A DNA stretch of 64,000 nucleotides from an uncultured Gammaproteobacteria bacterium (GTDB lineage Bacteria > Patescibacteriota > Patescibacteriia > Magasanikbacterales > GWA2-37-8), in NCBI GenBank assembly GCA_964641245.1, contig CAZXML010000001.1, positions 45,065 to 109,064 of the forward strand, written 5' to 3'. Shown here one piece after another: positions 1 through 64,000 of this stretch. The notes under the pieces were generated by a model. That model was not told the origin of the DNA and did no database searches. It saw nothing but the letters and a program-made list of their open reading frames with translations. Positions within the stretch are counted from its first letter, which is position 1, and each line of letters starts with the position of its first letter. Position numbers and translations under genes: made by a program.

Positions 1-80
1 TTTTATCAAGGCCAATATTTCCATGGAAAAACTGATGCAAAATGTCAGAAAAATAGCTAAGTGATAAGTATAGACTTGTT

Positions 81-467
81 ATGTCTGAAGAACCAAAAAA
101 ATCCGCTAAGACCATACTGATAGTTGAAGATGACGATGTGTTGTTGCGTACTCTGTACCTGGTTTTTCACAAAACCGGTTTTACGATTGCCACGGCCACC
201 GATGGCGACACCGCGTTAAAAATGGTTTTGCGCCTTAAACCGTCTTTGGTGCTGTTGGATTTACTTTTACCAAAAATGAACGGGTTTGATTTTTTAAAAA
301 ATATTAAGGCAGACCCGGCCTTAAAAACTATCCCCATAATTGTATTGTCCAATTTAGGCGAGGAAAATATCCAAAAAGCAAAAGATTTGGGAGCCGCGGA
401 TTATTTTATAAAATCCGACACCAGTTTGGAAAATTTAAAAGAAAAAGTTTTAAAAATTCTAGCATAA
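81..467 (+). CDS. Stand-alone response-regulator receiver (CheY-like) protein
   Basis: ILIVEDDDVLL...LLDLLLPKMNGFDFL...IIVLSN shows the receiver-domain phospho-acceptor Asp and the loop motifs. 128 aa with no output domain. Confidence 0.8.
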   Translation: MSEEPKKSAKTILIVEDDDVLLRTLYLVFHKTGFTIATATDGDTALKMVLRLKPSLVLLDLLLPKMNGFDFLKNIKADPALKTIPIIVLSNLGEENIQKAKDLGAADYFIKSDTSLENLKEKVLKILA

Positions 468-497
468 ATTTTTATGTTAAAGGGGAGGTGGCTTAAC

Positions 498-1298
498 ATG
501 ATTCTGGTTTTAACTAACAGAATCTATGTAAAAAAACAGTTAGTTTTGGGTGGGGAGGGTCTAAAGGTAGGAAAAGATGTATTATTACTGGTTTTGTACC
601 AGATCTTTTTGGCCCTGGTCTCATTACCGTTATATCTTAGCGTAAAACCGGCGGGGTTGGCTGTTTATGTTAAAGATACGGCCACCTATACCAAAATTTC
701 CGCGGATTACAGTCTGCGCCGTATTTTAACCCTCACCGGTGTCGGCGTTTTTTTAATTATCTGGGTGGTAAAACTAATATTAATAATATCTCTGCCTAGT
801 TTTTACGGACCATTGCGTCTTTATGAAGTGGTAAATTTTCGTCCGGCCGATATTTTAAACAGCGATTTAGTGGCCACGGAAACAGGTATGCAAACTGCGC
901 GTGTTCTGTCTACAATTCCAATTCCAACCTTAAAAACTGCCACCAAAGTAAGCGGCGGAGATTATATTTTTTCCGGTTCAGCCACTCCGTTATCTACGGT
1001 CGCCTTGCTTTTATCCGGCAATCAAACCGCGGTTTATTCGGCAGTGGCAGATAAAAGCGGTAAATGGGAAATCAGCCACGCGCAAAGCGGGTTCCGGCTG
1101 GCCGAGGGCAATCATTCCATAATAATTTTTGAATACGATCAAAAAAACAGCGCCCGAGGGCAAGCCGCGCCGGAACAATATTTTAAAGTTACCACCAACA
1201 TCTGGGATAAAATTACCGGCAGTGTAGATACCATCGCCAATTGGTCGGTGGTCATTATTTTAATATTAGGGGTATTCCTAACTCTTCTCACTCTTTAA
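498..1298 (+). CDS. Membrane-anchored Ig-like domain protein, a short paralog of the giant gene's termini
   Basis: SD-like AAGGGGAGGTGG lies 8 nt before the second ATG (498). The N-terminal TM region SLPLYLSVKP...RRILTLTGVGVF matches the giant protein N-terminus. The C-terminus SG.A.P...D.SG.W.ISHAQSG...G.HSI plus a final TM helix matches the giant protein C-terminus. Confidence 0.6.
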   Translation: MILVLTNRIYVKKQLVLGGEGLKVGKDVLLLVLYQIFLALVSLPLYLSVKPAGLAVYVKDTATYTKISADYSLRRILTLTGVGVFLIIWVVKLILIISLPSFYGPLRLYEVVNFRPADILNSDLVATETGMQTARVLSTIPIPTLKTATKVSGGDYIFSGSATPLSTVALLLSGNQTAVYSAVADKSGKWEISHAQSGFRLAEGNHSIIIFEYDQKNSARGQAAPEQYFKVTTNIWDKITGSVDTIANWSVVIILILGVFLTLLTL

Positions 1299-1320
1299 AC
1301 GTATAGGAGTTTTTTTTAAT

Positions 1321-1404
1321 TGTCATTCTGAGCAAAGCGAAGAATCTCTGTCCGGCTGGTCAAAACGGTACTGACAGAGATCCTTCACTGCGTTCAGGAT
1401 GACA
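1321..1404. repeat. Family-A miniature palindromic element (TGTCATTCTGAGCAAAGCGAAGAATCTCTGTC...GACAGAGATCCTTCACTGCGTTCAGGATGACA)
   Basis: Imperfect palindrome with near-identical copies at 19004, 20417, 21290, 41493 and 50664. Confidence 0.85.
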
Positions 1405-1433
1405 AATAATATAAATAATTAGCTACCATTTGT

Positions 1434-4400
1434 ATGAAAGCAAGCTGGCTAAATATATTTTTCCATTTTTCCGGAAAAATATTCAAATTAAAACAAGGCT
1501 TAATTGCTTCCACCCGCTGGTATGTGGCGGTGTATTATGCTTTATTGTTGTTTTTTGTGGAGTTGGCTTTGGCTATTATTTCTTTTCCGCTGTATTTTTT
1601 GGTTTCTCCAAAAGATATTCAAAAAGGGGGATTATATTCGTTGCCCGGTCCGCAAGCGTCTATAAACGAATATCTTTGGCGCAGAAGAATCGGCCTTACC
1701 ACCGGTGTTGGCGCCACATCCGTATTTTTGCTTAAAGTTGTTTTAGTCGGCGTGGTCTCTTTTTATTTTTTGGGAGCGCAAAAATTGCTGGCCGATTCGC
1801 AAGATTGGACTTTTGGGACGCCATCGGATTATACATATAATTCTTCCATCGTTGAAATTACCGGCGGGGTTGCGCGGTTAAAAGATCTTGGAAGTTTGGT
1901 TGCCAGTAGCACAATTAATTCCGGTTTTACCACTAATTCGGTTGGTTGGACAAACGCAGATTGGACCGATCCAGGCAATGTAACTGTGGGCCAAACTCGG
2001 CAGACATCTGGTGGAAACACCGGCGCTTATGTAGATGTTGATATCGCGATAACCGGTTCGGCTACCGCAAATAGATCCGGCGCCGGTTATTGGCAACAAA
2101 CATTTATTACCAATGTTGCTACTCCGGATACCGCCACGTTAAATTTAGATTGGAAATCAATTACTTACACTTCGCCAACTCCGCCCGCTACATATCGGCT
2201 GTATGCTTTTATTGAAACTACCAGCGGCGCCCCCACCGCAACCAATACCGCTATTTGGAATAGCGGAGAAATTACCGCCGCCACCAGCTGGGCAAGTATT
2301 TCGGCCGTGGATATTGTTAGTAAAATTCCTACGGCCGGCACTTATTATTTAAAAATTGCCGCTTATGCTACCAGCCCATTGGCAACCGGAGCGTATTCTT
2401 TTATTTCCGGCTTTGACAATGTAATTGTAAATTGGTCCAAAACAACTCACTCGTATTCCACCGCCAACCCCACCACCACGCCGGTCGCTTCGCTGTCCGC
2501 GCCAAAAATTATGAGCTGGAACGGATTCACCGAAAACGCTACACTCAACGGCGGTTCAATCAGCTACCAACTCACCGCAGACAATGGAACAAATTGGAAA
2601 TACTGGAACGGCTCTGCTTGGGCAACGTCCAGCGTCAGTAATTTCAACATTGCCAGCGTTATTAATTCCAACATCGCTACTTTCCCCACATCATCCAATC
2701 AAATTAAATGGAGGGCGTACATGACCAGTGACGGAACACAACAAGTATCGCTAAGCGGAGTTTCTATTACATACACCCAAAACGATCCGCCGCACATCAT
2801 AAGTCTGTCGCCGGCGCAAAATACCGGCAATGGCACTGTATATGTTGCTTATAGTTTACAAGACGCCAACAGCGACCCGGAATCATTGGTTGATTATGAG
2901 TATTCATTAACCGGCGCGTTTGCCGGCGAGCAAACCACCATGACCGCTTCTACTTCTGATGCGGCGCATAATGGAATCACAGGATTAAGTTCCTCGCCAA
3001 TCGGCACCGCGCATACATTTGTTTGGGATGCCCGCGCCCAGCTTGGAAACATCGTCACCACCACTGTTTATGTACGCTTACGCGCCAACGACGGTATTGC
3101 TAACGGCGCCTATACCACCAGTTCCGTATTCACAGTAGATTATGTTGCGCCAATCGTTTCCAATGTTTCCGCCGTACAAACACCGGGCACAACCACTGTC
3201 AGTATTTCCTACGATTTAACCGATTTCACAGCGTCCGGTTTAAATGTTGAATTGGGAATCTCCAACGACAGCGGCAGTACCTGGACAATCGCCACTACCT
3301 CTGCCACAGGCAATGTGGGGAGTGGTCAAACCACCGGAACAGGCAAAACCATTACCTGGAACGCGGGCGCGGATTATTCCGGACAAAGCCTTTCTACAAT
3401 GCGGGCGCGGGTAAAAGCGCGTGATAACTGGCAAAACCAGGGAACATTCACCAGTTCTTCAAATTTTTCTTTAGACACTTTGGCCCCGGCCACTCTTGCC
3501 ACCGCCAATTTGCAAGCCCAGCCAAATGCCGGAGACACCACCGTGCTTATCGGCGGAACATTCACCGAAGCCAACCCCAATACCAATGATTTTTACGTTG
3601 CCATTAACAACGGTGTATATAGTAGCGCTACGGCCGGCACAGGTAATACCGCCTCGCCGTCAAACCAAGCCACCGATGTCGGCGCCACTTTAGACGGCAA
3701 TGATTTTATTTCCAAAGTTAAAATTACTCATACCGATGATTTTGGCAACTCCGGAAATAATGAAAATACATCGCCTACCACTACCTATATATATGTAAAG
3801 CCGTACACACCGTCCGCGCCGACATTAAATAATCCGGTAACTACTCGTTTGGATTTAACGATTAACCCGCATGCAAGTGAAACCAGTGGTTTGGAATACG
3901 CCATCCAGGAAACAACCAGCGGTTTTTTTGTCCAGACCGACGGAACTTTGGCCGCCAGCGTTGTCTGGCAAATTTTAGGAACAAGCGCCGGACAGTGGGG
4001 GAATATCACCGCAGTTTCCGGCAAGGCCCGCGTTACCGGTTTATCATCTCCGGTGGCCAATTATGTTTTTAAAGTAAAATCACGCAACACCGGCGATACG
4101 GCGCACGCCACCTCATCCGAATCCGCTTACTCCGCCACCGCGCAAATTACCAACACCGCGCCTTCGGTTTCATTATCAAGTTATTCTCAAACCACAGACG
4201 GAACCCGTTATGTGCCGATAAATTATACCGGCACAGACGCGCAGGGCGATATCAACAGTTTAAATCAACGCCAATATTCCACCGATAACAGCGCCTGGAA
4301 CACCATGACCGAAAAATCCGGCGTGGGTAGTAGCGGCATAACCAACCTCACATTCCTATCTGGTGGCAGTAGTTACAATTTTGCCTGGGATTCAAATACA

Positions 4401-7400
4401 GATTTGCCGAGCGTAGAGGACACCACTGTTTATGTCCGTTTGCGGTCTACCGACACTTTGGCCAGCAGTTCTTTGGCCACCTCCAACGCTTTCGAAATAG
4501 ACAATGTCAATCCGGTTATTTCTACCACCACAGCCAGCCAAGACAGCGGAGCCAGAACCGTAACCATCACCTATAATTTAACCGACGCTAATGCCAGCAA
4601 TGTGCTTTTGGAAATTTCATCCAATAGCGGTTCTACCTGGGTTGTGGCCACATCTTCCGCTACCGGCGCAGTTGGTTCCGGAGTAACAGCCGGTGCCGGT
4701 AAAACTATTACCTGGAACGCGGGTACGGATTTCAATAGTCAATACAACACAACTATGATGGTCCGCGTTACACCGCGGGATACTTTTGGTAATCTTGGTT
4801 CCAGCGCGTCATCGGCCAATTTTACAGTAGACACAAAATCTCCAACCGTTACCAATGTTACCGCCGTTCAAGATTCCGGCGCCTCAACATTTGTTTTCCA
4901 CTACGACATTGTCGAAGACTCCGGAAATTCTCGGGTTGTGCTGGCAATTTCATCCAACAGCGGTAGTACTTGGGTTGTGCCAACGTCTTCGGTTAGCGGA
5001 GATTACGGCGCCAGCGTCACTCCCGGCACCGGCAAAACAATTACTTGGGATGGGGGAGCGGATTATAGTAGTCAGGAAAAATCTACCATGCAAATCCGTC
5101 TTACAGCCACAGATAGTTTCTCAAATAACAGCGTAAACACATCGGCGGATTTTAATTTGGATACATATGCTCCGCGTATTACCAATGTCAGCGCTTCACA
5201 AAATGCCGGCAATACCACCGTGGCTATTTCTTACGATTTAGCGGATGCAAATACCTCCACAATTTTATTGCAAATTTCTTCGGACAATGGTTCCAGCTGG
5301 ACAGTGCCAACCACCACCGCCACCGGAAATCTGGGCAGTAATATTTCCGCCGGCACCGGTAAATCAATTTCCTGGAACGCCGGAACAGATTTCTCCGCCC
5401 AGGATATTTCCAACATGAAAATACGTTTGCGCGGTACCGATACATTTAGCAATCAATCCGGCTACGTAACATCTTCCGCGTTTGCCTTAGACACAAAATC
5501 TCCGGTTGTGGCCACCACCGCCAATTTGCAAGCCCAGCCCAACGCCGGCGACACCACCGCTTTAATCGGCGGATCATTTACCGAAACCAATCCAAACACC
5601 AATAATTTTTATGTCGCGCTTGATGGCGGTTCGTATGGTTCGGCTACCGCCGGCACGGGCAACACCGCTTCTCCTTCAGACCAAAGCACAGCCACCGGCG
5701 TCACCTTAAAAGGCAATAATTATATTTCCAAAGTTAAAATTGTTCACACCGATGATTTTGGATTGGCAACTACAAACGAAAACACATCGCCAGCTACCAG
5801 TTTAAAATATGTTAAACCTTATACACCGTCGGCGCCTACCGCGGATAATCCGGCAGTTGGTGAAGTGGATGTTTTGGTAAATGCTAATCCTTCGGAAGTT
5901 ACCGGTTTGCAATACGCAATTTACGAAACTACGCAAAGTAAGTATGTTCAGGCCAACGGCACACTTGGGGTTACACCAATTTGGCAGACCATCGGCACAT
6001 CATTTGGCCAGTGGGGGAACACCACCGCGATATCCGGTAAAATCCGCGTAAACGGATTGGCGAACGCTTCTTATACATATCAATTCAAAACCAAATCACG
6101 CAACAGCTCAGACTTTTTCAACACGGCCAGCAGTGAAAGCGCATTGTCCGCCGGCGCCTCTTCCGCCAATCAAGCGCCGTCAATTTCTATCAATTCGGCT
6201 GCTCAAACCACCAACGGCACTCAATATATTACAGTAAATTATACAGGTACGGATTTGGAAAGCGAAACTGTTTCGCTGGTCAGATACCAATATTCTACAG
6301 ACAACAGCATTTGGAACACAATGACGGAAAAATCAGGTGTTGGTTCGCAGGGAACAAGCGGTTTGGCATTTAGCGCCGCCGGAGCCAGTCATAATTTTGC
6401 CTGGGATGTTGGCGCGGATTTAGCAAACACCGAAGACACAACCGTTTACGTTAGACTCCAAGCCAACGACGGCACCAGCAGTGGAAACACCGCCGTATCC
6501 AGCGCGTTTGTGGTAGACACCAAAAATCCGGCCATTAGCAGTGTCACCGCCAGCCAAAATTCCGGCGCCGGCACCGTGGCTATTTCATATACTTTAACAG
6601 ACGACAGCACCAGCACGATAGTTATGGAAATGTCGTCCAGCAGTGGTTCTACCTATAATGTTTCCGTCAGTTCTGCAACCGGCAATGTAGGCGCAGGAAT
6701 TTCATCCGGCTCCGGTAAATCTATTTCCTGGAATGCCGGCACAGACTTTTCCGGTCAGGAATTATCTACCATGAAAACACGTTTACGCGCCACGGATGCA
6801 TTTGGCAACGTGGGTTCGTTATCCGCGTCCGGTTTGTTTGACTTAGACACCAAAGTTCCGGCTGTTTCCAACGTTTCGGCTATTCAAAGCGCCGGTGGCG
6901 GGTCCGTATCAATTACCTATGATTTAAGCGACACAAATCAAAGCACTGTTGTCTTGGAAGTTTCTTCAAGCAGTGGTTCTACCTGGCTAGTGCCGGTTAG
7001 TTCGGTTACCGGAGCGGTTGGTTCCGGAGTTTCGGGCGGTACCGGAAAGACAATTACGTGGAATGCTAATGCGGATTTCTCGGGCCAAGAATTTGCCGGC
7101 ATGATTGCGCGGGTTAGGGCCACCGATATTTATAGCAATGCCGGAAGCAATGTTCAGTCCGGAGCATTTTCCTTAGACACGAAAGCCCCGGTTGTATTAA
7201 ATGTTGGCGCTTCACAAACAGCCGGCACTACTACTGTGGTAATTTCTTACGATTTATCAGATTTGGGAACAAGCACGGTAGATGTTGAAATATCTTCCAA
7301 TAACGGTTTGGGTTGGACAGTGGCCACGAGCACACTTACGGGTTCGGTTGGCTCAAATATTACGGCTGGATTCGGCAAAACAGTAGTTTGGAATGCTAAA

Positions 7401-10400
7401 GTGGATTATTCCGGCCAAGACAGCAATTCAATGCGCGTCCGCGTGCGGGGCAGAGACCGATTTAATAACATCGGCGACTTTACTCAATCCACAGATTTTA
7501 ATTTAGACACATTATCTCCGGCAACACTCACCACCGCCGATTTAATTTCCCAGCCTAATGCCGGCGATACCACGGCTTCAATCGGAGGGTCATTTACGGA
7601 AACTCACCCCAACACCAATGATTTCTATATTGCTATTAATGGCGGGGCTTATGGTTCGGCCACTGCCGGTACAGCCAACACTGCCGCTCCATCCAATCAG
7701 GCCACTGGCGTTGGTGCTACTTTAACCGGTAATGATTATATTTCCAAAGTAAAAATTGCCCACGCCGATGATTTTGGCCAGGCAACCACCAACGAAAATA
7801 CTTCTCCGGCCACCAGCCTAAAATATGTTAAGCCGTACACACCGTCCGCTCCCACAGTAAATAATCCGCAAAATACTTCCGTAACCGTTGCCGTTAACTC
7901 GCATGCCAGCGAAAGCGCTTCTGTGGAGTACGCTATTGCCGAAGTTTCCACCGGTAATTATATACAAACCAATGGCACACTCGGCGCCAGCGCGGTTTGG
8001 AAAACGCTTGGCACCGGCGCCGGGAAGTGGGGGAATGTATCCGGCGTAACCGGCACAATTAGTGTCAGCGGTCTTACTTCACCGGTAGCAAATTACAGTT
8101 TTAAAGTTAAATCGCGCAATCCTTCGGACTCTCTGCACGCCTCCGCCAGCGAAAGTAATTTTTCCACTATCGTAGGAATCAGCAACACCGCGCCCGGTAT
8201 TTCCGTTTCCAGCGTTAGTCAGCAAACCGGCAATTCTTACGCTTTAATTAATTACGTCGGCACCGATACTCAAAATGACACAAACAATCTAAACGCGTTT
8301 GAATTTTCTACGAACACCGTAAATTGGTTTACTATGACTCAAAAATCCGGCGTGGGTAGTAGTGGAGTCAGCTCATTAATATTCTCATCAACCGGCACGA
8401 ACTTTATTTTTGCTTGGGATATTGCCACAGATTTGCCCGGATATGAATCCAGCGCCGTACGCATCCGCTTAAAATCCAATGACGGTCTTACAGACAGTAA
8501 TTTAGCGCAATCTTCCGCCTTCGCCGTAGATGCCAAAGCGCCGGTAGTTTCCGGTATCAGCGCCAGTCAAGCGCCAAGCACCGGTATATTTACTTTTGAA
8601 TATACTCTGGCCGATAATTCCGCCGCCAGCAATACAATCTCACTACAAATTTCCGATGATAGCGGTTCTACCTGGACCGTGCCCACCACTTCAGCATCCG
8701 GCGATGTTGGTAGCGGTGTATCCGCCGGTTCAGCCCGTTCTATAACATGGAATCCGGCCACCAATTATCCAAACGCCGAAAGTAGTAATTTCAGAATCCG
8801 AATTCGCGGTACCGATATATATAGTAATGTCGGATCCTATGCAACGTCCTCATTATTCGCCGTAGACACCAAAGGCCCCGTAGTCAGTTCGGTTTCAGCG
8901 GTACAAAGCACCAGCACGGGTAAAGTAACTGTTTCATATTCATTCTCCGACATCACTTCCGCCGGTAACTCAACCGAATTCCAGGTTTCTTCCAACAACG
9001 GCTCAACCTGGGTTGTTGCCACCACCACCCGTAGCGGAGAAATCGGTTCCGGTCAAAGCACCGGTTCAAAAACATTTATCTGGGACGCGCCCACGGATTT
9101 TAACGGCCAGTCCAATTCGCAAATGATGGTTCGCGTCCGCGCCACTGATTATTTTGGCAACCTTGGTAGTTTTACCAATTCTTCCGCTTTCTCGCTTGAT
9201 ACCGCCGCTCCGGTTGTTTCCAGTTTAACCGGCGTGCAAATAACCAATTCCACCACCGTTCAATTTACTTATAATTTAGCAGACACCCAATCCAGCGCAT
9301 CCGTCATCGCTCAAGTTTCCTCCGACGGCGGCAGTACCTGGACTGTTCCGGTCACAACACTTGCCGGAAATATCGGTTCTGCGGTTAACACTGGCAGTGG
9401 GCTCTCTATTACTTGGCTAGTCGGTACGGATTATGGCGGACAGGAATCAAATACAATGCGGGTGAGATTGCGGGCCACGGATAGTTATGGAAACGTTAGC
9501 GCATTTTTTACATCAGCAGATTTTTCTATAAATACGCTAGCGCCGGAGTCTGTCGTTTCTGCGCCGACTGTGTCAGGTGGAGTTGCAATGCCAGTATCCG
9601 TAGTAGCGGCAGTTATTGACCTTATCCCGCCTGCCGCGCCACTTGTGTTTAGCCCAACTGCCGGTAGTGTAATCGGTGAGGCTGAGCCGACTATAATTGG
9701 CGGCTCTGAACCTGGAGCAGTTATCAACATTGTTTTGGAAGGAGAAAATAAGTTTATTGCCGAAGCGGACGCTAATGGCGCTTGGCGATTCATCTTGCCG
9801 TCGCAATTTGCTCTTCAAAACGGACAACATATCTTTACTTTAACGGCCGTTGATCAGGCCGGCAATGTTAGCGCCCCAACACAATTCACTCTTACAAAAT
9901 CTTCTTCAGCGCCGGTTAGCGCCGTTTCACCAGCTGGTGGTACTGCCGGCCTCCCCGGGCTTCTTTCAGGTGTTTTACCACCCACCCCATCCGTCGCATT
10001 AGTCCGCCAAAATATAGAAGCCACCGAAGTAGCATCCTTGCAGGTACCAAAAATTAGTACCACCACGCCCGGCGTAGTGGGCAGTGATTTTGTGTTCTCC
10101 GGCACGGCTCTGCCAAATCAGGAAGTACTGGTATATTTCCACAGTAGTCAGGCTCTTATCTACCGCACCCGTTCCGACAGCAACGGTTTCTGGCAGGTAG
10201 CCCACGCGCAAAGCACCGCCGAATTAACACCCGGTGATCATACAATCTTTGCCGTCTCCGTAGATCCGGTGAACAAAGTAAAAAGCCGGCCCAGCGCGGT
10301 TTCCAGTTTCACCATAAGAAAAAATTTCTGGGTAAGCGTATTCAACGTGTTAAATCTCCAGACCACATTAGTTACTTTAATGGTTCTTGGGTTCACCATG

Positions 10401-10445
10401 CTTTGGCTTTACCGTCTGCGAGTTAGGCAGGGTGTTGAGGTTTAG
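1434..10445 (+). CDS. Giant (3003 aa) repetitive cell-surface protein with N- and C-terminal TM anchors and Ig/FN3-like tandem domains
   Basis: 9-kb uninterrupted ORF. At least 10 copies of a ~100-aa domain (ISYDLTD...SGSTWT...TGNVGSG...GKTITWNAG.DYSGQ...RVRA.D). Three ~680-aa super-repeats start at about 3480, 5510 and 7500, each beginning LQAQPNAGDTT. C-terminal Ig-like domains are followed by a hydrophobic helix and the tail RLRVRQGVEV. Confidence 0.85.
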   Translation: MKASWLNIFFHFSGKIFKLKQGLIASTRWYVAVYYALLLFFVELALAIISFPLYFLVSPKDIQKGGLYSLPGPQASINEYLWRRRIGLTTGVGATSVFLLKVVLVGVVSFYFLGAQKLLADSQDWTFGTPSDYTYNSSIVEITGGVARLKDLGSLVASSTINSGFTTNSVGWTNADWTDPGNVTVGQTRQTSGGNTGAYVDVDIAITGSATANRSGAGYWQQTFITNVATPDTATLNLDWKSITYTSPTPPATYRLYAFIETTSGAPTATNTAIWNSGEITAATSWASISAVDIVSKIPTAGTYYLKIAAYATSPLATGAYSFISGFDNVIVNWSKTTHSYSTANPTTTPVASLSAPKIMSWNGFTENATLNGGSISYQLTADNGTNWKYWNGSAWATSSVSNFNIASVINSNIATFPTSSNQIKWRAYMTSDGTQQVSLSGVSITYTQNDPPHIISLSPAQNTGNGTVYVAYSLQDANSDPESLVDYEYSLTGAFAGEQTTMTASTSDAAHNGITGLSSSPIGTAHTFVWDARAQLGNIVTTTVYVRLRANDGIANGAYTTSSVFTVDYVAPIVSNVSAVQTPGTTTVSISYDLTDFTASGLNVELGISNDSGSTWTIATTSATGNVGSGQTTGTGKTITWNAGADYSGQSLSTMRARVKARDNWQNQGTFTSSSNFSLDTLAPATLATANLQAQPNAGDTTVLIGGTFTEANPNTNDFYVAINNGVYSSATAGTGNTASPSNQATDVGATLDGNDFISKVKITHTDDFGNSGNNENTSPTTTYIYVKPYTPSAPTLNNPVTTRLDLTINPHASETSGLEYAIQETTSGFFVQTDGTLAASVVWQILGTSAGQWGNITAVSGKARVTGLSSPVANYVFKVKSRNTGDTAHATSSESAYSATAQITNTAPSVSLSSYSQTTDGTRYVPINYTGTDAQGDINSLNQRQYSTDNSAWNTMTEKSGVGSSGITNLTFLSGGSSYNFAWDSNTDLPSVEDTTVYVRLRSTDTLASSSLATSNAFEIDNVNPVISTTTASQDSGARTVTITYNLTDANASNVLLEISSNSGSTWVVATSSATGAVGSGVTAGAGKTITWNAGTDFNSQYNTTMMVRVTPRDTFGNLGSSASSANFTVDTKSPTVTNVTAVQDSGASTFVFHYDIVEDSGNSRVVLAISSNSGSTWVVPTSSVSGDYGASVTPGTGKTITWDGGADYSSQEKSTMQIRLTATDSFSNNSVNTSADFNLDTYAPRITNVSASQNAGNTTVAISYDLADANTSTILLQISSDNGSSWTVPTTTATGNLGSNISAGTGKSISWNAGTDFSAQDISNMKIRLRGTDTFSNQSGYVTSSAFALDTKSPVVATTANLQAQPNAGDTTALIGGSFTETNPNTNNFYVALDGGSYGSATAGTGNTASPSDQSTATGVTLKGNNYISKVKIVHTDDFGLATTNENTSPATSLKYVKPYTPSAPTADNPAVGEVDVLVNANPSEVTGLQYAIYETTQSKYVQANGTLGVTPIWQTIGTSFGQWGNTTAISGKIRVNGLANASYTYQFKTKSRNSSDFFNTASSESALSAGASSANQAPSISINSAAQTTNGTQYITVNYTGTDLESETVSLVRYQYSTDNSIWNTMTEKSGVGSQGTSGLAFSAAGASHNFAWDVGADLANTEDTTVYVRLQANDGTSSGNTAVSSAFVVDTKNPAISSVTASQNSGAGTVAISYTLTDDSTSTIVMEMSSSSGSTYNVSVSSATGNVGAGISSGSGKSISWNAGTDFSGQELSTMKTRLRATDAFGNVGSLSASGLFDLDTKVPAVSNVSAIQSAGGGSVSITYDLSDTNQSTVVLEVSSSSGSTWLVPVSSVTGAVGSGVSGGTGKTITWNANADFSGQEFAGMIARVRATDIYSNAGSNVQSGAFSLDTKAPVVLNVGASQTAGTTTVVISYDLSDLGTSTVDVEISSNNGLGWTVATSTLTGSVGSNITAGFGKTVVWNAKVDYSGQDSNSMRVRVRGRDRFNNIGDFTQSTDFNLDTLSPATLTTADLISQPNAGDTTASIGGSFTETHPNTNDFYIAINGGAYGSATAGTANTAAPSNQATGVGATLTGNDYISKVKIAHADDFGQATTNENTSPATSLKYVKPYTPSAPTVNNPQNTSVTVAVNSHASESASVEYAIAEVSTGNYIQTNGTLGASAVWKTLGTGAGKWGNVSGVTGTISVSGLTSPVANYSFKVKSRNPSDSLHASASESNFSTIVGISNTAPGISVSSVSQQTGNSYALINYVGTDTQNDTNNLNAFEFSTNTVNWFTMTQKSGVGSSGVSSLIFSSTGTNFIFAWDIATDLPGYESSAVRIRLKSNDGLTDSNLAQSSAFAVDAKAPVVSGISASQAPSTGIFTFEYTLADNSAASNTISLQISDDSGSTWTVPTTSASGDVGSGVSAGSARSITWNPATNYPNAESSNFRIRIRGTDIYSNVGSYATSSLFAVDTKGPVVSSVSAVQSTSTGKVTVSYSFSDITSAGNSTEFQVSSNNGSTWVVATTTRSGEIGSGQSTGSKTFIWDAPTDFNGQSNSQMMVRVRATDYFGNLGSFTNSSAFSLDTAAPVVSSLTGVQITNSTTVQFTYNLADTQSSASVIAQVSSDGGSTWTVPVTTLAGNIGSAVNTGSGLSITWLVGTDYGGQESNTMRVRLRATDSYGNVSAFFTSADFSINTLAPESVVSAPTVSGGVAMPVSVVAAVIDLIPPAAPLVFSPTAGSVIGEAEPTIIGGSEPGAVINIVLEGENKFIAEADANGAWRFILPSQFALQNGQHIFTLTAVDQAGNVSAPTQFTLTKSSSAPVSAVSPAGGTAGLPGLLSGVLPPTPSVALVRQNIEATEVASLQVPKISTTTPGVVGSDFVFSGTALPNQEVLVYFHSSQALIYRTRSDSNGFWQVAHAQSTAELTPGDHTIFAVSVDPVNKVKSRPSAVSSFTIRKNFWVSVFNVLNLQTTLVTLMVLGFTMLWLYRLRVRQGVEV

Positions 10446-10465
10446 ATTGTGGTATAATAAAATCA

Positions 10466-13342
10466 TTGTTACTCCAACAACATGCTATGGAAGAAGCCAA
10501 AAAACTTTCATCAGACACGCTTATTGACCCAAAGCTGGTTTCATTAACGAAGTTTTTTTCGGAAGCAATAAGCATTCTAGTTGTTTTGGTTGGAGCCCTG
10601 AATTTGATTGGTTGGAAATTTAATCTGGCGGTTTTAAAGAGTGTTTCCGCCGGCTTTGTTACCATGAAACCAAATACGGCTATTGGCCTGATTTTTTTGG
10701 GCGCTTCCTTGTGGTTTTTGCAGGAAAAACGATTAAAACATTGGGCGCGATATTTTGGTTATGGAAGCGCGATCGTGGCTATACTCATTGGCGCGATGGT
10801 AATTTTCCAATATTTTTTGGGTTTTAATTTGGGTATTGACAATTTATTTTTCACAGAAACCGCGCCAGCCTTGTTTACCACTTTTCCCGGCCGCATGGCT
10901 TTAAACACCGCTTTTATTCTTGTTTTTCTCGGCGTTTCTTTGTTGTCTTTTAATATAAAAACCAAGCGCGATTTGTGTTTATGTTCGCTTACGGCCATAT
11001 TGAGCGGAGCGGCGGCCTTGTTTGTTATTCTCGGTTATTTGCATGATCTCTCGGATTTTTATTTTGCCGGGGTGTTTTATACACTCATGGCTTTGCATAC
11101 AGCTATCAGTTTTTTCCTCATTAGCTTGGGGATTTTACTTGCGCGTCCGGAAAGCAGATTAATCAAAATTTTTACGCGCAATGATTCAATTGGTATCACC
11201 GTCCGCCGCATACTGCCACTGGTTTTTATTGTATCTTTGGTCGTAGGGAAGCTGGAATGGTTTGGTCTTTATTTTAATTTATATAACAGAGATTTTGGAC
11301 ATGCGCTGGTTAGCATCGTTTCAATCACGATTTTAGTGTCGTTGGTGTGGTGGAACGCAGTCAAAATGACGCAGAAAGAAGAACAGCGCGCGCAAACCCA
11401 AGAATTGTTGATAAAGTCAACAGAAGAAGTAAGAAGGCTGGGTTTCTTGATAGAACACACAGCGGAAGCGGTCGCGTTAGTTGATTTTGAGGGGGGTAAT
11501 GTCTTGCGTTATGTTAATCATGCCTGGGAGAAATTATTTGGCTTTAGCAAGCAGGAGGCGGTGAATAAAAAAGAACCTCTGATTATTGAGGCGGCCAAAC
11601 GTGATCCGACTTTAAATAAAAAACTCAAAGACTGCATTGCTTCGCATACGCCGTTTCAGGCGGAGATGGAATGGAGAAGAAAAGACGGCGCTTTAATTCC
11701 GGTAGAAGTGTTTTCTTCGTCCAGCCGAGATGTTCTTACTGGCAAATATATTTGGCTTAACACTATTCATGATATCTCCGCGCGCAAAAAAGCCGAGAAA
11801 GAAAAAATAATTATAGATCAATCGTTGCGCCGGAGCGAGGAAAGTTTGAAAAATGCTCAGCGCATATCCCATCTTGGTAATTGGGAGTGGGATATTTCAA
11901 CTAATGACGTTTTTTGGTCTGATGAAGTATATCGTATTTATGGGTATAAACCGGGCGAGATTCAACCGAATTTTGATGTTGTTTTGCGCGCCATGTCTCC
12001 CGAAAGCATTGAGGCGTTTAAACAAGGCTTGGATGATGCTATTAAAGGAAAAAAACCGTTTGAAATGGATTATGAATTATTTCGGAAAGATGGGTCAAAG
12101 GCGGTACTGCATACTATTGGCGCGGTGATTTATGACCAAAATAAAGCGCCGTTGCATATGACAGGCACTGTTCTCGATATTACCGCGCATAAAAAAGCCG
12201 AGGAAGAAATTAAAAAAGAGCAATTAAAATCAGCGGCTTTAGCCGGTGAGCTGGAAAAGTTTAAGCTGGCCGTAGACGGCGCGAACGAGCATATTATAAT
12301 TACCGATGCGGAGGGTGGTGTTATTTACGCCAATAAAGCGGTAGAAACCATTACCGGTTTTTCGCCGGCCGAAGTATTGGGGAAAAAACCCGGAAAAATC
12401 TGGGGCGGGCACATGTCGATAGAGTTTTATAAAAAAATGTGGCATAGGATTAAAATCGAAAAGAAAGGCTTTATCGGCGAGGTAAACAATTATAAGAAAA
12501 ACAGCACTCCTTATGTCGCGTCATTAAATATAACGCCGATACTGGATAAAAATGGCGCGGTAGAATTTTTTGTCGGCATAGAACGGGATATTACTAAAGA
12601 AAAAAAGGTGGAAGAAATGAAGAATGATTTTATTTCTTTTGTTTCGCACCAATTGCGTACCCCGCTTACGGTTATGCGCTGGAACGCAGAAATGTTGCTG
12701 AGCGCGGATGCCGGGAAATTAAATCGCGAACAGAAACGATATATTGCGGAAATAGACCGTGGCGAACAAAGAATGGCTCTTTTAATAAACTCTCTGCTCA
12801 ATATTTCTCGTCTGGAATCTGGGCGATTAAAAATAAATCCCAAGCCGGTTGATTTGGAGGAATTTATCGGCAATATAGTAGCGGAAGATACTCCTTATGC
12901 CACCGCTAAAAATTGTACCATCATATTTACCAAGCCTAAAAAGAAATTGCCGCCGGTAAAGATAGACGAAATGCTAACCAAGGAGGTAATTTCCAACCTG
13001 CTAAATAACGCGATCCGGTATTCACAAACCAAAAAATGTGATATAAATGTATCGTTGGAGATAAGCGGGGAATTTTATCAGATAAATATAGTCGACCATG
13101 GTATTGGCATCCCCATAGACGTGCAGAATAAGATTTTTACTAAATTTTACCGCGCCGATAACGCCGTTAAGGTGGAAACCGAGGGAACCGGTCTGGGGCT
13201 TTACATGACAAAATTAATCGTAGAAACAGGCGGTGGAAAAATATGGTTCGAATCCACCGAAGGCAAAGGCAGCGCGTTTCATTTTACCATTTCTAAGGCC
13301 GGAATGCGGGAGGTGAAAGGAGAAAAAGAACTTTCTATTTAA
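10466..13342 (+). CDS. Sensor histidine kinase with a multi-TM N-terminus, three PAS domains, HisKA and HATPase_c
   Basis: H-box FISFVSHQLRTPLTVM, N-box NLLNNAIRYS, G-boxes DHGIGIP and GTGLGLYMTK. PAS-like segments are at about aa 330-700. Confidence 0.85.
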   Translation: MLLQQHAMEEAKKLSSDTLIDPKLVSLTKFFSEAISILVVLVGALNLIGWKFNLAVLKSVSAGFVTMKPNTAIGLIFLGASLWFLQEKRLKHWARYFGYGSAIVAILIGAMVIFQYFLGFNLGIDNLFFTETAPALFTTFPGRMALNTAFILVFLGVSLLSFNIKTKRDLCLCSLTAILSGAAALFVILGYLHDLSDFYFAGVFYTLMALHTAISFFLISLGILLARPESRLIKIFTRNDSIGITVRRILPLVFIVSLVVGKLEWFGLYFNLYNRDFGHALVSIVSITILVSLVWWNAVKMTQKEEQRAQTQELLIKSTEEVRRLGFLIEHTAEAVALVDFEGGNVLRYVNHAWEKLFGFSKQEAVNKKEPLIIEAAKRDPTLNKKLKDCIASHTPFQAEMEWRRKDGALIPVEVFSSSSRDVLTGKYIWLNTIHDISARKKAEKEKIIIDQSLRRSEESLKNAQRISHLGNWEWDISTNDVFWSDEVYRIYGYKPGEIQPNFDVVLRAMSPESIEAFKQGLDDAIKGKKPFEMDYELFRKDGSKAVLHTIGAVIYDQNKAPLHMTGTVLDITAHKKAEEEIKKEQLKSAALAGELEKFKLAVDGANEHIIITDAEGGVIYANKAVETITGFSPAEVLGKKPGKIWGGHMSIEFYKKMWHRIKIEKKGFIGEVNNYKKNSTPYVASLNITPILDKNGAVEFFVGIERDITKEKKVEEMKNDFISFVSHQLRTPLTVMRWNAEMLLSADAGKLNREQKRYIAEIDRGEQRMALLINSLLNISRLESGRLKINPKPVDLEEFIGNIVAEDTPYATAKNCTIIFTKPKKKLPPVKIDEMLTKEVISNLLNNAIRYSQTKKCDINVSLEISGEFYQINIVDHGIGIPIDVQNKIFTKFYRADNAVKVETEGTGLGLYMTKLIVETGGGKIWFESTEGKGSAFHFTISKAGMREVKGEKELSI

Positions 13343-13357
13343 TTTAATTCATTCATT

Positions 13358-13741
13358 TTGAATATGCCGAGCGCCAGAAACACAATTCTTATCGTGGAGG
13401 ACGATTTGGACCTGCTGGAGGTTTTAAGAAAAAAATTTATCATGGAGAAATTTGAGGTATTACAAGCCCCGGACGGAAAAATTGGTTTGGAGGAAGCGTT
13501 GCGCAGTCATCCGGATTTAATTTTGTTGGATATTATAATGCCGATTATGGATGGGATGACTATGTTGGCCAAATTGCGCCAGGATTCCTGGGGGAAAAAT
13601 GTATCGGTAATATTGCTGACAAACCTAAGTGATGAAAGCAAAGTGGCCGAGGGGCTGAAACACGGAGTATACGACTATCTGGTTAAGGCCGATTGGAATA
13701 TTGGTGATGTGGTAAAAAAAGTTAAAGCCAGACTTAAATAA
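13358..13741 (+). CDS. Stand-alone response-regulator receiver protein
   Basis: ILIVEDDLDLLEVL...ILLDIIMPIMDGM...ILLTNL. 127 aa, receiver only. Confidence 0.8.
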   Translation: MNMPSARNTILIVEDDLDLLEVLRKKFIMEKFEVLQAPDGKIGLEEALRSHPDLILLDIIMPIMDGMTMLAKLRQDSWGKNVSVILLTNLSDESKVAEGLKHGVYDYLVKADWNIGDVVKKVKARLK

Positions 13742-13742
13742 C

Positions 13743-14660
13743 ATGTCCATTATCGGTCACAAAAAAGTCATTTCTTTTTTTGATAAAGTGATAGCCAATA
13801 ACGCGCTAGCGCAGTCTTATTGTTTTGTGGGAAGTGATGGGACCGGAAAAAAAACAACCGCCAGATATCTGGCGGCGCAGGTGCTTAAGGTGTCGGACAA
13901 ACAACTGGATACGCATCCTGATTTTTATTTTATCTCCAGGCAAGTAGATGAAAAAACGGAAAAATTAAAAAAAGACATCAGCGCTTTGCAGGCCAGGCAA
14001 ATAAAAGAAAAATTGGGCCGTAAATCCTGGTTTGGCGGGTATCAGGTAATAATAATAGACGAAGCCGAATTGTTAAACGAAGAATCGGGGAATGCCTTGT
14101 TAAAAAATTTGGAAGAAGCCGGCGGGCAGAGAGTCTTTTTTTTATTAACATCGGACGACAGCGCATTACTACCCACCATCCGCTCCCGCTGTCAGATGTT
14201 TTATTTTTCTTTGGTTAATGAAAATGAAATCGAAGCCGGCCTTATAAAATTAGGTTACAGCCAAGCGTTATCCGCCGAATCAGCCAAAATATCCTGGGGC
14301 AGGCCCGGGCGCGCCATAATGCTGGCCGGTAGCGAAGAATCAAGAAAAAATTTTAACGCCGAAATAGAACGCTGGCAAAAAATAGAAAATGCCCCGTTTT
14401 ATCAAAAAATAAAAGCGGTTGAAGATTTATTCAATGAAAAGGTGGATAACCTTCGCACCAGTGAAAAAATATCCAACGCCTTAGAAACCTGGACCGTATT
14501 GTGGAGAGCCCGGATTTTGGATACAATGAATGCAGGAGGCGGAGGCGCTTCATTATCGCAAATGGCCTCGCTGATAGATAGTTTTAAAAAAGCGCAAATT
14601 TTATTATCCCAAAACATGAACCCGCGTTTGGTTGTTGAAGAGATATTATTAAAAATTTGA
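13743..14660 (+). CDS. holB: DNA polymerase III delta-prime subunit (clamp-loader AAA+)
   Basis: P-loop-like GSDGTGKKTTA, Walker B IIIDEAELL, and a sensor SRC motif (TIRSRCQ). Confidence 0.75.
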   Translation: MSIIGHKKVISFFDKVIANNALAQSYCFVGSDGTGKKTTARYLAAQVLKVSDKQLDTHPDFYFISRQVDEKTEKLKKDISALQARQIKEKLGRKSWFGGYQVIIIDEAELLNEESGNALLKNLEEAGGQRVFFLLTSDDSALLPTIRSRCQMFYFSLVNENEIEAGLIKLGYSQALSAESAKISWGRPGRAIMLAGSEESRKNFNAEIERWQKIENAPFYQKIKAVEDLFNEKVDNLRTSEKISNALETWTVLWRARILDTMNAGGGGASLSQMASLIDSFKKAQILLSQNMNPRLVVEEILLKI

Positions 14661-14663
14661 TAG

Positions 14664-14745
14664 GTATTAAGTATTATGTATCAAGTATTATGCGGTTGTT
14701 TGTCCGTACGATACTTAATACCTAATACTTAATACGTAATACTTA
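14664..14745. repeat. Family-F AT-rich palindrome (GTATTAAGTATTATG...TACTTAATAC)
   Basis: Long imperfect inverted repeat. A related copy lies at 32037-32123. Confidence 0.6.
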
Positions 14746-14749
14746 TTCT

Positions 14750-15829
14750 ATGTCCAAAAAAATCCATCTCCTGCTCGGCCTATTGTCCGCGCTGGTCCTC
14801 ACCGGCGCCGGCTGTATTCAGTTTACAAATTCCGCGCAGGGGCCAATGGGGGTTTTCCGGTCAGCTGATGCCGGTGAAACCTGGGCGTCAAAATCTGTTT
14901 TGCTTAGCGCGCAGGGAGTAAAAAGCCTGGCCGGAGCCAAAGTTTACAAAATTTTTACCGACCCCGGCGACCCCAAAGCCTTGTATATGGGCACACGCGG
15001 CCAAGGTTTGTATTATAGCTACGATAACGGCGATACCTGGCAGGGCACAGCGGTAATGGCCGGCAAGTACATTTACGCTTTAGCCGTAGACCCGCGCGAT
15101 AAGTGCGTTATTTATGTCAGCGATGGCCAGCATATTTATAAAACATCGGATTGCCAAAGAACTTGGGATTTATTATTCAGCGAAGAGCGAACCACGCAAA
15201 GATTTGTGGCTTTGGCCGTAGATAACAGCGATTCAAAAATAATTTATGGCGCGGAATTGGGCGGAGATATTTTCCGCAGTAAAGACGGCGGGCAAAGCTG
15301 GCGTATTATTAAACGCTTTGGTTTTGAAATGCGCCATTTAGCTGTAGATCCGTTAAGCGCGCACCGTTTGTTTGCCGCCGCGTACAACCAAGGTCTATTC
15401 CGTTCCGATGACGGCGGAGAAACCTGGGTTAGTGCCACCGACGGCTTTCAAAATTTCAACGACAGCTTTACTTTTAACCGTTTTGTCTTAAACCCATCTC
15501 AAAAAGACAGTATATTCTGGATTTCCAAATATGGCATCCTGCGTTCCGACAACGCCGGCGCTTCCTGGACAGATATCAAACTACTCACTCCGCCCGGCAG
15601 TGTAAATATTTATGGCTTTGCCATCAACCCAAAAAATCCGCTTGAAATGTATTACACCGGCACAATCCTAGGAGATAAAAATGAAAACGTCCGCAGTACT
15701 CTGTACAAATCCGTAGACGGCGGAGTAAACTGGGTCACAAGAAAACTCCCGTCTAACACCATACCGGTAGATATGCTTACCAGCCGAGAAAACGGCAAGA
15801 TGTTGTTTTTAGGATTCACGACGTTGTAA
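14750..15829 (+). CDS. BNR/Asp-box repeat beta-propeller lipoprotein
   Basis: Lipobox LTGAGC after a signal peptide. Seven S-x-D-x-G-x-T/S-W repeats (SADAGETW, YDNGDTW, SKDGGQSW, SDDGGETW, SDNAGASW, SVDGGVNW). Confidence 0.7.
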   Translation: MSKKIHLLLGLLSALVLTGAGCIQFTNSAQGPMGVFRSADAGETWASKSVLLSAQGVKSLAGAKVYKIFTDPGDPKALYMGTRGQGLYYSYDNGDTWQGTAVMAGKYIYALAVDPRDKCVIYVSDGQHIYKTSDCQRTWDLLFSEERTTQRFVALAVDNSDSKIIYGAELGGDIFRSKDGGQSWRIIKRFGFEMRHLAVDPLSAHRLFAAAYNQGLFRSDDGGETWVSATDGFQNFNDSFTFNRFVLNPSQKDSIFWISKYGILRSDNAGASWTDIKLLTPPGSVNIYGFAINPKNPLEMYYTGTILGDKNENVRSTLYKSVDGGVNWVTRKLPSNTIPVDMLTSRENGKMLFLGFTTL

Positions 15830-15856
15830 AAGTATTAAGTATTAATTTATTTCAAT

Positions 15857-15928
15857 TGTCATTCTGAGCATAGCGAAGAATCCCTCTCGTTTATGTGTAA
15901 GGGATCCTTCACTTCGTTCAGGATGACA
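15857..15928. repeat. Family-A miniature palindromic element (variant)
   Basis: TGTCATTCTGAGCATAGCGAAGAATCCCTC...GGGATCCTTCACTTCGTTCAGGATGACA. Confidence 0.8.
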
Positions 15929-15938
15929 GAAAAATCGT

Positions 15939-16487
15939 ATGAACATCACAGACTTTAAAAGCGACTTCGACTCCGCCATTTCATTCTTCAAAGAAGACAT
16001 TTCCGGATTAAGAACCGGCCGGGCGTCGGCGGCGATAGTTGAAGACATAATGGTAGAAGCCTACGGCACGCACCAAACCCTAAAATCTTTGGCCTCAATT
16101 AATATCCCCGATGCCAAAACCGTAAATATTGACCCTTGGGATAAGAGTGTTTTGTCGGCCGTAGAAAAAGCTATCCGTGATTCCGGTTTGGGTTTAAATC
16201 CGGTAAATACGGGCAGTCAGATTCGCTTAGCCATGCCGGAACTAACCAGCGAACGCCGGAATGAGTTAATAAAAATTTTACATCAAAAAGAAGAAGGCGC
16301 CCGGATTGCCCTTCGTAAAACCAGAGAGGAAGTAAAAGAAATGATAAAATCCGCCGAAGCAGACGGTGAAGTTACCGAAGATGAAAAATACCGTTTGCAG
16401 GAAGATCTGGAAAAATTGGTAAAAGAATACAACGATAAAGTTAAAGATATTGTGGTAAAGAAAGAAGGGGAGATAAATACGATATAG
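15939..16487 (+). CDS. frr: Ribosome recycling factor
   Basis: 182 aa. Its length and the conserved RRF pattern (RTGRASAAIVEDIMVEAYG...IPDAKT...LAMPELTSERR) fit RRF. Confidence 0.85.
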   Translation: MNITDFKSDFDSAISFFKEDISGLRTGRASAAIVEDIMVEAYGTHQTLKSLASINIPDAKTVNIDPWDKSVLSAVEKAIRDSGLGLNPVNTGSQIRLAMPELTSERRNELIKILHQKEEGARIALRKTREEVKEMIKSAEADGEVTEDEKYRLQEDLEKLVKEYNDKVKDIVVKKEGEINTI

Positions 16488-16491
16488 AAGT

Positions 16492-17352
16492 ATGCAGCAA
16501 GAACATTTGAAGCGTTTAGCTAAAACTTTAGATGATATCCGGCATCAAAATGGTGTTGAGTCTTGGTATGCGCGAGAGCTGTACCCGCTATTGGGCTATG
16601 TCCGTTGGGAGAACTTTGAAACCGCTATAAACAGAGCAAAAGACTCGTGTCTGAAGACCGGCGCAAATGTTGAAGATCATTTTCGTGAGGTCACGAAAAC
16701 GATAGAAATGCCTAAGGGGGCAAGCAAAGAAGTGGTAGATATCAAACTTACCCGATACGCCTGCTATTTGGTTACACTCAACGGAGATCCCAAAAAAGAA
16801 GCCATTGCGTTTGCCCAGGCGTATTTTGTCACCCAGACCAGAACTGTTGAATTATTACAACAACGAATGGCCGAGCTGGAAAGAATTGACGCCAGAGAAA
16901 AATTAAAAATTACTGAAAAGGAGTTTAGCGATATGGCGTTTAGCAGAGGTGTTGATAGTAAGGGTATTGGAGAAATACGCTCTAAGGGCGATAAAGCTCT
17001 TTTTGGCGGAAGAACAACCGACGAAATGAAGCAAAAATTAGGGGTTCAACTCAAGAAGCCTCTGGCGGATTATTTGCCGAATGTAACACTGAAAGCAAAA
17101 GATTTAGCCACCGCGATGACTATAGAAAAAACGAGGCAGAATAATCTTTCGGGAAAAAATCAGATACGGGATGAGCACGTTAATAATAATAGAAATGTCC
17201 GCGGCGCCTTAACAAAAACCGGTATTTTCCCGGAGAGTTTGCCGGTCGCGGAAGACATAAAGAAAATTGAAGCCAGACATCGGAAAGAAACAAAAGCCTT
17301 GCAAAAAAAACAGCGCGATGAGTTAGGCAGGGCAGCGAAAAAGTTGGCTTAA
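16492..17352 (+). CDS. DinD / Bro-N-like DNA-damage-inducible protein D family protein
   Basis: The N-terminal ~120 aa carry WYARELYPLLGY..WENF and LTRYACYLV.LNGDP motifs, recalled from DinD-type proteins. The C-terminus is charged and coiled. Confidence 0.45.
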   Translation: MQQEHLKRLAKTLDDIRHQNGVESWYARELYPLLGYVRWENFETAINRAKDSCLKTGANVEDHFREVTKTIEMPKGASKEVVDIKLTRYACYLVTLNGDPKKEAIAFAQAYFVTQTRTVELLQQRMAELERIDAREKLKITEKEFSDMAFSRGVDSKGIGEIRSKGDKALFGGRTTDEMKQKLGVQLKKPLADYLPNVTLKAKDLATAMTIEKTRQNNLSGKNQIRDEHVNNNRNVRGALTKTGIFPESLPVAEDIKKIEARHRKETKALQKKQRDELGRAAKKLA

Positions 17353-17389
17353 TCTAGTTGACGTAAATAGCAAAATTAAGATATAATTA

Positions 17390-17412
17390 AGGCCTGTAAA
17401 GGCCTTTTTTGT
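17390..17412 (+). terminator. Rho-independent terminator
   Basis: AGGCCTGTAAAGGCCT hairpin followed by a T6 run. Confidence 0.6.
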
Positions 17413-17424
17413 TTATTAATTTTT

Positions 17425-17433
17425 TGGTATAAT
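17425..17433 (+). promoter_or_regulatory. Extended -10 promoter element (TGGTATAAT) upstream of glyS
   Basis: Matches TGnTATAAT about 150 nt upstream of the glyS start. Confidence 0.35.
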
Positions 17434-17579
17434 TACTAATAAAAAAAGTCTGGCAGGTAGTTTGTCGTGGGGACTCTTTGCCGTGGGACAAGCCCGTGGC
17501 TGAAGGGAAAATTCCCAGTTGACTCGCTACCGTGCCAGAACGCAGTAGTATATCAGATTTTAAGTATATTGTCAATGTT

Positions 17580-18992
17580 ATGTCAGATAATAACGAAAAA
17601 ATGGACAAAATCATTTCTCTGGCCAAACGACGCGGTTTTGTGTTTCCGGGTTCGGAAATCTATGGCGGTTTGGCTAATAGTTGGGATTATGGGCCGTTGG
17701 GGCATCTGCTTAAGCAAAACATTAAAAACGCCTGGTGGAAGTTTTTTGTGCAGGAAAGAGGGGATATGGTGCCGTTAGATACGGCCATTATTATGAACCC
17801 AAAGGTTTGGGAGGCGTCCGGGCATTTGCAAAATTTTAGCGATGAACTGGTGGAATGCAAGAAATGCCATCACCGGTTTAGGGCCGACCATTTACTGGAA
17901 GCCGAAAGCGCCAAGCCGGGTTACGACAAAGAAGCCCCTAGAGTTCTGCCACCGCCCGCGGGCGGGGTGCCGCCTCATGGCGGCAAATTAAAATGCCCTG
18001 ATTGCGACGGCGGGCTTACTGAACCAAAACAATTCAATTTAATGTTTAAAACCTATTTGGGAGTAAACGAAGATACTTCCACCACGGCCTATTTGCGTCC
18101 GGAAACCGCGGCCGGTATGTTTGTTAATTTCAAAAATATTTTAAATGTTACCCGACGCCGTTTGCCTTTTGGTATTGCCCAAATCGGCAAAAATTTCCGC
18201 AACGAAATCACGCCGGGAAATTTTATTTTCCGCACCCGTGAATTCGAAATCGGGGAGTTTGAATATTTTATCAACCCAAAAGACTGGGAAAAAGTTTTTG
18301 AAATGTGGTTGAAAGAAATAAAACGCTGGTGGCAGGATGTTATGCAAATAGACATGGACAATCTGGTCTGGCACGAAATTCCGGAAGGCGAACGCGCTCA
18401 CTACAGCAAACGCACGGTAGATATAGAATACAAATATCCGTTTGGCGTTAAAGAACTGCACGGCATTGCCTACCGCACGGATTTTGATTTATCCCGCCAC
18501 GAAACCGTCAGCGGTCAGGATATGCATTACACCGATTTAGAAACAAACGAAAAATTCATTCCGCATGTAATAGAACCGACTTTTGGCATCGACCGTATGC
18601 TGTTGGTGTGTTTGCTGGAGGCGTATCACGAAGAAGCGGCTCCGACCACTGTTGAGGGAGAATCCGAAGCACGTATCGTCATGAAATTCCCGAAACACCT
18701 CGCTCCAATTCAGGTTGCCGTGTTGCCGTTATCCAAAAAAGAAGAATTATCCAATGTTGCCAAAGATTTAGCAGACAGTTTGCGCAAAGATTTTTCTGTG
18801 GAATATGACGAAACCCAAAGCATCGGCAAACGCTATCGCCGGCAAGATGAAATCGGTACACCGTATTGTATAACAGTAGATTTTGAATCGTTAGAGGACA
18901 AAAAAGTGACAGTGAGGGATAGGGATACGATGGAACAAGAAAGGGTTGAGATGGTGGGGTTAGGGGAGTACTTGAGAAATAAATTTATTTAG
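17580..18992 (+). CDS. glyQS: Glycyl-tRNA synthetase (class II, alpha2 type) carrying a 13-aa in-frame hairpin-element insertion
   Basis: LAKRRGFVFPGSEIYGGL...WDYGPLG, motif 2/3 region and the anticodon-binding C-terminus are present. The start is probably the ATG at 17580 or 17601. The insertion LPPPAGGVPPHGG maps to nt 17946-17984. Confidence 0.85.
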   Translation: MSDNNEKMDKIISLAKRRGFVFPGSEIYGGLANSWDYGPLGHLLKQNIKNAWWKFFVQERGDMVPLDTAIIMNPKVWEASGHLQNFSDELVECKKCHHRFRADHLLEAESAKPGYDKEAPRVLPPPAGGVPPHGGKLKCPDCDGGLTEPKQFNLMFKTYLGVNEDTSTTAYLRPETAAGMFVNFKNILNVTRRRLPFGIAQIGKNFRNEITPGNFIFRTREFEIGEFEYFINPKDWEKVFEMWLKEIKRWWQDVMQIDMDNLVWHEIPEGERAHYSKRTVDIEYKYPFGVKELHGIAYRTDFDLSRHETVSGQDMHYTDLETNEKFIPHVIEPTFGIDRMLLVCLLEAYHEEAAPTTVEGESEARIVMKFPKHLAPIQVAVLPLSKKEELSNVAKDLADSLRKDFSVEYDETQSIGKRYRRQDEIGTPYCITVDFESLEDKKVTVRDRDTMEQERVEMVGLGEYLRNKFI

Positions 18993-19003
18993 CGTTTTTT
19001 AAC

Positions 19004-19087
19004 TGTCATTCTGAGCAAAGCGAAGAATCTCTGTCTGGTTGGTAAAAACAATACTGACAGAGATCCTTCACTGCGTTCAGGATGACA
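19004..19087. repeat. Family-A miniature palindromic element
   Basis: Canonical copy. It overlaps the annotated ORF start, so the real peptidase start is downstream. Confidence 0.85.
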
Positions 19088-19099
19088 ATAATAAAGTGT

Positions 19100-20383
19100 A
19101 TGCACAAAATTTCAAAGTTAAAAAACGGCATCAATCTTATCAAAATTCCTTTAAAAGGAAGCAAAGCCCTCACCGTCATGGCCATGTTTCCGGTTGGTTC
19201 GCGTTATGAAGACAAAAAACTTTCCGGCGCTTCGCATTTTGTGGAACACATGATGTTTAAGGGCACCAAAAAACGCCCCACTCATTTAGAAATTTCCCGC
19301 GAACTGGATTCCTTGGGCGCCGAATACAACGCCTTCACTTCCAAAGATTATACCGGTTATTATGTAAAAACCGGAGAAGTTAATACCGAAAAAGCTTTTG
19401 ACTGGCTGGCCGATATTATTTTTAATTCCAAAATGGACGCGGAGGAAATCGCCAAAGAAAAAGGTGTGATTGTGGAAGAATTACGGATGTATGAAGACAA
19501 TCCGTTGATGGCTGTAGATACTTTGTTTGAAAAAGCCATGTTTGGCGATCATCCGCTGGGCTGGGATGTGGGCGGTACCCCGGAAACCGTAAACGGTTTA
19601 AGCCGGGCTGATTTGTGGAATTATTATCAAAATTATTATTTACCCAGCAACATGGTTTTAATCGTGGCCGGCAATCTTAATGAAAAAAAACTGGCAAAAT
19701 CATTAAAACTTTTTGCGGCAGACAGGGCAAAAGATAGAAAGCATGATTTAAAAGCAAATTTTACCAAGTTTGTCTGGCCAAAAACCATTTTACCTTTGGA
19801 AAACAGAGTGGTAGTCTCCGAAAAAAAACTGGACCAGGCGCAGGTAATTCTTGGCTTTCCCGGGCTACATTATAATGACCCCGACCGTTTTGCCGCTTCG
19901 GTGTTATTCAATATTTTAGGCGGAGGCATGAGTTCCAGATTATTTGTGGAAGTGCGCGAAAAACGCGGCTTGGCCTATATGGTCAATGCCGGCGCCGGTT
20001 CATTCCGCGATGTCGGAGTGGCTAGTATTCAAGCCGGTTTGGATCCTTCCCGGCTAGCCGACGCTCTTAAAGTTATAAAAGACGAATTAATAAAAATAAC
20101 AAAAGAACCGGTTTCAGCTAAAGAATTATTGGATTCAAAAAATAATATTGCCGGACGAACCGAACTGGCCATGGAAGATTCCAGCGCGCAAGCTCAATGG
20201 TTTGCCAAACAATTTTGGTTTGCCAACAAAATAGAATCATACGACGAAGTGGTAAAACAAATTAAGCGCGTGACGGTCGCGGATGTAAAAAAGCTGGCCA
20301 AAAAATTATTTGATTTAAATCAAATGCGCGTGGCCGTAATCGGCCCGATGAGCAGAGAAAAAGTTTTGGATTTACTAAAGTAA
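19100..20383 (+). CDS. M16 (pitrilysin/insulinase) family zinc peptidase
   Basis: Inverted zinc motif HFVEHMMFKGT (HxxEH). About 430 aa with a two-domain M16 architecture. Confidence 0.75.
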   Translation: MHKISKLKNGINLIKIPLKGSKALTVMAMFPVGSRYEDKKLSGASHFVEHMMFKGTKKRPTHLEISRELDSLGAEYNAFTSKDYTGYYVKTGEVNTEKAFDWLADIIFNSKMDAEEIAKEKGVIVEELRMYEDNPLMAVDTLFEKAMFGDHPLGWDVGGTPETVNGLSRADLWNYYQNYYLPSNMVLIVAGNLNEKKLAKSLKLFAADRAKDRKHDLKANFTKFVWPKTILPLENRVVVSEKKLDQAQVILGFPGLHYNDPDRFAASVLFNILGGGMSSRLFVEVREKRGLAYMVNAGAGSFRDVGVASIQAGLDPSRLADALKVIKDELIKITKEPVSAKELLDSKNNIAGRTELAMEDSSAQAQWFAKQFWFANKIESYDEVVKQIKRVTVADVKKLAKKLFDLNQMRVAVIGPMSREKVLDLLK

Positions 20384-20393
20384 CCTATATTTC

Positions 20394-20524
20394 TGTCATC
20401 CCCCCGACCCATTAATTGTCATTCTGAGCAAAGCGAAGAATCTCTGTCCGTTCGGCGATTGAGACAGAGATCCTTCACTGCGTTCAGGATGACAGTTGGC
20501 GCAAGACTCGCTCGGAATGACAAA
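20394..20524. repeat. Cluster of a TGTCATCC fragment, a family-A element and a partial GAATGACA terminus
   Basis: CTGTCATCCCCCCGACC, then the full A element 20417-20494, then CTCGGAATGACA. Confidence 0.75.
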
Positions 20525-20535
20525 CGCACAAACAT

Positions 20536-21288
20536 ATGAATAATAAAAAAATCTACCTATTCGCCAACTGGAAAATGTACCTGGATTACGATGAAAGTAA
20601 TATTTTAGCGAACGCTATTGCTGATAAGAAAAAAATTATTCCAAAATCCGTAAAAATGGCAATTTTCCCAAGCGCTTTGTCGCTTTATCCTGTGGGGCAG
20701 GTTTTGCATGATGCCGGCATTAGTGTTGGCGCGCAAAATACATATTGGTTAGACAAAGGTGGGTACACCGGTGAAGTGTCAGCCGTCATGTACAACGAAG
20801 CCGGATGTGAGTATGCTTTAACTGGTCATTCCGAACGCAGGCACTTGTTTCACGAAACCAACGATGAGGTGCGTAAAAAAGTAGAAGCAATTTTATCTGC
20901 GGGATTAACTCCGGTTATTTGCGTTGGCGAAACTGAAAAAGAACGAAAAGAAAATAAATCCGACGAGGCCATTGAAATTCAAATCAGAGCCGCCTTTCAC
21001 AATATTGTCTGGCCAAAGGAACGGGAATTAATTGTGGCCTATGAACCGGTTTGGGCTATTGGCACCGGAGAAAATTGCGATCCGATTGAAGCCGAACGGA
21101 TGCATGAACTGATCAAAAAACAAATTATCGCGTTAACCGGCATCACTCCCGTTATTTTATATGGAGGCAGTATCAATCCCAAAAATATTGCCGGATATTT
21201 AAAAAATCCGAACATAAACGGCGTATTGGTCGGTAGCGCGTCGGCTAATTATGAAAGCTGGATGGAAATTATATCTAATAGTTTTTAA
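20536..21288 (+). CDS. tpiA: Triosephosphate isomerase
   Basis: FANWKM, GHSERR, AYEPVWAIGTG and YGGS motifs. Confidence 0.9.
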   Translation: MNNKKIYLFANWKMYLDYDESNILANAIADKKKIIPKSVKMAIFPSALSLYPVGQVLHDAGISVGAQNTYWLDKGGYTGEVSAVMYNEAGCEYALTGHSERRHLFHETNDEVRKKVEAILSAGLTPVICVGETEKERKENKSDEAIEIQIRAAFHNIVWPKERELIVAYEPVWAIGTGENCDPIEAERMHELIKKQIIALTGITPVILYGGSINPKNIAGYLKNPNINGVLVGSASANYESWMEIISNSF

Positions 21289-21289
21289 T

Positions 21290-21435
21290 TGTCATTCTGA
21301 GCAAAGCGAAGAATCTCTGTCCGCATATTGTCATTCCCGCCCGAGAGCGGGAATCCAGACAATTCAACCGGACACTGGATTCCCAATCAAGTTGGGAATG
21401 ACAGACAGAGATCCTTCACTGCGTTCAGGATGACA
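21290..21435. repeat. Nested elements: a family-D palindrome (TGTCATTCCCGC...GGGAATGACA, 21339-21404) inserted inside a family-A element
   Basis: The A left half is at 21290-21328 and the A right half at 21405-21435. They are interrupted by a complete D-type element. Confidence 0.8.
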
Positions 21436-21471
21436 ATCTAATTCAAGTTTGTTCCGATTAAAAGTAGTAGT

Positions 21472-22377
21472 ATGCTAAACGCATTATTTATAATAATCAT
21501 CATTGCCGCCCTCGCCGTTATTTTGTTTTTGGTTATCCGCAAATTTCCTCATCTGGCAAATTTGGATATTCAAAATCTGGACGAAGAAAAAATTTACCGC
21601 AAGAAAAAAGAAATTATAAATAAGCGCATAGAAAAAAGTAGCGGCCTTTTAAAAGAAAAAATTATCAGAAGTCTTGTGCCGGTCAGCAAATTGTGGGGAA
21701 GGCTTCAGCTCCAATTTAGAATATATGTGGGAAAAATAGAAAGACTTCTTCATCATGAGCAGGTGCTTAAAACAAAACAAAAAAAGACTGTTGTCGGCAA
21801 CGAAGAGAGCGGACAAAAATTAACTTCCTTAATTCAGGAAGGCGAACAGCAGTTAAAAGCGGGCAATTACGATAAAGCCGAAGAAGTTTTTATCTCCGCC
21901 ATAAAAATTGACCCGAAATCTGCGGTCGCTTATAGAGGATTAGGCGATACCTATTTGGCCAAAAATTCTCTGGAGGAAGCCAGACAGACTTATAAATTTT
22001 TAATCAGAATGGAACCGGACGACGATAATGTGTTGGTCAAATTGGCGGAAATAGCGGAAAGCCATGGCGATCTGGAAGAGGCGATACATCATTACCAGCA
22101 GGCGGTTTTGGTCAATGATTCATTTTCCCCGCGTTTTTATCACTTGGCCGAACTGCTGGTAAAGGTGGGCCAACCGCAGGTGGCGGTAGAATCTATTCTG
22201 CAGGCCGTAGAACTGGAACCCCAAAATCCAAAGTACCTTGACTTATTGATAGAAATTGCTATAATATGCGGCAATAAAGAGTTGGCGCTTAAAGGTTACG
22301 GAGAATTACGCTTAGTCAACCCCGACAATCAAAAATTACCCAGTTTCAAAGATAGAATTTATCGAATAGGCGTATAA
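21472..22377 (+). CDS. TPR-repeat protein with an N-terminal TM helix
   Basis: N-terminal hydrophobic segment. Repeated A..Y...G/A..Y...G TPR-like helices (AYRGLGDTYLAK, ARQTYKFLIRMEPDD). Confidence 0.6.
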   Translation: MLNALFIIIIIAALAVILFLVIRKFPHLANLDIQNLDEEKIYRKKKEIINKRIEKSSGLLKEKIIRSLVPVSKLWGRLQLQFRIYVGKIERLLHHEQVLKTKQKKTVVGNEESGQKLTSLIQEGEQQLKAGNYDKAEEVFISAIKIDPKSAVAYRGLGDTYLAKNSLEEARQTYKFLIRMEPDDDNVLVKLAEIAESHGDLEEAIHHYQQAVLVNDSFSPRFYHLAELLVKVGQPQVAVESILQAVELEPQNPKYLDLLIEIAIICGNKELALKGYGELRLVNPDNQKLPSFKDRIYRIGV

Positions 22378-22389
22378 GAAAAACGAAAT

Positions 22390-22424
22390 GCCGTCTTAGC
22401 TCAGCTGGTAGAGCAACAGTTTTG
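22390..22424 (+). pseudogene. 5' fragment (~35 nt) of a tRNA-Thr, fused to a double-hairpin element
   Basis: GCCGTCTTAGCTCAGCTGGTAGAGCAACAGTTTTG equals the acceptor, D-arm and half the anticodon stem of the downstream tRNA. It is followed by CCACCGCCCGCGGGCGGGGTGCCGCC, which also occurs in glyS. Confidence 0.6.
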
Positions 22425-22492
22425 CCACCGCCCGCGGGCGGGGTGCCGCCACGGGGCGGCATAAACTTCCAATGATTAAATAACAATTAAAC

Positions 22493-22568
22493 GCCGCCTT
22501 AGCTCAGCTGGTAGAGCAACACTTTTGTAAAGTGAAGGTCCTGGGTTCGAATCCCTGAGGCGGCTCCA
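22493..22568 (+). tRNA. tRNA-Thr (anticodon UGU), with CCA encoded
   Basis: Hand-folded cloverleaf. Acceptor GCCGCCT/AGGCGGC, D-arm GCTC-AGCTGGTA-GAGC, anticodon loop TTTGTAA, T-loop TTCGAAT. There is one U-U mismatch in the T-stem. Confidence 0.7.
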
Positions 22569-22632
22569 GATTAGGGGTTGTTCTTTGAAAATAAATAAGG
22601 TATAATGTAAGTGGCTATACGCCATTTAGTTT

Positions 22633-23241
22633 ATGCCTAATAAAAAAATTACAAAAGAACAGGAAGCCTTAGTAAAGAGTTTGTATTCTAGCGGAAAAAT
22701 GGGGTTGGAAATTGCCACTAAGTTAGAAATTTCTCTTAAACAAGTTTACGGTTCTCTCCGCCGTCAACAAATACCACGCAAGAGCTTACGTGAGCAAAAT
22801 AAAGTTCTTTTTGAGAGAAAGCCATTGTCGTTTCGTTTTAAGGAAAAACTCACAACAAAGGAACGTGAACTCCTGATTGCGGCGATTATGCTGTATTATG
22901 GCGAGGGCGCAAAAACATCTGTTACGGTTGATTTTGCGAATTCAGATGGTCGGACAGTTAAATTATTTTTAAAGTTTTTAAGGAAAATTTGTCGTATAGA
23001 CGAGAAGCGATTGCGGTTTTATTTGTACTGTTTTTCAGATCAAGATTCTAATTCTTTGATTAGTTATTGGTCGTCTCAATTGAAAGCTGAACGAAATCAA
23101 TTCACAAAACCATACGTGCGTTCAACTTTCAACAGAGGCAGTAGAGCAATGCCTTACGGAGTAATTCATGTGCGATATAGTGATAAGAAATTATTAGACA
23201 AAATTCTATCACTATGTAATAGTTTGGTCGTGTCGTTATAA
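22633..23241 (+). CDS. Hypothetical HTH protein, possibly a degenerate LAGLIDADG-like homing endonuclease
   Basis: N-terminal HTH (GLEIATKLEISLKQVYGSL). LIAAIMLYYGEGAK loosely resembles a LAGLIDADG motif. It lies between a tRNA and the tmRNA candidate. Confidence 0.3.
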   Translation: MPNKKITKEQEALVKSLYSSGKMGLEIATKLEISLKQVYGSLRRQQIPRKSLREQNKVLFERKPLSFRFKEKLTTKERELLIAAIMLYYGEGAKTSVTVDFANSDGRTVKLFLKFLRKICRIDEKRLRFYLYCFSDQDSNSLISYWSSQLKAERNQFTKPYVRSTFNRGSRAMPYGVIHVRYSDKKLLDKILSLCNSLVVSL

Positions 23242-23244
23242 AAT

Positions 23245-23527
23245 GGGTGGATTCCTGAGCGGTCAAAAGGGGCAGACTGTAGTAAAATGCAGCTCTTGAG
23301 GGAAACTTCAGGATGAACTTTCTGGGATAACGGTGAAAGCTAAGGCAGGTGCTATGCCAATACCGTGGGAACCCCGATATTTGGTCGGGGGCGCCGTAGA
23401 GACTAGATACCAGAGTGCCTAAAGTCAATGTGACTAAGGCAAAGATATAGTCCACGCCAGAAGGAAACTTTTGGATTAGTGAAATCTGCTGGCTCCGCCT
23501 TCGTAGGTTCGAATCCTACTCCACCCA
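23245..23527 (+). ncRNA. ssrA: Probable tmRNA (ssrA); the tRNA-like domain is clear but the tag ORF is not resolved
   Basis: The 5' GGGTGGA pairs with the 3' TCCACCC. A perfect T-arm GTAGG-TTCGAAT-CCTAC and a discriminator A follow. About 283 nt, with no ORF. Confidence 0.5.
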
Positions 23528-23614
23528 CACGGCTTCACTGCGTTACGCCGTGTAAACCACAGCTTCTACTGTGTTACACTATGTAAACTCAGTCTTGCCT
23601 AGGTACATAAAATT

Positions 23615-23881
23615 ATGCAACACTTTGTATATATCTTGAAATGTTGCGATGAGAGTTTTTATACAGGTTTAAGCAACAATCTTAAAAGAAGATTGAAAGA
23701 GCATGAGGATGGTAAAAGCGTTAATACAAAAAATTTGAGACCAGTTAAGTTAGTATTTTATTGCTGTTTTAAAGATCAGCATTTAGCTGCAGAATTTGAG
23801 CAATACTTAAAATCACATTCAGGAATTGCGTTTAGGAATAAACACTTAGCTACTACTACAAAACGCACAGTGAAGACATAG
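23615..23881 (+). CDS. GIY-YIG nuclease domain protein (UPF0213 / YhbQ-like)
   Basis: FVYILKC.DESFYTGLSNNLKRRLKEHEDGK is the classic GIY-YIG core. 88 aa. Confidence 0.8.
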   Translation: MQHFVYILKCCDESFYTGLSNNLKRRLKEHEDGKSVNTKNLRPVKLVFYCCFKDQHLAAEFEQYLKSHSGIAFRNKHLATTTKRTVKT

Positions 23882-23936
23882 CTTGCACTGGATAGTGTGA
23901 GAAGTAGCTTGCACTGCGTAGCCGTAGCGAAGCAGT

Positions 23937-24009
23937 GCCGTTGTAGCTCAGTTGGTAGAGCATTTCCATGGTAAGGAAAAGGTCTCGGGTTCGAATCCCG
24001 ACAACGGCT
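23937..24009 (+). tRNA. tRNA-Thr (anticodon GGU)
   Basis: Acceptor GCCGTTG/CAACGGC, D-arm GCTC-AGTTGGTA-GAGC, anticodon stem TTTCC/GGAAA with loop ATGGTAA, T-arm TCGGG-TTCGAAT-CCCGA. Confidence 0.75.
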
Positions 24010-24093
24010 CAACGCGTGAATCATGAAGCACGAATCATGAATCATGAACGTTACAAACAATCCCTAATTCTTAATTCGTAATTCATACACAAT

Positions 24094-24276
24094 ATGTCGC
24101 AGGATAATTTGGTGAAAATGGAATGCAAGGAATGTAAACACACGAACTATTTTACCAGCAAGAACAAGAAGGTTTTAAAGAACCGCTTGGAGCTGGAAAA
24201 GTTCTGTAAGTTTTGCCGAAAGCACACCGGTCACAAAGAAACAAAATAGAAATGAAAAAGCCCTGCTCTGAATAGT
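24094..24276 (+). CDS. rpmG: 50S ribosomal protein L33
   Basis: Hand translation gives [49 protein letters not shown]..., the L33 zinc-ribbon signature. It is absent from the supplied ORF track. The rpmG-tRNA-Trp arrangement is common. Confidence 0.7.
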
Positions 24277-24299
24277 TTTCCGGGTGGGGTTTGTTCTTA

Positions 24300-24371
24300 G
24301 GCCTGTAGTTTCAATGGTAAAACAGCGGTCTCCAAAACCGCGGTTCTCGGTTCGAATCCGAGCGGGCCTGC
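24300..24371 (+). tRNA. tRNA-Trp (anticodon CCA)
   Basis: Acceptor AGGCCTG/CGGGCCT, D-arm GTTT-CAATGGTA-AAAC, anticodon stem GCGGT/ACCGC with loop CTCCAAA, T-arm CTCGG-TTCGAAT-CCGAG. Confidence 0.75.
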
Positions 24372-24387
24372 AAAATAAATTCACTTT

Positions 24388-24834
24388 ATGCCGGAAATAG
24401 ATTTCTATCAAATTTCCTTGAAAGTTATTTTAAGGAATAAAAAAGGCGAGGTTTTAATTTTGAAAACACCTGAATATGGAAGTTATTCTGGTTGTTATGA
24501 TTTGCCGGGAGGCCGTATAGATGCAAACGAATTTGATGTTCCGTATGAGCAAATAATGAAACGGGAAATTACAGAGGAAGTGGGGGATATACAATATAAA
24601 TTTAATCCTAAACCGGTTGCGATTGGCCGTCATCTGGTGCATGCCCATCAAAGCAGGCTTAAGCGCGAACTTCATATTCAGTATATATTTTTTGAAGCGG
24701 AATATTTGGGAGGGGATATTTGCGTTAGCCGCGAGCATACAGAATATAAATGGGTGGATATGTCTGCTGAAAAATTAGAAGATTTATTTAAGTCCGGAAT
24801 TTTGGAAGGAATGAAGATGTGTTTCTTGGGTTAA
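24388..24834 (+). CDS. NUDIX hydrolase
   Basis: Nudix box GGRIDANEFDVPYEQIMKREITEEVG (Gx5Ex7REUxEExGU). Confidence 0.8.
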   Translation: MPEIDFYQISLKVILRNKKGEVLILKTPEYGSYSGCYDLPGGRIDANEFDVPYEQIMKREITEEVGDIQYKFNPKPVAIGRHLVHAHQSRLKRELHIQYIFFEAEYLGGDICVSREHTEYKWVDMSAEKLEDLFKSGILEGMKMCFLG

Positions 24835-24983
24835 TTTGGTTTTTTAGCTAATTAAGCCCCAAGTGCGTACCATAACGCCCGGCAAGGCGTGCCCCTTGAC
24901 CAGAAAGGCGCTTTAACGTAATATAGACCATTACAAAAGTCAGGTAATGTGGTACTATATAAATACTTATAATTAATAAGCGT

Positions 24984-25292
24984 ATGTTTAATAAATTATT
25001 CCGTTCGGTCTTTCCAGCGCGTAATCCGGCTGATATAGCGCGAGAATATAAAATCCCATCACAAATCCGTTTTAAGTTCCAGACTAAAGATGGTTGGATT
25101 ATTGCAACCTCTGAAAATTTGCCTGGTTTTATTACTGAAGCACGCAATCCGCAAGAATTGTTAGAAATGATTAACGACGGCATTTTAACGTACTTTGATG
25201 TTCCGCGGCGCGTAGGCGATGTTGTCCATAATCAAATGACACTTGACGGCTATGGGACTGTCTCGTTGGATAAACACTTGCAACCAGCTTAA
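24984..25292 (+). CDS. hicB: HicB-like antitoxin (UPF0150)
   Basis: DGWIIATSENLPGFITEARNPQELLEMINDGILTYFDV matches the HicB N-domain pattern. It is adjacent to HicA. Confidence 0.6.
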   Translation: MFNKLFRSVFPARNPADIAREYKIPSQIRFKFQTKDGWIIATSENLPGFITEARNPQELLEMINDGILTYFDVPRRVGDVVHNQMTLDGYGTVSLDKHLQPA

Positions 25293-25297
25293 ACACT

Positions 25298-25537
25298 ATG
25301 GGCGAAAATACCTTCAATCGCCGACAGTGTGTGCGGGCATTAAATAAGCTAAATTTTGTTCTTGATAACAAACGTTCTGGCAAGCACGATAAATACAAGG
25401 CACCGTTTGCCAATGCCAATCCGCCGTTTATTATGGTGCCTCGTCATAATGACATTCACTGTCAGGACGATATTGTAAAGGAATTGGAAAGAATGGGCGG
25501 GAAGGAACTGGTCGAAAAATTTAAGCAGTATTTGTAA
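25298..25537 (+). CDS. hicA: HicA-like mRNA interferase toxin
   Basis: RSGKHDKY...PPFIMVPRHNDI matches the HicA (YcfA) G-S/K-H...VP.H pattern. 79 aa. Confidence 0.6.
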   Translation: MGENTFNRRQCVRALNKLNFVLDNKRSGKHDKYKAPFANANPPFIMVPRHNDIHCQDDIVKELERMGGKELVEKFKQYL

Positions 25538-25676
25538 AAGCCTTTGTAAAGAGGTTTTTATTGTTTAGTTAAATTTTAATATACAGTGAGTAGTGCTAGG
25601 GAGTAAAGTCGGTATATAAACATACCGATTTGTCTTCATAAAAATAGTTCTAACGTCCTGTACGATGCCCTGCTAA

Positions 25677-25700
25677 GACCGGTTAAAACTGGTCTTTTTT
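25677..25700 (+). terminator. Rho-independent terminator
   Basis: GACCGGTTAAAACTGGTC hairpin followed by a T6 run. Confidence 0.6.
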
Positions 25701-25792
25701 GTATGTGAGTTGTTGGTCGCGAGCAGTAGATAAAAATAAACGGTCACCGAAATCACTACTCTAAATTCGGTAGGTTTCGGTAACATTTATTT

Positions 25793-26185
25793 TTGTCTAC
25801 AACGAGGGAGTTTTTTGTTATTAGACGATATGGTATAATATGTTATATGTCTATCATCATCCTACAACGTTTGTTATTGGACGCGGTACTGGATATTTTT
25901 TATTTCCCTATTTGGTGGTACACCAAAGGCGCGGCGCATGCTTTGCGCTGGTGTTTTAATTTATTAAAAACAGGAAACAAAAATCTGGCTCCGGGTTTGT
26001 GGCTGGCAAATTTATTTGTGCCCATGTTTGGGCAATTTGACTGGCAGGGGCGGATTGTCAGTTTTTTAATGCGTTTGGCGCAAATTTTTGCCCGTACGGT
26101 AGCGCTGGCCGTTTGGGTTAGTTTGTGTTTTGTTTTATTTTTAGGCTGGCTGGCATTGCCGGCGCTTGTTGCGTATGCAATTTAA
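25793..26185 (+). CDS. Small polytopic membrane protein (the start is probably downstream)
   Basis: Hydrophobic helices. Its 3' end overlaps the clpC-like ORF in another frame. Confidence 0.4.
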   Translation: MSTTREFFVIRRYGIICYMSIIILQRLLLDAVLDIFYFPIWWYTKGAAHALRWCFNLLKTGNKNLAPGLWLANLFVPMFGQFDWQGRIVSFLMRLAQIFARTVALAVWVSLCFVLFLGWLALPALVAYAI

Positions 26186-28940
26186 AAAAGCTGAACCATT
26201 AAATTTAATTTCCTGCGACCGTTGCCACGCAACCGGTTATATTGGGTTTGGCAAATGCCCGGAATGCAAGGGAATGGAAATGGGAATCAGCAAAAGGGGT
26301 AAATGGCTTTATTGGGATTATCCGCTTACCCGTTATAATTTATCTTTGCAAAGCGGACGGCGGATTTTAAACCGTATTCGTTTAATTACGGCGCTGGTTT
26401 TTTGGTTAACTTGTTGGATTTGGGTTGGAGTCACTGCCTACAAGGCAGATTTAGGCATTGTTTTTCGTGATCCCATTCATTGGCGTAATTTTATTTTAAC
26501 TTTGGGAAACAGCACCACCATTTTATTTTGGATGGGCGTAATCAGTTTATTTTATTTTTGGTACAGGATTATCCGGCAAAAAGAATTGGTGGGCGCGGTG
26601 GAAACTTTTAATTATGATGAAAAAAATAAAAAAGATTTAGTTGTTGGTTCCTGGGTTGACGCAAAAAAATTACCAAAGCGAAAAAAACATAATATCGCCG
26701 ACGCTTTTACCGAAGAGGCTTTATCCGCGCTGGCCAAGGCGTATCGTTTTGCTGATAAGAATGGCGCCAAAGAAGCAACTCCCGAACATTTATTTTATAC
26801 CCTGCTATCATTCAACAGAATCAGTAATATTTTTATCAGACTAGGCATTCCGGCTTCGTCACTACAAAAAGAATTGGTACCGTTGTTGCCAACCCACCCC
26901 AACCCCGCCCGAGCGGGGAATCGAGAAATGCCAACAGTGTCCAAAGATTTTCAACAAATTATTTTTCAGGCTTACGAATCGGCCTATAGCGCGCACCAGG
27001 ATTACGTTAGCGTCACCGAACTACTTATCATCGCCCTGCAGGAAACTCCGGCCATCGCCAAGGTTTTATTTAATTTTAATATCAGCGAACGTGATTTGGC
27101 AAATGTTATAGAGTGGGCCAGAATGCGCGAAAAACTTCACCGTCAATACCTCAAATTCAAACGGGCGGCCAGTCATCATTCCAAATACGGCATGGACAAA
27201 GCTATGACCGCGCTGGCCACTCCTTATTTAAATAGTTTCAGTTCCGACATTACCATGCTGGCGCATTACGGCCAGTTAAATCAATGCGTGGCCCGCTCCA
27301 AAGAAATAGAAGAAATTTATCAGGTTATAGACAGTGGTGAACACAATGTATTGCTGGTGGGGGAACATGGCGTCGGTAAAAAAACAATTGTGGAAGGCAT
27401 TGCGCAAAGCATGATAGAAGACGACGTGCCGGCCAGACTAAAAGACAAACGTTTGGTGCGTTTAAGTGTGTCGGCGCTGCTCGCCGGTACCAGTCCGGCC
27501 GGAGCGGTAGAAAGATTGCGGAATATAATGAACGAAATGTCGCGGGCGCGCAATGTAATTTTATTTATTCATAATTTACACGAACTGGTTGGCGTGGCGG
27601 CCGGCGAGAGCGGGAGTTTAGATATCGCGGACACCCTCACGGAATTTTTAGACAGTGATAAATTTTTAACCATCGCCACCACCACCACCGAAGATTTTTC
27701 GGAACATATTTCCAACTCTTCAATTAAAAGCGTGTTTACAAAAATAGATATTGCCGAGATGACCGAAGATCAGGCCATACAGGTTTTGGAATCGCGGGCG
27801 GGCGCGCTGGAGTATAAACAAAATGTATTTTTTTCTTACGATGCCGTGGCCAAAGCCGTGGAATACGCCGTTAAATTTATTCACGAATCATTTTTGCCAG
27901 GAAACGCTTTGGAACTTCTTACCGAATCCGCCACTTATACTCACAATAAAAAAGGCGGTAATTCCATCGTCACCAAAGAAGAAGTGGCGGCGGTAGTGAC
28001 CGAAAAAACCAAAATTCCTTTGTCCGCTATTTCCAGTGATGAATCCAGCAAACTCTTACTTTTAGAAGAAGAAATGCATGAACGCGTGATTGGCCAGGAT
28101 GAGGGCGTAACCGCCGTCGCCAATGCTTTGCGCCGGGCCCGCGCCGAAATGCGTTCGTCCAAACGGCCCATCGCCAACTTTTTATTTTTGGGCCCCACCG
28201 GCGTAGGCAAAACCGAACTTGCCAAAACCATCGCCCAAGTGTACTTTGGAGGTGAAAACAAAATGATTCGCCTAGACATGAGCGAGTATCAGGACAAGAG
28301 CAGTATATATAGGTTGATTGGCATGCCCGGAGCCAAAGGAACCGGCATACTTACCGAGGCTGTCCGCCGGAGTCCGTTTTCTCTTTTATTGCTGGATGAA
28401 ATAGAAAAAGCCGACCATGATGTGCTGAATTTATTTCTGCAGGTTATGGATGAAGGCCGGCTTAGCGACAGCGCCGGACACGTATTTGATTTTACCAATG
28501 TAATTTTAATCGCCACATCCAATGCCGGTACGGCCTATGTGCAAGAACAAAATAAAAAAGGCGTGGCGCACGAAGTTTTGCTGGACAGTCTTTTGCACGG
28601 AGAATTGAAAGAATATTTCCGCCCGGAATTTTTAAATCGTTTTGACGGAATTATTTTGTTCAACGCCTTAACCCAGCCGGATATTAAAAAAATCGCCGGT
28701 TTAATGTTTGGCGCTATTGCCAAAAGCATGGAACAAAAAGGCGTGCAGTTGACGGCCACAGACGATGCCCTGGAATTTTTGGCCACCGCCGGTTTTGATC
28801 CGGAATTTGGCGCTCGGCCGATGCGCCGGGTTTTGCAGGAAAAAGTAGAAAATAAACTGGCAGAATTATTTTTACAGGGAAAATTAAAAAGAGGCAGTAT
28901 GGTGACGGTCGGGGCGGGAGGAGAGATAAATGTAAATTAA
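26166..28940 (+). CDS. ClpC/ClpA-like double AAA+ unfoldase with an N-terminal zinc ribbon and two TM helices
   Basis: CDRCHATGYIGFGKCPECKG zinc ribbon, then TM segments, then Clp_N. D1 Walker A LLVGEHGVGKKT. D2 Walker A FLGPTGVGKTELAK. Sensor-2 GARPMRRV. Confidence 0.8.
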   Translation: MLRMQFKKAEPLNLISCDRCHATGYIGFGKCPECKGMEMGISKRGKWLYWDYPLTRYNLSLQSGRRILNRIRLITALVFWLTCWIWVGVTAYKADLGIVFRDPIHWRNFILTLGNSTTILFWMGVISLFYFWYRIIRQKELVGAVETFNYDEKNKKDLVVGSWVDAKKLPKRKKHNIADAFTEEALSALAKAYRFADKNGAKEATPEHLFYTLLSFNRISNIFIRLGIPASSLQKELVPLLPTHPNPARAGNREMPTVSKDFQQIIFQAYESAYSAHQDYVSVTELLIIALQETPAIAKVLFNFNISERDLANVIEWARMREKLHRQYLKFKRAASHHSKYGMDKAMTALATPYLNSFSSDITMLAHYGQLNQCVARSKEIEEIYQVIDSGEHNVLLVGEHGVGKKTIVEGIAQSMIEDDVPARLKDKRLVRLSVSALLAGTSPAGAVERLRNIMNEMSRARNVILFIHNLHELVGVAAGESGSLDIADTLTEFLDSDKFLTIATTTTEDFSEHISNSSIKSVFTKIDIAEMTEDQAIQVLESRAGALEYKQNVFFSYDAVAKAVEYAVKFIHESFLPGNALELLTESATYTHNKKGGNSIVTKEEVAAVVTEKTKIPLSAISSDESSKLLLLEEEMHERVIGQDEGVTAVANALRRARAEMRSSKRPIANFLFLGPTGVGKTELAKTIAQVYFGGENKMIRLDMSEYQDKSSIYRLIGMPGAKGTGILTEAVRRSPFSLLLLDEIEKADHDVLNLFLQVMDEGRLSDSAGHVFDFTNVILIATSNAGTAYVQEQNKKGVAHEVLLDSLLHGELKEYFRPEFLNRFDGIILFNALTQPDIKKIAGLMFGAIAKSMEQKGVQLTATDDALEFLATAGFDPEFGARPMRRVLQEKVENKLAELFLQGKLKRGSMVTVGAGGEINVN

Positions 28941-28945
28941 AATTT

Positions 28946-29947
28946 GTGTTCTATTTTCTAATCACCTTTTTTTTATCAATAATTTTAACTTTGCTGGTTA
29001 AAAAGGCGGCGCAAAGCCTTCGGGTCACAGACCATCCTGACCAGCAAAGAAAACCGAATTGGAAACCCATCCCGCTATTAGGCGGAGTGGCTATTTTTTT
29101 GTCTTTTTGGGCCGTGGTTATATTTTTAATTTTTAATCCGATTTTTGGCATAGAAAGAATAGCCAATCAATTGCTAGCCGCGTTTTTTTCCGGAACAATA
29201 ATTCTTTTGATCGGGATTGCCGATGATTTTCGGCCACTATCAGCCAAGGTTCGTTTGCTGTTTGTGATGCTTGCCATTTCATTTATCGCGGTTTGGGCAA
29301 GCGGATCGCTGACCAGAATTACTAATCCATTGGGCGGATATTTTGCGCTGGGGAAAATAGCCAGCGGAATTTTGATATTTTTTTGGCTGATGGGCACAAC
29401 TTATACGGTAAAAATTTTAGACGGTTTGGATGGACTGGCCACGGGCGTGGTAGCGATTGGCGCGCTTATTATTTTTTTGCTCGCGTCCGTTACCAAATTT
29501 TATCAGCCTAATGTTGCTTTAGTGTCCGCTGTATTTCTAGCCGCTTGTCTTGGGTTTTTAGTTTTTAATTTTAATCCGGCAAAAATATTTTTAGGTGAAA
29601 GCGGCAGTATGTTTATCGGGTTTATGCTGGGCGTTCTGGCTATAATCGGCGGAGGGAAATTGGCCACCGCCTTGCTGGTAATGGCCATTCCGATTTTGGA
29701 TCTGGCGCGCGTGGCTTATGTTAGAATCAGAAGAAAACAATCTGTATTTAAAGGCGACCGCGAGCATCTTCATTTCCGCCTGCTGGATTCCGGCTTAAGC
29801 CACCGCCAATCCGTTCTCTTGCTCTACGGTTTATCATTTTTATTCGGCATCACCACTTTATTTTTACAAAGCCTGCAAAAATTGTACGCGCTTTTGGCGC
29901 TAGTGGTTTTGATGGCGGTTATTAGCCGTCTTCTGGGACGACGATGA
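28946..29947 (+). CDS. MraY/WecA-family polyprenyl-phosphate phospho-sugar transferase (GT4)
   Basis: Ten or more TM helices. Conserved IADDF and NFNPAKIFLGESGSMF motifs. Confidence 0.7.
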   Translation: MFYFLITFFLSIILTLLVKKAAQSLRVTDHPDQQRKPNWKPIPLLGGVAIFLSFWAVVIFLIFNPIFGIERIANQLLAAFFSGTIILLIGIADDFRPLSAKVRLLFVMLAISFIAVWASGSLTRITNPLGGYFALGKIASGILIFFWLMGTTYTVKILDGLDGLATGVVAIGALIIFLLASVTKFYQPNVALVSAVFLAACLGFLVFNFNPAKIFLGESGSMFIGFMLGVLAIIGGGKLATALLVMAIPILDLARVAYVRIRRKQSVFKGDREHLHFRLLDSGLSHRQSVLLLYGLSFLFGITTLFLQSLQKLYALLALVVLMAVISRLLGRR

Positions 29948-30066
29948 TGGTGAAAATGGTGAAGATGAACAAATTGTTCACGCGGAGCGATTAACCAACT
30001 ACAACAATAGATCATTTGCACCACCTTCATCAAGCGTAACGATTTACCAATTTAATCAATTTCAGT

Positions 30067-30537
30067 ATGCGCGACCCAAAACCCTTTAAAACCTGGCATT
30101 TAGTTTTTATAATCATAGTCATCCTTATTTCCATCGGTTATAAAATCTACGGTTCTTTGTGGACAAAGGCGACTATAAAAATCGGTGGGCAAGAAATCCG
30201 CGTTTTGGTGGCGGACACCTATAACCACCGTCTAAAAGGCTGGAGCGACCGGAAAGATATGGGCCAATACGGCGGTATGCTTTTTGTGTTTCCCGATAGC
30301 GCCCAGCACGCCATGGTAATGCGTGATATGCATTTTCCATTGGATATAATTTGGCTGGACGGAACTAAAATCATAGACATCGCCCCAAATATACCCCTGG
30401 AACCCGGACTGGCCGAATCGCAATTAACAATCTACCGATCCCGCGCCGCCTCTACCTTGGTTTTGGAAGTATCAGCCGGTTTTATGGAAAGAACCGGGTT
30501 GAAAATAGGGGATACGGTGGAAATAATACAGGATTAG
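30067..30537 (+). CDS. DUF192 (COG1430) domain protein
   Basis: N-terminal TM helix, then the conserved DUF192 core VFPDSAQHAMVMRDMHFPLDIIWLDG...LEVSAGF. Confidence 0.65.
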   Translation: MRDPKPFKTWHLVFIIIVILISIGYKIYGSLWTKATIKIGGQEIRVLVADTYNHRLKGWSDRKDMGQYGGMLFVFPDSAQHAMVMRDMHFPLDIIWLDGTKIIDIAPNIPLEPGLAESQLTIYRSRAASTLVLEVSAGFMERTGLKIGDTVEIIQD

Positions 30538-30661
30538 GCGCGGGGTTGACATATTTTGAGTTTTAATATATACTAAGCGCACTAACAAATTAGCAATAAA
30601 CAATTAGCAACTAACAATCGATTTGTTGTTTGTTAATTGTTATTTGTTAATTAATCAAATT

Positions 30662-30967
30662 ATGTACGCAGTAATCGCAACCGGCGGAAAACAGTATCTT
30701 GTTAAAACCGGCGATGTTATAAAAATAGAAAAATTGCCTTTAAACGAAGGCGAGAAAGTTGTTTTTGACAAAGTTTTACTTACCGCCAAAGATGACGGTT
30801 CCGATGTAAAAGTTGGCAAGCCTTATGTGGAAGGTGTAACCATAGAAGCGACTTTAGAAAAACAAGGCAAGACACGCACCTTGCGCGTAGAAAAATTCAA
30901 ACGCAAAGTCCGTTACCACAAAGTTCACGGGCAAAGACAGAGATTCAGCCAAGTGAAAATTAAGTAA
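30662..30967 (+). CDS. rplU: 50S ribosomal protein L21
   Basis: MYAVIATGGKQYLVKTGDVIKIEKL. The start is the internal ATG at 30662. Confidence 0.9.
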   Translation: MYAVIATGGKQYLVKTGDVIKIEKLPLNEGEKVVFDKVLLTAKDDGSDVKVGKPYVEGVTIEATLEKQGKTRTLRVEKFKRKVRYHKVHGQRQRFSQVKIK

Positions 30968-31003
30968 TATAAAAAAATCAGTCCGTAAGGGCTGATTTTT
31001 TAT
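30968..31003. terminator. Bidirectional rho-independent terminator between rplU (+) and recR (-)
   Basis: AAAAAATCAGTCCGTAAGGGCTGATTTTTTATTTT. Confidence 0.7.
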
Positions 31004-31599
31004 TTTGTTGTTCTGTTCTTAATCGCGCTTCCCAGAGTAATTTCATCCGCGTATTGAATGTCGCTTCCCATCGGCAAACCGCGCGCCAGACGGGTAATTT
31101 TTAAATTAGGGTTGAGCCGTTTTATTTCTTTTTCAAAATAAAGCATGGTGGTTTCTCCGGGCAGATCAGGGTTAAGCGCCAAGATAATTTCTCTAATTTC
31201 TTCATTTCTTATTTTCTCAAACAATTCTTTGATTTTTATTTTATCAATTTCATCATCTCCCGGTTCTATCACTCCGCGTAAAACATGATACAAACCGTTG
31301 TACATTCCCGTGCGTTCTATAACCGGAATATCCTGCGGTTCGCTTACCACGCACAGCACGGATTGGTCTCTGGTTTTGTTGCTGCAAATAGAGCAAGGGT
31401 TTTGGTCGGAAAAATCCCAGCATACCTCGCAGCTTTTCACATTATCAATCAATTCTTTTAAAGCCAGGGTAATTTCGCCAACTTCTTTTTTCCCGGATTT
31501 TAGCAAATAAAAAACAAACCGCTCGGCGGTGCGCTGACCGACCGTGGGCAGTTTTCTAAATGCGCCGATAAGATTTTGAATTGAACGAGAATAAGACAT
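31000..31599 (-). CDS. recR: Recombination protein RecR
   Basis: C4 zinc finger CEVCWDFSDQNPCSIC, Toprim domain, 199 aa. The ybaB-recR linkage is conserved. Confidence 0.9.
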   Translation of the reverse strand: MSYSRSIQNLIGAFRKLPTVGQRTAERFVFYLLKSGKKEVGEITLALKELIDNVKSCEVCWDFSDQNPCSICSNKTRDQSVLCVVSEPQDIPVIERTGMYNGLYHVLRGVIEPGDDEIDKIKIKELFEKIRNEEIREIILALNPDLPGETTMLYFEKEIKRLNPNLKITRLARGLPMGSDIQYADEITLGSAIKNRTTK

Positions 31600-31609
31600 A
31601 GCGTTGTTT

Positions 31610-31735
31610 TGTCATTGCGAGGAGTGAAGCGACGCGGTCCCGACCGCGGTCGAGGATCCTCGATTCACTATCGGGACAATCCCATTGTTGGCAGCACCAG
31701 TATTGTGGGATTGCTTCGCTTTGCTCGCAATGACA
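31610..31735. repeat. Family-B miniature palindromic element (TGTCATTGCGAGGAG...GGTCCCGACCGCGGTCGAGGATCCTCGATTCACTATCGGGACAATCCC...CTCGCAATGACA)
   Basis: A full copy in the recR-ybaB spacer. Related copies lie at 35429 (in frame within a CDS) and 36887 (inverted). Confidence 0.85.
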
Positions 31736-31736
31736 A

Positions 31737-32036
31737 TTACTTCTTAAGCATGCCGTCAAATCCGCCCATCTCCTGCATTTTGCCGGCCATTATTTTTTGC
31801 ATTTTTTTGGTGGCGTCGCCGTGCGCGTCTTTGATGGCGTTTTGCAGTTTTTCTTTTTTAGCCGGATTTAACATTTCGTCGTCTATGGCCACGCCGGTTA
31901 GCTGTAAATTTCCATCCATAGTTAAAGCCACGCCACTACTGTGGCTGGTGACGGACTCGCCCGCTAAAGCGCCCTGAAGTTTTTTACCCTGGTCGCGCAG
32001 GTCTTTGAATTGTTTTAATTTGCTAAACACTGACAT
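31737..32036 (-). CDS. ybaB: Nucleoid-associated protein YbaB/EbfC
   Basis: 99 aa. Motifs ...GGFDGMLKK and the DnaX-YbaB-RecR context. Confidence 0.85.
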   Translation of the reverse strand: MSVFSKLKQFKDLRDQGKKLQGALAGESVTSHSSGVALTMDGNLQLTGVAIDDEMLNPAKKEKLQNAIKDAHGDATKKMQKIMAGKMQEMGGFDGMLKK

Positions 32037-32123
32037 ATTGTATTAAGTATTATGTATTAAGTATTATGTATCCAGCGAACGATTTCGTGCTTAATACATA
32101 ATACTTGCTACTTAATACTAACA
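32037..32123. repeat. Family-F AT-rich palindrome (GTATTAAGTATTATGTAT...ATACATAATACTTGCTACTTAATAC)
   Basis: Long inverted repeat between ybaB and dnaB. It may be a bidirectional terminator or a mobile mini-element. Confidence 0.6.
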
Positions 32124-33575
32124 CTACATCGGCGGCATGGCCGAGCTGTTGCGTTGTGTAAACGCGGATTTTGGCTTTAGTGTTGGCGTGGCGGTGGGGT
32201 GGTCTATAAATTTGGTGGTTAGACTGCGGAAGGAAGCGCGCTGTTCGTCAAATATCATGCGCACCATGCCGGTGGGGCCGTTGCGGTGTTTGGCAATGTG
32301 AATTTCGGCGATATTTTTTTCATCCGGAGAAATATCTTCTGGGCGGTAATTGCGGTCGGCGGATTTTCGGTAGATAAATAATACCACATCGGCGTCTTGT
32401 TCAATAGAACCGGATTCACGCAAGTGAGAAAGTTTAGGAATAGCAGGAGTGCTGGATTCTACGGTACGCGATAATTGGGAAAGTGCCAGCACCGGAATAT
32501 TTAATTCACGCGCGATACTTTTTAAACCACGGGTAATTTCCGCCACTTCCTGCACGCGGTTTTCTATATTGCCACGGGATTCCATTAACTGCAAGTAGTC
32601 AATAACTATCAGTCCCAAACCATGTTCCATTTGCAACCGGCGCGCTTTGGTGCGAATCTGCATTATATTATTGTTGGACGCGTCATCTATAAAAATTGGC
32701 GCTTCGGAAAGCACACCCATGGCATGGCCGATGCGAGGAAAATCATCATCTTCCGGACGTTCGCTTAACCGGCCGGTTCTCATTCTCCATAAATCCACAT
32801 TGGCTTCCGAACAAAGCAAACGGTCTACCAACTGTTCCTTACTCATTTCCAAAGAAAATAATCCGACCGGTATTTTTCCTTTTACGCCCACATGACGCAC
32901 AATATCCAAAGCAAAAGAAGATTTTCCCACACTGGGGCGGGCTCCCAAAATTATTAAATCGGATTTTTGCAGTCCGGCCAGTAAATTATCCAAATCAGGA
33001 TAGCCCGTGGGAATGCCGCGCATCTGCCCTTTATTTTTGTGCAAGTCATCTATTCTGTCAAAAGCTTCATTTAATATTCCTCGAATCGGCGTAAAAGTTT
33101 GCCGCATGAAATTTTGCGACACGCCGAACAATTGCCGTTGCGCGTTATCCAAAAGAGAATCCAATTCCTCGGTTTCTTCATAGCCCATTTTAGAAATTTC
33201 GTGCGCGGCCGTAAGCAATCGGCGCCGGGTGGCTTTTTTATGAACAATGTTGGCGTAATTTACCACGTGAGAGGCGGTGGGAACGGCGTTGGTAAGCGAT
33301 ACTAAATAACTGTAACCGCCAGCTCTTTCCAGATGTCCTTTTTCCGTAAGCCGGTTGCTTAGTGTCAGTAAATCAATTGGTTCATTTTTTTGGTAAAGTT
33401 CCAAAATGGATTCAAAAATTTGCGCGTGAGCGTTTTTATAAAAATCTTCCGGCTGAACAATATCCGCAATTTTTAACATCGCATCTTTGTCCAACAAAAC
33501 CGAACCGAGTAATGACATCTCGGCTTCCATGCTTTGCGGTGGAATTTTTTCCAGTTGGGTTATGTCTTGTGTCAT
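32124..33575 (-). CDS. dnaB: Replicative DNA helicase DnaB
   Basis: Walker A GARPSVGKSSFALDI, Walker B IVIDYLQLM, and an N-terminal DnaB domain. Confidence 0.9.
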   Translation of the reverse strand: MTQDITQLEKIPPQSMEAEMSLLGSVLLDKDAMLKIADIVQPEDFYKNAHAQIFESILELYQKNEPIDLLTLSNRLTEKGHLERAGGYSYLVSLTNAVPTASHVVNYANIVHKKATRRRLLTAAHEISKMGYEETEELDSLLDNAQRQLFGVSQNFMRQTFTPIRGILNEAFDRIDDLHKNKGQMRGIPTGYPDLDNLLAGLQKSDLIILGARPSVGKSSFALDIVRHVGVKGKIPVGLFSLEMSKEQLVDRLLCSEANVDLWRMRTGRLSERPEDDDFPRIGHAMGVLSEAPIFIDDASNNNIMQIRTKARRLQMEHGLGLIVIDYLQLMESRGNIENRVQEVAEITRGLKSIARELNIPVLALSQLSRTVESSTPAIPKLSHLRESGSIEQDADVVLFIYRKSADRNYRPEDISPDEKNIAEIHIAKHRNGPTGMVRMIFDEQRASFRSLTTKFIDHPTATPTLKPKSAFTQRNSSAMPPM

Positions 33576-33582
33576 GTTAATG

Positions 33583-33648
33583 TGTCATGCTGAACTTGTT
33601 TCAGCATCTTTCGATACACCGTAGATCCTGAAATGAATTCAGGATGAC
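33583..33648. repeat. Family-C element (TGTCATGCTGAACTTGTTTCAGCATC...GATCCTGAAATGAATTCAGGATGAC)
   Basis: Two short hairpins. Copies lie at 45665 and 47766 (inverted), at 52063, and in the 52666-52860 and 55184-55320 clusters. Confidence 0.8.
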
Positions 33649-33756
33649 GGGTAGTTTGGTTCGTCTATTTTAGTCCAGCACGTTTCTTTTGGCAAGAAAA
33701 AATCAAGGCCCGTATGTTAGCAGAAGGGGGATGAAATGTGGGTAGAATTAATTTGA

Positions 33757-34077
33757 TTGTTTGGGGTTGACATTTGGGTTATTTTGATCTATTATGGGCG
33801 TGGTCAGACAACCAACCACGGAGGAATGCCAATGAGTGAACAGGCGTCGCAATACGAGAAGTCGTTGAGAAAGCGAACGTACTTGGTGGCCTTTCGTTCC
33901 GTAGCTGGTGATTTTTATCATATTCCGGATAACCTGCGTTATTTTCTCATCTTTCTTGAGAATCATAGCGCAACCATCCTATTCATCATTTCGGAGGACG
34001 GTCCTAATAAAGGCCAAATTACCCGTTTGATTGAACAAGCGCAGAAGGAAGCCGAACGTATTGGCGCTCGATTCTAG
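33757..34077 (+). CDS. Hypothetical protein
   Basis: ORF only. A possible internal start MPMSEQ lies near 33826. Confidence 0.3.
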   Translation: MFGVDIWVILIYYGRGQTTNHGGMPMSEQASQYEKSLRKRTYLVAFRSVAGDFYHIPDNLRYFLIFLENHSATILFIISEDGPNKGQITRLIEQAQKEAERIGARF

Positions 34078-34167
34078 CTTCTGATGATCAGCACCATGTT
34101 GGCCCCGTTACGCATCATGCGGATGGGGTCTTTTTCTTTTCAGATTATCTGATATAATTGCATTTAT

Positions 34168-36471
34168 ATGATTTCTCGCCTTTTACTGAAAAATATGGTT
34201 CCGGCCGGGGCTTTGTCTGCCTTGGCTTATTTGGTTTTTGAAAAATGGCATAATTGGTTTTTGGGAACCCTGGTTTTATTTTTATATTTTTTGTTTGTTT
34301 CGGCCAAAACACAAGGGGTGTTGGTAAATTATTTCGGATTTACAAAATCGTTGCGGATTAGACTGTTGGCATTTTTTTTAAGTCTGGCCACATTGGGCTG
34401 GTTTTTGGGAATTTTTATATTTTTTGATTATTTTAATGGTTTGGCGGTATTTTTATCTTTTTTTGTAAACGCACTGGCGTGGTCACTCGCCACTCAATCG
34501 CTCTCTCCCCTTTTAGGGGAGAGACAGAGAGAGGGGTATACGGCGGGCATTGACGCACAAACAGATACCCCACCCCTCGCCCCTCCCCTAATAGGGGAGG
34601 GAGACCTTGAACCGCCCCACGCCAAAATCAGTGTCTTAATTTATCTGGGCCTGGTAATTTACGGATTTTATCTTTTGATGCAATCCAAAACCGGTGGCGT
34701 CATTTCTTCGCCGTGGCAAACTATTAATCAGAGTTATGTGTGGATTTTTTTGTTGGCTACTTTTTTGCTGGGTGCGTTAATATTTTTCTCAAAGATTTCT
34801 CTAAAAACTCTACTGTTCCTTCTTATAGTACATGCATTTTTACTTCACAGTTATTTACCGCTCACTCACGAATTATTTTACGGCGCGGACGGTTGGAGAC
34901 ATATTGCGAATGAACAGAGATTGGTGGAAGGAAAATCATTCTTAGAAGCAAAGCTTTCTACTGACACAAAAAATCAGAAGTCTGAAGTCCAAAGTCTGAA
35001 GTCCAAAGCCGGGCTTTTGTCTTATGCCAATTATTGGGGAACAAATGCGGCGCTGTCAAAAATACTGCAAATAGATTTAATTTCTTTGACCAAATGGTTT
35101 TTGCCGATTTCCTGGTCAATAATTTTTACTATTTTGTTATTAGAGATTGGATTGGCGTTGGGCTGGTCCGGCCGGAATTCATTGCTCTTTGCTTGGGCCG
35201 GAATGTGGCCGTTTGCTTTGCAGGTTGGCGGTTCTTTTTCTTTGCCCGTGAACTGGGGCTTCCTAATTTTTGTTTTGTTGTTTTTGCTGTTGATTAAAAG
35301 AATAAAAGAGCCAAATGACGAACAGAAAAATATTTTGTTGGCACTTGGACTTGGTTCAGCGCTGGGGTATTTATTATTTTTTGTTTTGTATTGGATGAGT
35401 TTTTTCTTAATGTCGCTTGTCTCACATTTGTCATTGCGAGGAGAGCAGCGACGCGGTCCCGACCGCGGTCGAGGATCCTCGATTCACTATCGGGACAATC
35501 CCATTGTCAGCACTACAGTATTTTGGGATTGCTTCGCTCTGCTCGCAATGACAGTGGTTGCGACATTGATTTTACCGGTTTTAGAGTTAGCTGGGAAGTT
35601 TAGTGTGTGGGATAGCGGGGTAAATATTTTGTTGCAAGCAAAACAATTTGCCGGCAATTTTTTATCTTTATATTTGGCCGCCGGCCCGCGTCCGCACGAT
35701 ATTATTGGCGGGAATATTTTGTTTAATCAAATGCCCGCTTCAATTTTTACATCAAATATTCTTACGCAATGGCTATGGTGGTTGCCAATGGTAATTTTGT
35801 CCGCCATCATTTTTATTATCCTGGGAATTAAGCGAAACAGAAAAGACCCAATTTATAAATTTATCCTGACTATTTTTTCCGTCCTGCTCACCAGTTATTT
35901 TTTATCCTTCTATTTATTATCCGGCGAGCGCTTGTTTTCCCGTCGTCTGGACGCAACACTGGCGCTCTTGTTTTTGATTTTGCTTTTCTACGGAGTAAAA
36001 GATATTCTTGATAAAAAGTGTATGGCTGGTTTAGCGGTAGTTATTTTATCCCTCGCCATCACCGCTTCATATACTTTGGGTCCGGATACTTATACTGTCA
36101 GCGCCAATCAATATACTGCCATCAATTATGTCTGGTCCCAAGAACAAAATAGTAATACGCATTGTGTTTTAGGCAACACTTATCCACTGCTCGCGCTGGA
36201 AGCCGTTTCCGGTAAAGAAATCATCGGCGGCGGTTTCCCCATAGATGCCAGTTTTGCCCAACCGGAACGGGAAGAACTATTTAAACAAATGAATATAGCC
36301 ATCAACGACAATTTACTTTCTCAAACAGCGTCTTTGACCAAAGCCGACCATTGTTGGTTTGTGGGGGAGAAGGCGAATTTTGCACAGCAAGGAATTTTGG
36401 GCGGTAATAGCACAAAAATATTTGGTGATACGGCGGTGGTGAGATATAATACTGCGGTCAATCTAAAATAA
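34168..36471 (+). CDS. Large polytopic membrane protein (767 aa) carrying two in-frame repeat-element insertions
   Basis: More than 12 predicted TM helices. A family-G insertion at 34497-34612 encodes SLSPLLGERQREGY...PPLIGEGDLEP. A family-B insertion at 35429-35553 encodes SLRGEQRRGPDRGRGSSIHYRDNPIV. Confidence 0.55.
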   Translation: MISRLLLKNMVPAGALSALAYLVFEKWHNWFLGTLVLFLYFLFVSAKTQGVLVNYFGFTKSLRIRLLAFFLSLATLGWFLGIFIFFDYFNGLAVFLSFFVNALAWSLATQSLSPLLGERQREGYTAGIDAQTDTPPLAPPLIGEGDLEPPHAKISVLIYLGLVIYGFYLLMQSKTGGVISSPWQTINQSYVWIFLLATFLLGALIFFSKISLKTLLFLLIVHAFLLHSYLPLTHELFYGADGWRHIANEQRLVEGKSFLEAKLSTDTKNQKSEVQSLKSKAGLLSYANYWGTNAALSKILQIDLISLTKWFLPISWSIIFTILLLEIGLALGWSGRNSLLFAWAGMWPFALQVGGSFSLPVNWGFLIFVLLFLLLIKRIKEPNDEQKNILLALGLGSALGYLLFFVLYWMSFFLMSLVSHLSLRGEQRRGPDRGRGSSIHYRDNPIVSTTVFWDCFALLAMTVVATLILPVLELAGKFSVWDSGVNILLQAKQFAGNFLSLYLAAGPRPHDIIGGNILFNQMPASIFTSNILTQWLWWLPMVILSAIIFIILGIKRNRKDPIYKFILTIFSVLLTSYFLSFYLLSGERLFSRRLDATLALLFLILLFYGVKDILDKKCMAGLAVVILSLAITASYTLGPDTYTVSANQYTAINYVWSQEQNSNTHCVLGNTYPLLALEAVSGKEIIGGGFPIDASFAQPEREELFKQMNIAINDNLLSQTASLTKADHCWFVGEKANFAQQGILGGNSTKIFGDTAVVRYNTAVNLK

Positions 36472-36477
36472 ATAATT

Positions 36478-36882
36478 ATGCAAGAATGCCTCTTCTGTAA
36501 AATAATCAATAAAGAAATTTCCAACTATACCGTCTACGAAGACGCCAATGTTTTGGCGTTTTTGGATATTCATCCTTGTTCCAAGGGGCATACGGTGGTG
36601 GTGCCGAAAAAACATTTTGCGGATTTAACGAAAATGTCGGCAGGTGATTGGCAAGGCATGAGCGGGGGATTGGCGGGGGTTTTTTCTAAAGTACAAAAAA
36701 TTTTAAATCCGGATGGAATAAATTTGGGAATAAACAACGGCAAAGCCGCTGGGCAGGCCGTGGGGCATGTTCATTGGCATCTTATTCCGCGGTGGAATGG
36801 GGATGGGGGAGGGAGTATGCATTCGATAATTCGTAAAGGGGAGGGCGTGGATGTGAAGGGAGTAGCAGAATTATTTATCTAA
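36478..36882 (+). CDS. HIT-family hydrolase
   Basis: Histidine triad HVHWHLIPR. 134 aa. Confidence 0.85.
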   Translation: MQECLFCKIINKEISNYTVYEDANVLAFLDIHPCSKGHTVVVPKKHFADLTKMSAGDWQGMSGGLAGVFSKVQKILNPDGINLGINNGKAAGQAVGHVHWHLIPRWNGDGGGSMHSIIRKGEGVDVKGVAELFI

Positions 36883-36886
36883 TAAT

Positions 36887-37012
36887 TGTCATTGCGAGCG
36901 AAGCGAAGCAATCCCAAAATACTGTAGTGCTGACAATGGGATTGTCCCGATAGTGAATCGAGGATCCTCGACCGCGGTCGGGACCGCGTCGCTACGGCTC
37001 CTCGCAATGACA
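36887..37012. repeat. Family-B element (inverted relative to 31610)
   Basis: TGTCATTGCGAGCGAAGCGAAGCAATCCC...CGAGGATCCTCGACCGCGGTCGGGACC...CTCGCAATGACA. Confidence 0.85.
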
Positions 37013-37023
37013 TAAAGTGCGCT

Positions 37024-37572
37024 ATGGAAATAAAAAAACTCTCCTCCGAAATTGTTCACAAAAATCCGTTTTGGGAATATGTACGCGACAAGTTTGTTTT
37101 GCCGGACGGCAAGAAGGATGATTATTATTATGCCAGAACAAATGGCAATGTTATTTTAATCCCCGTTTTAGACGATGGCCGGCTGGTGTTGGTGAGGCAG
37201 TATCGATATTTGGAGGAAAAGTATAGTGTGGAATTTCCGGGCGGGGGAATTACCGCGGGAGAATCCGCGACAGACGCGGCCAACCGGGAATTTTTGGAAG
37301 AAACCGGATATAAAACCGATAATTTAATAAAAATCGGAACCTTTGAACCGTGCGTGGGCATGCTAAAAGATTTATCCCATGTTTTTATTGCCAACGAATT
37401 AACGGAATTACAACAGCCAAAATCCCATGATGTGGAACACACCGAAGTAATCTTGCGCCGGGTGGATGAATTTGAAAATATGATTAAACAAGGAGAGATT
37501 TGGGGTGGACAGGTTTTGGCCGCGTGGGCTTTGGTGCGGGATTTATTGCAAAAAATCGAGTCCGGCCAATAA
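37024..37572 (+). CDS. NUDIX hydrolase (ADP-ribose pyrophosphatase-like)
   Basis: Nudix box GGGITAGESATDAANREFLEETGY. Confidence 0.8.
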   Translation: MEIKKLSSEIVHKNPFWEYVRDKFVLPDGKKDDYYYARTNGNVILIPVLDDGRLVLVRQYRYLEEKYSVEFPGGGITAGESATDAANREFLEETGYKTDNLIKIGTFEPCVGMLKDLSHVFIANELTELQQPKSHDVEHTEVILRRVDEFENMIKQGEIWGGQVLAAWALVRDLLQKIESGQ

Positions 37573-37660
37573 TTGGTTCATTCGCGGAAATTGTGCTATA
37601 ATTTATATATCCGTATATCTACGGATATAAACTCATTCGCTCGGAAGCGATCAAGCAAGC

Positions 37661-39658
37661 TTGTCGTTTAGCTCTCTCATTTCGATTATGGAACCAAGCG
37701 AAAAAGAACCGGACATTATAGGCAACCCGGATGTCAACTATTTTGCCACCACCAATTTTCGCAATAAAAACCGGAAATTTGGCATAAAGCTGGACGATCG
37801 CCGCCGGCATTTATATGTTGTGGGCAAAACGGGTATGGGCAAAACCACCATGTTAGAAAACATGGTTCTTAATGATATCTACGCGGGGCACGGCGTGGGA
37901 GTGGTAGATCCGCACGGCGATTTTGCCGAAAAAATTATAGATTATATTCCGGCTAATCGCATTAACGACGTGGTTTATTTTAATCCGTCCGATATTGATT
38001 TTCCAATCGGTTTTAATATTTTAGAAAGCATAGATCCGCGCTACCGCCATTTGGTGGCATCCGGACTTATGGGCGTTTTCAAAAAAATCTGGCCGGATGT
38101 GTGGAGCGCGCGCATGGAATACATTTTAAACAACACTCTTTTGGCCTTGCTGGAATTTCCCAACACCACCCTGCTAGGCATCAACCGACTGCTGGCCGAC
38201 AACGCTTACCGCAAACGCGTCATTAAAAATTTAAAAGATCCTGTTATCCGTTCATTCTGGGAAACGGAATTTGCCGGTTATAACGACCGCTATAAACAGG
38301 AAGCGGTCGCTCCGGTACAAAATAAAATCGGTCAATTTTTGTCGGCTTCGGTTATCCGCAACATTGTGGCGCAGACAAAATCGCGCATCAACATCCGCGA
38401 AATCATGGACACCAAGAAAATTTTTATCATGAACTTATCCAAAGGCAGAATCGGCGAAGATAATTCCCGGTTGCTGGGTGGTATGCTTATCACCAAAATT
38501 CAATTGGCGGCCATGGAAAGAGTAGACACTCCGGAAAAAGACCGCAAAGATTTTTTTCTTTATGTAGATGAATTTCAAAATTTTGCCACGGAAAGTTTTT
38601 CCAACATTTTATCCGAAGCGCGCAAATACCGGTTAGACTTAACCATGGCGCACCAATATATGGAGCAGTTGGATGAAACCGTGCTGGCCGCGGTAATTGG
38701 TAACGTGGGTACGCTGGTAACATTCCGGGTGGGTTCTACGGATGCGGAAATTCTGGCCAAAGAATTCGCGCCTACTTTTATAGAAACCGATTTGGTTAAT
38801 TTAACAAAATTTCAAATTTATTTAAAATTAATGATAGACGGCGTTGCTTCACAGCCTTTTTCCGCCAACACTTTATCGCCGATAAATATTTCCACCCATA
38901 GCACAGAAAAAGTTATTAAAGTTTCCCGCGAACGCTACGCCACCAGCCGGGAAAATATAGAAGACAAAATTATGCGTTGGACCGGTATGGAAGCCGGCGG
39001 AACGGGGGATACCGATGTAGACGAGGACGATGAAAATTACGGCGAGGATGAAGAGGGTATGCCGGTTTTGTTAGATAAGATGGTTGCTCCACCAATGGTG
39101 CCGGTTGCTCCAAAAGCTCCGACTCCGTCTGCTGTAAAAAAACTCCCGATTCTGACTCCGAGTCAGAATCGAGGATCCTCGATTTTGCCCGAACGCAAAA
39201 TCGGGACAACCCCTCCGCCGGTCAAAAAATCAGAACCCGCTCCGGTTAAATCAGACATAAAAGACAGTCAGCCGATTTCATTGGTGGATACAAGTCAAAA
39301 GGGGATAAGTTTGTCGCAAGCAGTACAAACTAACAAACAACCTGTTAAAGTAGAGAAAAAACACGAACATAAACCGGTGCAGGTGAGTCAGACGGTTCCT
39401 AAACAAGCGACAAATGCCAACCCACCCCTACCCAGACGCCTCCCGACCGCGGTCGAGGATCCTCGATTCTCGAGAATCGGGACAAGCGGGGAATTGCCAA
39501 AACCGCCAGCGCCACCGGCGACACCGGCGTCGGTAATTCCGCCTAAACCTTTACCAATAAATCAAACAGAGAAAAAGATTTTCCCGGATAAAATTGTCCA
39601 CATAGACGATGACACGGATAATGGCCTGCCTGCCGGCAGGCAGGTTGACAAAAATTAA
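37661..39658 (+). CDS. TraD/VirD4/HerA-like P-loop NTPase with a Pro-rich low-complexity C-terminus that contains repeat-element insertions
   Basis: Walker A VVGKTGMGKTT, Walker B FFLYVDEFQNF, and an AHQYMEQL motif. The C-terminal 250 aa are P/K-rich with embedded CGAGGATCCTCG and CCTGCCTGCCGGCAGGCAGG hairpins. Confidence 0.5.
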   Translation: MSFSSLISIMEPSEKEPDIIGNPDVNYFATTNFRNKNRKFGIKLDDRRRHLYVVGKTGMGKTTMLENMVLNDIYAGHGVGVVDPHGDFAEKIIDYIPANRINDVVYFNPSDIDFPIGFNILESIDPRYRHLVASGLMGVFKKIWPDVWSARMEYILNNTLLALLEFPNTTLLGINRLLADNAYRKRVIKNLKDPVIRSFWETEFAGYNDRYKQEAVAPVQNKIGQFLSASVIRNIVAQTKSRINIREIMDTKKIFIMNLSKGRIGEDNSRLLGGMLITKIQLAAMERVDTPEKDRKDFFLYVDEFQNFATESFSNILSEARKYRLDLTMAHQYMEQLDETVLAAVIGNVGTLVTFRVGSTDAEILAKEFAPTFIETDLVNLTKFQIYLKLMIDGVASQPFSANTLSPINISTHSTEKVIKVSRERYATSRENIEDKIMRWTGMEAGGTGDTDVDEDDENYGEDEEGMPVLLDKMVAPPMVPVAPKAPTPSAVKKLPILTPSQNRGSSILPERKIGTTPPPVKKSEPAPVKSDIKDSQPISLVDTSQKGISLSQAVQTNKQPVKVEKKHEHKPVQVSQTVPKQATNANPPLPRRLPTAVEDPRFSRIGTSGELPKPPAPPATPASVIPPKPLPINQTEKKIFPDKIVHIDDDTDNGLPAGRQVDKN

Positions 39659-39781
39659 AAATTGCAGTATAATGATAACTATATAATTTGGGGTACAGAA
39701 GTACCAACGAAGTTCCCAAAGTAGGTCGACTTAATAAACTCTCAAAAACCATTTTGGGAACAAACAAGAAGTACAAATACT

Positions 39782-40090
39782 ATGGCATTCGACGGAACAA
39801 GACAAATGTACAATGTGGATCTTTCCTGCGGAAAATGCGGAACCCACATTTCACAATTACCTTTTGAACCAAAAGGTGATCGCCCGGTTTATTGTTTTGA
39901 CTGCAACAAGACCTACCGCCAAGACAGACCAGCAGGTGGCGACAGAGGTGTTCGCGCTCCAAGACAAATGTACAGCGTCAATGTAAATTGCGCTCAGTGC
40001 GGAACCCAGATTTCGGAATTACCATTCCAACCATCTGGCGACAAGCCGGTTTACTGCAGAGAATGTATGCAAGCTCGCAGAAATTCCTAA
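39782..40090 (+). CDS. Tandem zinc-ribbon small protein
   Basis: Two repeats of CGKCGT.IS.LPF.P.GD.PVYC..C. Confidence 0.5.
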   Translation: MAFDGTRQMYNVDLSCGKCGTHISQLPFEPKGDRPVYCFDCNKTYRQDRPAGGDRGVRAPRQMYSVNVNCAQCGTQISELPFQPSGDKPVYCRECMQARRNS

Positions 40091-40194
40091 TTTAAACTTA
40101 AAACAGAGCGCCCTTCCTAACCGGAGGGTGTTTTGTTATCATTGACAAAATCAATTTTTTTCTGTAAGATTGGGTTTATTAAAAAGGAGGATAT

Positions 40195-40479
40195 GTGTTC
40201 AAAAAAATTGAAATTCAGCTGACGGAACCTTTGTGTGGGTGTTCGGTCGCCAATCTTAAGTGGGGGATTCCCACGGATAGCGAAGGGAAACCTTGTTTAA
40301 TAATTACCTGTAGGACGTGTAAAATTTCGATGTTCATTCCTAGTGAAAAGTTTTTTGCGAATTTTAAGTTGGATATTCCTTATCCCGGAGTTAAGTCCGT
40401 GGAAAAGCCTAAGGAAAAACATACTGTTATCGATGGTGGTAAGGTAATCCCTTTGCACAAAGATGAGGAAGAAAAATAG
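40195..40479 (+). CDS. Hypothetical small Cys-containing protein
   Basis: ORF followed by the terminator GCCGTTTCGATTTCATCGGACGGC plus a T-run at ~40501-40535. Confidence 0.35.
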   Translation: MFKKIEIQLTEPLCGCSVANLKWGIPTDSEGKPCLIITCRTCKISMFIPSEKFFANFKLDIPYPGVKSVEKPKEKHTVIDGGKVIPLHKDEEEK

Positions 40480-40706
40480 TATTATAGTTCCTGCGTTGTT
40501 ATAGGCCGTTTCGATTTCATCGGACGGCTTTTTTTATTCCACTCATCTTGTTCCCTCCCGCTATTAGAGGAGGGATAATGGGTGGGGTTTTGTTTTAATT
40601 TGGCTTTTTCAATTACCAAACCCCCGCCTCTGCCCCCCCCCTTGTAGGGGGAGAAAGCCGGCCACAAGTGCTTGAAAAAATATCAAAAATAGAGTAGTTT
40701 ATCCCC

Positions 40707-41948
40707 ATGTCCAAAGCAAATAAAAAAATAAAGGTTTTGTGTACCATGAGTGGCGGGGTGGATTCCTCGGTTGCCTCGGCTCTTTTGGTTGCCCAAGGCT
40801 ATGATGTTACTGGCGCATTCATGGTCAATTACGACGAAATTGGCCCGCAAGGCGAATCCTGCTGGACTAGTGATTATCAAGACGCTCTGCGGGTGGCGGC
40901 CAAGCTGGGCATACCGCTGATGCGTTTGGATTTTGTAAAAGAATATAAAAAAACCGTTTTGGATTATATGTATGAGGAGTACCGGAAAGGCAGAACGCCG
41001 AACCCGGATGTTTTGTGTAATAAGTTTGTAAAGTTTGGCGTGTGGTTGGAAAAGGCGAAGGAGTTGGGGTTTGATAAGCTCGCAACAGGTCACTACGCGC
41101 GTCTCGCAAATTCCCCGCTTGGGCCTGCCTGCCGGCAGGCAGGCGGGGTAAGGGGTGGGTTGGCGTTAATGGAAGCGATGGATGCCAACAAAGACCAAAC
41201 CTATTTTTTACACCAATTAAATCAGGAACAATTAAAATTCGTTTTATTTCCTATCGGAGAATACACCAAGCCCCAAGTTAGAAAATTGGCCAAAAAATTC
41301 AATTTACCAAATGCCGACAAGGAAGAAAGCATGGGAATTTGTTTTGTGGGCGAAGTGCCAATGAAAGAATTTTTATTGAAAAAAATTAAGGCGAAAAAAG
41401 GGAAAATTATTTTAAGTACTGGTGAACAAATTGGCGTGCACGATGGTCTGCCTTTTTATACTATCGGACAGCGCCAAGGCCTTCGGACGTCTTGTCATTC
41501 TGAACGGAGTGAAGAATCTCTGTCTCAATCGTCAAACGGACAGAGATCCTTCGCTGGCACTCAGGATGACAATACGCGACCGCTTTACGTTCTTGCTAAA
41601 AATTTTGAGAAAAACGAATTGGTAGTCGGCTACGAAGACGATCCGTTATTATATAAAAAAACCGCCGAAGTGTCGGAGGTAAATTGGGTAAGCGGGCAAC
41701 CACCGAAATTTCCCTTAAATTGCGAAGTCCGTTTGCGTCATCGACAATCACTGCAAAAGTGCCTCGTTGATTCCCCGCTTGTCCCGATTCTCGAGAATCG
41801 TGGATCCCGACTCACTGTCGGGAGGCGGTCTACGGGTAGGGGTGGGTTGGCCATTAAATTTTCCAAACCTCAACGCGCGGTAACCCCCGGCCAATTTGCT
41901 GTCTTCTATAAAAAAGGTGAATGTCTTGGCGGTGGAATAATAAACTAA
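40707..41948 (+). CDS. mnmA: tRNA-specific 2-thiouridylase MnmA carrying three in-frame palindromic-element insertions
   Basis: PP-loop CTMSGGVDSSVA and the conserved MnmA core. It is 413 aa against about 360 typical. Extra segments are encoded at 41107-41165, 41493-41571 (family A) and 41770-41855. Confidence 0.85.
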   Translation: MSKANKKIKVLCTMSGGVDSSVASALLVAQGYDVTGAFMVNYDEIGPQGESCWTSDYQDALRVAAKLGIPLMRLDFVKEYKKTVLDYMYEEYRKGRTPNPDVLCNKFVKFGVWLEKAKELGFDKLATGHYARLANSPLGPACRQAGGVRGGLALMEAMDANKDQTYFLHQLNQEQLKFVLFPIGEYTKPQVRKLAKKFNLPNADKEESMGICFVGEVPMKEFLLKKIKAKKGKIILSTGEQIGVHDGLPFYTIGQRQGLRTSCHSERSEESLSQSSNGQRSFAGTQDDNTRPLYVLAKNFEKNELVVGYEDDPLLYKKTAEVSEVNWVSGQPPKFPLNCEVRLRHRQSLQKCLVDSPLVPILENRGSRLTVGRRSTGRGGLAIKFSKPQRAVTPGQFAVFYKKGECLGGGIIN

Positions 41949-41959
41949 AAAAGAAAAAG

Positions 41960-42290
41960 ACCTACCAGACCGCCCCTTTTTTGTTTTTTTATGGGGCTGG
42001 CTCTGATAAGTCTCATTCCGATTGTCCTGTGCTTTCGGATGCTCTCTTCCCGTAGGTGGGAGCATTGGGTTAACCAACCCCGATGGCGGTCGCTGACCAT
42101 GGTTCTTCGGCCTAGTGGCCTATCATGTTCTGCGCCATCGCGCTCGGCACGGTCTGTAGTACCCTCCTTCCTCGGTGTGGGTGTTGCTGGGGTTGATTTT
42201 TGAGCGGTGTGAGCAACCCAGGTCCCGCTGGGTTTCACGTTTTATATACTACTTTGCCTCTTGAGTTTTGTCAAGAGTAGTGATAAGATT
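41960..42290. ncRNA. ORF-free, GC-rich structured region; candidate non-coding RNA of unknown class
   Basis: About 300 nt with markedly higher GC than the flanks, containing many short complementary segments. Only short, low-complexity ORFs are present. Confidence 0.25.
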
Positions 42291-42297
42291 TATCAAT

Positions 42298-44229
42298 ATG
42301 ATTAACTCTCACGAATTACGTCAAAAATATCTGGAATTTTTCAAATCAAAAGGGCATGCCATTATTCCTTCGGCTTCTTTGATTCCGGAAAATGATCCCA
42401 CTGTGTTATTTACCACAGCCGGCATGCACCCGCTTGTTCCATATTTGCTTGGAGAAAAACATCCGGGTGGCAAACGGGTTACCAGCGCGCAAAAATGTGT
42501 GCGTACAGGCGACATAGACGAAGTGGGCGACAACCGTCATCTTACTTTTTTTGAAATGATGGGCAATTGGTCTTTTGGCGACTACTTCAAGAAGGAAGCG
42601 ATAGAATGGAGCTGGGAATTTTTAACATCTACAGTTTATTTAGGATTAGACCCGCGCCAATTGGCCGTGTCTGCTTTTGAAGGTGAAGAGGGGATTCCGC
42701 GCGACAACGAAGCCGCGGAAATTTGGCAATCTTTGGGAATGAGTGAAGAAAGAATTGCGTTTTTACCGAGAAAAAATAATTGGTGGGGTCCGGCGGGTCA
42801 AACCGGTCCGTGCGGTCCGGATACGGAAATGTTTTTTTGGCGCCCCAGTCATTCGACAGGGCAAGCGGCGGGTGAATTTCCTCCGGCCGGCAGTAATCCC
42901 AAAACAGACGAAGACAATTGGTTGGAAATTTGGAACGATGTTTTCATGCAGTACAATAAAAATACCGCCGGCGCCTACGAACCGTTAAAACAAACCAATG
43001 TAGATACGGGTATGGGTTTGGAACGGACGCTGGTGGTTCTAAATGGTTATGCGGATGTTTTTCAGATAGACACGCTTTGGCCGGTTATCCAAAAAATTCA
43101 AAACATTTCCGGGCGCGAGTATATAGAAAGCGCGGACGTCACCCGTTCCATGAGAATAATTGCCGACCATTTGCGTACGGCCACTATGATTATGGCCGAC
43201 GATACCAAAATCGCGCCCAGTAATGTGGATCAGGGTTATATTGTCCGTCGGTTAATCCGCCGCGCCGTGCGTCACGGCCGGCTGTTAGGCATGCACGCCA
43301 ATTTTTGCAGTATTATTTCTCAAGAAGTAATAAATATTTTGGCCGATGTTTATCCGGAGCTGGAAAAAAATAAAGAATTTGTGTTAACCGAAATGGCGCG
43401 GGAAGAAAGCGGTTTTAAAAATACCATTGAACAAGGTTTAAAAGAATTTGAAAAATTATTGCGCGGATTTCAAATGGCATTCGAAAAAATGCCGATTTTG
43501 CCTCGGCAAAATCGAGCATCCTCGATTTCAACGCCAGTTGAAATCGGGACAGGCCAAATGGTAAAACAAATTTCCGGCAAACAAGCATTCAAGTTATTTG
43601 AGACTTTTGGTTTTCCTTTGGAAATAACCCAGGAGCTGGCCAACGAAAATAATTTAATGGTAGATGTGAACGGTTTTGAGGAAGCGTTTAAAGCGCATCA
43701 GGATTTATCGCGCGTTGGCGCCGAACAAAAATTCAAAGGCGGGCTGGCCGATACCGGCGAGATGTCCACCAAATATCATACTGCCACCCATTTGCTCCAT
43801 GCCGTACTGCGCAAAGTGCTCGGGACGCATGTAGAACAGCGGGGCAGTAACATTACCGCCGAACGTTTGCGTTTTGATTTTTCTCATCCGGAAAAAATGT
43901 CGGAGGAACAAAAAAAACAAGTGGAAGATTTAATAAATTACGCCATCGGCCATGACTACCATGTATCTTTCGCCGAAATGTCTGTAGATGAAGCTAAAGC
44001 CAAGGACGCGATGGGTTTATTTGGCGATAAATACGGCGCCCAAGTTAAAGTTTATTCCATCGGCGATCCCAATTCCGCTCCGGACGCTCACGCCAATTCC
44101 CTAACATTCAGCCGCGAAATTTGCGGCGGTCCTCATGTAGAACACACCGGCACTCTCGGTAAATTTAAAATTATAAAAGAAGAAGCCGTGAGTTCGGGAA
44201 TTCGCCGTATCAAAGCTATTTTGGAATAA
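42298..44229 (+). CDS. alaS: Alanyl-tRNA synthetase, compact form lacking the C-Ala domain, with one in-frame element insertion
   Basis: Catalytic motifs FTTAGMHP, QKCVRTGDID and FFEMMGNWSFGDYFK. Editing domain HTATHLLH...CGGPHV. Insertion at ~43495-43560. Confidence 0.85.
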   Translation: MINSHELRQKYLEFFKSKGHAIIPSASLIPENDPTVLFTTAGMHPLVPYLLGEKHPGGKRVTSAQKCVRTGDIDEVGDNRHLTFFEMMGNWSFGDYFKKEAIEWSWEFLTSTVYLGLDPRQLAVSAFEGEEGIPRDNEAAEIWQSLGMSEERIAFLPRKNNWWGPAGQTGPCGPDTEMFFWRPSHSTGQAAGEFPPAGSNPKTDEDNWLEIWNDVFMQYNKNTAGAYEPLKQTNVDTGMGLERTLVVLNGYADVFQIDTLWPVIQKIQNISGREYIESADVTRSMRIIADHLRTATMIMADDTKIAPSNVDQGYIVRRLIRRAVRHGRLLGMHANFCSIISQEVINILADVYPELEKNKEFVLTEMAREESGFKNTIEQGLKEFEKLLRGFQMAFEKMPILPRQNRASSISTPVEIGTGQMVKQISGKQAFKLFETFGFPLEITQELANENNLMVDVNGFEEAFKAHQDLSRVGAEQKFKGGLADTGEMSTKYHTATHLLHAVLRKVLGTHVEQRGSNITAERLRFDFSHPEKMSEEQKKQVEDLINYAIGHDYHVSFAEMSVDEAKAKDAMGLFGDKYGAQVKVYSIGDPNSAPDAHANSLTFSREICGGPHVEHTGTLGKFKIIKEEAVSSGIRRIKAILE

Positions 44230-44232
44230 ATT

Positions 44233-44661
44233 ATGCTCAAAAAAATTATTTTATATCTTTGGTCAATGCGCCATCAGTTCGCGCGTTATTTTATTATTGG
44301 GTTAGGCGGGGTCGTTTTAGACATCGGCAGCCTTTACTTGTTAAAAGAATATTTACATTTGCGTCCGGTAATTGCGGTTATTGTCAACGGTATATTTTTG
44401 CTTAATTACGTTTTTTTTCTAAACAAGTATTGGACTTTTAAATCGCAAGGCGTTACGCACAAGCAGGTAATCCGGTTTTTTATTTTATCGGGAATAAACT
44501 ACGGTATTTCTATCGGCTGGATGTATATTTTCAATCATATATTCGGCTTTAATTACCTTTTGGTCAGACTTTCCAACATCGCCCTTTCGGTAGCCTGGAA
44601 TTTCCTTCTATATAAGTACTGGGTGTACAAACAGGAAGAGCCGGTAATTTTCGCCAGTTAG
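44233..44661 (+). CDS. GtrA-family membrane protein
   Basis: 142 aa with four TM helices. GtrA-like RYFIIGLGGVVLDIGSLYLL...KYWTFK. Confidence 0.65.
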   Translation: MLKKIILYLWSMRHQFARYFIIGLGGVVLDIGSLYLLKEYLHLRPVIAVIVNGIFLLNYVFFLNKYWTFKSQGVTHKQVIRFFILSGINYGISIGWMYIFNHIFGFNYLLVRLSNIALSVAWNFLLYKYWVYKQEEPVIFAS

Positions 44662-44734
44662 AGCCAAGACACATACCCCTTGACTTAATTACTGTTTTGT
44701 ATTATCATATACCTCGTTACTAATATCCACGTAA

Positions 44735-44953
44735 ATGGCTAATAACAAAGACATCATCGAAGTAAAAGGTACTATAGAGGAGCTACTCCCGGCTACGACT
44801 TTTAAAGTAAAGCTGGAAAGCGGCCAGATGATCATTGCCCATTTATCCGGAAAAATCAGAATGAATAAAATCAGAATGAGCATTGGCGACAGCGTAAAAA
44901 TAGAAATGACGCCATACGACTTGACAAAAGGAAGAATAACGTATAGATTCTAG
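44735..44953 (+). CDS. infA: Translation initiation factor IF-1
   Basis: 72 aa S1-like. [54 protein letters not shown]. Confidence 0.9.
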
Positions 44954-45105
44954 TAGTCGGCAAGGGAGTGGACAACTTACTATATATACATATCAATCAT
45001 TGCGGTGTAGCTGGATCGTAGTTATACAACGTCTAAATGTCCGTATAACTTAACCATCTGGTGCTGATATCGCGGCAGTGATTGGTATTTTTTAAAACTA
45101 AAATT

Positions 45106-45219
45106 ATGAAAGTACGCGCATCTGTAAGAAAAATTTGTATCAAATGTAAAATCGTCCGCCGCAAGGGACGCGTTTGTGTTATCTGCGTTACACCAAAACA
45201 CAAGCAACGACAAGGTTAA
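45106..45219 (+). CDS. rpmJ: 50S ribosomal protein L36
   Basis: Hand translation [37 protein letters not shown]. It is below the ORF-track length cutoff. Confidence 0.85.
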
Positions 45220-45265
45220 TTTCTTAATTTCTAAATCATTTTTCTAATCATTAATTTCTCCGTGT

Positions 45266-45649
45266 ATGCGTGTATCCGGTATAAACATTCCTAAGGAAAA
45301 AAGAATCGTCATTGCTTTAAGTTATATTTACGGCATCGGCCCTACTTTTGCTAAAAAGATTTTGGCTCAAGCCAAAATCAGCGAAGACACCAGAACAAAA
45401 GATCTTACTCCGGAACAGGAAGACAAATTACGCATGATTATTGAAAAAGAATATAAGACAGAAGGTGATTTGCGCCGTGAAGTTATGGCCAACATCAAAC
45501 GTCTTAAAGATATCAAAGCCTACAGAGGCATCCGCCACATGAAACACTTGCCGGTCAGAGGTCAGCGCACCAAAACCAACTCACGCACTGTCCGCGGTAA
45601 TGTCCGCAAAACTATGGGTAGCGGCCGGGTCAAGGAAGGTTTAAAGTAA
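45266..45649 (+). CDS. rpsM: 30S ribosomal protein S13
   Basis: [25 protein letters not shown]. Confidence 0.9.
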
Positions 45650-45664
45650 AAAGATAATCGTTAA

Positions 45665-45734
45665 TGTCATGCTGAACTTGTTTCAGCATCCAGTCGGATA
45701 AATTAATAGATCCTGAATCAAGTTCAGGATGACA
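45665..45734. repeat. Family-C element
   Basis: GTCATGCTGAACTTGTTTCAGCATC...GATCCTGAATCAAGTTCAGGATGACA, between rpsM and rpsK. Confidence 0.8.
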
Positions 45735-45746
45735 AATAATATAAAT

Positions 45747-46205
45747 ATGTCAGATGTTCAATCAGTACAACCAGCCGAAGTAAAAGTGGCCACAGAAGCC
45801 GTCAAAACTACTTCCGAAAAGCCGGTCGCAAAGGGAAAGAAAAAGAAAGTAGTCAGACAAGTTGTTCATGGCAATGCTTTTATTCAGGCTTCCTACAACA
45901 ACACCATCATCAGCATCACCGATCCTAACGGAGATGTTTTGGGCTGGTCATCGGCCGGTAAAGTAGGGTTTAAGGGTCCAAAAAAGGCCACTCCTTACGC
46001 CGCCAGCATGGTGGTAAAAGACATTGTGGATAAGTTGGTTGCTTACGGACTTAAAGATATCCATGTTTTTGTAAAAGGAATCGGCGGAGGCCGTGAAGGC
46101 GCCATCCGCGGTTTGCACTTAAACGGTTTGAATGTTTTATCCATCAGCGACGTCACCCCAATCCCGCACAACGGTTGCCGCGCTCCAAGAAAACGCAGAA
46201 TTTAA
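45747..46205 (+). CDS. rpsK: 30S ribosomal protein S11
   Basis: HGNAFIQASYNNTIISITDPNGDVLGWSSAG...PYAA. The start is probably the internal ATG. Confidence 0.85.
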   Translation: MSDVQSVQPAEVKVATEAVKTTSEKPVAKGKKKKVVRQVVHGNAFIQASYNNTIISITDPNGDVLGWSSAGKVGFKGPKKATPYAASMVVKDIVDKLVAYGLKDIHVFVKGIGGGREGAIRGLHLNGLNVLSISDVTPIPHNGCRAPRKRRI

Positions 46206-46257
46206 ACGCAAATTATCATTTATCATTTATCATTTATCAATTATCAAGTATTGAAAT

Positions 46258-46866
46258 ATGGCAAGAGATTTAAGACCAAAACATAAATTGTGCAGAAAAT
46301 ACGGAGAGAAGCTTTGTGATTCTCCTAAATGTCCGCTTACCAAACGCCCATATCCGGCCGGCGTTCATGGTCCAAGCAAAAAACACCACAAGCAATCTGT
46401 TTATGGTAAACAATTGTTCGAAAAACAAAAAGCCAAACAATTGTATGGTCTTTTGGAAAAACAATTTTCAAACTATGTAGCCGAAGCTTCAAAAAGCACC
46501 GGCGACACCGGAAAGTTTCTGGTAAATTATTTGGAATCAAGACTGGACAATGTTATTTACCGCACCGGTTTGGCTTCTTCCCGTCGCGCCGGCCGACAAT
46601 TGGTTTGTCATGGCCACGTATTGGTAAACGGCAAGAAAGTAGATATCCCTTCTTACAGAGTTCGTATTGGTGAAGAAGTTGGTTTATCCGAAAAAAGCAA
46701 AACCAGTCCGCTTTTTGCCAAAGTTACCGAAACTTTAAGCAAAGTAGACGCGCCAGGTTGGTTGGCTATCAATCCAAAAAATGCGTCCGCCAAAGTGCTT
46801 AACGCTCCTACGGTAGATACTCCGGGTTACGACGCTAAATCAATCATTGAGTTCTACTCACGTTAA
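46258..46866 (+). CDS. rpsD: 30S ribosomal protein S4
   Basis: N-terminal Cys cluster and an S4 domain (LDNVIYRTGLASSRRAGRQLV.HGHVLVNGKKV). Confidence 0.9.
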   Translation: MARDLRPKHKLCRKYGEKLCDSPKCPLTKRPYPAGVHGPSKKHHKQSVYGKQLFEKQKAKQLYGLLEKQFSNYVAEASKSTGDTGKFLVNYLESRLDNVIYRTGLASSRRAGRQLVCHGHVLVNGKKVDIPSYRVRIGEEVGLSEKSKTSPLFAKVTETLSKVDAPGWLAINPKNASAKVLNAPTVDTPGYDAKSIIEFYSR

Positions 46867-46983
46867 TTTGATAGTTAAAACATATAATCTCATTCGCTCG
46901 AAAATATTTAGCAAGCTAAACATTTTACTCACTCATTTCGATTATAAGGAGGGGACACCCCCATTTACTCACAGTTTAAATCT

Positions 46984-47757
46984 ATGGAAAATCTATTGCT
47001 GCCGTCAAAAATAGAGTTCGTGCCAGGAGACGCCCCAAACAAAGGGCAATTAATTGTGTCACCGTGCTTTTTTGGCTACGGCACAACTTTGGGCAACACT
47101 TTAAGACGCGTTTTGCTTTCTTCTCTTCCCGGAGCCGCGGTTGAAGCCTTAAAAATAAAAGGCGTTTCCCACGAATTCAGTTCCGCCGAAGGTTTAAAAG
47201 ACGATGTGGTAGATATAATTTTAAGCTTAAAACAATTAGCTGTCAGAGTTTTTATAGATGAACCGGTTACCTTACACATCAGCAAGAAAGGCCCGGGCGA
47301 AGTCACCGCCGCCGACATCGAACCAAATGCCAGTGTGCAAATTATGAATCCGGATTTGGTTTTGGCTACCCTTACCTCCAACAAAACTTTTGAAATGGAT
47401 TTGGTTGTTGGTCGCGGACGCGGTTTTAAACCGGTAGAAGAAAAAGACAAAAAGCACTATGATTTGGGTACTATCGTTATCGATTCCATTTACACCCCAA
47501 TCAAAGATGTCGGCTATAATGTTGAATACACCCGCGTGGGCGATATCACCAACTACGAAAAGTTAATTTTAAATATCGAAACTAACGGCACTATCACTCC
47601 AAGTGAAGCCGTTAAACAAACCACCCAGATTATAATGGATCACTTTGCTATTATCGCCGCCGCCGCTGCCGAAATAATCGAAGAAATGCCGGTACCGGTT
47701 ACAGCCGAAGAAGAACCAAAAGCCAAGAAAGCTAAAAAAGCTAAAAAGAAAGCGTAA
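46984..47757 (+). CDS. rpoA: RNA polymerase alpha subunit consisting of the N-terminal domain only, with a Lys-rich tail
   Basis: Alpha-NTD motifs GYGTTLGNTLRRVLLSSLPGAAV and ...RGRGF. It ends after ~235 aa with EEPKAKKAKKAKKKA. No alpha-CTD follows. Confidence 0.8.
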   Translation: MENLLLPSKIEFVPGDAPNKGQLIVSPCFFGYGTTLGNTLRRVLLSSLPGAAVEALKIKGVSHEFSSAEGLKDDVVDIILSLKQLAVRVFIDEPVTLHISKKGPGEVTAADIEPNASVQIMNPDLVLATLTSNKTFEMDLVVGRGRGFKPVEEKDKKHYDLGTIVIDSIYTPIKDVGYNVEYTRVGDITNYEKLILNIETNGTITPSEAVKQTTQIIMDHFAIIAAAAAEIIEEMPVPVTAEEEPKAKKAKKAKKKA

Positions 47758-47765
47758 TTAACACC

Positions 47766-47833
47766 TGTCATCCTGAACTAGTTTCAGGATCTACGGAATC
47801 CCCGAAAGATGCTGAAACAAGTTCAGCATGACA
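47766..47833. repeat. Family-C element (inverted)
   Basis: TGTCATCCTGAACTAGTTTCAGGATC...GATGCTGAAACAAGTTCAGCATGACA. Confidence 0.8.
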
Positions 47834-47849
47834 CAATACTAAATATCAT

Positions 47850-48200
47850 ATGCGTCACCAAAAGAACAAGGTTACCTTAGATAGAAAGACAGCCGCGCGC
47901 CGATCTCTTTTGGCAAACCTGGCTGAGAGTTTGATTATATACGAAAAAATAAAAACCACTAAAGCCAAGGCCAAAGCTTTGCGCCCTTACGTGGAACGCC
48001 TAATCACCAAAGCCAAACTGCAAACTTTAGCCGCCCGCAGAGATATCATGAAGTCATTATACACTCAAAATGCGGTTAAAAAGTTAATGGAGAACTTGGC
48101 CCCAAGATTTAAAGAAAGACCAGGTGGCTTTACCCGTATCATCATGATTCGAAACAGAAAAGGCGACGGCGCTGAAGAGGTTCTTATCGAGTTAGTATAA
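47850..48200 (+). CDS. rplQ: 50S ribosomal protein L17
   Basis: MRHQKNKVTLDRKTAARRSLLANLAESLI. Confidence 0.9.
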   Translation: MRHQKNKVTLDRKTAARRSLLANLAESLIIYEKIKTTKAKAKALRPYVERLITKAKLQTLAARRDIMKSLYTQNAVKKLMENLAPRFKERPGGFTRIIMIRNRKGDGAEEVLIELV

Positions 48201-48204
48201 TTTA

Positions 48205-48594
48205 ATGAATATGACAACAACAGCGATTAAAAGAAAAAAAATATCTTTAGACGCCTCCGGCCAGATTGTCGGCCGTTTAGCTACCAAAATTGCTATGATT
48301 TTGATGGGCAAAAACAAACCGGATTTCCAGCGCCACATAGACACCGGAGATAAAGTGGAAGTTTCTAACATTAAAGAAATCCGTTTTACCGGAAAAAAGG
48401 CTATCAGCAAAGAATATAGACACCACAGTTTACACCCGGGTGGTTTAAAAATTAAAACAGCCCAGACTTTGATAAAAGAAGATCCGGAAGAAATTCTTAA
48501 GCACGCTGTTTCCAGAATGTTGCCAAAAAACAAAATGCGCACCGCCAGATTATTGCGTATTAAATTTATAAATCAAATAACAAAAAACAATTAG
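48205..48594 (+). CDS. rplM: 50S ribosomal protein L13
   Basis: LDASGQIVGRLATKIAMILMGKNKPDF. Confidence 0.85.
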   Translation: MNMTTTAIKRKKISLDASGQIVGRLATKIAMILMGKNKPDFQRHIDTGDKVEVSNIKEIRFTGKKAISKEYRHHSLHPGGLKIKTAQTLIKEDPEEILKHAVSRMLPKNKMRTARLLRIKFINQITKNN

Positions 48595-48653
48595 CAATAA
48601 ACAAACGGTTTGTTGCTTGTTAATTGCTAGTTGCTAATTGTTAATTAAATACT

Positions 48654-49073
48654 ATGCCAAAGATTGCAAAGACAAAAGAAACAGCAGGGGATTCGCTTCG
48701 TTCGGTTGGACGACGTAAAACCGCATCGGCCCGTGTTCGCTTAACACCGGGTACCGGCAAAATCACCATCAACGGAAAAGATTTTAAAACCTATCTTCCT
48801 TATTTTGAATGGCAAAATATCGTGATGGCCCCGCTGGTAGCCGTCGGTAAAGAAAAAACTTTCGATGTTTCCGTAAAAATCGTCGGTGGCGGCCAAAAAG
48901 GCCAAGCAACCGCCGTCCAATTGGGCATTGCCCGCGCTTTGGTAAAATGGAACGAAGATTTAAAGAAATCACTAAAAACTCAAGGTTATTTAACCCGCGA
49001 CGCCCGCGTCAAAGAACGCAAGAAACCCGGTCTCAAACGCGCCCGCCGAGCACCACAGTGGTCCAAACGTTAA
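48654..49073 (+). CDS. rpsI: 30S ribosomal protein S9
   Basis: GRRKTASARVRL..G.G.I.ING...GGGQKGQATAVQLGIARAL...LTRDARVKERKK. Confidence 0.9.
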   Translation: MPKIAKTKETAGDSLRSVGRRKTASARVRLTPGTGKITINGKDFKTYLPYFEWQNIVMAPLVAVGKEKTFDVSVKIVGGGQKGQATAVQLGIARALVKWNEDLKKSLKTQGYLTRDARVKERKKPGLKRARRAPQWSKR

Positions 49074-49079
49074 TCGATT

Positions 49080-49112
49080 ATTTAAAAAGCCTTCGCACTT
49101 GCAGAGGCTTTT
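49080..49112 (+). terminator. Rho-independent terminator
   Basis: AAAAAGCCTTCGCACTTGCAGAGGCTTTTTT. Confidence 0.65.
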
Positions 49113-49205
49113 TTAGTTGACGGGCAATTGTCATTCCCGCTTGCGGCGGGAATGACAGTAAAATCGTTTGTTTTTTTGGTGTCACTAGGGTAAAATATAC
49201 CCATT

Positions 49206-50651
49206 ATGTCCTACACCGTCGCCCAAAACACCTCTTTTCTCACCATCGCCTCTGTTCTGCAAAAGGTAATTTCTTTTTTTTACTTTATTTTTGTCGCCCG
49301 AATAATTCAGGTAGAAAATACCGGCGTGTATTTTTTTGCCATTGCTTTTACAACTATTTTTATTGTGGTGGCCGATTTTGGTATGGGCTCGGTTTTAACC
49401 AGAGAAGCGTCCCGTTTTCCGGACAGATCCGAAAGTTATTTCAACACCGTTTTTTGGACAAAAGTAATTTTTGGCGCCGGCACTTATTTATTGGTGGTTT
49501 TGTTCGCCAATATTTTAAAATATCCGGAAACCACCAAACTGCTTATCTATGTTTCCGGTATTACCATGTTCCTGGACAATCTTACCGGCGCGTTCAACAG
49601 TATTTTTCGGGCCAAGAAAAATCTAATCTATGAATCTCTGGGTATTATCATCTCCCAATTCACTACCTTGCTTATCGGCACTTTTGCGTTGCTTAATCAC
49701 TGGCCGCTTGTCTGGCTTATCCTGGCCTACACTATTCCCAGTTTTTTAAACTTAATTTACATTAGAATTTTTTTAAAAAAAGTTTACAACATCGGCGTTC
49801 ATTTTGTCTGGCAAAGCCAGGTGTTTAAAATTTTTCTGGCCACAGCCCTGCCGTTTGCTTTGGCGGGTATTATCGGCCGGTTGTTTTCTTTCAGCGATTC
49901 TCTGCTTATGTCTAAACTGCTTTCCGCTAAAGAGCTGGGGTGGTGGAGCGTGTCGTACAAAATCACTTTTGCTTTCCAGTTTATTCCCGTGGCCTTATCC
50001 GCCAGTGTTTACCCCGTTTTCAGCAGTTTATTTTTAACCAACAAAATGGCCATTGGTCCGTTGTTCGAAAAATCATGGCGTTATTTATTTGCCATTATTT
50101 TCCCCATCGCCTTTGGGCTCATTGCCATTGCCGATCCGGTGGTACGCAAAGTTTTTGGCCAGGAATTTTCGCCCTCCATCACACCCCTGCGATTTTTGCT
50201 GATTAGTTTAATTTTTGGATTTTTGTCATTTATAACCGGCGCTTTGCTCAATGCCATCAACAAACAAAAAACACAAACCGCACTAATGGCTGTAGTTTTA
50301 GTTATAAATGTTATTTTAAATATAATTTTATTGCCGAAGCTGGGAATTACCGGCGCAGCCATTTCGGCGCTGGCCAGCAATGCCGTTCTTTGTCTGGCCG
50401 GCCTCTATTTTGCCCGCCGCCAAGTGGCCATAGATTCCACAAAACTTCTAAAATACATCAACCAAACCCTCTGGCCATCCCTAGCCATGGCCGCCGTCGT
50501 CTACTACCTTTCCAATAAAATTCATTACCTCCCCACAATTTTAATCGGTGGCGCAATTTATCTGATTTTGATTTGTTTTACCGGCGTTGTTACCAGAAAC
50601 CATGTTTCGATAATTATTGATAAATTAAAGCCGAAACGTCGAATTGCGTAG
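49206..50651 (+). CDS. Polysaccharide flippase (Wzx/MOP superfamily)
   Basis: 481 aa with ~14 TM helices. The loop pattern is flippase-like. Confidence 0.6.
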   Translation: MSYTVAQNTSFLTIASVLQKVISFFYFIFVARIIQVENTGVYFFAIAFTTIFIVVADFGMGSVLTREASRFPDRSESYFNTVFWTKVIFGAGTYLLVVLFANILKYPETTKLLIYVSGITMFLDNLTGAFNSIFRAKKNLIYESLGIIISQFTTLLIGTFALLNHWPLVWLILAYTIPSFLNLIYIRIFLKKVYNIGVHFVWQSQVFKIFLATALPFALAGIIGRLFSFSDSLLMSKLLSAKELGWWSVSYKITFAFQFIPVALSASVYPVFSSLFLTNKMAIGPLFEKSWRYLFAIIFPIAFGLIAIADPVVRKVFGQEFSPSITPLRFLLISLIFGFLSFITGALLNAINKQKTQTALMAVVLVINVILNIILLPKLGITGAAISALASNAVLCLAGLYFARRQVAIDSTKLLKYINQTLWPSLAMAAVVYYLSNKIHYLPTILIGGAIYLILICFTGVVTRNHVSIIIDKLKPKRRIA

Positions 50652-50663
50652 CGTCGTCAATTT

Positions 50664-50744
50664 TGTCATTCTGAGCAAAGCGAAGAATCTCTGTCCGTAC
50701 AATCACAACTAGACAGAGATCCTTCACTACGTTCAGGATGACAA
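50664..50744. repeat. Family-A element
   Basis: TGTCATTCTGAGCAAAGCGAAGAATCTCTGTCCG...GACAGAGATCCTTCACTACGTTCAGGATGACA. Confidence 0.85.
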
Positions 50745-50783
50745 ATCCGTATAATCCGTTAAAAATCCGTGTAATCTATAATT

Positions 50784-51908
50784 ATGAAAACCCTCATCAT
50801 CACCCTGGAATACCCGCCGCAAATCGGGGGAGTGGCATCCTACACTTACAACCTCGCCAAAAACATGTCTGGCGACGATGTTGTCGTCTACGCCCCAAAA
50901 ATGGAAGGGGACTTGGCTTTTGATAAAAAAAATAAATGGAAGGTTATGCGCGCCAATCCGTTTTATTGGTTTGCCTGGCCGAAGTGGGTAAGAATGCTGG
51001 TACACGTTTGGGACTTGGCAAAAAAAGAAAAAATCCAAATGATTTACGCTCATCATGCCTTGCCGGTGGGCTACGTGGCCTATTTATTAAAAAAATTCCA
51101 AAAAATTCCTTACGTTGTTTTTTTCCACGGCACGGATTTGGATTTAGGGATAAAAAATAAAAAAAATAAATTAAAAAAGATTTGCGCGGAGGCGGAAAAA
51201 ATAGTGGTCAACAGCGAATATCTAAAAAATAAATTTCAATCCGCTTTTGAAGATTTAAAAAAAGAAATCACCGTGGTCTATCCCTGCCCGGACGAAATTT
51301 TTTCTCGGCGCGTTCCGGAACCGGAATTAAAAAAATTAAAATCACAGCTGGCGTTGGAGGGTAAAAAAGTTATCATTACCGTCGCCCGCATCGCCGAAGG
51401 CAAAGGCTACCCGCACATCATCCGCCTGCTCCCAAAAATTCTGGAAAAAGTTCCAAACCTAGTCTGGCTTATTGTCGGAGACGGCCCTAAAAAAGACGAA
51501 GTCATAATATCCATCCAAAAAAACTTCCTGCAAAACGTCACCCGTTTCATCGGCAAAATACCCTACACCGAACTCCCCAAATACTACCAATTGGCCGATT
51601 TATTGGTGCTTTTAACGCACCCGGACGAATCTACAGCCGAAGAAGCCTGGGGCACCGCTTTCGTTGAAGCCGCCGCCTCCGGACTCCCCGTAGTGGCCGG
51701 TAGAGCCGGCGGTGTAGAAGAAGCCGTCCAAAACATGGTTTCCGGCCTGGTGGTAGACGTCTACCAAGACCAAAGCATCATCTCCGCCATCACCGAATTA
51801 TTACGCAACCCGGATTATTCCAAACAAATGGGCCAAGCCGGCAAAGAACGTGTTATACGTGAGTTTAATTGGTCAGAACAATTGAAGAAATTAGAAATTA
51901 GAAATTAG
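50784..51908 (+). CDS. Glycosyltransferase family 4 (GT-B, group 1)
   Basis: C-terminal EAWGTAFVEAAASGLPVVAGRAGGVEE (the E-x7-E region). Confidence 0.75.
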   Translation: MKTLIITLEYPPQIGGVASYTYNLAKNMSGDDVVVYAPKMEGDLAFDKKNKWKVMRANPFYWFAWPKWVRMLVHVWDLAKKEKIQMIYAHHALPVGYVAYLLKKFQKIPYVVFFHGTDLDLGIKNKKNKLKKICAEAEKIVVNSEYLKNKFQSAFEDLKKEITVVYPCPDEIFSRRVPEPELKKLKSQLALEGKKVIITVARIAEGKGYPHIIRLLPKILEKVPNLVWLIVGDGPKKDEVIISIQKNFLQNVTRFIGKIPYTELPKYYQLADLLVLLTHPDESTAEEAWGTAFVEAAASGLPVVAGRAGGVEEAVQNMVSGLVVDVYQDQSIISAITELLRNPDYSKQMGQAGKERVIREFNWSEQLKKLEIRN

Positions 51909-51913
51909 AAATT

Positions 51914-52663
51914 ATGGAATTGATAAGTGTCATCATCCCCGTCTACAACCACGCCCACACCCTAAAAAGATCCCTAGATTCTATTTTTAACCAAACCTAC
52001 CGCCCTTTAGAGGTAATCGTAGTCAACGACGGCAGCACCGACAATTTCTCCGAAGTCATGTCAAGCTGTCATCCTGAACTTGTTTCAGGATCTATCACTG
52101 TAAAAACAATCTCCCAACCCAACTCCGGCGCCCCCACCGCCCGCAACAACGGCTTCGCCCTCTCCAAAGGCGACTACGTCATCTTCTGGGACGCCGACAC
52201 CCTCGCCAACCCCCAAATGCTCCAAAAAATGTTCTCTTATTTACAAAAACACCCCGACGCTTCTTATTCCTACTCCCAATTCAAATTCGGCTGGAAAACC
52301 ATAAAAAGCCACCCCTTCGACGCTCAAAAACTAAAGCAATTAAATTACATCGACGTCACCTCCCTCATCCGCCGCCAATCTCTCAATTGTCATCCTGAAC
52401 GCAGTGAAGGATCCCTCTCTGTCTGCCCCTTCGACCCATCCCTAAAACGTTTCCAAGACTGGGACCTCTGGCTCACTCTCTTATCCCGTGGAAAAACCGG
52501 CGTCTTCATCCCCGAAGTCCTCTACGAAAAAGTAGTCGGCTCCCGCGAAGGCATCAGCACCTGGCTCCCCAGTTTTATGTATCTTCTACCCTGGAAAACC
52601 AAAGAAGTAAAAAAATACGAATCCGCCCGTTCAATCATTATAAAAAAACACAATCTATTGTAG
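51914..52663 (+). CDS. Glycosyltransferase family 2, with two in-frame partial palindromic-element insertions
   Basis: ISVIIPVYNHAHTLKRSL...LEVIVVNDGSTD, and a D.D region. The insertions encode SSCHPELVSGSITV (52063-52100) and NCHPERSEGSLSVCP (~52378-52425). Confidence 0.7.
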   Translation: MELISVIIPVYNHAHTLKRSLDSIFNQTYRPLEVIVVNDGSTDNFSEVMSSCHPELVSGSITVKTISQPNSGAPTARNNGFALSKGDYVIFWDADTLANPQMLQKMFSYLQKHPDASYSYSQFKFGWKTIKSHPFDAQKLKQLNYIDVTSLIRRQSLNCHPERSEGSLSVCPFDPSLKRFQDWDLWLTLLSRGKTGVFIPEVLYEKVVGSREGISTWLPSFMYLLPWKTKEVKKYESARSIIIKKHNLL

Positions 52664-52665
52664 TA

Positions 52666-52860
52666 TTTTGTCATCCTGAACTTGTTTCAGGATCTTTGTC
52701 CGTCAGTTGTCATCCTGTCCGTCATTTGTCATCCTGACAAAGGCCGTAGCCGCCGAAGGATCTATACCTATTAAAGAAAATCGTAAATTCGCGGCTTGTC
52801 ATCTAGTTTTTTAATTGTCATCCTGAACTTGTTTCAGGATCTATCATTTGTAAAACACCT
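52666..52860. repeat. Cluster of family-C / TGTCATCCTG hairpin elements
   Basis: At least four TGTCATCCTG termini. It matches 55184-55320. Confidence 0.75.
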
Positions 52861-52885
52861 CAGGAGAGCGTAAACTACCACCAAC

Positions 52886-53200
52886 ATGCCCACCAAAACC
52901 ATCCTCAACCGCCTCCAAAAAACCTGCGCGTGTTGCGGTAAAGCAATTCATGTCATCGTCTATTCTCCCGCAGCGAGCGGGATCCTCGACTCGTGGAGTC
53001 GGGAAAAAAAAGATTATCGCGGCGGCCATTTCTTTGGAAAACTCCCGCTATATACCAAAAAAGAGGAAGCGCGCGCCCACAGTTTTGGTTTTACAAAAGA
53101 ACTTTTTGGAAAAACAGAGGTAAGAGTCATGAAAAAAGACCCTAAGCCGTATGGGTATGTGGAGTATTGGGAGTGTCCGAAGTGTTATTGGCAAGGATAA
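52886..53200 (+). CDS. Small Cys-rich (zinc-ribbon-like) protein
   Basis: CACCGK...CPKCYW. It contains a CCCGCAGCGAGCGGGATCCTCGACTCGTGGAGTCGGG hairpin in frame. Confidence 0.45.
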   Translation: MPTKTILNRLQKTCACCGKAIHVIVYSPAASGILDSWSREKKDYRGGHFFGKLPLYTKKEEARAHSFGFTKELFGKTEVRVMKKDPKPYGYVEYWECPKCYWQG

Positions 53201-53404
53201 AACGAAGCCGTTCACTGGGCGGTTTTCGGCTTGAGTTTTGGGTGGGGAGGGGTGTTCGCTCAATGGTTCTCTCCCCATTTATTTGCAAGTCGAGTGAGAG
53301 AAAAGGACACAAAGTGTACTTTTCCGAGCGAGCGAAGCAAATATGTGGCAAAGCCCATATGGGAGAGATAAAGAGAGGGGTATTTTTCCCTTAAAATTTT
53401 TTTT

Positions 53405-53782
53405 ATGAAGCTAACCAAGATACAAATACAGGAAATTTGGGGTGATGACGGACCGTATTCTCAAGTGCAAATGATAGTGGAGACACGCATATTAGACGAC
53501 TCGGTAAGTCGAATTTTTATAAATGTTGAGGCTCAAATAAATCCCTTAACTTATAAAACCATAAAGCAGAATATAAATAAGTTTGAGGACGACGAGAAGA
53601 TACAACAGCTTTTTGATCATGCGCAATATCGAGGTAATAGTTATGGTTATGTAGCCAGTTCATTTTCAGAGGAGTTTACGGGTCCGGACGTTTTAGAACG
53701 AGCTCAATTTGCGGTCGAGTATACAAAGGAAAGTATAATTAAAATGCATAAATTTGTAATGGATTTGTTTGATATCGGGTAA
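53405..53782 (+). CDS. Hypothetical protein
   Basis: ORF only. Confidence 0.3.
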   Translation: MKLTKIQIQEIWGDDGPYSQVQMIVETRILDDSVSRIFINVEAQINPLTYKTIKQNINKFEDDEKIQQLFDHAQYRGNSYGYVASSFSEEFTGPDVLERAQFAVEYTKESIIKMHKFVMDLFDIG

Positions 53783-53990
53783 ACCTATGAGAAAAAAATC
53801 AAAAATAAAGCAACTACAATTATCGTCGGTAAAAAAAAGCAAAAAAATGGCTTGCAGGCACGACTATAAAAATGCAATTAAAGTTGGCAATATAGATTAT
53901 CAATGTCCGTTGTGCGGCAAGCTTTTAGATCCGCTCGAATGGTTCCTTATGAACAGCTTTAATTTTATTGATGTTGAAATTGAAAAATAA
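53769..53990 (+). CDS. Small Lys-rich zinc-ribbon protein
   Basis: CRHDY...CPLCGK. Confidence 0.3.
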   Translation: MISGKPMRKKSKIKQLQLSSVKKSKKMACRHDYKNAIKVGNIDYQCPLCGKLLDPLEWFLMNSFNFIDVEIEK

Positions 53991-53991
53991 T

Positions 53992-54222
53992 ATGAATGAC
54001 CTTATAAACATTAAAGTAATTCAGAAAGATTTTAACGGTGAGAAAAAGCGGTTCGTTAATGCCAGAGAATTGTATAAATGGCTGGGCGTGGGTAGAGATT
54101 TTTCCAATTGGATAAAAGACAGAATTGAAAAGTATGATTTTGTAGAAGACCTTGATTATTTTATAGCCATCGCCAAATTTGGCGATGGACTAAAACCCCA
54201 TAACACAGGCAAAATCGTATGA
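53992..54222 (+). CDS. AntA/AntB-type phage antirepressor N-terminal domain protein
   Basis: FVNARELYKWLGVGRDFSNWIKDRIEKYDFVEDLDYF matches the AntA-domain pattern. Confidence 0.5.
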   Translation: MNDLINIKVIQKDFNGEKKRFVNARELYKWLGVGRDFSNWIKDRIEKYDFVEDLDYFIAIAKFGDGLKPHNTGKIV

Positions 54223-54362
54223 TAGTAAAACGTAAAAAAGAATATTATGTCCTCTCCGAAAAAACCCGCAAAAATCTAGGCGGGCCGTATAAAACTCGGG
54301 CCGAGGCTGTTAAACGGTTGGGGCAGGTTGAGTTTTTTAAGCATAGGAAATAAGTTATATTT

Positions 54363-55013
54363 ATGTGGTATTTGTACTTAGACGAAAGTGGTGATTTGGG
54401 TTTTGATTTTGTAAATAAAAAACCATCGAAATTTTTTACGGTTGCCATTTTGGCATTGAGCACCCGCGACGCTAATCGCCAGATGATTAAAGCGGTTAAA
54501 ATTACGTTGCGTCGCAAGCTCAACAGCGCCAAGCGTCAAAAAAGAATCGCTCAGGAACTTAAAGGTACTGGTACAACGATAGAAGTAAAAAAGTATTTTT
54601 TCGGAAAGGCAAAAAAAATTAAATTTGGCATCTACTCTATAACGTTGAATAAGAAAAAAGTTTTTGAAAGATTAGCTAAAGATAAGCCGCGTATCTATAA
54701 CTATATCGCTCGTAAAGTTTTAGACCAAATTCCTTTTGAAAAGAATAATGGTGATAGGGTAGAGTTAATATTAGATAAATCAATGGCTAAACCGGAGATC
54801 GCTGAGTTTAATTCCTACATTCGTCGACAGTTGGAGGGCCGTTTATCACCCACCATTCCTTTGGATATTTATCACTGGCTTTCGCATGAGAATTACGGCT
54901 TGCAGGCTGTGGATTTGTTTTCTTGGGGGATATTTCAAAAATATGAACGACAAAACACCGAATGGTATGGTGTATTTGATGAAAAAGTAAGATTTGATGA
55001 ACAATTTTTATAA
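54363..55013 (+). CDS. DUF3800 family protein
   Basis: The N-terminal YLYLDESGD motif is the hallmark of DUF3800. Confidence 0.55.
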   Translation: MWYLYLDESGDLGFDFVNKKPSKFFTVAILALSTRDANRQMIKAVKITLRRKLNSAKRQKRIAQELKGTGTTIEVKKYFFGKAKKIKFGIYSITLNKKKVFERLAKDKPRIYNYIARKVLDQIPFEKNNGDRVELILDKSMAKPEIAEFNSYIRRQLEGRLSPTIPLDIYHWLSHENYGLQAVDLFSWGIFQKYERQNTEWYGVFDEKVRFDEQFL

Positions 55014-55183
55014 AACAAAAAAGCCCCTTGCGGGGAGGTAGCCTTATAGATTTGTGATGCCTAGATTATAGCCAACCGATGGATGGGAACATCTAGAACA
55101 ATCTACAAAGGACTTATACCTGACTCTAGAATACAGCTTTTTAACCTAAATGTCAATAGTTATCCACAGGTCATTTTATGCCT

Positions 55184-55340
55184 GTCATTCCCGCTTGTCA
55201 CTTGTCATCTCGCGTCTTTAACTGTCATCCTGAGCGAAGCGTAGGATCTATACCTATAAAAGAAAATCGTAAATTCGTATCTTGTCATCCTGAACTTGTT
55301 TCAGGATCTATTAGTTGTAAAACACCCCCAAAAAGCGTAA
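55184..55340. repeat. Cluster of family-D (TGTCATTCCCGC), short TGTCATC and family-C hairpin elements
   Basis: It matches the 52666-52860 cluster. Confidence 0.75.
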
Positions 55341-55352
55341 AATACAACCAAT

Positions 55353-55505
55353 ATGCCCACCAAAACAATCCTCAAACGCCTACAAAAAACCTGCGCGTGC
55401 TGCGGAAAAGCAATTCATGTTATTGTCTATTCTCCCGCAGCGAGCGGGATCCTCGACTCGTGGAGTCGGGACAAAAAAGATTATCGCGGCGGTTTTTTTA
55501 TTTAA
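55353..55505 (+). pseudogene. Truncated duplicate of the 52886-53200 Zn-ribbon gene
   Basis: MPTKTILKRLQKTCACCGKAIHVIVYSPAASGILDSWSRDKKDYRGG then a stop. It is ~90% identical to the first 50 codons of the upstream copy. Confidence 0.6.
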
Positions 55506-55582
55506 GTTTTAGGTGGCTCTCTCCCTATTTAGGGGAGAGATACAGAGTGGGGTATTTTTACCTTTATGTGTTTAGTTATTTT

Positions 55583-56248
55583 ATGACCAAAATTAAAGAT
55601 ATTCCTAAAATAGACAGACCCAGGGAAAAATTAATAAAGTACGGTCCGGAGAAATTATCTAACTCAGAATTGTTGGCAATTTTATTAGGTACGGGAGTAA
55701 AAGGTGTGAATGTAGTGGAATTATCAAATAAAATTCTAAAGAAATTTAGCAGCGTAGGTTTGGCCACCGCAAATTTTGATGAATTAAAAAATACTTTTGG
55801 CCTGGGTCCCGCCAAAGCCTGCGAAATCTCTGCTTGTTTTGAATTAGGACGTAGATTGCTAAAAGACAAGAAGTTCGCTTTGCTTTTGTCCCCTCAAGAG
55901 GTGTGGCAGGAGTTAAGGGATCTCCGGGATTTAAAGAAGGAGCATTTTGTTATTTTTTATCTTGATACCAGAAATCAGGAAATTAAACGGGACATCATTT
56001 CGTTCGGTACTCTTAATGCAAATTTAGTCCACCCACGCGAAGTATTTGAACCGGCCATTATCCACTGCGCCGCCCAAATTATCGTCGCCCACAACCACCC
56101 TTCCGGCAATCCTGAACCATCCGAAGAGGATATAGAAATCACCAAGCGTTTGGTGGAAGCGGGGAAGATATTGGGAATAGAGGTGTTAGATCATGTAATA
56201 GTAACTAAATCAGGCTTTAGTAGTCTTAAAGAGTTGGGCTTAATGTAA
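55583..56248 (+). CDS. radC: RadC-like JAB/MPN domain protein (UPF0758)
   Basis: HhH N-terminus and the JAMM motif HNHPSG...E. 221 aa from the internal ATG. The upstream ORF extension is a translation of the repeat cluster. Confidence 0.8.
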   Translation: MTKIKDIPKIDRPREKLIKYGPEKLSNSELLAILLGTGVKGVNVVELSNKILKKFSSVGLATANFDELKNTFGLGPAKACEISACFELGRRLLKDKKFALLLSPQEVWQELRDLRDLKKEHFVIFYLDTRNQEIKRDIISFGTLNANLVHPREVFEPAIIHCAAQIIVAHNHPSGNPEPSEEDIEITKRLVEAGKILGIEVLDHVIVTKSGFSSLKELGLM

Positions 56249-56385
56249 ATTTGACAAATCATTGTATGTACGTTATTATGTACATATCCGTATTCCCCGC
56301 TTGGGCGGGGTAGGGGTGGGTTGGCCACTTCATTGTCATCCCGACCGCAGTGGAGGGATCCCTTAACCATTTTAATTAATATAAT

Positions 56386-56739
56386 ATGAACACCAAAACC
56401 ACCCTCTCCATCTCCGAAGCCAGAAAAAAAATATTTGACATCGCCGAAGCAGTGCAACGCCCGGGGAATTATTATACCATTACAGAAAATGGAAAGCCAA
56501 AAGCGGTGCTGATGAGTGCGGAGGAATTTGAGTCGTGGGTAGAAACAATGGAAATTTTGAGTGACCCAAAAGCAATGAAACGGATTGAACAGGCGGAAAA
56601 GGAGCTAAGGCGCGGTGATTATGTAAGTTGGACTGATTTTAAAAAAGGATGGGGGCATACGCAAAAGACCGGTGTTATGGCATTGGCAGATAAAGGCAAA
56701 AAAAAGTATCGTGTTGGCGGTGGAAAAAAGAAGCGTTAA
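56386..56739 (+). CDS. Phd/YefM-family antitoxin
   Basis: LSISEARKKIFDIAEAV....YTITENGKPKAVLMSAEEFESW.ET.EIL. Confidence 0.7.
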   Translation: MNTKTTLSISEARKKIFDIAEAVQRPGNYYTITENGKPKAVLMSAEEFESWVETMEILSDPKAMKRIEQAEKELRRGDYVSWTDFKKGWGHTQKTGVMALADKGKKKYRVGGGKKKR

Positions 56740-56740
56740 T

Positions 56741-57004
56741 ATGCCCACAGAATTCTTTGTTAAAACACCTCCGTCAGTCCAAAAATCAATGCGTAAAATA
56801 CCTTTTCCGTGGATAGAAAGAATTAGAATGGCGATAGATAGTATTTCGATAGATCCATTCCAGGGTGAAAAAATGCTTGGACGATATAAACATGCGCGGA
56901 AAGTGCGTGTTTGGCCATATAGAATTATTTATGTTGTGGATAAGGTAAATAGAGTCGTTTCTCTGCTAGAAGTCGATCATCGGGGGAGTATGTCGTATGA
57001 TTAA
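56741..57004 (+). CDS. RelE/ParE-family toxin
   Basis: It starts 2 nt after the antitoxin stop. C-terminal YRIIYVVDKVNRVVSLLEVDHR. Confidence 0.7.
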   Translation: MPTEFFVKTPPSVQKSMRKIPFPWIERIRMAIDSISIDPFQGEKMLGRYKHARKVRVWPYRIIYVVDKVNRVVSLLEVDHRGSMSYD

Positions 57005-57183
57005 AAAGTTACAGTCTCCGCGTCTGGCCGTACAGGATAATTTATCGGGTATATAAAGACCTTGTTTTGTTGGTTATTATCCGTATTGGGCATCGGCAAG
57101 GAGTGTATTAATTTTCTTGACTTTATAGCTGAAATGGCGCAAAATTAAAGGGAATTATTTATGTATTTAACCGTGTATTTTAT

Positions 57184-58206
57184 ATGGACAAGAAAGAACT
57201 TATAGCACAAATTGAACAAACCAGAGGGTCGAAAGTTATAACCTATTTAACAAGCGATAGACAGGGGCCGGTTAATGCCCGCATTGCCATGGATATCATA
57301 CCAATTTTTAGCCGACAGCTTCGTTTAATGGGGAAGGTAAGCAAAATCGACCTTTTTCTTTATAGCTCTGGCGGCGACACCATGGTGCCTTGGCGTTTAG
57401 TTTCTATGATTCGCGAATACTGCGATACATTTTCGGTTCTTATTCCGTACAAGGCCCACAGCTCTGCAACCATGATATCATTGGGTGCGGACGAGATAGT
57501 CATGAGCGATTTATCGGAAATTTCTCCGATTGACCCATCCACGGCCAACGTTTTTAATCCAACCGATCCGCAAAATCCGCAGATGAAAATTCCAATCTCC
57601 GTGGAAGACGTGATGGCATATTTTGACTTAGCTAAAAATAAATTTGGAATAAAAAGCGATGAGCAGTTGACTGATATCTTTACCGAATTTATTGGCGCTA
57701 ACCCTCAGATTCATCCGCTCGCGTTGGGCAATGTAAATCGTACGCACAATTTAATCCGTATGTTGGCCAGACGTTTGTTGAAAAGCCATAAGTCGCCAAT
57801 GAAAGAAGATGAAATAGAAAAAGTGGTAGATTATTTTACCGAGAAATTATATTCACATCAATATTTTGTTGGCCGCAAAGAAGCCAGAGAGGACTTGAAT
57901 GTTAAGACTGTTGTTGATGCCGAAAAAAACCTGGCAAACTTAATGACCACACTTTATGATGTATACAAGAGTGAGATGGAGCTGGACAAAATGTGGGTGC
58001 CGGAAAATGAACTTGGACCAGTCATGCAAAGTAGAAAGGAGTATAAGATTGCCTGCATAGACAGTGCCGCGACAGATAATCATTTCAAACTTGCAATAGA
58101 ATTTAAACGACAACAAGTTAATATTGTACAACAAACACCTCAAGGTCCGATCCAAATTCCGCAGGAACAGGTAGGATTTAAGATTGTGGAGCAGGGGTGG
58201 AAATAA
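57184..58206 (+). CDS. SDH_sah / ClpP-fold serine peptidase (S49-like)
   Basis: IDLFLYSSGGD...PYKAHSSATMISLGADEIVMSDLSEISPIDPS matches the ClpP/SDH nucleophile-Ser region. Confidence 0.55.
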   Translation: MDKKELIAQIEQTRGSKVITYLTSDRQGPVNARIAMDIIPIFSRQLRLMGKVSKIDLFLYSSGGDTMVPWRLVSMIREYCDTFSVLIPYKAHSSATMISLGADEIVMSDLSEISPIDPSTANVFNPTDPQNPQMKIPISVEDVMAYFDLAKNKFGIKSDEQLTDIFTEFIGANPQIHPLALGNVNRTHNLIRMLARRLLKSHKSPMKEDEIEKVVDYFTEKLYSHQYFVGRKEAREDLNVKTVVDAEKNLANLMTTLYDVYKSEMELDKMWVPENELGPVMQSRKEYKIACIDSAATDNHFKLAIEFKRQQVNIVQQTPQGPIQIPQEQVGFKIVEQGWK

Positions 58207-58222
58207 AAATAATATACATCAT

Positions 58223-58918
58223 ATGACTAAATTAAAACCTTATTTTTCATTGCTAATCATTATCTTCTTATTCACTTCAATCTCGGTTCTTTTATACTTT
58301 TTAAACTCAAAATTGATAAAAGAATCAGATTTTTATGTTGCTCTAGTCACATTCTTTGTGGGTAGTTTTGTGATTTATTTGTATATTGCCCAAAAAGCTG
58401 GGTTTAAGAGGGATGCTGCAAATATACTTCTAATGGAAGTTAGATATGCTGAGAATACAATTGATCGGATGAAGGAAGGGCAACTGTTGTTAAATAATGA
58501 GAATAAATTGCTCCCGGTTAATAATTGGTCAAAGTATAATTATTTATTTATAAATGATTTAGATCGTGACGAACTTGATCTGATAAATAATTTCTATAAT
58601 AAATGTCTGCTAATTGATGAATCGCTAAATCAGTTAAGTATTTCTAAACAACTGGAACAAAAATCAGGACATATTCATAGTGCTTTAGTTAAGCTTGCAT
58701 TAGATTTAAGTCAGCAGAACCCAACTGCCGATCCGGCTGTTTTAATACAGAATTTTAATCAAACAAAAATTCTATTTATTAAAATGATATCATCTGATGG
58801 ATATGCTTTCTTGCCAGATAAACCAAAGCAGGAGTTGCTCAATGCTTTGACTAACATAGAAAAAATTACAACCAGTAGCCCAGGTACGAAATTAAAGCAA
58901 ATTGCAAACATTCGTTAA
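58223..58918 (+). CDS. Hypothetical two-TM membrane protein, translationally coupled to the upstream peptidase
   Basis: Its ORF overlaps the end of the peptidase gene. Two N-terminal TM helices, and the mod gene starts 4 nt downstream. Confidence 0.4.
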   Translation: MTKLKPYFSLLIIIFLFTSISVLLYFLNSKLIKESDFYVALVTFFVGSFVIYLYIAQKAGFKRDAANILLMEVRYAENTIDRMKEGQLLLNNENKLLPVNNWSKYNYLFINDLDRDELDLINNFYNKCLLIDESLNQLSISKQLEQKSGHIHSALVKLALDLSQQNPTADPAVLIQNFNQTKILFIKMISSDGYAFLPDKPKQELLNALTNIEKITTSSPGTKLKQIANIR

Positions 58919-58921
58919 AGT

Positions 58922-60499
58922 ATGCCCACACTCAACTGGATCGGAAAAGATAAAATTACTAATCATGACAAGGATGTGCCGTTCCGGCTGTTGAAGAAAA
59001 ATAACAAACTTTCGCTTGGGCAAAGTGATAATTTGGTTGTGGAAGGTGATAATTTGGAGGCATTAAAGGCATTAATGCCTTTTTATTATAATAAAGTAAA
59101 ATGTATCTATATTGACCCACCATATAACACCGGCAATGAGGGGTGGGTTTATAACGACAGGGTAAATTCAACAAGAATTCAGGAGTGGCTGGGTAAGGCC
59201 GTCGGACCGGAAGGGGAGGATCTTACGCGCCACGACAAGTGGTTGTGCATGATGTATCCACGGCTAAAGCTGTTAAAAGATTTATTACGGGATGACGGAG
59301 TTATTTTTATTTCCATTGATGACAATGAACATTGTAGCTTGCGAATGATTGTGGATGAAATTTTTGGTATAGAAAATTTTGTTGAATCTTTTATCTGGAA
59401 ATCTAGACTTGGAAAAGGTGCTACTTCTCAGACTACAGCCAAATTGCATGAATATGTTGTGGCTTATGCAAAAAATATCCAACAACTGGAATTTAAAACC
59501 GACAAAAGAATTAGTGTTGGTGAGGCCAAAGAAAGACTGCGACAGTGGGGGCAAGGTGATCGAAGAGAGGATCGTCCCACGATGTATTATTCTGTGTATT
59601 CAAAAAAATTTGGTAAGGTATACCCGATAAGACCAGATGGAAGTGGTGGACGATGGCGCATAAGTAAAAATAAAATGGAGGAGTTAATTTCTGGCGGGTC
59701 TGTTATTTTTGAAAAACAGAAGGATGGTCGCATCGAAGCTTATAGAATTATACCGTCTGGTTCAGAAACAAATACCGCCTATTCATCTATTCTTAATTCT
59801 GACATTGTAAAAACGACCGCACACGGTAGTACGGAATTGAAGGAGGTTTTTGGTAAGCAAATTTTTGCTTACCCTAAACCCGCCAGCCTAATCAAAGAAT
59901 TAGTTTCGCTTTGTGCTGAAAAAGACAAAGAGGCGATAATTCTCGACTCATTTGCTGGTTCCGGCACAACTGGCCATGCGGTTTTGGAATTAAATAAAGA
60001 GGACGGTGGGAATCGTAAGTTTATTTTGGTAGAAATGGAAGAAAAAATTGCCAAAGAAATTACTTCGGAAAGAATGAGGCGGGTGATCGGCGGGTATTCC
60101 TATAAAACTAATAGCGATAAGTCAGTGAAAGTTGCTGGTTTAGGTGGCGGATTTGAATATGTTGAACTGGGTTCCACGTTATTTTCTAACGCCGGAGCGA
60201 TTAGTGACAGCGTAAAATATTTTGACTTGGCCAGCTATGTATTTTTTACTGAAACGCTTACCAATTTAGAAAAGAGGAAAGTTAAAGAGCCATATTTGGG
60301 TAATTTTGCTGATTCTGATTACTATCTACTGTTCACCGGCAAGGACAAAAATATTTTGGATCGTAAGTTTTTAAAACAAATCCAAAATAAAACTAGCCGC
60401 AACGTAATTTATGCAGATAAATGTTTATTAGATGAAGATATGTTGGAAAAGTACCAAATTATTTTCAAACAAATTCCGTATCAGATTAAGGTATATTAA
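58922..60499 (+). CDS. mod: Type III R-M Mod-like beta-class N6-adenine / N4-cytosine DNA methyltransferase
   Basis: Motif IV IYIDPPYN precedes motif I LDSFAGSGTTGHAV. Confidence 0.8.
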   Translation: MPTLNWIGKDKITNHDKDVPFRLLKKNNKLSLGQSDNLVVEGDNLEALKALMPFYYNKVKCIYIDPPYNTGNEGWVYNDRVNSTRIQEWLGKAVGPEGEDLTRHDKWLCMMYPRLKLLKDLLRDDGVIFISIDDNEHCSLRMIVDEIFGIENFVESFIWKSRLGKGATSQTTAKLHEYVVAYAKNIQQLEFKTDKRISVGEAKERLRQWGQGDRREDRPTMYYSVYSKKFGKVYPIRPDGSGGRWRISKNKMEELISGGSVIFEKQKDGRIEAYRIIPSGSETNTAYSSILNSDIVKTTAHGSTELKEVFGKQIFAYPKPASLIKELVSLCAEKDKEAIILDSFAGSGTTGHAVLELNKEDGGNRKFILVEMEEKIAKEITSERMRRVIGGYSYKTNSDKSVKVAGLGGGFEYVELGSTLFSNAGAISDSVKYFDLASYVFFTETLTNLEKRKVKEPYLGNFADSDYYLLFTGKDKNILDRKFLKQIQNKTSRNVIYADKCLLDEDMLEKYQIIFKQIPYQIKVY

Positions 60500-60843
60500 T
60501 CAAGAATTTTAGGGTTAAATGTGGCGCTGTGTTCCAAGACATTGGCAATGGCGCGGATAGTGTCTTGAGCTGTGAGGGAGGTTTCGCTCAAAGAAACGAT
60601 ATAGGTGCCGCGCGACGGCGATGAAAAAACACCAGTATTTACCAGTGCGCTATGCACATCAGCGTAAGATACAAACGGGCTCATTTCCGAATTAATCCAC
60701 ATAACAGGTTTGGCAGTCCAGAATTCGGCGTCTTGGCCCAGGCAGGTTGATGTCACCAGCATCACTAACCCACTACCAGTCGATATGTTTTGTAAGTTGG
60801 AATTATAAGCTAAACCCGATGTCAGATAAATATCTTCTTTCAT
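60496..60843 (-). CDS. Hypothetical protein encoded antisense between mod and res
   Basis: 115-aa ORF in a locally GC-richer segment, convergent with mod and divergent from res. Confidence 0.35.
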   Translation of the reverse strand: MKEDIYLTSGLAYNSNLQNISTGSGLVMLVTSTCLGQDAEFWTAKPVMWINSEMSPFVSYADVHSALVNTGVFSSPSRGTYIVSLSETSLTAQDTIRAIANVLEHSATFNPKILD

Positions 60844-60897
60844 AAAAATAAATTAAGAATAAGGCGTTATTGTAACATTCATTTTAAATACAAGCAA

Positions 60898-63183
60898 ATG
60901 CAGCTTAAAAAATACCAACAAAAAGTATTAGATGCTCTGGAAAAGTATGTTCTGGAGATTAAAAAATACGACACCGCCAAGGCGGCGGGTGTGGCTTTTA
61001 TGGTCCAAGCGGATAAGCAGTATAATTGGGTGCCGGAGTTGGGGAGTAGCCCATTCGTTTGTGTAAAGGTACCTACCGGTGGAGGTAAAACAATTATCGC
61101 TTCTTCGGCTTTAGGTGTTTTGTTTAAACAGTTTGTGCCGGAGAGAAATGATCACGGATTAGTAATGTGGTTTGTGCCTTCGGACGCAATTAAAAAACAA
61201 ACCTTAGATAATTTACGTAATCGTAAGCATCCTTACCGTTCGATTTTGGATGATCGTTTTGATACCGCAGTTAAAGTTTTTGATTTATCAGAAGCCAAGA
61301 CAATGAAGAAGGATGATTTACGGGATAATGCCTGCATAGTTGTTACGACTCTAAGCGCCTTTAGGCGCACTGACAGAGAGTGGCTTAAGGTTTTTCAAGA
61401 CAACGGAAGTCTGATGACTCATTTTGAGAATGAAGAAATTGACAAGTTGGATTTTTTACAGAAAAACAAACAAGGTGGTGTGGTTTTTTCTTTGGCCAAT
61501 GTTATAAAATTATATAATCCTTTGGTGATTGTTGATGAAGGGCATAATGTCCAAACGAATTTGTCTTTTGACATGTTGAAGGAATTGAATCCGGCGTTTA
61601 TTTTGGAGTTTACTGCCACGCCAAAAGGGCAAAGCAATGTTTTGATAAATATTTCAGCTCAGGAATTGAAAGAAGAGAAAATGATTAAAATGCCAATTTA
61701 TTTGGCGAATCAAACACCTTGGCAAGATACTGTTTATGCCGGTATTGAGAAAATTAAGGAATTGGAAAAGATCACACAAAAATTAAAAGGTGAATACATA
61801 CGACCAATTATGCTTATTCAGGCGGAGCAAGAATTGGTTAATGAAAAGAAAATTTATGTAGATAAAATTGTTAAATTTTTATTGGAGGAAGCAAAAATTC
61901 CCGCTGAACAAATCGCCATTCAAACCAGTAAAACTAAGCAGTTGCCTACAGCCGAAGAATTAGCCGATAAAAAATGTCCGATAAGATATATTATTACAGT
62001 TAATGCTTTGCGTGAGGGTTGGGACTGTCCTTTCGCCTATGTTTTGGTGTCGGTATCCAATATGGGCGCCAGACTTTCGGTGGAGCAAACCATCGGTCGT
62101 CTAATGCGTTTACCGGGAGCCAAAGAAAAAGCGGACCCGGCTTTAAATTCGGCCTATGTTTTTGCTTGTACTAGGAATTTTAGTGAAACATCAGAAATGG
62201 TAATTAAGGCGTTGCAAGAAAACGGATATGAGGATGTCGTTGGTGTTGCAAACGGTGTTAATATTGTGCGGAATGTTTTTGCACGGAAAATTAAAGATAA
62301 AAATATTATTTTGCCATTATTGAATATTAAAGAAGGTGAAAAATATCGTAAGATGGATTATGTTGGAGATTTAATTGGCGATGACTCAATATTGGTTTCC
62401 GCTTCTTTTTCTGGTGGTGTTAAGCTGGAAAGTGATAGTAAAATGATAAAAATTGATATTGGTCATGAGGGTGAACTGGTGCGCGATTCTGTTGGAAAAT
62501 TGGGGCTTATTTACCATCATCAGGATTTATCGCGCGCAGAATTAGAAAGTTGGTTTATTACCAAAATTCAACGCGGCTTTATTTCCATAAAAGAAATGAG
62601 TGGATATGTCTCTAAAGCCATTGGAGTTTTATTAAGTAAGTATAGTTTAAGCGCTCTTAGTACAAATCGTTATCAGGTCAAAGAAGAAATTGATCGACAG
62701 ATTGATTTAGCGGTTGATAAACATACAAAGAAAAAATTTATTGAATTAAAAAAGTTGTTAAAATCTGAAGGCGAAGGCCTTGTGTTGGGAGCTGAAATTA
62801 GTTTACTACAATACACTAAAGATAACTTTATTAAGCACCTATACGAACGAGCTGGAGCAATGAATCGGGAAGAATTAGATTTAGCGTTTAAAATTGATAA
62901 TTCGGATAATGTTTTATGGTGGTTCCGCAATCCGGACGTTGGCGGGTTTTATATTCAAGGTTGGCTGAAGCATAAATTTTATCCGGATTTTGTTGTTAAA
63001 ACTAAAAAAGGCAATTATTTCGTTTTGGAATATAAAGGTGAACATTTAGAAGGATCGGAAGATTCGGAATATAAAATGGAGATAGGAAAAATATGGCAGG
63101 AGTTAGCAGATAAAAATTATCACTTTGAATGGGTGGACAAGAAAAATATGGTGGAGGTAGTTGATAAAATTAGCAAATTATGA
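60898..63183 (+). CDS. res: Type III restriction enzyme Res subunit (SF2 helicase plus a PD-(D/E)xK nuclease)
   Basis: Motif I KVPTGGGKT, motif II VIVDEGHN, motif III FTATP, ALREGWDCP, motif VI QTIGRLMR, and a C-terminal PD...EYK. Confidence 0.8.
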   Translation: MQLKKYQQKVLDALEKYVLEIKKYDTAKAAGVAFMVQADKQYNWVPELGSSPFVCVKVPTGGGKTIIASSALGVLFKQFVPERNDHGLVMWFVPSDAIKKQTLDNLRNRKHPYRSILDDRFDTAVKVFDLSEAKTMKKDDLRDNACIVVTTLSAFRRTDREWLKVFQDNGSLMTHFENEEIDKLDFLQKNKQGGVVFSLANVIKLYNPLVIVDEGHNVQTNLSFDMLKELNPAFILEFTATPKGQSNVLINISAQELKEEKMIKMPIYLANQTPWQDTVYAGIEKIKELEKITQKLKGEYIRPIMLIQAEQELVNEKKIYVDKIVKFLLEEAKIPAEQIAIQTSKTKQLPTAEELADKKCPIRYIITVNALREGWDCPFAYVLVSVSNMGARLSVEQTIGRLMRLPGAKEKADPALNSAYVFACTRNFSETSEMVIKALQENGYEDVVGVANGVNIVRNVFARKIKDKNIILPLLNIKEGEKYRKMDYVGDLIGDDSILVSASFSGGVKLESDSKMIKIDIGHEGELVRDSVGKLGLIYHHQDLSRAELESWFITKIQRGFISIKEMSGYVSKAIGVLLSKYSLSALSTNRYQVKEEIDRQIDLAVDKHTKKKFIELKKLLKSEGEGLVLGAEISLLQYTKDNFIKHLYERAGAMNREELDLAFKIDNSDNVLWWFRNPDVGGFYIQGWLKHKFYPDFVVKTKKGNYFVLEYKGEHLEGSEDSEYKMEIGKIWQELADKNYHFEWVDKKNMVEVVDKISKL

Positions 63184-63815
63184 ACCCTGAAACCAAAGCT
63201 AGAATCATAGTTAATTTAAAAAGATGGGTTTTTAATCACGATTTTAATTTCATCAAAGCACTAGTTGCGTTAGCTGTTTTAGTTTTTTTATGTTTAGCTC
63301 TTATTAATCAATTCGGTCCCGTAACAAAGACTAATGATGATTTTTCTATTGTTTTAAGCATGGTAAGCATGCTAGTTTTAGGCGGAACATTTTTTGCTAT
63401 TTTTTGGAATACATTAGAAACTAAAAGTTTAAAAGAGCTTCAGATGAAACAGATAAATCTTAGTTTAAAACCAATACTTATTATATTCAAGAAGCACCAC
63501 CCTAATCATGGGGATGTAGATACGATAAAAAATATTGGACTTGGAGTTGCGAATAATATTAAATTTGAAGAATTGCAAGATAGCGGTGGTTTCAAACATC
63601 AATTTAATACAAAAAAATTATTAGCACCTCAAGAAGAATATAGAGTCGAGATGAGTGTTTTGGGTAGTATGTTACCGCCAATTTTTTCTTTTATAAATTT
63701 ATTTAGAAATGAAAAGATTGTATTAAAGGTTGACTTTGAAGACATTGATGGCATGCCATATCGTACGAATTTAGAGATCGACAAAGGGGAAATTAGGATT
63801 ATTAATCAAGTTTAG
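63180..63815 (+). CDS. Hypothetical membrane protein overlapping the res stop (ATGA)
   Basis: ORF with N-terminal TM helices, translationally coupled to res. Confidence 0.35.
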   Translation: MNPETKARIIVNLKRWVFNHDFNFIKALVALAVLVFLCLALINQFGPVTKTNDDFSIVLSMVSMLVLGGTFFAIFWNTLETKSLKELQMKQINLSLKPILIIFKKHHPNHGDVDTIKNIGLGVANNIKFEELQDSGGFKHQFNTKKLLAPQEEYRVEMSVLGSMLPPIFSFINLFRNEKIVLKVDFEDIDGMPYRTNLEIDKGEIRIINQV

Positions 63816-64000
63816 TGTTTTAATCCATGTCCCAATACTACAACCCCCAACGCACATCGCGAATGTACATACCGGGCGCATCAGAACCATTCAAACTCTC
63901 TCGCTCCAAGATAGATCTTTTTTTAAACTGCCCTCGCTGTTGTGTAGATCTGTAGTTTTAAGCGGTTTTTCCTTCAAAAAGTTATCCACATTGCAAGATT

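What the first reader, a model, noticed from the sequence alone, without database searches (positions are those of the whole stretch)
81..13741. The giant surface-protein locus is bracketed by orphan receiver proteins and a multi-PAS histidine kinase
The order is receiver (81-467), mini-anchor protein, giant protein, 958-aa membrane PAS-PAS-PAS histidine kinase, receiver (13358-13741), all on the + strand and tightly spaced. Both regulators are receiver-only, with no DNA-binding output. This suggests a phosphorelay or protein-interaction control of surface-protein expression or function rather than classical transcriptional regulation.
Basis: inference. Interest (0 to 1): 0.5.

Follow-up and report, generated by a model that had tools for sequence, protein, structure and literature searches.

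The report
Receiver-protein cassette around giant CPR adhesin
In an ultrasmall groundwater-type bacterium (Candidate Phyla Radiation), output-less two-component "receiver" proteins and a PAS sensor kinase are kept next to a small membrane protein and its giant sugar-binding surface paralog across dozens of species, pointing to a so-far undescribed signalling route that controls how these cells stick to things.

Summary
A third receiver-only gene (RR0) is cut by the window's left edge. The kinase most likely starts at ATG 10487 (951 aa). The "mini-anchor" is a 274-aa paralog of the giant protein's two ends. The 135-bp small/giant gap holds a genome-wide palindromic repeat.

In 28 of 28 species-level Patescibacteria loci, RR0 and RR1 lie directly 5' of the small gene. 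In 25 of 28, a giant homolog lies directly 3'. Flanking genes differ between loci.

A PAS histidine kinase is usually adjacent but movable: after the giant gene in some loci, before RR0 in others. HK-RR2 can exist without the surface genes (L004). The conserved core is therefore RR0-RR1-small-giant, not the five-gene bracket.

All receivers keep an intact phospho-acceptor pocket and match no curated receiver family. The 64 kb window has no Hpt, no DNA-binding regulator and no other receiver or kinase.

The giant protein has a carbohydrate-binding-module-like head (also found on pilin-like CPR proteins), Asp-box Ig/FN3 super-repeats, no Cys and a basic C-terminal tail, so it is an extracellular adhesin.

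A functional link is well supported. Control by protein interaction rather than transcription is plausible but untested. This is a new variant of a known kind.

The parts
2..64 (+). 3' end of RR0, a 142-aa receiver-only response regulator cut by the window edge. It is the first gene of the conserved cassette.
   Evidence: The translation ...FIKANISMEKLMQNVRKIAK* is identical to the end of the 142-aa Response_reg gene at L003 2243-2671. The RR0 ortholog group is present in 28/28 loci.
81..467 (+). RR1, a 128-aa receiver-only response regulator
   Evidence: Pfam Response_reg 78.7 bits with no other domain. The EDDD, LLD, SNL and K pocket residues are conserved in 30 orthologs. It is below every NCBIfam curated cutoff.
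474..1298 (+). Small membrane protein (274 aa): N-terminal helix, 2 TM helices, Ig-like domain and C-terminal TM helix. It is a miniature paralog of the giant protein's two ends.
   Evidence: BLASTP against the giant protein gives E 1e-13 for the C-terminal Ig domain and 2e-05 for the N-terminal module. The family keeps a fixed length of about 273 aa, with at least 180 clusters and 624 profile hits. AF2 model at pLDDT 70. The Ig domain resembles Bap/SiiE BIg domains.
1321..1404 (.). Intergenic palindromic repeat (REP/MITE-like hairpin) inserted between the small and giant genes. It is genome-wide, not specific to the cassette.
   Evidence: Fold -51 kcal/mol, z -6.8. At least 6 full copies in the window against 0 expected. 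In most related loci small and giant abut or overlap.
1434..1793 (+). Giant protein, residues 1-120: conserved N-terminal membrane module shared with the small protein (N-terminal helix, TM with Glu...SxPLY, basic loop Y-x-(L/V/W)-R-R (DYSLRR in small, EYLWRRR in giant), TM with Lys)
1794..2792 (+). Giant protein, residues 121-453: beta-jelly-roll head that resembles a carbohydrate-binding module or adhesin domain
2796..9527 (+). Giant protein, residues 455-2698: super-repeats D-A-B-C / D-A-A-A-B-C x2 / D-A-A-A. A is an Asp-box (SxDxGxTW) Ig-like unit of about 105 aa and C is FN3-like.
   Evidence: phmmer domain map and Asp-box motif positions
9666..10445 (+). Giant protein C-terminus: two Big_13-like Ig domains, a TM helix and the basic tail YRLRVRQGVEV. 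No LPXTG motif.
   Evidence: Basic tails after the TM helix also occur in the orthologs.
10450..10458 (+). Candidate TG-extended -10 promoter element (TGGTATAAT) in front of the kinase gene
   Evidence: All 6 + strand TGNTATAAT matches in the window lie just 5' of genes. The element is absent at the equivalent junction in 8 related loci.
10487..13342 (+). Sensor histidine kinase (951 aa from the ATG; the TTG at 10466 would give 958 aa): unclassified 7-TM sensor, 3 PAS domains, HisKA and HATPase_c
   Evidence: Pfam. TM segments. H box SHQLRTPL and intact N, G1 and G2 boxes. The 7-TM part matches no Pfam or NCBIfam model. Orthologs are at 53 % identity in L002 and 41-46 % in L004/L005.
13364..13741 (+). 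RR2, a 125-aa receiver-only response regulator (127 aa from the TTG at 13358). It is the conserved partner of this kinase.
   Evidence: Response_reg 80.3 bits. HK-RR2 adjacency is conserved in L002 (87 % identity), L004, L005 and L013.

Best explanation
This is a conserved signalling-plus-adhesin cassette of Patescibacteria. It occurs in MAGs labelled Magasanik-, Uhr-, Buchanan- and Falkowbacteria.

**Core operon.** It starts at a promoter upstream of RR0, just outside the window. It encodes two stand-alone, phosphorylatable receiver proteins (RR0 and RR1), a 274-aa membrane protein, and that protein's giant paralog.

**The giant protein.** It is a surface adhesin with a carbohydrate-binding-module-like head and Asp-box Ig/FN3 super-repeats. 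It is held in the membrane by an N-terminal module that it shares with the small protein, and by a C-terminal TM helix.

**The kinase.** A PAS histidine kinase sits next to the core. Here it is a 7-TM/3-PAS kinase downstream of the giant gene, followed by its own receiver RR2. It is the likely phosphodonor.

**Proposed mechanism.** None of the three receivers has an output domain, and no Hpt or DNA-binding regulator is nearby. The phosphorylated receivers therefore most likely act by protein-protein contact. The most parsimonious target is the highly conserved membrane module, with its basic cytoplasmic loop, that small and giant share. This would be post-translational, inside-out control of adhesin display or conformation.

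**Shown:** gene content, orthology, conserved order, intact catalytic residues, the extracellular adhesin-like nature of the giant protein, and the absence of output or Hpt genes in 64 kb.

**Inferred:** which kinase phosphorylates which receiver, the receivers' target, and the physiological output.
For: - **Synteny.** RR0 and RR1 lie directly 5' of small in 28/28 species-level loci. A giant homolog lies directly 3' in 25/28. Gaps are mostly 1-20 bp.
- **Flanks differ.** LeuRS/ComEC, MreB/RhuM/holB and others flank the cassette, so it is kept as a unit.
- **Deeper core.** A distant lineage keeps one RR1-like receiver followed by small and a giant-like gene.
- **Co-loss.** L004, a close relative of L005 (HK 74 %, RR2 95 % identical), lacks RR0, RR1, small and giant together but keeps HK-RR2. 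This ties RR0/RR1 to the surface genes.
- **Cargo swap.** L002 keeps the regulatory frame but carries other secreted or surface proteins.
- **A kinase is usually adjacent.** It lies downstream of the giant gene in W, L005, L008, L013, L014, L015, L018, L028 and L031. It follows the truncated small gene in L035. It lies upstream of RR0 in L011, L025, L027, L033 and L034. In relatives its ATG is 4-11 bp after the giant gene's stop codon.
- **Competent components.** The receivers have the full DD/D/S-T/K pocket. The kinase has H, N, G1 and G2 boxes.
- **No output nearby.** No other receiver or kinase and no Hpt or DNA-binding response regulator was found among the window's ORFs.
- **The membrane module is the most conserved part.** It holds 21 of the 39 invariant columns of the small family and is shared with the giants.
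Against: - There is no direct evidence for phosphotransfer or for receiver binding to small or giant. No receiver-membrane-module fusion proteins were found.
- The kinase's position and sensor domain are not conserved. One locus, L016, shows no kinase within the visible flanks.
- In this window a perfect extended -10 element precedes the kinase, and a strong hairpin separates small from giant. The five genes may therefore not be one transcript here.
- Only 64 kb of the genome was searched for an output regulator.
- The topology of the N-terminal module is ambiguous, because both the N-tail and the loop are basic. The proposed cytoplasmic docking site is therefore not established.
- CPR genomes are gene-dense and co-directional, so adjacency alone is weak evidence.
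Confidence: 0.55

Rival explanations
1. The endpoint is transcriptional. The single-domain receivers are intermediates or modulators in a multi-kinase network. That network ends at a DNA-binding regulator encoded elsewhere in the genome, which controls expression of the small/giant operon, as in Caulobacter LovK-LovR -> SkaH/SpdS-SpdR -> hfiA.
For: - LovK (a PAS/LOV kinase) is encoded next to the single-domain receiver LovR. It controls adhesion only indirectly, through distal DNA-binding regulators (PMC6530869).
- Only 64 kb of a contig of at least 304 kb was searched.
- A clear promoter lies upstream of RR0 in most loci, which gives a point where transcription could be regulated.
- Some loci hold 4-6 receivers and 2 kinases in a row, which looks like a network (L033, L034, L025).
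Against: - No DNA-binding response regulator or other transcription-factor gene is conserved in or next to the cassette in any of the 28 loci.
- No conserved operator-like motif beyond the -10 element was seen upstream of RR0 (a crude k-mer test).
- The strict co-location and co-loss of RR0/RR1 with small/giant is more typical of direct partners.
Confidence: 0.25
2. HK-RR2 is the real two-component pair, and its target lies elsewhere. RR0 and RR1 act mainly as phosphate sinks or competitors that tune that pathway. The surface proteins are merely co-transcribed cargo.
For: - HK-RR2 is a self-standing pair that survives without the other four genes in L004.
- It has its own candidate promoter in the window.
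- Sink receivers are an established role for single-domain response regulators (general knowledge, for example CheY paralogs).
Against: - RR0 and RR1 are present in 28/28 loci, including those where no RR2 is seen and where the kinase lies directly upstream of RR0 (L011, L033, L034).
- A distant lineage keeps only the RR1-like receiver with small and giant.
- RR0 and RR1 disappear together with small and giant, not with HK-RR2.
Confidence: 0.1
3. There is no functional link. The arrangement is inherited gene order in compact, co-directional CPR genomes, and the receivers serve unrelated processes.
For: Nearly all genes in the window are on the + strand and tightly packed. RR2 is followed 1 bp later by the housekeeping gene holB.
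Against: - The flanking genes change between lineages while RR0-RR1-small-giant stays intact.
- Small-protein identity to the window falls to about 40 % across these loci, and below that in L037, yet the order persists.
- All four genes are lost together in L004.
Confidence: 0.07

Closest known systems
Caulobacter crescentus LovK-LovR (a PAS/LOV histidine kinase with an adjacent single-domain response regulator that controls holdfast adhesion)
   Same: A PAS-type sensor kinase is encoded next to a receiver-only regulator, and the output is cell attachment. The receiver cannot bind DNA, so control must be indirect or by protein contact (PMC6530869).
   Different: - LovK is an HWE/HisKA_2 kinase, whereas this one is HisKA.
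- The Caulobacter adhesin is a polysaccharide made elsewhere, and it is controlled through hfiA transcription by way of SkaH and SpdS-SpdR.
- Here two or three receivers sit in the same operon as the proteinaceous adhesin pair, and no DNA-binding regulator is nearby.
CheY-type single-domain receivers acting on membrane machines (CheY-FliM; PilG/PilH and PixG/PixH on type IV pili)
   Same: Stand-alone phosphorylatable receivers whose output is binding to a short conserved segment of a membrane-associated target. This is the mechanistic template for the proposed docking of RR0/RR1 on the small/giant module.
   Different: - No CheA, MCP, motor or pilus genes occur in the cassette.
- The kinase is an ordinary HisKA class kinase.
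- RR1, the receiver closest to the CheY model, scores 47 bits against a cutoff of 189.
- The proposed target would be an adhesin anchor, which is unprecedented.
LapA/LapD/LapG inside-out control of a giant repeat adhesin (Pseudomonas; Dvh system in Desulfovibrio, PMC13090378)
   Same: A giant Ig-repeat adhesin whose surface display is set post-translationally by a cytoplasmic signal relayed through a membrane protein encoded beside it.
   Different: - The Lap system uses c-di-GMP, a periplasmic protease and a type I secretion system in diderm bacteria.
- None of those domains is present here.
- Here the signal would be aspartyl phosphorylation, in a presumably monoderm CPR cell.
Staphylococcus aureus ArlRS-MgrA control of the giant surface proteins Ebh and SraP
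   Same: A two-component system governs giant surface proteins and thereby clumping and adhesion (PMC6548404, PMC4856396).
   Different: ArlR has a DNA-binding output and acts through the regulator MgrA. Its genes are not in an operon with the adhesins.
Bacterial Ig-like (BIg/Big_13) extender domains of giant adhesins (SiiE, Bap, MpIBP)
   Same: The Ig domain of the small protein and the C-terminal Ig domains of the giant protein superpose on these at Foldseek E about 1e-4. The architecture is long and tandem.
   Different: - Here the protein is anchored by TM segments at both ends, instead of by T1SS retention or LPXTG.
- The main repeats are Asp-box-bearing units not covered by any Pfam model. 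The only hit is a faint Reelin_subrepeat-B match.

Membership tests
Two-component system (HisKA-class histidine kinase with receiver proteins) | Kinase with a HisKA dimerisation/phospho-acceptor domain carrying the H box, and an HATPase_c domain with N, G1 and G2 boxes | tested here: met
   HisKA 63.1 bits and HATPase_c 88.6 bits. H box FVSHQLRTPL, N box NLLNNAIRY, G1 DHGIGI and G2 GTGLGL.
Two-component system (HisKA-class histidine kinase with receiver proteins) | Receiver domain with the acidic pair, the phospho-acceptor Asp, a conserved Ser/Thr and a Lys | tested here: met
   RR0, RR1 and RR2 consensus sequences keep EDD, LLD, SNL/TNL and the conserved Lys (YF.K/YFiK in RR0/RR1, YLVK in RR2) in 30, 30 and 6 orthologs. 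Pfam Response_reg scores are 78.7 and 80.3 bits.
Two-component system (HisKA-class histidine kinase with receiver proteins) | Phosphotransfer from this kinase to these receivers | not testable with these tools
   This needs in vitro phosphotransfer profiling. Only HK-RR2 adjacency is conserved as a pair.
Single-domain (stand-alone) response regulators | A receiver domain with no output domain | tested here: met
   The proteins are 142, 128 and 125-127 aa, and Response_reg covers essentially the whole protein.
CheY chemotaxis regulators | Equivalog-level similarity to CheY, and a CheA/MCP/motor gene context | tested here: not met
   The CheY model NF007901 gives 47.2 bits for RR1 against a cutoff of 189. 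No CheA, CheW or MCP genes occur in the window.
Spo0F-type multistep phosphorelay (His-Asp-His-Asp) | An Hpt or Spo0B phosphotransferase and a terminal output regulator | tested here: not met
   Pfam scans of the window's ORFs gave no Hpt (PF01627) or Spo0B hit. No extra conserved gene occurs in the 28 cassettes. Genes elsewhere in the genome could not be examined.
DivK/DVU0259-like and EpsW single-domain regulators | Score above the curated NCBIfam cutoff | tested here: not met
   DVU0259_DivK gives 63 bits against 160, and EpsW gives 49 against 200, both for RR1.
Lap-type (LapA/LapD/LapG) adhesin control | A GGDEF/EAL-HAMP receptor, a calcium-dependent periplasmic protease and T1SS genes | tested here: not met
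   None of these domains occurs in the window.
Sortase-anchored LPXTG surface proteins | A C-terminal LPXTG motif followed by a hydrophobic segment and a basic tail | tested here: not met
   The giant protein has the hydrophobic segment and the basic tail, but no LPXTG-like motif lies near the C-terminus of either giant or small.
Bacterial Ig-like domain adhesins (Big_13 / BIg) | Ig-like beta-sandwich domains recognised by the family model | tested here: inconclusive
   Big_13 gives 18.4 bits for small, below the cutoff of 27. Some orthologs carry PF19077. The fold match to Bap, SiiE and MpIBP Ig domains is at E about 1e-4.
Carbohydrate-binding-module-like jelly-roll domains (giant head) | A beta-jelly-roll fold with a sugar-binding site | tested here: inconclusive
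Type IV pilins | An N-terminal prepilin cleavage/methylation motif (G|F/Q-x-x-x-E) | tested here: not met
   The giant protein's N-terminus is the small-like membrane module, not a prepilin leader. Only the head domain is shared with the prepilin-like proteins P0401 and P0404.

The most novel reading that the evidence does not exclude
RR0 and RR1 may represent a new kind of response-regulator output. When phosphorylated, they would dock on the conserved cytoplasmic face of the N-terminal membrane module shared by the 274-aa protein and its giant paralog. That face includes the basic Y-x-(L/V)-R-R loop (DYNLRR in the small-family consensus). Docking would switch the giant glycan-binding adhesin between states such as exposed or retracted, or assembled or released. 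If so, a PAS kinase would directly gate host or surface attachment of an ultrasmall CPR bacterium without any transcription factor.
Probability: 0.2. Interest if true: 0.8.

Novelty: new variant of a known kind. Interest (0 to 1): 0.55.

Why it matters
Patescibacteria are thought to live attached to other microbes. A recent perspective states that the mechanisms governing the switch between attached and free states "remain completely unknown" (PMC11665869).

This cassette is a concrete candidate for such a control point, and it is conserved across dozens of species. It combines a sensor kinase, two or three output-less receivers and a glycan-binding giant adhesin with a dedicated small paralog, all in one place. 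That gives an experimentally tractable hypothesis: phosphotransfer and binding assays with small soluble proteins and short peptides.

It also defines two unannotated protein families: the roughly 273-aa small family, and the shared N-terminal membrane module. If the receivers act directly on the adhesin anchor, this would add a new output class to two-component signalling.

Tried and rejected
1. **Other receivers or kinases in the window.** A local phmmer search of all six-frame ORFs found none.
2. **Output regulator or Hpt in the window.** Pfam annotation of essentially all window ORFs found none. The context is housekeeping genes plus mobile-element and defence genes.
3. **Curated family assignment.** NCBIfam gave nothing above cutoff for the three receivers, and no hit at all for the HK 7-TM sensor or the small protein.
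4. **Rosetta-stone fusions.** Odd-length profile hits were checked for a receiver or kinase fused to the small/giant module. None was found; they are multi-Ig proteins. P0409 joins the giant N-terminal part to the kinase core, but it looks like a deletion or an assembly chimera at a repeat. I treated it only as further evidence of adjacency.
5. **The 1299-1433 hairpin as a cassette-specific regulatory RNA or terminator.** Rejected. It is a dispersed intergenic palindromic repeat with no T-run, and Rfam has no match there.
6. **Generic promoter/terminator scan.** Not informative: 30 sites found against 26 expected, and 32 against 23. The extended -10 motif was found by eye and then tested.
7. 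**Operator motif upstream of RR0.** A k-mer enrichment test gave only the -10 and TTTTGTT signals.
8. **Literature.** Searches for this cassette in CPR returned nothing relevant.
9. **Membrane topology of the N-terminal module.** The charge distribution and the AF2 model left it unresolved.
10. **Higher GC of the giant gene (0.49 against about 0.42).** Considered as a sign of horizontal transfer. I attributed it to the Ser/Thr/Ala/Gly-rich composition, and orthologs at the same position argue against recent transfer.
Full report
**Origin and observation.** The window comes from a Candidatus Magasanikbacteria-type CPR/Patescibacteria genome. The kinase is identical to P0001, which is recorded on a 304-kb NCBI contig and a 30-kb JGI contig. 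Its next relatives are annotated as Magasanikbacteria.

Their domains are as described:

- 81-467 and 13358-13741 are Response_reg only.
- 10466-13342 has three PAS stretches, HisKA and HATPase_c. About seven hydrophobic segments precede them.
- 474-1298 is a small membrane protein with a weak Big_13 hit.
- 1434-10445 is a 3003-aa protein.

**Four amendments to the observation.**

1. The window begins inside a third receiver-only gene, RR0. Bases 2-64 encode ...FIKANISMEKLMQNVRKIAK*. The whole 142-aa gene is visible on an overlapping contig, L003, preceded by RhuM and MreB genes.
2. The kinase probably starts at ATG 10487, giving 951 aa. The giant gene's stop codon (10443-10445) is followed directly by ATTGTGGTATAAT. 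This includes a perfect TG-extended -10 element at 10450-10458, only 8 nt before the TTG that the mechanical ORF list uses. All six + strand TGNTATAAT matches in the window lie just 5' of gene or tRNA starts.
3. The 135-bp gap between small and giant holds a very stable hairpin (-51 kcal/mol, z -6.8, no T-run). It is one of at least six full copies of an intergenic palindromic repeat in the window, against 0 expected. It is a genome-wide REP/MITE-like element. In most relatives small and giant abut or overlap.
4. Co-directionality and tight spacing are genome-wide properties here. On their own they say little.

**The "mini-anchor" is a paralog of the giant protein's two ends.** The small protein aligns with the giant protein's C-terminal Ig domain (E 1e-13) and with its N-terminal membrane module (E 2e-05).

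The small protein belongs to a family that keeps its length unusually well, at about 273 aa. The family has at least 180 clusters at 90 % identity and 624 profile hits among 50 % representatives, many of them full-length at 255-285 aa. No Pfam or NCBIfam model covers it.

Its AF2 model (pLDDT 70) has these elements in order:

- an N-terminal helix
- a TM helix
- a beta-hairpin loop
- a second TM helix
- a linker
- an Ig-like sandwich
- a C-terminal TM helix

The Ig domain resembles the extender domains of Bap, SiiE and MpIBP.

The N-terminal module holds 21 of the 39 invariant alignment columns. Its signature is W-L-N...K-Q, then E...S-L-P-L-Y, then a basic loop (DYNLRR in the small-family consensus), then W..K. 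The giants share parts of this signature (...SlP.Y and ...Y.vRR), and so does a very distant small homolog. This is more conservation than a passive anchor needs.

**The giant protein is an extracellular adhesin.** Its architecture is as follows:

- membrane module, residues 1-120
- head domain, residues 121-453
- super-repeats D-A-B-C / D-A-A-A-B-C x2 / D-A-A-A, where A is a roughly 105-aa unit carrying an Asp-box (SxDxGxTW) and C is FN3-like
- two Big_13-like Ig domains
- a TM helix
- the basic tail YRLRVRQGVEV

It has no cysteine, is 27 % Ser+Thr, and has no LPXTG motif. Basic tails after the last TM helix recur in the orthologs, which places the repeats outside the cell.

The same head domain is carried by 600-700-aa CPR proteins with classic type IV prepilin leaders, P0401 and P0404. 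It is therefore a display module used on more than one kind of surface appendage.

An alignment of small-protein homologs was used to pull 31 loci from species-representative genomes. These MAGs are labelled Magasanik-, Uhr-, Buchanan- and Falkowbacteria, "Paceibacteria" and so on, and their identity to the window protein is 40-62 %. I annotated them locally against the cassette components.

- In 28 of 28 loci with at least 900 bp visible upstream, an RR1-like and an RR0-like receiver lie directly 5' of small.
- In 25 of 28 loci with at least 1.2 kb visible downstream, a giant homolog (about 1100-3450 aa) starts within 400 bp.
- Gaps within RR0-RR1-small-giant are mostly 1-20 bp.
- Flanking genes differ between loci: LeuRS/ComEC in several, MreB-RhuM/holB here, and others elsewhere. 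The four genes therefore travel as a unit.
- Each gene has its own ortholog group. RR0 is 61-74 % identical across loci, RR1 is 60 % identical to its L005 ortholog, small is 48 %, giant is 47 % and RR2 is 59-87 %.
- A much more distant lineage, L037, keeps ComF, then one RR1-like receiver, then small, then a giant-like gene. RR1-small-giant is therefore the deeper core.

Two natural variants are informative.

- L004 is a close relative of L005 (HK 74 %, RR2 95 % identical). It has LeuRS, HK, RR2 and ComEC, with RR0, RR1, small and giant all missing. This ties RR0/RR1 to the surface genes and shows that HK-RR2 is a separable pair.
- L002 has the closest HK and RR2 orthologs (53 % and 87 %). It keeps RR0, an extra small kinase, an RR1-like receiver, then the HK, RR2 and holB. 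Between them it carries different secreted or surface proteins: a signal-peptide Asp-box protein, a dockerin-like protein, and a protein with a signal peptide, Big_13 and a TM helix. The regulatory frame is kept and the cargo is swapped.

**The kinase is adjacent but movable.**

- A PAS-HisKA kinase follows the giant gene in W, L005, L008, L013, L014, L015, L018, L028 and L031.
- It follows a truncated small gene directly in L035.
- It precedes RR0 in L011, L025, L027, L033 and L034.
- L016 shows none within the visible flanks.

The sensor parts differ: 7-TM plus PAS here and in L002 and L005, soluble multi-PAS in L013, L031, L033 and L025, and 2-TM in L008 and L034. The kinase cores are 33-50 % identical.

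Where the kinase follows the giant gene in relatives, its ATG is only 4-11 bp after the stop codon in five loci and 23-41 bp in three. No extended -10 element is present in any of the eight. This implies co-transcription there. Only in this window does a promoter-like element intervene.

Most loci show a TG-extended -10 element 30-60 bp upstream of RR0, for example TTTTGTTGTATAAT in L003. This marks RR0 as the first gene of the unit.

The most likely transcript structure here is RR0-RR1-small-(REP hairpin)-giant, with read-through plus an internal promoter for HK-RR2(-holB...). This is an in-silico inference.

**Signalling competence and missing outputs.**

- All three receiver groups keep the acidic pair, the phospho-acceptor Asp, the Ser/Thr (as SNL or TNL) and the Lys.
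- The kinase has H, N, G1 and G2 boxes.
- None of the receivers reaches the curated cutoff of any NCBIfam model. RR1, the best scorer against each single-domain model, gets 47 against 189 bits for CheY, 63 against 160 for DivK-like and 49 against 200 for EpsW. The best receiver-domain similarities are to PhoB, MtrA, RssB, Spo0F and CheY alike.
- The 64-kb window has no other receiver or kinase.
- No Hpt, DNA-binding response regulator or other obvious partner was found among its ORFs. These are housekeeping genes plus RadC, Phd, DUF3800, a type III restriction-modification system and a TraG-like ATPase.
- No extra gene is conserved inside the 28 cassettes.

A classical His-Asp-His-Asp phosphorelay is therefore unsupported. 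A branched one-kinase/several-receiver system with non-DNA outputs fits best.

**Mechanism and confidence.** I am confident (about 0.8) that this is a functionally linked, conserved signalling-adhesin cassette.

I rate the full best explanation at 0.55. In it, the receivers are phosphorylated by the adjacent PAS kinase and act by protein-protein contact rather than through a DNA-binding output.

The specific version, in which they dock on the conserved cytoplasmic face of the membrane module shared by small and giant, is the most novel reading. I rate it at about 0.2.

Points against the specific version:

- No fusion proteins support it.
- The module's topology is unresolved, because both the N-tail and the loop are basic.
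- The best-studied analogue, Caulobacter LovK-LovR, turned out to work through distal DNA-binding regulators (PMC6530869).

The rivals are a transcriptional endpoint elsewhere (0.25), RR0/RR1 as phosphate sinks for HK-RR2 (0.1) and no functional link (0.07).

**Comparison with known systems and novelty.**

- The parts are ordinary: a HisKA kinase, receivers, Ig-like repeats and a CBM-like head.
- Not ordinary is the strict, lineage-wide operonic coupling of two output-less receivers with a paralogous small/giant membrane-anchored adhesin pair. The shared, highly conserved N-terminal membrane module is also unusual.
- Full-text searches found no description of this cassette.
- Giant membrane proteins in CPR have been noted only as probable attachment factors (PMC8080830).
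- Regulation of attachment in Patescibacteria is described as completely unknown (PMC11665869).

I classify it as a new variant of a known kind: two-component control of adhesion through single-domain receivers. Interest is 0.55.

Noticed in passing
window 1321-1404, 15857-15928, 19004-19087, 20417-20494, 21290-21435, 50664-50743 (partial copies near 41493, 52388, 55223): A dispersed intergenic palindromic repeat, TGTCATTCTGAGCAAAGCGAAGAATC...GATCCTTCACTGCGTTCAGGATGACA. It forms very stable hairpins without a T-run. There are at least 6 full copies in 64 kb against 0 expected. It resembles a REP or MITE element, and its function (mRNA stabiliser, attenuator or mobile element) is unknown.
   Followed up: partly
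window 23270-23474 (+): An Rfam Group I intron hit just at the gathering threshold (50.5 against 50 bits). It lies after an unannotated 202-aa ORF (22633-23241) and between two tRNA-Thr genes (22493-22568 and 23937-24010). It was not determined whether it interrupts a gene or is a remnant.
   Followed up: no
window 55031-55128 (-) and 54363-55013 (+): A DUF3800-V RNA (Rfam, 53.6 bits) lies next to a DUF3800 protein gene, on the opposite strand.
   Followed up: no
window 14661-14738 and 32040-32119: AT-rich inverted repeats built from the unit AGTATTATGTATTAAGTATTA lie in two intergenic regions (holB/BNR and near DnaB). This is a second repeat family, distinct from the GC-rich palindrome.
   Followed up: no
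window 10446-10458; L005, L014, L031 upstream of RR0: The motif ATTGTGGTA(T/A)AAT recurs as the apparent promoter -10 region in several related genomes. TGNTATAAT marks gene starts in this window (6 of 6 on the + strand). This may be a useful promoter signature for this CPR clade.
   Followed up: partly
P0409 (Logan contig); L035 9983-12114: There are two independent cases where most of the giant gene is missing and the kinase is joined directly to what remains. P0409 joins the giant protein at about residue 540 to the kinase's PAS3 and core. In L035, small is truncated at about residue 220 and is followed by a 503-aa kinase. These are either recurrent deletions across the repeats or assembly collapse.
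   Followed up: partly
window 14750-15829 (+): A BNR/Asp-box (Sortilin-Vps10-like) beta-propeller protein is encoded just downstream of holB. L002 also has an Asp-box protein with a signal peptide inside its cassette. Asp-box proteins therefore recur around this locus.
   Followed up: no
window 16492-17352 (+); L003 1071-2111: A Bro-N domain protein lies downstream of the cassette and a RhuM-family protein lies immediately upstream. These are genes typical of mobile elements. Together with the differing flanks in other genomes, this hints that the cassette sits in a variable region.
   Followed up: no
window 37661-39658, 55178-56739, 58922-63183: A TraG/TrwB-like coupling ATPase, RadC, a Phd/YefM antitoxin, and a type III restriction-modification pair (N6_N4 methylase and ResIII helicase). 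These are mobile-element and defence genes in the right half of the window.
   Followed up: no

Follow-up and report, generated by a model that had tools for sequence, protein, structure and literature searches.

What is a small membrane protein doing beside a giant one whose two ends it reproduces? The locus examined here lies in a 64-kb stretch of DNA, which we refer to as the window, and encodes a 3003-aa protein (the giant) directly preceded by a much shorter one (the mini). An earlier note on this DNA had described the mini as the N-terminal membrane module of the giant fused to its C-terminal Ig-like domain and transmembrane (TM) helix, without the body between them, and had suggested that it could be an ancestral cassette, a scaffold or chaperone for the giant or a phase-variable alternative. 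The description holds, and these suggestions are taken up below where the evidence bears on them.

Gene order and the start of the mini gene

The genes on the forward strand are, from 5' to 3', the tail of a receiver-domain gene, a second response regulator (RR2), the 274-aa mini, the 3003-aa giant, a 958-aa histidine kinase and a third regulator. The features are:

2..64, + strand: 3' end of a first CheY-like response regulator, cut by the window edge (frame-2 translation FIKANISMEKLMQNVRKIAK, ending at a stop codon)
81..467, + strand: RR2, single-domain response regulator, 128 aa (Pfam Response_reg, E 4.7e-22)
474..1298, + strand: mini paralogue, 274 aa (BLASTP, profiles, AF2, hydropathy)
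482..500, + strand: SD-like string GGGGAGGTG (482-490) with internal ATG at 498 (sequence)
1320..1404, + strand: REP-like palindromic element, 85 nt, in the mini-giant spacer (RNA fold and copy number)
1434..10445, + strand: giant ORF, 3003 aa (ORF adjoining the mini)
1434..1838, + strand: giant N-module, aa 1-135 (homologous to mini aa 2-108)
1797..2774, + strand: giant two-domain jelly-roll/beta-sandwich ectodomain, aa 122-447 (common to type IV pilin-like proteins)
2799..9545, + strand: giant repeat body, aa ~456-2704, Ig-like and FN3-like units (self-BLAST, DNA repeat families)
10020..10445, + strand: giant C-module, aa 2863-3003, Ig-like domain, TM helix and basic tail (homologous to mini aa 142-270)
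10466..13342, + strand: histidine kinase, 958 aa, start codon uncertain (Pfam, hydropathy)
13358..13741, + strand: third single-domain response regulator, 127 aa (Pfam Response_reg, E 1.5e-22)

Assignment of the short frame at 2..64 as the tail of a regulator is supported by orthologous loci, in which two receiver-only genes lie upstream of the mini. RR2 ends 6 nt before the mini begins, if the mini is read from the ATG at 474. The earlier note, like the public gene call (P0001), had placed its start at ATG 498, giving a protein of 266 aa, and an SD-like string, GGGGAGGTG, does precede that codon at 482-490. However, the residues encoded upstream of ATG 498, MLKGRWLN, are part of a family-wide motif, M-K-x-K-W-L-N, which aligns with MKASWLN in the giant; among 40 homologues (44-79% identical) Trp6 and Leu7 of the mini are invariant and Asn8 is at least 90% conserved. 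Because residues 1-8 are conserved across the family and align with the N-terminus of the giant, we place the start at 474. In other genomes the position of GGGGAGGTG encodes KNKW and has no SD-like string. ATG 498 is thus probably not the main start of the mini.

The flanking genes have the domains of a two-component system, with HisKA (E 2.5e-17), HATPase_c (E 4.9e-25), PAS domains and receiver-domain regulators all recognised by Pfam. The kinase begins with a domain of about 7-8 TM helices (aa 30-300), for which no family was found in Pfam or NCBIfam, and continues with three PAS domains, HisKA and HATPase_c. None of the three response regulators has an output (DNA-binding) domain by Pfam; as they are receiver-only, regulation by this system is probably post-translational.

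The anchor modules of mini and giant

The resemblance noted earlier between the ends of the two proteins is real, all of the quoted motif pairs being present in the translations, and pairwise alignment shows that it is homology, beyond hydrophobic composition. In BLASTP comparisons, residues 142-244 of the mini aligned with residues 2863-2966 of the giant (30% identity over 104 residues, E 1e-13) and residues 2-59 with residues 1-59 (32% identity, E 2e-5). Profile-profile alignments (hhalign) were made with 34 minis, 33 giant N-termini and 22 giant C-termini, all from other genomes; these matched mini 2-108 to giant 1-111 (probability 98.9%, E 2e-17) and mini 144-250 to the last Ig-like domain of the giant (probability 99.3%, E 2e-20). 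When all open frames in the window were searched with an HMM of the mini family, only the mini and the giant matched (E 4e-29), with the next best match at E 1.9 and hence no third paralogue in the 64 kb. Chance similarity of hydrophobic segments was also considered as an explanation, and is excluded by E values of 1e-13 to 2e-20.

By hydropathy, each protein has two hydrophobic helices near its N-terminus and a TM helix at its C-terminus. In the mini, the N-module comprises aa 1-110 (nt 474-803), a linker with a short helix aa 111-143 (nt 804-902), and the C-module, an Ig-like domain and TM helix, aa 144-274 (nt 903-1298 including the stop codon). The N-module is laid out as an amphipathic basic helix, a hydrophobic helix with a conserved Glu and an invariant S-L-P-L-Y kink, a basic hairpin ending in RR, and a second TM helix (TM2) with an invariant Lys, while the C-module consists of one Ig-like domain, putatively of the Big_13/Ca-tandemer type, followed by the terminal TM helix. 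The residues common to both paralogue families include W-L-N near the N-terminus, Glu43 in the first hydrophobic helix, Ser50, Pro52 and Tyr54 (S-x-P-x-Y), Arg82 and Arg83 before TM2, and Lys100 inside it. Other invariant motifs are specific to one paralogue, for example T14-N15-R16 and D78-Y79 in minis, and S13-G14 and VSPKKxQE in giants, and the C-terminus of the mini has no basic tail. Searches with the N-module found no relative in Pfam, NCBIfam or PDB profiles.

Structure prediction, which the earlier note had proposed, gave N-terminal helices, an Ig sandwich and a C-terminal helix. In the AF2 model of the mini (40 homologues, pLDDT 72.6) helices at residues 2-26 and 31-56, the second of these broken at residue 50 inside the invariant S50-L-P52-L-Y54, are followed by a beta-hairpin (62-77), a helix (80-111), a disordered linker (116-130, pLDDT <50) and a short helix (130-141), and then by a seven-strand Ig-like sandwich (152-239, block-mean pLDDT 75-89) and the terminal helix (243-273). 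Foldseek matched the Ig domain to SiiE BIg, Bap and MpIBP RII (E 3e-5 to 1e-3, probability 1.00), and a PDB profile search likewise found it to resemble domains of SiiE, Bap and MpIBP. Its matches to Big_13 (PF19077, 18.4 bits against a cut-off of 27) and Ca_tandemer (NF033510, 21.9 against 50) are both sub-threshold; precomputed PF19077 matches are present in some orthologous minis and giants, and the C-terminal 281 aa of the giant pass the Ca_tandemer cut-off (57.7 bits against 50).

Where the mini has a linker of ~35 aa between its modules, the giant has ~2750 aa of jelly-roll, Ig-like and FN3-like repeats, so that the body of the giant occupies the site of the disordered linker (aa 116-130) of the mini. 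The first ~330 aa of this body after TM2 (aa 122-447) match, at 43% identity (E 2e-66), a module that P0286 contains twice; P0286 is a type IV pilin-like protein with an N_methyl pilin motif. This jelly-roll module was modelled by AF2 with a pLDDT of 92, and a fold search with it returned only weak, non-specific matches to CBM22, MAM and Epf adhesin domains. Self-BLAST resolved the repeat body into Ig-like units of ~110 aa and FN3-like units, arranged in three super-repeats of 672 aa (2016 nt), and DNA repeat families D1-D11 recur within the gene at spacings of 2016 and 330 nt. A further Ig domain and then the C-module follow the super-repeats. The body is predicted from these features to be extracellular and adhesin-like, and the pilin-like jelly-roll match gives this prediction independent support.

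Several known modes of anchoring were examined. No LPxT[GASN] motif occurs anywhere in the mini or giant of the window, and among homologues it was found within the last 70 aa in 0 of 34 minis and 1 of 22 giants; sortase anchoring of either protein is excluded by the absence of an LPXTG motif. Neither protein has a GGxGxD motif or a Pfam RTX match, and there are no T1SS genes in the conserved block; RTX-type anchoring was rejected as its motifs are absent. N_methyl (PF07963) was not detected by Pfam in the mini or giant, and is present only in unrelated carriers of the jelly-roll module.

The distribution of charge gives a partial membrane topology. The 58-83 loop has 5.4 Lys and Arg residues in minis and 7.2 in giants, and the C-terminal tail of the giant has 3.8; both are predicted to be cytoplasmic. 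The segment that follows TM2 is acidic, which places the body of the giant outside. If, by the positive-inside rule, the N-terminus, the 58-83 loop and the giant tail are all cytoplasmic, then either the first hydrophobic helix is re-entrant or the amphipathic helix spans the membrane. The first hydrophobic helix would therefore be re-entrant, as a helix-break-helix at S50-x-P52, or else the topology would be an unusual one. We also considered whether the basic N-terminal helix might be a fourth TM helix; with a mean hydrophobicity of ~0.1 and a hydrophobic moment of 0.3-0.47, it is amphipathic.

The comparisons thus show the mini to be an ancient paralogue of the adjacent giant and, as predicted from its helices, a membrane protein, both proteins being built on the same two-part anchor cassette. 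With both modules in each polypeptide and the genes adjacent, the pair in the window fits the anchor-cassette family as we define it here.

Distribution and origin of the pair

The same order of response regulator, response regulator, mini and giant was found in ~50 loci, drawn from 36 species-level genomes and further metagenome contigs. They come from Magasanikbacteria, Uhrbacteria, Buchananbacteria, Falkowbacteria and Paceibacteria (about five candidate phyla or orders), and the arrangement holds for nearly every locus in which a mini was found with enough flanking sequence. Among loci with sufficient sequence upstream of the mini, almost all have an RR2 orthologue immediately before it (phmmer E 1e-41 to 1e-56), and the giant is usually followed directly by a polytopic PAS kinase and the third regulator. 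Kinase orthologues directly follow the giant in loci L005, L019, L021, L023, L025, L026, L032 and L037, lie 1 kb downstream of it in L009, and are upstream in L029, L039 and L040; the third-regulator orthologue follows the kinase in L005, L021, L023, L025, L026 and L037.

Across these lineages the length of the mini is nearly fixed, at 273-275 aa, and 34 of its positions are invariant; the giants in the loci range from 909 to more than 4674 aa. The mini family accounts for 180 word-index matches, nearly all of 273 aa. A profile search of a representative library gave 686 matches at E<=1e-3, the best 150 of which comprise about 70 mini-sized proteins, 23-25 giants (909-5686 aa) and 53 unrelated tandem-Ig proteins. 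In each of the giants among these 150 the N-module starts at residue 1 and the C-module forms the extreme C-terminus. Leaving aside the unrelated proteins that have tandem Ig domains only, the two modules occur together in all complete proteins among the best 150 of the 686 representatives, and the only single-module exceptions there are incomplete or mis-started gene calls. One mini-type protein, P0183, has 378 aa with an insertion of ~130 aa between the modules. The idea of a cassette fits these observations, since N- and C-modules go together in complete proteins, the body replaces the linker, and P0183 has an insertion at that place.

The co-occurrence of mini and giant, which the earlier note had thought worth checking, holds from both directions. 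The two are side by side in the ~50 loci, and in the reverse search, with 8 closer giant N-module sequences as query, a mini was directly upstream in 13 of 13 loci. A homologue search with the giant N-module profile yielded only five short fragments. The next protein after each of two divergent minis examined (~85-155 bits) begins with an N-module; that in L044 is complete at 918 aa and has the C-module as well, in a locus without upstream regulators and with the histidine kinase on the opposite strand. The median spacer from mini stop to giant start is 4 nt, and in two loci the genes overlap by 4 nt. This tight coupling is not absolute, since four loci have spacers of 117-227 nt and in L038 the two genes are separated by 6.4 kb of small unknown ORFs.

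In the window the gap between mini and giant is 135 nt, against the median of 4 nt elsewhere, because the 85-nt palindromic element has been inserted there. This REP-like element (1320-1404) has a predicted RNA fold of -51 kcal/mol (z -6.8) and is present in the window in six copies, all just past gene ends, where 0 are expected by chance. Its insertion between mini and giant is lineage-specific.

Minis and giants are fully separated in neighbour-joining trees, both for the N-modules and for the C-modules. Identity between mini and giant is the same within a genome (23.9% and 22.6% for the two modules) as between genomes (24.2% and 22.1%), which together with the separate clades indicates one ancient duplication and no gene conversion. 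The duplication predates the divergence of the lineages, and was followed by independent purifying selection on the two copies. The mini was also considered as a recent deletion derivative of the giant; this is excluded by the separate clades and by the lack of common DNA repeats.

These results bear directly on two further explanations for the mini. Were it a cassette, silent or alternative, able to trade sequence with either end of the giant gene by phase variation or recombination, as implied by the term phase-variable alternative in the earlier note, the architecture of the ends would be held in common, as it is; but that is all that speaks for exchange. Direct or inverted DNA repeats common to 474-1298 and the giant ends were not found, nor were flanking inverted repeats, and the conserved block contains no recombinase gene. 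Both genes are intact and co-directional throughout the ~50 loci, and their identity of ~23%, no higher within genomes than between them, speaks against conversion, so that we consider exchange very improbable and do not retain the suggestion. Still harder to credit is that the mini is the decaying remnant of a duplicated giant, or that its similarity to the giant is a matter of hydrophobic chance. Only its short length favours such a reading, against which stand the E values given above, a constant length with 34 positions invariant across lineages, the 686 profile matches with about 70 of the best 150 mini-sized, and an Ig domain that folds confidently in the model.

Possible roles of the mini and related systems

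The two-way co-occurrence of mini and giant and the tight coupling of their genes make a scaffold or partner role for the mini plausible; nothing in these data points to a chaperone in the strict sense. We prefer a reading, and assign it a probability of about 0.5, in which the mini would serve the giant as an obligate partner in the membrane or as its base subunit, with coupling to the two-component genes on either side. The N- and C-modules would pack as one membrane unit, and the giant would then form a closed loop or fibre with both ends held. The mini would be translated together with the giant from one operon and would join it, through their homologous TM and Ig modules, as an obligate subunit, either base or partner. 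The conserved surfaces that the cassette exposes to the cytoplasm (the N-terminal helix and basic hairpin) may link this complex to the flanking kinase and regulators, and such a link could serve to control the adhesin or to signal that it has engaged a host or surface. In favour of this reading, the TM helices and cytoplasmic loop are constrained at individual residues (entropy ~1.1-1.4 bits), beyond the needs of a plain hydrophobic anchor. A mirror-tree comparison of mini and giant N-modules gave r 0.71, and a partial correlation given RR2 of 0.49 (permutation p 5e-4); this adds little weight because the control, RR2, lies in the same cassette and phylogeny is incompletely removed. Synteny and co-expression would fit equally well with independent functions in one pathway.

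The main rival to this reading gives the mini a part in signalling, as a co-sensor or adaptor that works mainly with the kinase and CheY-like regulators, much as accessory membrane proteins serve intramembrane-sensing kinases, with the giant as the regulated output. The regulators and kinase do belong to the conserved block, and the best-conserved parts of the mini are its N-terminal helix, TM helices and cytoplasmic loop. The kinase, with its 7-8 TM domain, has little extracellular sequence, and regulators without output domains must act by protein-protein contact. However, the giant has the same cytoplasmic and TM motifs, so that whatever partner they bind would be common to both proteins and not specific to the mini, and the position and architecture of the kinase vary where the adjacency of mini and giant does not. 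We think an accessory role in signalling unlikely. Identical types of anchor module without a body, encoded first in the operon, could also make the mini a competitor or spacer that takes up the membrane sites or assembly partners of the giant and so sets its density or spacing on the cell surface, whether as placeholder or dominant-negative, and in this genome the hairpin between the genes could lower expression of the giant relative to the mini. The hairpin is, however, peculiar to this lineage, and ~23% identity with paralogue-specific invariant motifs suggests that the two have separate roles that complement each other and do not compete for one site; such a function seems decidedly improbable. 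A further reading, which we offer as speculative and unlikely, takes the six-gene block to be a contact- or tension-sensing surface organelle of ultrasmall episymbionts, with a looped giant, the mini as reference or co-receptor, and readout by the kinase and regulators. Binding to or pulling on the pilin-like jelly-roll/Ig body would displace TM2 relative to TM3; the conserved cytoplasmic hairpin and N-terminal helix would change in consequence, and the PAS kinase and three CheY-like regulators would detect this. If true, this would be a mechanosensory adhesin system without a described counterpart.

In its body the giant belongs with the known giant Ig-repeat adhesins (SiiE, LapA, MpIBP, Bap and S. 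aureus Ebh), which likewise have a long extracellular body of tandem ~100-aa Ig-like domains. Ebh has a C-terminal membrane-spanning anchor and a basic tail. The giant of the cassette differs from this group in having neither RTX GGxGxD nor LPxTG motifs and in being anchored at both ends by a module without relatives in Pfam, NCBIfam or PDB. Its host is a monoderm CPR bacterium, in which it always comes with a body-less paralogue and two-component genes of its own. Large surface proteins encoded in tandem with a small membrane-anchored partner are found in Sulfolobus (SlaA/SlaB) and in Mycoplasma mobile (Gli349/Gli521/Gli123). There an operon encodes a surface protein of great size together with a smaller one in the membrane that is needed to hold or place it. 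The likeness to mini and giant is one of analogy only; those partners are not known to be paralogues with both termini in common. Anchoring through co-expressed accessory proteins is also described in a survey of S-layers (doi 10.1101/2024.05.28.596244).

Giant surface proteins have been tied to two-component signalling before: in S. aureus, ArlRS-MgrA controls Ebh, SraP and SasG (PMC6548404). The present locus resembles that case in connecting a giant surface protein with a histidine kinase/response regulator pathway. BceS with BceAB, and LiaS with LiaF, are intramembrane-sensing kinases with accessory membrane proteins, and the kinase of the cassette is like BceS and LiaS in that its sensor domain is mostly embedded in the membrane. 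Unlike in any of these systems, the signalling genes here flank the adhesin pair in one conserved block and all three regulators are receiver-only. Full-text literature searches found no description of the mini-giant pair or cassette. No description of the anchor module, the obligatory body-less paralogue or the flanking receiver-only regulators exists in Pfam, NCBIfam, PDB or the literature that could be searched.

Patescibacteria (CPR) are believed to live attached to other cells, and few of their surface machines have been characterised. A six-gene cassette conserved across several candidate phyla or orders, with a giant of variable length, a mini of fixed length, a kinase and receiver-only regulators, is a concrete candidate for host or surface attachment or sensing in these organisms. 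It also offers a clear natural case in which a giant protein resembles a small membrane protein whose linker has taken in a repeat body. The mini, being small and conserved, offers a tractable entry to a system whose giant is hard to handle, and even were it merely a co-expressed paralogue with a separate role, the definition of the family and the corrected start codon would still be of use. A last likeness is to the type IV pilin-like proteins of Patescibacteria, P0286 and its relatives, which have the same jelly-roll module as aa 122-447 of the giant. The giant differs from them in having no pilin methylation motif and the mini in having no such module, and in the giant the module follows TM2 rather than a pilin helix.

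Start codon and architecture of the mini protein

The public call for the mini protein, the membrane protein encoded directly upstream of its giant adhesin-like paralog, is P0001 (266 aa), which begins at ATG 498 with the Shine-Dalgarno-like sequence GGGGAGGTG ahead of it. Family-wide conservation of residues 1-8 shows the start to be ATG 474, and GGGGAGGTG is thus coding sequence for K-G-R-W. P0183, a metagenome protein of 378 aa, is of the mini type and carries an insertion of ~130 aa between the N- and C-terminal anchor modules; this intermediate architecture shows that insertions are tolerated in the linker. The sole locus observed without close adjacency of mini and giant is L038, from a Paceibacteria MAG, in which 6.4 kb of small ORFs (776-7167) lie between the two genes; a Pfam search with these ORFs gave no match.

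Giant ectodomain and kinase N-terminus

The length of the giant varies from 909 to >4674 aa across genomes. Two parts of its extracellular region are listed here:
1797-2774, + strand: two-domain jelly-roll module (giant aa 122-447), the first ectodomain
3460-9545, + strand: three super-repeats of 2016 nt in the giant body

The super-repeats share only ~71-72% DNA identity with one another and are old rather than a recent expansion. A module 43% identical to the jelly-roll module, at times duplicated, is contained in Patescibacteria proteins of 600-820 aa (P0279-P0298), some of which have a type IV pilin N-methylation motif. One adhesive module seems, from these sequences, to be displayed either on the giant or on pili. 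The histidine kinase of the cassette has an N-terminal domain with 7-8 TM segments (aa 1-310, window 10466-11400), for which Pfam and NCBIfam give no family; its start is uncertain, with TTG listed and an ATG eight codons further in possible.

Palindromic element and RNA genes

1321, 15857, 19004, 20417, 21290 and 50664, + strand: six dispersed copies of a palindromic element of ~85 nt (TGTCATTCTGAGCAAAGCGAAGAATC ... GTTCAGGATGACA)
23245-23528, + strand: tRNA-Tyr(GTA) with a 201-nt group I intron in the anticodon loop (Rfam, ARAGORN)
55031-55128, - strand: Rfam match to DUF3800-V RNA (53.6 bits; gathering score 37.4)

All six copies of the element lie directly 3' of + strand gene ends, where chance would place none in the window. 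The complete hairpin spans 1320-1404, and the RNA fold has an energy of -51 kcal/mol (z -6.8). The element probably serves as a terminator or mRNA stabiliser of a REP/MITE-like type, and the copy between mini and giant is found in this lineage only. The tRNA is detected by ARAGORN in intron mode only, and contains an Rfam Intron_gpI match at 23270-23474 (50.5 bits).

Organism labels and possible mobile content

The Patescibacteria-specific cassette is present in several MAGs from third-party assemblies (GTDB genome contigs L009, L017, L022, L023, L032 and L034) that bear the title 'uncultured Gammaproteobacteria bacterium', and these organism labels are probably wrong. Three further features may represent mobile-element or restriction-modification content:
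16492-17352: Bro-N domain protein
37661-39658: TrwB/VirD4-like coupling ATPase
58922-63183: DNA methylase adjoining a ResIII helicase-type restriction subunit

Beyond ~58 kb the GC content of the window drops to 0.35-0.38.

What the first reader, a model, noticed from the sequence alone, without database searches (positions are those of the whole stretch)
1321..55340. Dense population of TGTCAT-ended miniature palindromic elements in at least five related families
More than 25 copies of 40-130-bp imperfect palindromes all begin (T)TGTCAT[TC][CG] and end in the complementary ...ATGACA(A). They differ only in internal modules. Family A has the GAGCAAAGCGAAGAATCTCTGTC core. Family B has a CGAGGATCCTCG core. 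Family C is the short CCTGAACTTGTTTCAGGATC hairpins. Family D is TCCCGC...GCGGGA. Family E is TTCCCCGCTTG...GGGTAGGGGTGGGTTGGC. Shared termini with modular cores point to a MITE-like family mobilised through the same ends.
Basis: seen in the sequence. Interest (0 to 1): 0.8.

Follow-up and report, generated by a model that had tools for sequence, protein, structure and literature searches.

The report
TGTC-tagged hairpin repeats with GIY-YIG parent
This small candidate-phyla bacterium carries, between and even inside its genes, short DNA hairpin repeats of a family found in many bacterial phyla, and in other genomes the same hairpins bracket a tiny nuclease gene that may be the long-missing enzyme behind them.

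Summary
TGTCATYS occurs 40 times against 5.5 expected. The basic unit is about 25 nt: an unpaired (T/C)GTC tag, a hairpin that opens with AT and closes with AT, then a C tail. About 35 units are present. They form 14 loci of tag-outward inverted dimers (two with nested copies) plus about 10 solo units. Family E is not TGTCAT-ended.

The dimers fill the short spacers after stop codons. At least two lie in frame inside genes (mnmA and a membrane protein). A syntenic relative has none across 21 kb.

They match the CGTC/TGTC-tagged REP superfamily (Di Nocera 2013; includes Neisseria dRS3 and Rickettsia RPE-4/6), reported to lack a dedicated transposase. There are no target-site duplications, no DDE or RAYT gene, and no Rfam match.

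The unit is cosmopolitan: at least 14 phyla and real phage contigs.

New lead: small UPF0213/Slx1-like GIY-YIG nuclease genes are bracketed by these units. This holds for 51 of 68 metagenome loci (about 24-fold over background) and 9 of 10 finished genomes, each with its host's own hairpin type. These 339-551 bp elements look like the full-length parents, with arms 1-2 mismatches from the window's. No such parent was found in the window.

The parts
1321..1404 (+). Family A dimer (84 nt). ATTCT-type arm, 20-nt spacer, inverted ATCCT-type arm. Lies 22 nt after a stop codon and 29 nt before the next start.
   Evidence: (-43.8 kcal/mol)
15857..15928 (+). Family A dimer (72 nt) between the BNR-repeat gene and frr
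19004..19087 (+). Family A dimer (84 nt) between a class II aaRS gene and the M16 peptidase gene
20394..20522 (+). Degenerate outer TGTCAT...ATGACA pair enclosing a complete A dimer (20417-20494). Lies between the M16 peptidase gene and tpiA.
21290..21435 (+). Family A dimer whose spacer holds a complete family D dimer (21329-21403; ATTCCC...GGGAAT-CCAG units). Starts 1 nt after the tpiA stop codon.
31610..31735 (+). Family B composite (126 nt). TGTCATTGCGAG...CTCGCAATGACA ends with internal TCCCGA..TCGAGGATCCTCGA..TCGGGA and CAATCCCA..TGGGATTG hairpins. Next to recR; the orthologous spacer in L122 is 3 nt.
33583..33649 (.). Family C dimer (67 nt) with 8-bp-stem units. The right tag is CGTC. 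Lies upstream of dnaB.
35429..35553 (+). Family B composite inside the 767-aa membrane-protein ORF, read in frame. The orthologues in L122 and L121 lack these ~32-36 residues.
36887..37012 (-). Family B composite in inverted orientation, between the HIT and NUDIX genes. The orthologous spacer in L122 is 3 nt.
41493..41571 (+). Family A dimer inside mnmA, read in frame as CHSERSEESLSQSSNGQRSFAGTQDD. Absent from many homologues. An orthologous copy in L121 is 90% identical.
45665..45734 (.). Family C dimer between rpsM and rpsK. An orthologous copy is in L123/L124; it is absent from L122.
47766..47833 (.). Family C dimer between rpoA and rplQ. The L122 spacer is 13 nt.
49129..49157 (.). Single perfect palindrome, TGTC-ATTCCCGC...GCGGGAAT-GACA (D-type, dRS3-like)
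50664..50743 (+). Family A dimer between the flippase and GT4 genes, which overlap in L122
52066..52094 (+). Solo C-type unit inside the GT2 ORF (peptide SCHPELVSGSI). Not verified as an insertion.
52387..52415 (+). Solo A-right-type unit inside the GT2 ORF (peptide NCHPERSEGSL). Not verified as an insertion.
52668..52843 (+). Array of same-direction units and unit fragments. Full units at 52669, 52727 and 52816; fragments at 52708 and 52797.
52950..53005 (+). TGTCATCG start followed by TCCCGC..GCGGGATCCTCGACTCGTGGAGTCGGGA hairpins (B-like module). Duplicated at about 55420-55475 with a diverged start.
   Evidence: (D9)
55182..55310 (+). Array of same-direction units upstream of radC. Truncated D unit at 55183, fragment at 55203, full units at 55223 and 55283.
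56333..56361 (+). Solo unit TGTC-ATCCCGACCGCAGTGGAGGGAT-CC, directly after a family E copy
41113..41164 (+). Family E copy (ATTCCCCGC...GGGGTAAGGGGTGGGTTGGC) in frame in mnmA. Not TGTCAT-ended. Other copies at 26890-26925(-), 39420-39495(-), 41770-41852(+) and 56292-56325(+). Shares inner modules with family B.
23615..23881 (+). 88-aa GIY-YIG ORF of a different subfamily (31% identical to the unit-bracketed type). Flanked by other hairpins, not by TGTC units. A possible but unproven partner in this genome.

Best explanation
The elements are tagged REP-type repeats of the CGTC/TGTC superfamily. Each unit is an unpaired (T/C)GTC tag, a hairpin that opens and closes with A-T and T-A pairs, and a C-rich tail. 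Most units are paired as tag-outward inverted dimers that can fold into one long hairpin or cruciform.

The dimers are non-autonomous relatives of compact 339-551 bp elements seen in other genomes. In those, the same two arms bracket a roughly 90-aa UPF0213/Slx1-like GIY-YIG nuclease gene.

Inferred mechanism: the nuclease recognises the tagged hairpin, extruded in single-stranded or cruciform DNA, and cuts at or near it. Host repair or recombination then copies, moves or re-homogenises the arms. This gives no target-site duplication.

Copies survive only where they are harmless: directly after stop codons inside operons, where they are transcribed as part of the mRNA, and in frame in surface loops of proteins.

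Shown: the anatomy, the positions, presence/absence among relatives, the in-frame copies, the cosmopolitan distribution, and the bracketing of GIY-YIG genes by units.

Inferred: that the nuclease acts on the units, and how.
For: Anatomy:
- (compensatory pairs).
- dimers fold at -27 to -76 kcal/mol on both strands.

Match to the published CGTC/TGTC definition:
- CGTC is often TGTC; stems start with AT.
- Tag-outward 'HH' dimers, often heterodimers.
- Intragenic copies; no dedicated transposase.
- D units carry the dRS3 ends ATTCCC...GGGAAT.

Mobility:
- L122, a syntenic relative, has no unit in 21 kb, where the window has 9 element loci (7 dimers, 2 of them intragenic, one single palindrome and the intragenic E copies) over the same gene order.
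- Nested copies.
- In-frame copies absent from orthologues.

Distribution:
- At least 119 genome stretches from at least 14 phyla. The base before GTCAT is T in 99 and C in 36 of 146 matches.
- At least 120 viral contigs, next to portal, capsid and terminase genes.

Nuclease link:
- GIY-YIG is the top Pfam family among 148 ORFs within 500 nt of units.
- Of 80 metagenome loci chosen by the protein alone, 45/75 have a unit upstream and 41/73 have an inverted unit downstream. At least one is present in 51/68. Background is 0.025 per 200 nt per strand.
- 33 compact bracketed elements.
- 9 of 10 finished genomes, each with its host's own hairpin type, in the taxa where CGTC REPs were defined.
- A protein motif covaries with hairpin type, 5/5 and 46/46.
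- The window's arms are 1-2 mismatches in 28 from the arms of bracketed elements.
- The orthologous intragenic dimer is 90% identical between genomes, against 77% for the rest of the gene and 60% for third codon positions. This fits recognition constraint or copy homogenisation.
Against: - No TGTC-bracketed GIY-YIG gene is in the window or in 9 kb beyond it. The window's own GIY-YIG ORF belongs to another subfamily with other flanking hairpins. The rest of the genome was not examined.
- GIY-YIG enzymes hydrolyse DNA and are not known to join strands, so transposition in the strict sense is not explained.
- The association would also arise if the nuclease gene merely inserts into pre-existing dimers.
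- Arms are near-identical among A copies, but the spacers are mostly unrelated. Simple copying of whole dimers does not predict this.
- The metagenome sample consists of close relatives of proteins first found next to units. The finished-genome sample (43-55% identity) replicates the result only on 10 loci.
- All 8 A dimers share one orientation relative to transcription. RNA-level selection could also explain this.
Confidence: 0.55

Rival explanations
1. The dimers are pre-existing genomic features, spread or kept by something else. The small GIY-YIG gene is a free-standing homing-type cassette that targets the dimer spacer. On this view the short dimers are empty sites, not deletion derivatives.
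For: - The ORF sits exactly where the 14-20 nt spacer sits in the short dimers.
- GIY-YIG enzymes are classic homing endonucleases, and homing needs only cleavage plus repair.
- Relatives of the window's own GIY-YIG occur as tandem cassettes with duplicated tRNA 3' ends.
- Spacers differ among dimers while the arms are conserved.
Against: - It leaves the spread of the dimers themselves, to unrelated sites and into phages, unexplained.
- The arms give only about 30 bp of homology on each side.
- Covariation of protein and hairpin type fits both readings.
Confidence: 0.2
2. The elements are host-useful structures at the RNA or DNA level, kept by selection rather than by mobility. Examples are 3'-end mRNA protection, uneven expression within operons, translation attenuation after stop codons, and protein or supercoiling sites. 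The nuclease link would be incidental.
For: - Ten intergenic dimers start 1-27 nt after a stop codon and end 10-40 nt before the next start in co-directional operons, including ribosomal-protein operons.
- All 8 A dimers have one orientation relative to transcription, as do both copies in L121.
- The hairpins are stable.
- The orthologous copy is more conserved than the gene around it.
- REPs are known to affect mRNA decay and translation when close to stop codons (background).
Against: - A close syntenic relative works with none.
- C and B dimers occur in both orientations.
- Copies lie in frame inside proteins and in phage structural modules.
- There is no U-tract, and terminator-like sites are not enriched, 31 against 26 expected.
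- There is no Rfam family.
- The same units occur in at least 14 phyla.
- This reading does not explain the bracketing of GIY-YIG genes.
Confidence: 0.12
3. The elements are REPINs moved by a RAYT or IS200/IS605-type HUH tyrosine transposase encoded elsewhere in the genome.
For: - The architecture is the same: a tagged hairpin unit, inverted dimers, no target-site duplication.
- GNA-type loops (GCGAAGC, GCGCAGC) are known to make very stable DNA mini-hairpins (own knowledge). This favours a single-stranded DNA substrate.
Against: - The tag is (T/C)GTC, not GTAG.
- No Y1 transposase is among the 30 window proteins scanned, nor among the 25 commonest families of 148 unit-neighbouring ORFs.
- Di Nocera et al. 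found RAYT genes never flanked by CGTC units.
Confidence: 0.08
4. The elements are classical MITEs: internally deleted insertion sequences moved by a DDE transposase through TG...CA terminal inverted repeats.
For: - Terminal inverted repeats of about 32 nt begin with TG and end with CA.
- They are small, multi-copy and modular.
Against: - There is no target-site duplication at any of 16 copies.
- Solo units are common.
- No transposase gene is in the window or enriched near units.
- The only bracketed gene found is a roughly 90-aa nuclease.
Confidence: 0.03

Closest known systems
CGTC-tagged REPs (Di Nocera, De Gregorio & Rocco 2013, PMC3733652), including Neisseria dRS3/NIME units and Rickettsia RPE-4/RPE-6
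   Same: - Unpaired CGTC tag, 'changed to TGTC in many repeats'.
- Stems that start with complementary A-T pairs.
- 8-9 bp stems and 4-5 nt loops (window families C and D).
- Short tail; D units end in CCAG.
- Mostly tag-outward (HH) dimers, often heterodimers, with short spacers.
- Copies inside genes.
- No dedicated transposase known.
- D units share dRS3's ATTCCC...GGGAAT ends.
   Different: - The host is a CPR/Patescibacteria genome, outside the five phyla then listed.
- Family A units have a 5-bp stem, a tandem G-A/A-G mismatch and a 2-bp inner stem, not a plain 8-9 bp stem.
- The tail is CTCT or CTAT rather than CCA.
- D units have 9-10 central bases, where dRS3 has 8.
- The GIY-YIG link is not in that paper.
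REP/REPIN elements with RAYT (TnpA-REP) in Proteobacteria
   Same: - Tagged hairpin unit.
- Inverted doublets as the evolving entity.
- Hundreds of short copies for each one or few protein genes that are themselves bracketed by units (the REPtron layout).
- No target-site duplication.
- Location after genes.
   Different: - The tag is (T/C)GTC, not GTAG.
- The bracketed gene is a GIY-YIG hydrolase, not a HUH tyrosine transposase.
- Unit sequences are near-identical across phyla, whereas REP/RAYT pairs are lineage-specific.
Rickettsia palindromic elements (RPE; Ogata et al. 2000, own knowledge)
   Same: Palindromic repeats inserted in frame in housekeeping protein genes, tolerated as extra loops. 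RPE-4 and RPE-6 are CGTC-tagged.
   Different: RPEs are about 100-150 bp and specific to Rickettsia. Here the elements are 68-126 bp dimers, and most copies are intergenic. Sequence similarity to RPEs was not tested.
MITEs derived from DDE insertion sequences
   Same: Short, non-coding, with terminal inverted repeats. Probably dependent on a protein encoded by longer relatives with the same ends.
   Different: No target-site duplication. Each arm is itself a hairpin with an unpaired tag. The parent encodes a roughly 90-aa nuclease only.
Free-standing and intron-borne GIY-YIG homing endonucleases (I-TevI, Seg proteins); prokaryotic Slx1-like/UPF0213 proteins (PDB 1zg2, 1ywl)
   Same: GIY-YIG catalytic domain. 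Selfish behaviour is known for other branches of the superfamily. The bracketed proteins match UPF0213 structures at E = 2e-8.
   Different: Homing enzymes carry a separate DNA-binding domain and target one allele. The bracketed proteins are a bare catalytic domain. The standalone prokaryotic branch has been regarded as an ancestral, vertically inherited form.

Membership tests
CGTC/TGTC-tagged REP superfamily | Unpaired CGTC (or TGTC/CCTC) tetranucleotide at one end of a short palindrome | tested here: met
   33 of 33 aligned units have GTC before the hairpin: T before it in 32 and C in 1. In other genomes the preceding base is T in 99 and C in 36 of 146 matches.
CGTC/TGTC-tagged REP superfamily | Stem of 8-9 bp whose first two positions are complementary A-T pairs; loop of 4-5 nt | tested here: inconclusive
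   All units start AT and end AT. C and D units have 8-9 bp stems with 5-6 nt loops. A and B units have a 5-bp stem, a G-A/A-G mismatch and 2 more pairs. The published consensus figure could not be read; its supplements hold no sequences.
CGTC/TGTC-tagged REP superfamily | Mostly dimers with tags outside (HH), frequently heterodimers | tested here: met
   14 tag-outward loci. All A dimers pair an ATTCT arm with an ATCCT arm (definition).
CGTC/TGTC-tagged REP superfamily | No RAYT or other transposase flanked by the units | tested here: met
   No transposase domain in 30 window proteins. None among the commonest families next to units.
Neisseria dRS3 | ATTCCC-N8-GGGAAT 20-mer | tested here: not met
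   The window's D units are ATTCCC-N9/N10-GGGAAT. The ends are the same but the centre is longer. Exact dRS3-type units flank the GIY-YIG gene in Neisseria and Aeromonas.
REPIN/RAYT system | GTAG tag, and a RAYT gene bracketed by the REPs | tested here: not met
   The tag is TGTC. No Y1 transposase was found.
Classical MITE | Terminal inverted repeats plus target-site duplication; parent IS with a transposase | tested here: not met
   Inverted ends are present. No consistent duplication at 16 copies; the best chance matches are 1-3 nt. The parent carries a GIY-YIG nuclease.
Rickettsia palindromic elements | In-frame insertion in protein genes, absent from orthologues | tested here: met
   mnmA and the 767-aa membrane protein. 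Sequence relatedness to RPEs was not tested.
Intrinsic terminators | G+C-rich hairpin followed by a U-tract | tested here: not met
   Dimers are followed by A-rich sequence. The terminator scan is not enriched, and only three solo or half units are weakly listed.
Known structured RNA (Rfam 15) | Match to a covariance model at the gathering score | tested here: not met
   No match at the elements. Only sub-threshold chance hits at 50659-50747 and 15851-15956.
GIY-YIG-bracketed elements (proposed here) | UPF0213-type GIY-YIG gene between tag-outward units in the same genome | tested here: inconclusive
   Not present in the window or in 9 kb downstream. The window's GIY-YIG ORF 23615-23881 has other flanking hairpins. 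The remaining roughly 240 kb of the contig could not be read.

The most novel reading that the evidence does not exclude
The CGTC/TGTC-tagged REP superfamily includes Neisseria dRS3/NIME units, rhizobial and sphingomonad REPs, and these CPR elements. It may be the non-autonomous population of a previously unrecognised, cosmopolitan class of minimal mobile or self-maintaining element. The autonomous form would be 339-551 bp: two tagged hairpin arms around a roughly 90-aa UPF0213/Slx1-like GIY-YIG nuclease gene. That would make it a 'REPtron' built on a structure-specific hydrolase instead of a transposase. It would also supply the dedicated enzyme that was reported missing in 2013.
Probability: 0.45. 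Interest if true: 0.9.

Novelty: new variant of a known kind. Interest (0 to 1): 0.72.

Why it matters
There are four reasons.

1. It places a dense repeat population in a reduced CPR genome within a defined superfamily. It shows that these repeats colonise essential genes in frame (mnmA, a membrane protein, probably others). This explains part of the odd length variation and the spurious peptides (CHSERSEESL, SFRAE..., LRSAKSLGRDD) seen in CPR and many metagenomic proteins.

2. The same roughly 25-nt unit occurs almost unchanged in at least 14 phyla and in phages. This needs either horizontal spread or a very conserved partner.

3. The bracketing of small GIY-YIG genes by each host's own unit type gives a concrete, testable candidate for the enzyme behind CGTC REPs. 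That question has been open since they were defined. It also questions the view that standalone prokaryotic Slx1-like nucleases are plain housekeeping genes.

4. If confirmed, these would be among the smallest autonomous elements known, and would use a nuclease class not known to drive bacterial repeat families.

Tried and rejected
- **Structured RNA.** Rfam at gathering and E-value thresholds gave nothing at the elements.
- **Strand-specific G-U signal for an RNA-only structure.** Both strands fold about equally well, with similar wobble counts.
- **Target-site duplication or target motif.** None. The frequent TTAA(T) on the 5' side is largely the upstream stop-codon context.
- **REPtron-like gene between distant inverted units in L054.** It is an ordinary dehydrogenase gene.
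- **Transposase in the window.** 30 proteins were scanned and none was found.
- **Viral neighbours.** No GIY-YIG among the 25 commonest families; only phage structural genes.
- **Literature by sequence strings.** No paper prints these units.
- **Literature linking GIY-YIG/UPF0213 to REPs.** Nothing found in four searches.
- **Supplements of Di Nocera 2013.** They hold no unit sequences.
- **First attempt at a four-protein query for related loci.** It failed because the alignment was too divergent.
- **Extending the window.** Upstream extension failed because the protein is not on record. Downstream extension gave 9 kb with no GIY-YIG gene.
- **Window GIY-YIG flanks.** They were tested for being an inverted repeat pair and were not reported as one.
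- **GT2 intragenic units.** No orthologue was in reach, so they remain unverified as insertions.

Full report
**What the window is.** Gene content marks a Patescibacteria/CPR genome. It includes ribosomal proteins, rpoA, aminoacyl-tRNA synthetases, dnaB, recR, tpiA and frr, nearly all on the + strand. The best named MnmA relatives are Parcubacteria, Magasanikbacteria and 'Patescibacteria group'. Part of the window is JGI contig Ga0136847_11022330, sample 3300010391.

**Checking the observation.**
- TGTCATYS occurs 40 times against 5.5 +/- 2.3 in shuffles.
- Read closely, the repeated entity is a unit of about 25 nt. It has an unpaired tag TGTC (once CGTC), a hairpin whose first pairs are A-T and T-A, and a tail starting with C.
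- A rule-based scan finds 44 candidates, of which about 35 are clear units.
- An alignment of 33 units has GTCAT invariant.
- On 25 units in register, the hairpin is kept through compensatory change. Pair 10-26 is C-G in 15, U-A in 5 and G-C in 3. Pair 15-21 is A-U in 18 and G-C in 5. None is broken, and slid controls collapse.
- Family A units carry a tandem G-A/A-G mismatch and a GNA-like loop. Family C and D units have plain 8-9 bp stems.

**How the units are arranged.**
- Units are mostly arranged as inverted pairs with the tags outside, separated by 14-20 nt (families A, C, D).
- In family B the pair is separated by further small palindromes, including TCGAGGATCCTCGA (6 sites against 0.14 expected).
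- All eight A dimers pair an ATTCT-type arm with an ATCCT-type arm in the same order.
- The dimers fold at -27 to -76 kcal/mol on either strand.
- Two loci are nested: an A dimer inside a degenerate pair at 20394-20522, and a D dimer inside an A dimer at 21290-21435.
- About ten further units at 52.0-56.4 kb are solo and all point the same way.
- Family E is a real repeat but starts ATTCCCCGC and ends GGGTGGGTTGGC, without the shared termini. Four of its five copies are inside ORFs.
The statements '>25 palindromes, all with both ends' and 'five TGTCAT-ended families' are not.

**Where the elements sit.**
- Ten intergenic dimers begin 1-27 nt after the stop codon of the upstream co-directional gene and end 10-40 nt before the next start. 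Two are in the rpsM-rpsK and rpoA-rplQ spacers.
- They are not followed by T-runs, and terminator-like sites are not enriched.
- No Rfam family matches them.
- No target-site duplication is seen at 16 copies.

**Comparison with relatives.** Three relatives with the same gene order were fetched through MnmA homologues.
- L122 (GCA_007376295.1) has no unit in 21 kb. Its recR-ybaB, HIT-NUDIX, rpoA-rplQ and flippase-GT4 spacers are 3, 3, 13 and 0 nt, whereas the window holds 126-, 126-, 68- and 80-nt elements there.
- L123 and L124 share the rpsM-rpsK C dimer with the window, nearly base for base.
- L121 shares the mnmA copy.
- Occupancy therefore differs between related genomes, and some copies are old enough to be orthologous.

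**Copies inside genes.**
- The A dimer at 41493-41571 is read in frame in mnmA as CHSERSEESLSQSSNGQRSFAGTQDD. It lies exactly where the Pfam domain match breaks.
- Homologues range from 337 to 464 aa. They differ by insertions at a few hot spots that carry repeat-derived peptides or nothing.
- The window's MnmA also holds two family E copies.
- In the 767-aa membrane protein, the B element at 35429-35553 and another palindrome at 34494-34610 correspond to residues absent from both orthologues.
- The two units inside the GT2 ORF could not be verified as insertions.
- The orthologous mnmA dimer is 71/79 (90%) identical between the window and L121. The rest of the gene is 77% identical and third codon positions are 60% identical. 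The DNA of the element is therefore constrained, or homogenised against other copies.

**What is known.** Di Nocera et al. (PMC3733652) sorted REPs into GTAG- and CGTC-tagged superfamilies. For the CGTC type they report:
- a tag often changed to TGTC;
- stems of 8-9 bp that almost always start with A-T pairs;
- loops of 4-5 nt and short tails;
- mainly 'HH' dimers, with tags outside, often heterodimers;
- copies inside genes;
- membership of Neisseria dRS3 and Rickettsia RPE-4/6;
- no dedicated transposase.

dRS3 is ATTCCC-N8-GGGAAT (PMC1797815). The window's D units are ATTCCC-N9/10-GGGAAT followed by CCAG. The window's elements fit this superfamily. Family A is a structural variant, and the host phylum is new relative to that survey.

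**Distribution.**
- The hits come from CPR lineages, Bacteroidota, Acidobacteriota, Chloroflexota, Nitrospirota, Planctomycetota, Pseudomonadota, Bacillota, Ignavibacteria, Gemmatimonadota, Omnitrophota, Bdellovibrionota, Desulfobacterota, Melainabacteria and others.
- The commonest forms are GTCAT(C/T)CTGAGCG(A/C)AGCGAAG(G/A)ATC and GTCATGCTGAACTTGTTTCAGCATC. They are preceded by T in 99 and by C in 36 of 146 matches.
- The pattern also hit at least 120 IMG/VR contigs. There the neighbouring ORFs are portal, capsid, protease and terminase genes.

**The search for a parent.**
- I scanned 148 ORFs lying within 500 nt of units in the genome loci against Pfam. The commonest family was GIY-YIG, with 4 members. 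No transposase family was among the top 25.
- In a Saccharibacteria contig (L006), a 93-aa GIY-YIG ORF lies exactly between a left unit and an inverted right unit, followed by an ordinary short dimer.
- Similar layouts occur in a Gracilibacteria locus and a Bacteroidetes locus.

**The reverse test.** I then fetched loci by the protein alone.
The best 80 were kept.
- With a strict unit definition, 45 of 75 evaluable loci have a forward unit within 200 nt upstream.
- 41 of 73 have an inverted unit within 200 nt downstream.
- Both are present in 27 of 68 and at least one in 51 of 68.
- More than 400 nt away, in the same loci, the rate is 0.025 per 200 nt per strand.
- The median distance from tag to ORF is 63 and 65 nt.
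- Thirty-three loci give compact elements of 339-551 bp with unrelated outside flanks.
- The window's arms differ from such arms by 1-2 of 28 bases.
- Proteins with a K-N-W-(H/R)-R...WKI motif go with C-type hairpins (5 of 5). Those with K-G-W-L-R go with A-type hairpins (46 of 46).

**Replication in finished genomes.**
- tblastn of the L006 protein against PLSDB found 34 records from Rhizobium, Sinorhizobium, Shinella, Sphingobium, Azospirillum, Neisseria, Aeromonas, Planktothrix, Spirosoma and others. These are largely the taxa in which CGTC REPs were defined.
- Of ten loci inspected, nine have CGTC/TGTC units beside the gene. Six are clean tag-outward brackets.
- Each uses its host's own hairpin: ATCCCAGGGCTTGACCCTGGGAT in Rhizobium, ATCCTCGGGCTTGACCCGAGGAT in Shinella and S. 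meliloti, ACCCCGGGCTTGACCCGGGGT in Sphingobium, and dRS3-type ATTCCCGCGCAGGCGGGAAT in Aeromonas and Neisseria.
- In Azospirillum the gene, with a dimer on each side, sits between sufB and sufC.

**What the protein is.**
- The proteins match UPF0213 structures 1zg2 and 1ywl.
- Dunin-Horkawicz et al. (PMC1564403) describe the standalone prokaryotic Slx1-like branch as the minimal, probably ancestral form. They do not mention repeats.
- Four literature searches found no paper linking GIY-YIG or UPF0213 to REPs. The library is incomplete, so this is absence of evidence only.

**Interpretation.** The best reading is that the window's elements are non-autonomous members of the CGTC/TGTC REP superfamily. 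The superfamily's autonomous or partner form would be a hairpin-bracketed GIY-YIG nuclease gene.
- Shown: anatomy, position, polymorphism, in-frame copies, distribution and the bracketing.
- Inferred: that the nuclease recognises the tagged hairpin, as Slx1-type enzymes recognise branched and stem-loop DNA (own knowledge), and that cleavage plus host repair spreads or homogenises the arms.

**Open problems.**
- No bracketed gene was found in the window or in 9 kb beyond it.
- The window's own 88-aa GIY-YIG ORF (23615-23881) belongs to a different subfamily. Its relatives sit after tRNA genes, between other inverted hairpins, sometimes as tandem cassettes.
- Hydrolases do not join DNA.
- A-family arms are near-identical while the spacers are not.
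- All A dimers share one orientation relative to transcription: 8 of 8 here and 2 of 2 in L121, about 0.008 by a two-sided binomial for 8 of 8 (my calculation). An RNA-level role or a strand-specific DNA mechanism could each explain this.
- The main rival keeps the nuclease link but reverses it: the gene homes into dimers.

**Verdict.** This is a real, dense repeat population. It is a new variant of a known kind (tagged REPs). The work also gives a testable lead on the missing enzyme of the CGTC REP superfamily.

Noticed in passing
window 23245-23546: A class II tRNA gene, read as tRNA-Tyr(GTA) when the exons are joined, is interrupted in the anticodon loop by a roughly 200-nt group I intron (Rfam hit at 23270-23474). 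A 90%-related contig (L350) has the same tRNA without the intron, so this is an intron presence/absence polymorphism.
   Followed up: partly
window 23615-23881; L339 1040-1950; L350 460-1030: An 88-aa GIY-YIG ORF lies between the intron-bearing tRNA and tRNA-Thr. Its subfamily sits directly after tRNA genes. In a Bacteroidota-like contig it forms tandem cassettes, each bracketed by inverted hairpins and a duplicated tRNA 3' end.
   Followed up: partly
window 55031-55128 (-) and 54363-55013 (+): A DUF3800-V RNA motif (53.6 bits, gathering score 37.4) lies directly after a DUF3800 protein gene, on the opposite strand.
   Followed up: no
window 52815-53025 and 55282-55492: A 211-nt direct repeat (91% identical) holds a C unit plus the 5' end of radC. 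The two copies flank a 2.26-kb segment with an unknown ORF, the DUF3800 gene and its RNA motif. This looks like an insertion that duplicated the radC start.
   Followed up: no
window 22390-22463: A copy of the first ~34 nt of tRNA-Thr(TGT) is followed by a G+C-rich palindrome (GCCACCGCCCGCGGGCGGGGTGCCGCCACGGGGCGGC). It lies 100 nt upstream of the intact tRNA-Thr gene. It may be a truncated or disrupted tRNA copy.
   Followed up: no
window 14661-14745, 32040-32119; 30574-30652, 48575-48653: Two further A+T-rich palindromic repeat families lie in intergenic spacers: GTATTAAGTATTATGTAT-type and AACAATTAGCAATAAACAA-type. They are unrelated to the TGTC units.
   Followed up: no
window 34494-34610: A 117-nt palindrome (CTCTCTCCCCTTTTAGGGGAGAGA ... 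CCCCTCCCCTAATAGGGGAGGGAG) is read in frame in the 767-aa membrane protein. It is absent from both orthologues.
   Followed up: partly
window 1434-10445: A 3003-aa ORF is built of three 2016-nt repeats (71-72% identical), with nested ~330-nt sub-repeats. It is probably a surface protein.
   Followed up: no
L037 5650-6750; L196; L138; window 52.6-52.9 and 55.18-55.31 kb: In several genomes units also occur as same-direction arrays with regular spacing of about 160-210 nt or about 1.2 kb. This recalls Neisseria NIME arrays. The window's solo units belong to such arrays.
   Followed up: no
window 1405-1416 and 45735-45746: An A dimer and a C dimer are followed by the identical 12-mer AATAATATAAAT. 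Either the conserved element extends beyond ATGACA, or a shared leader precedes the next gene.
   Followed up: no
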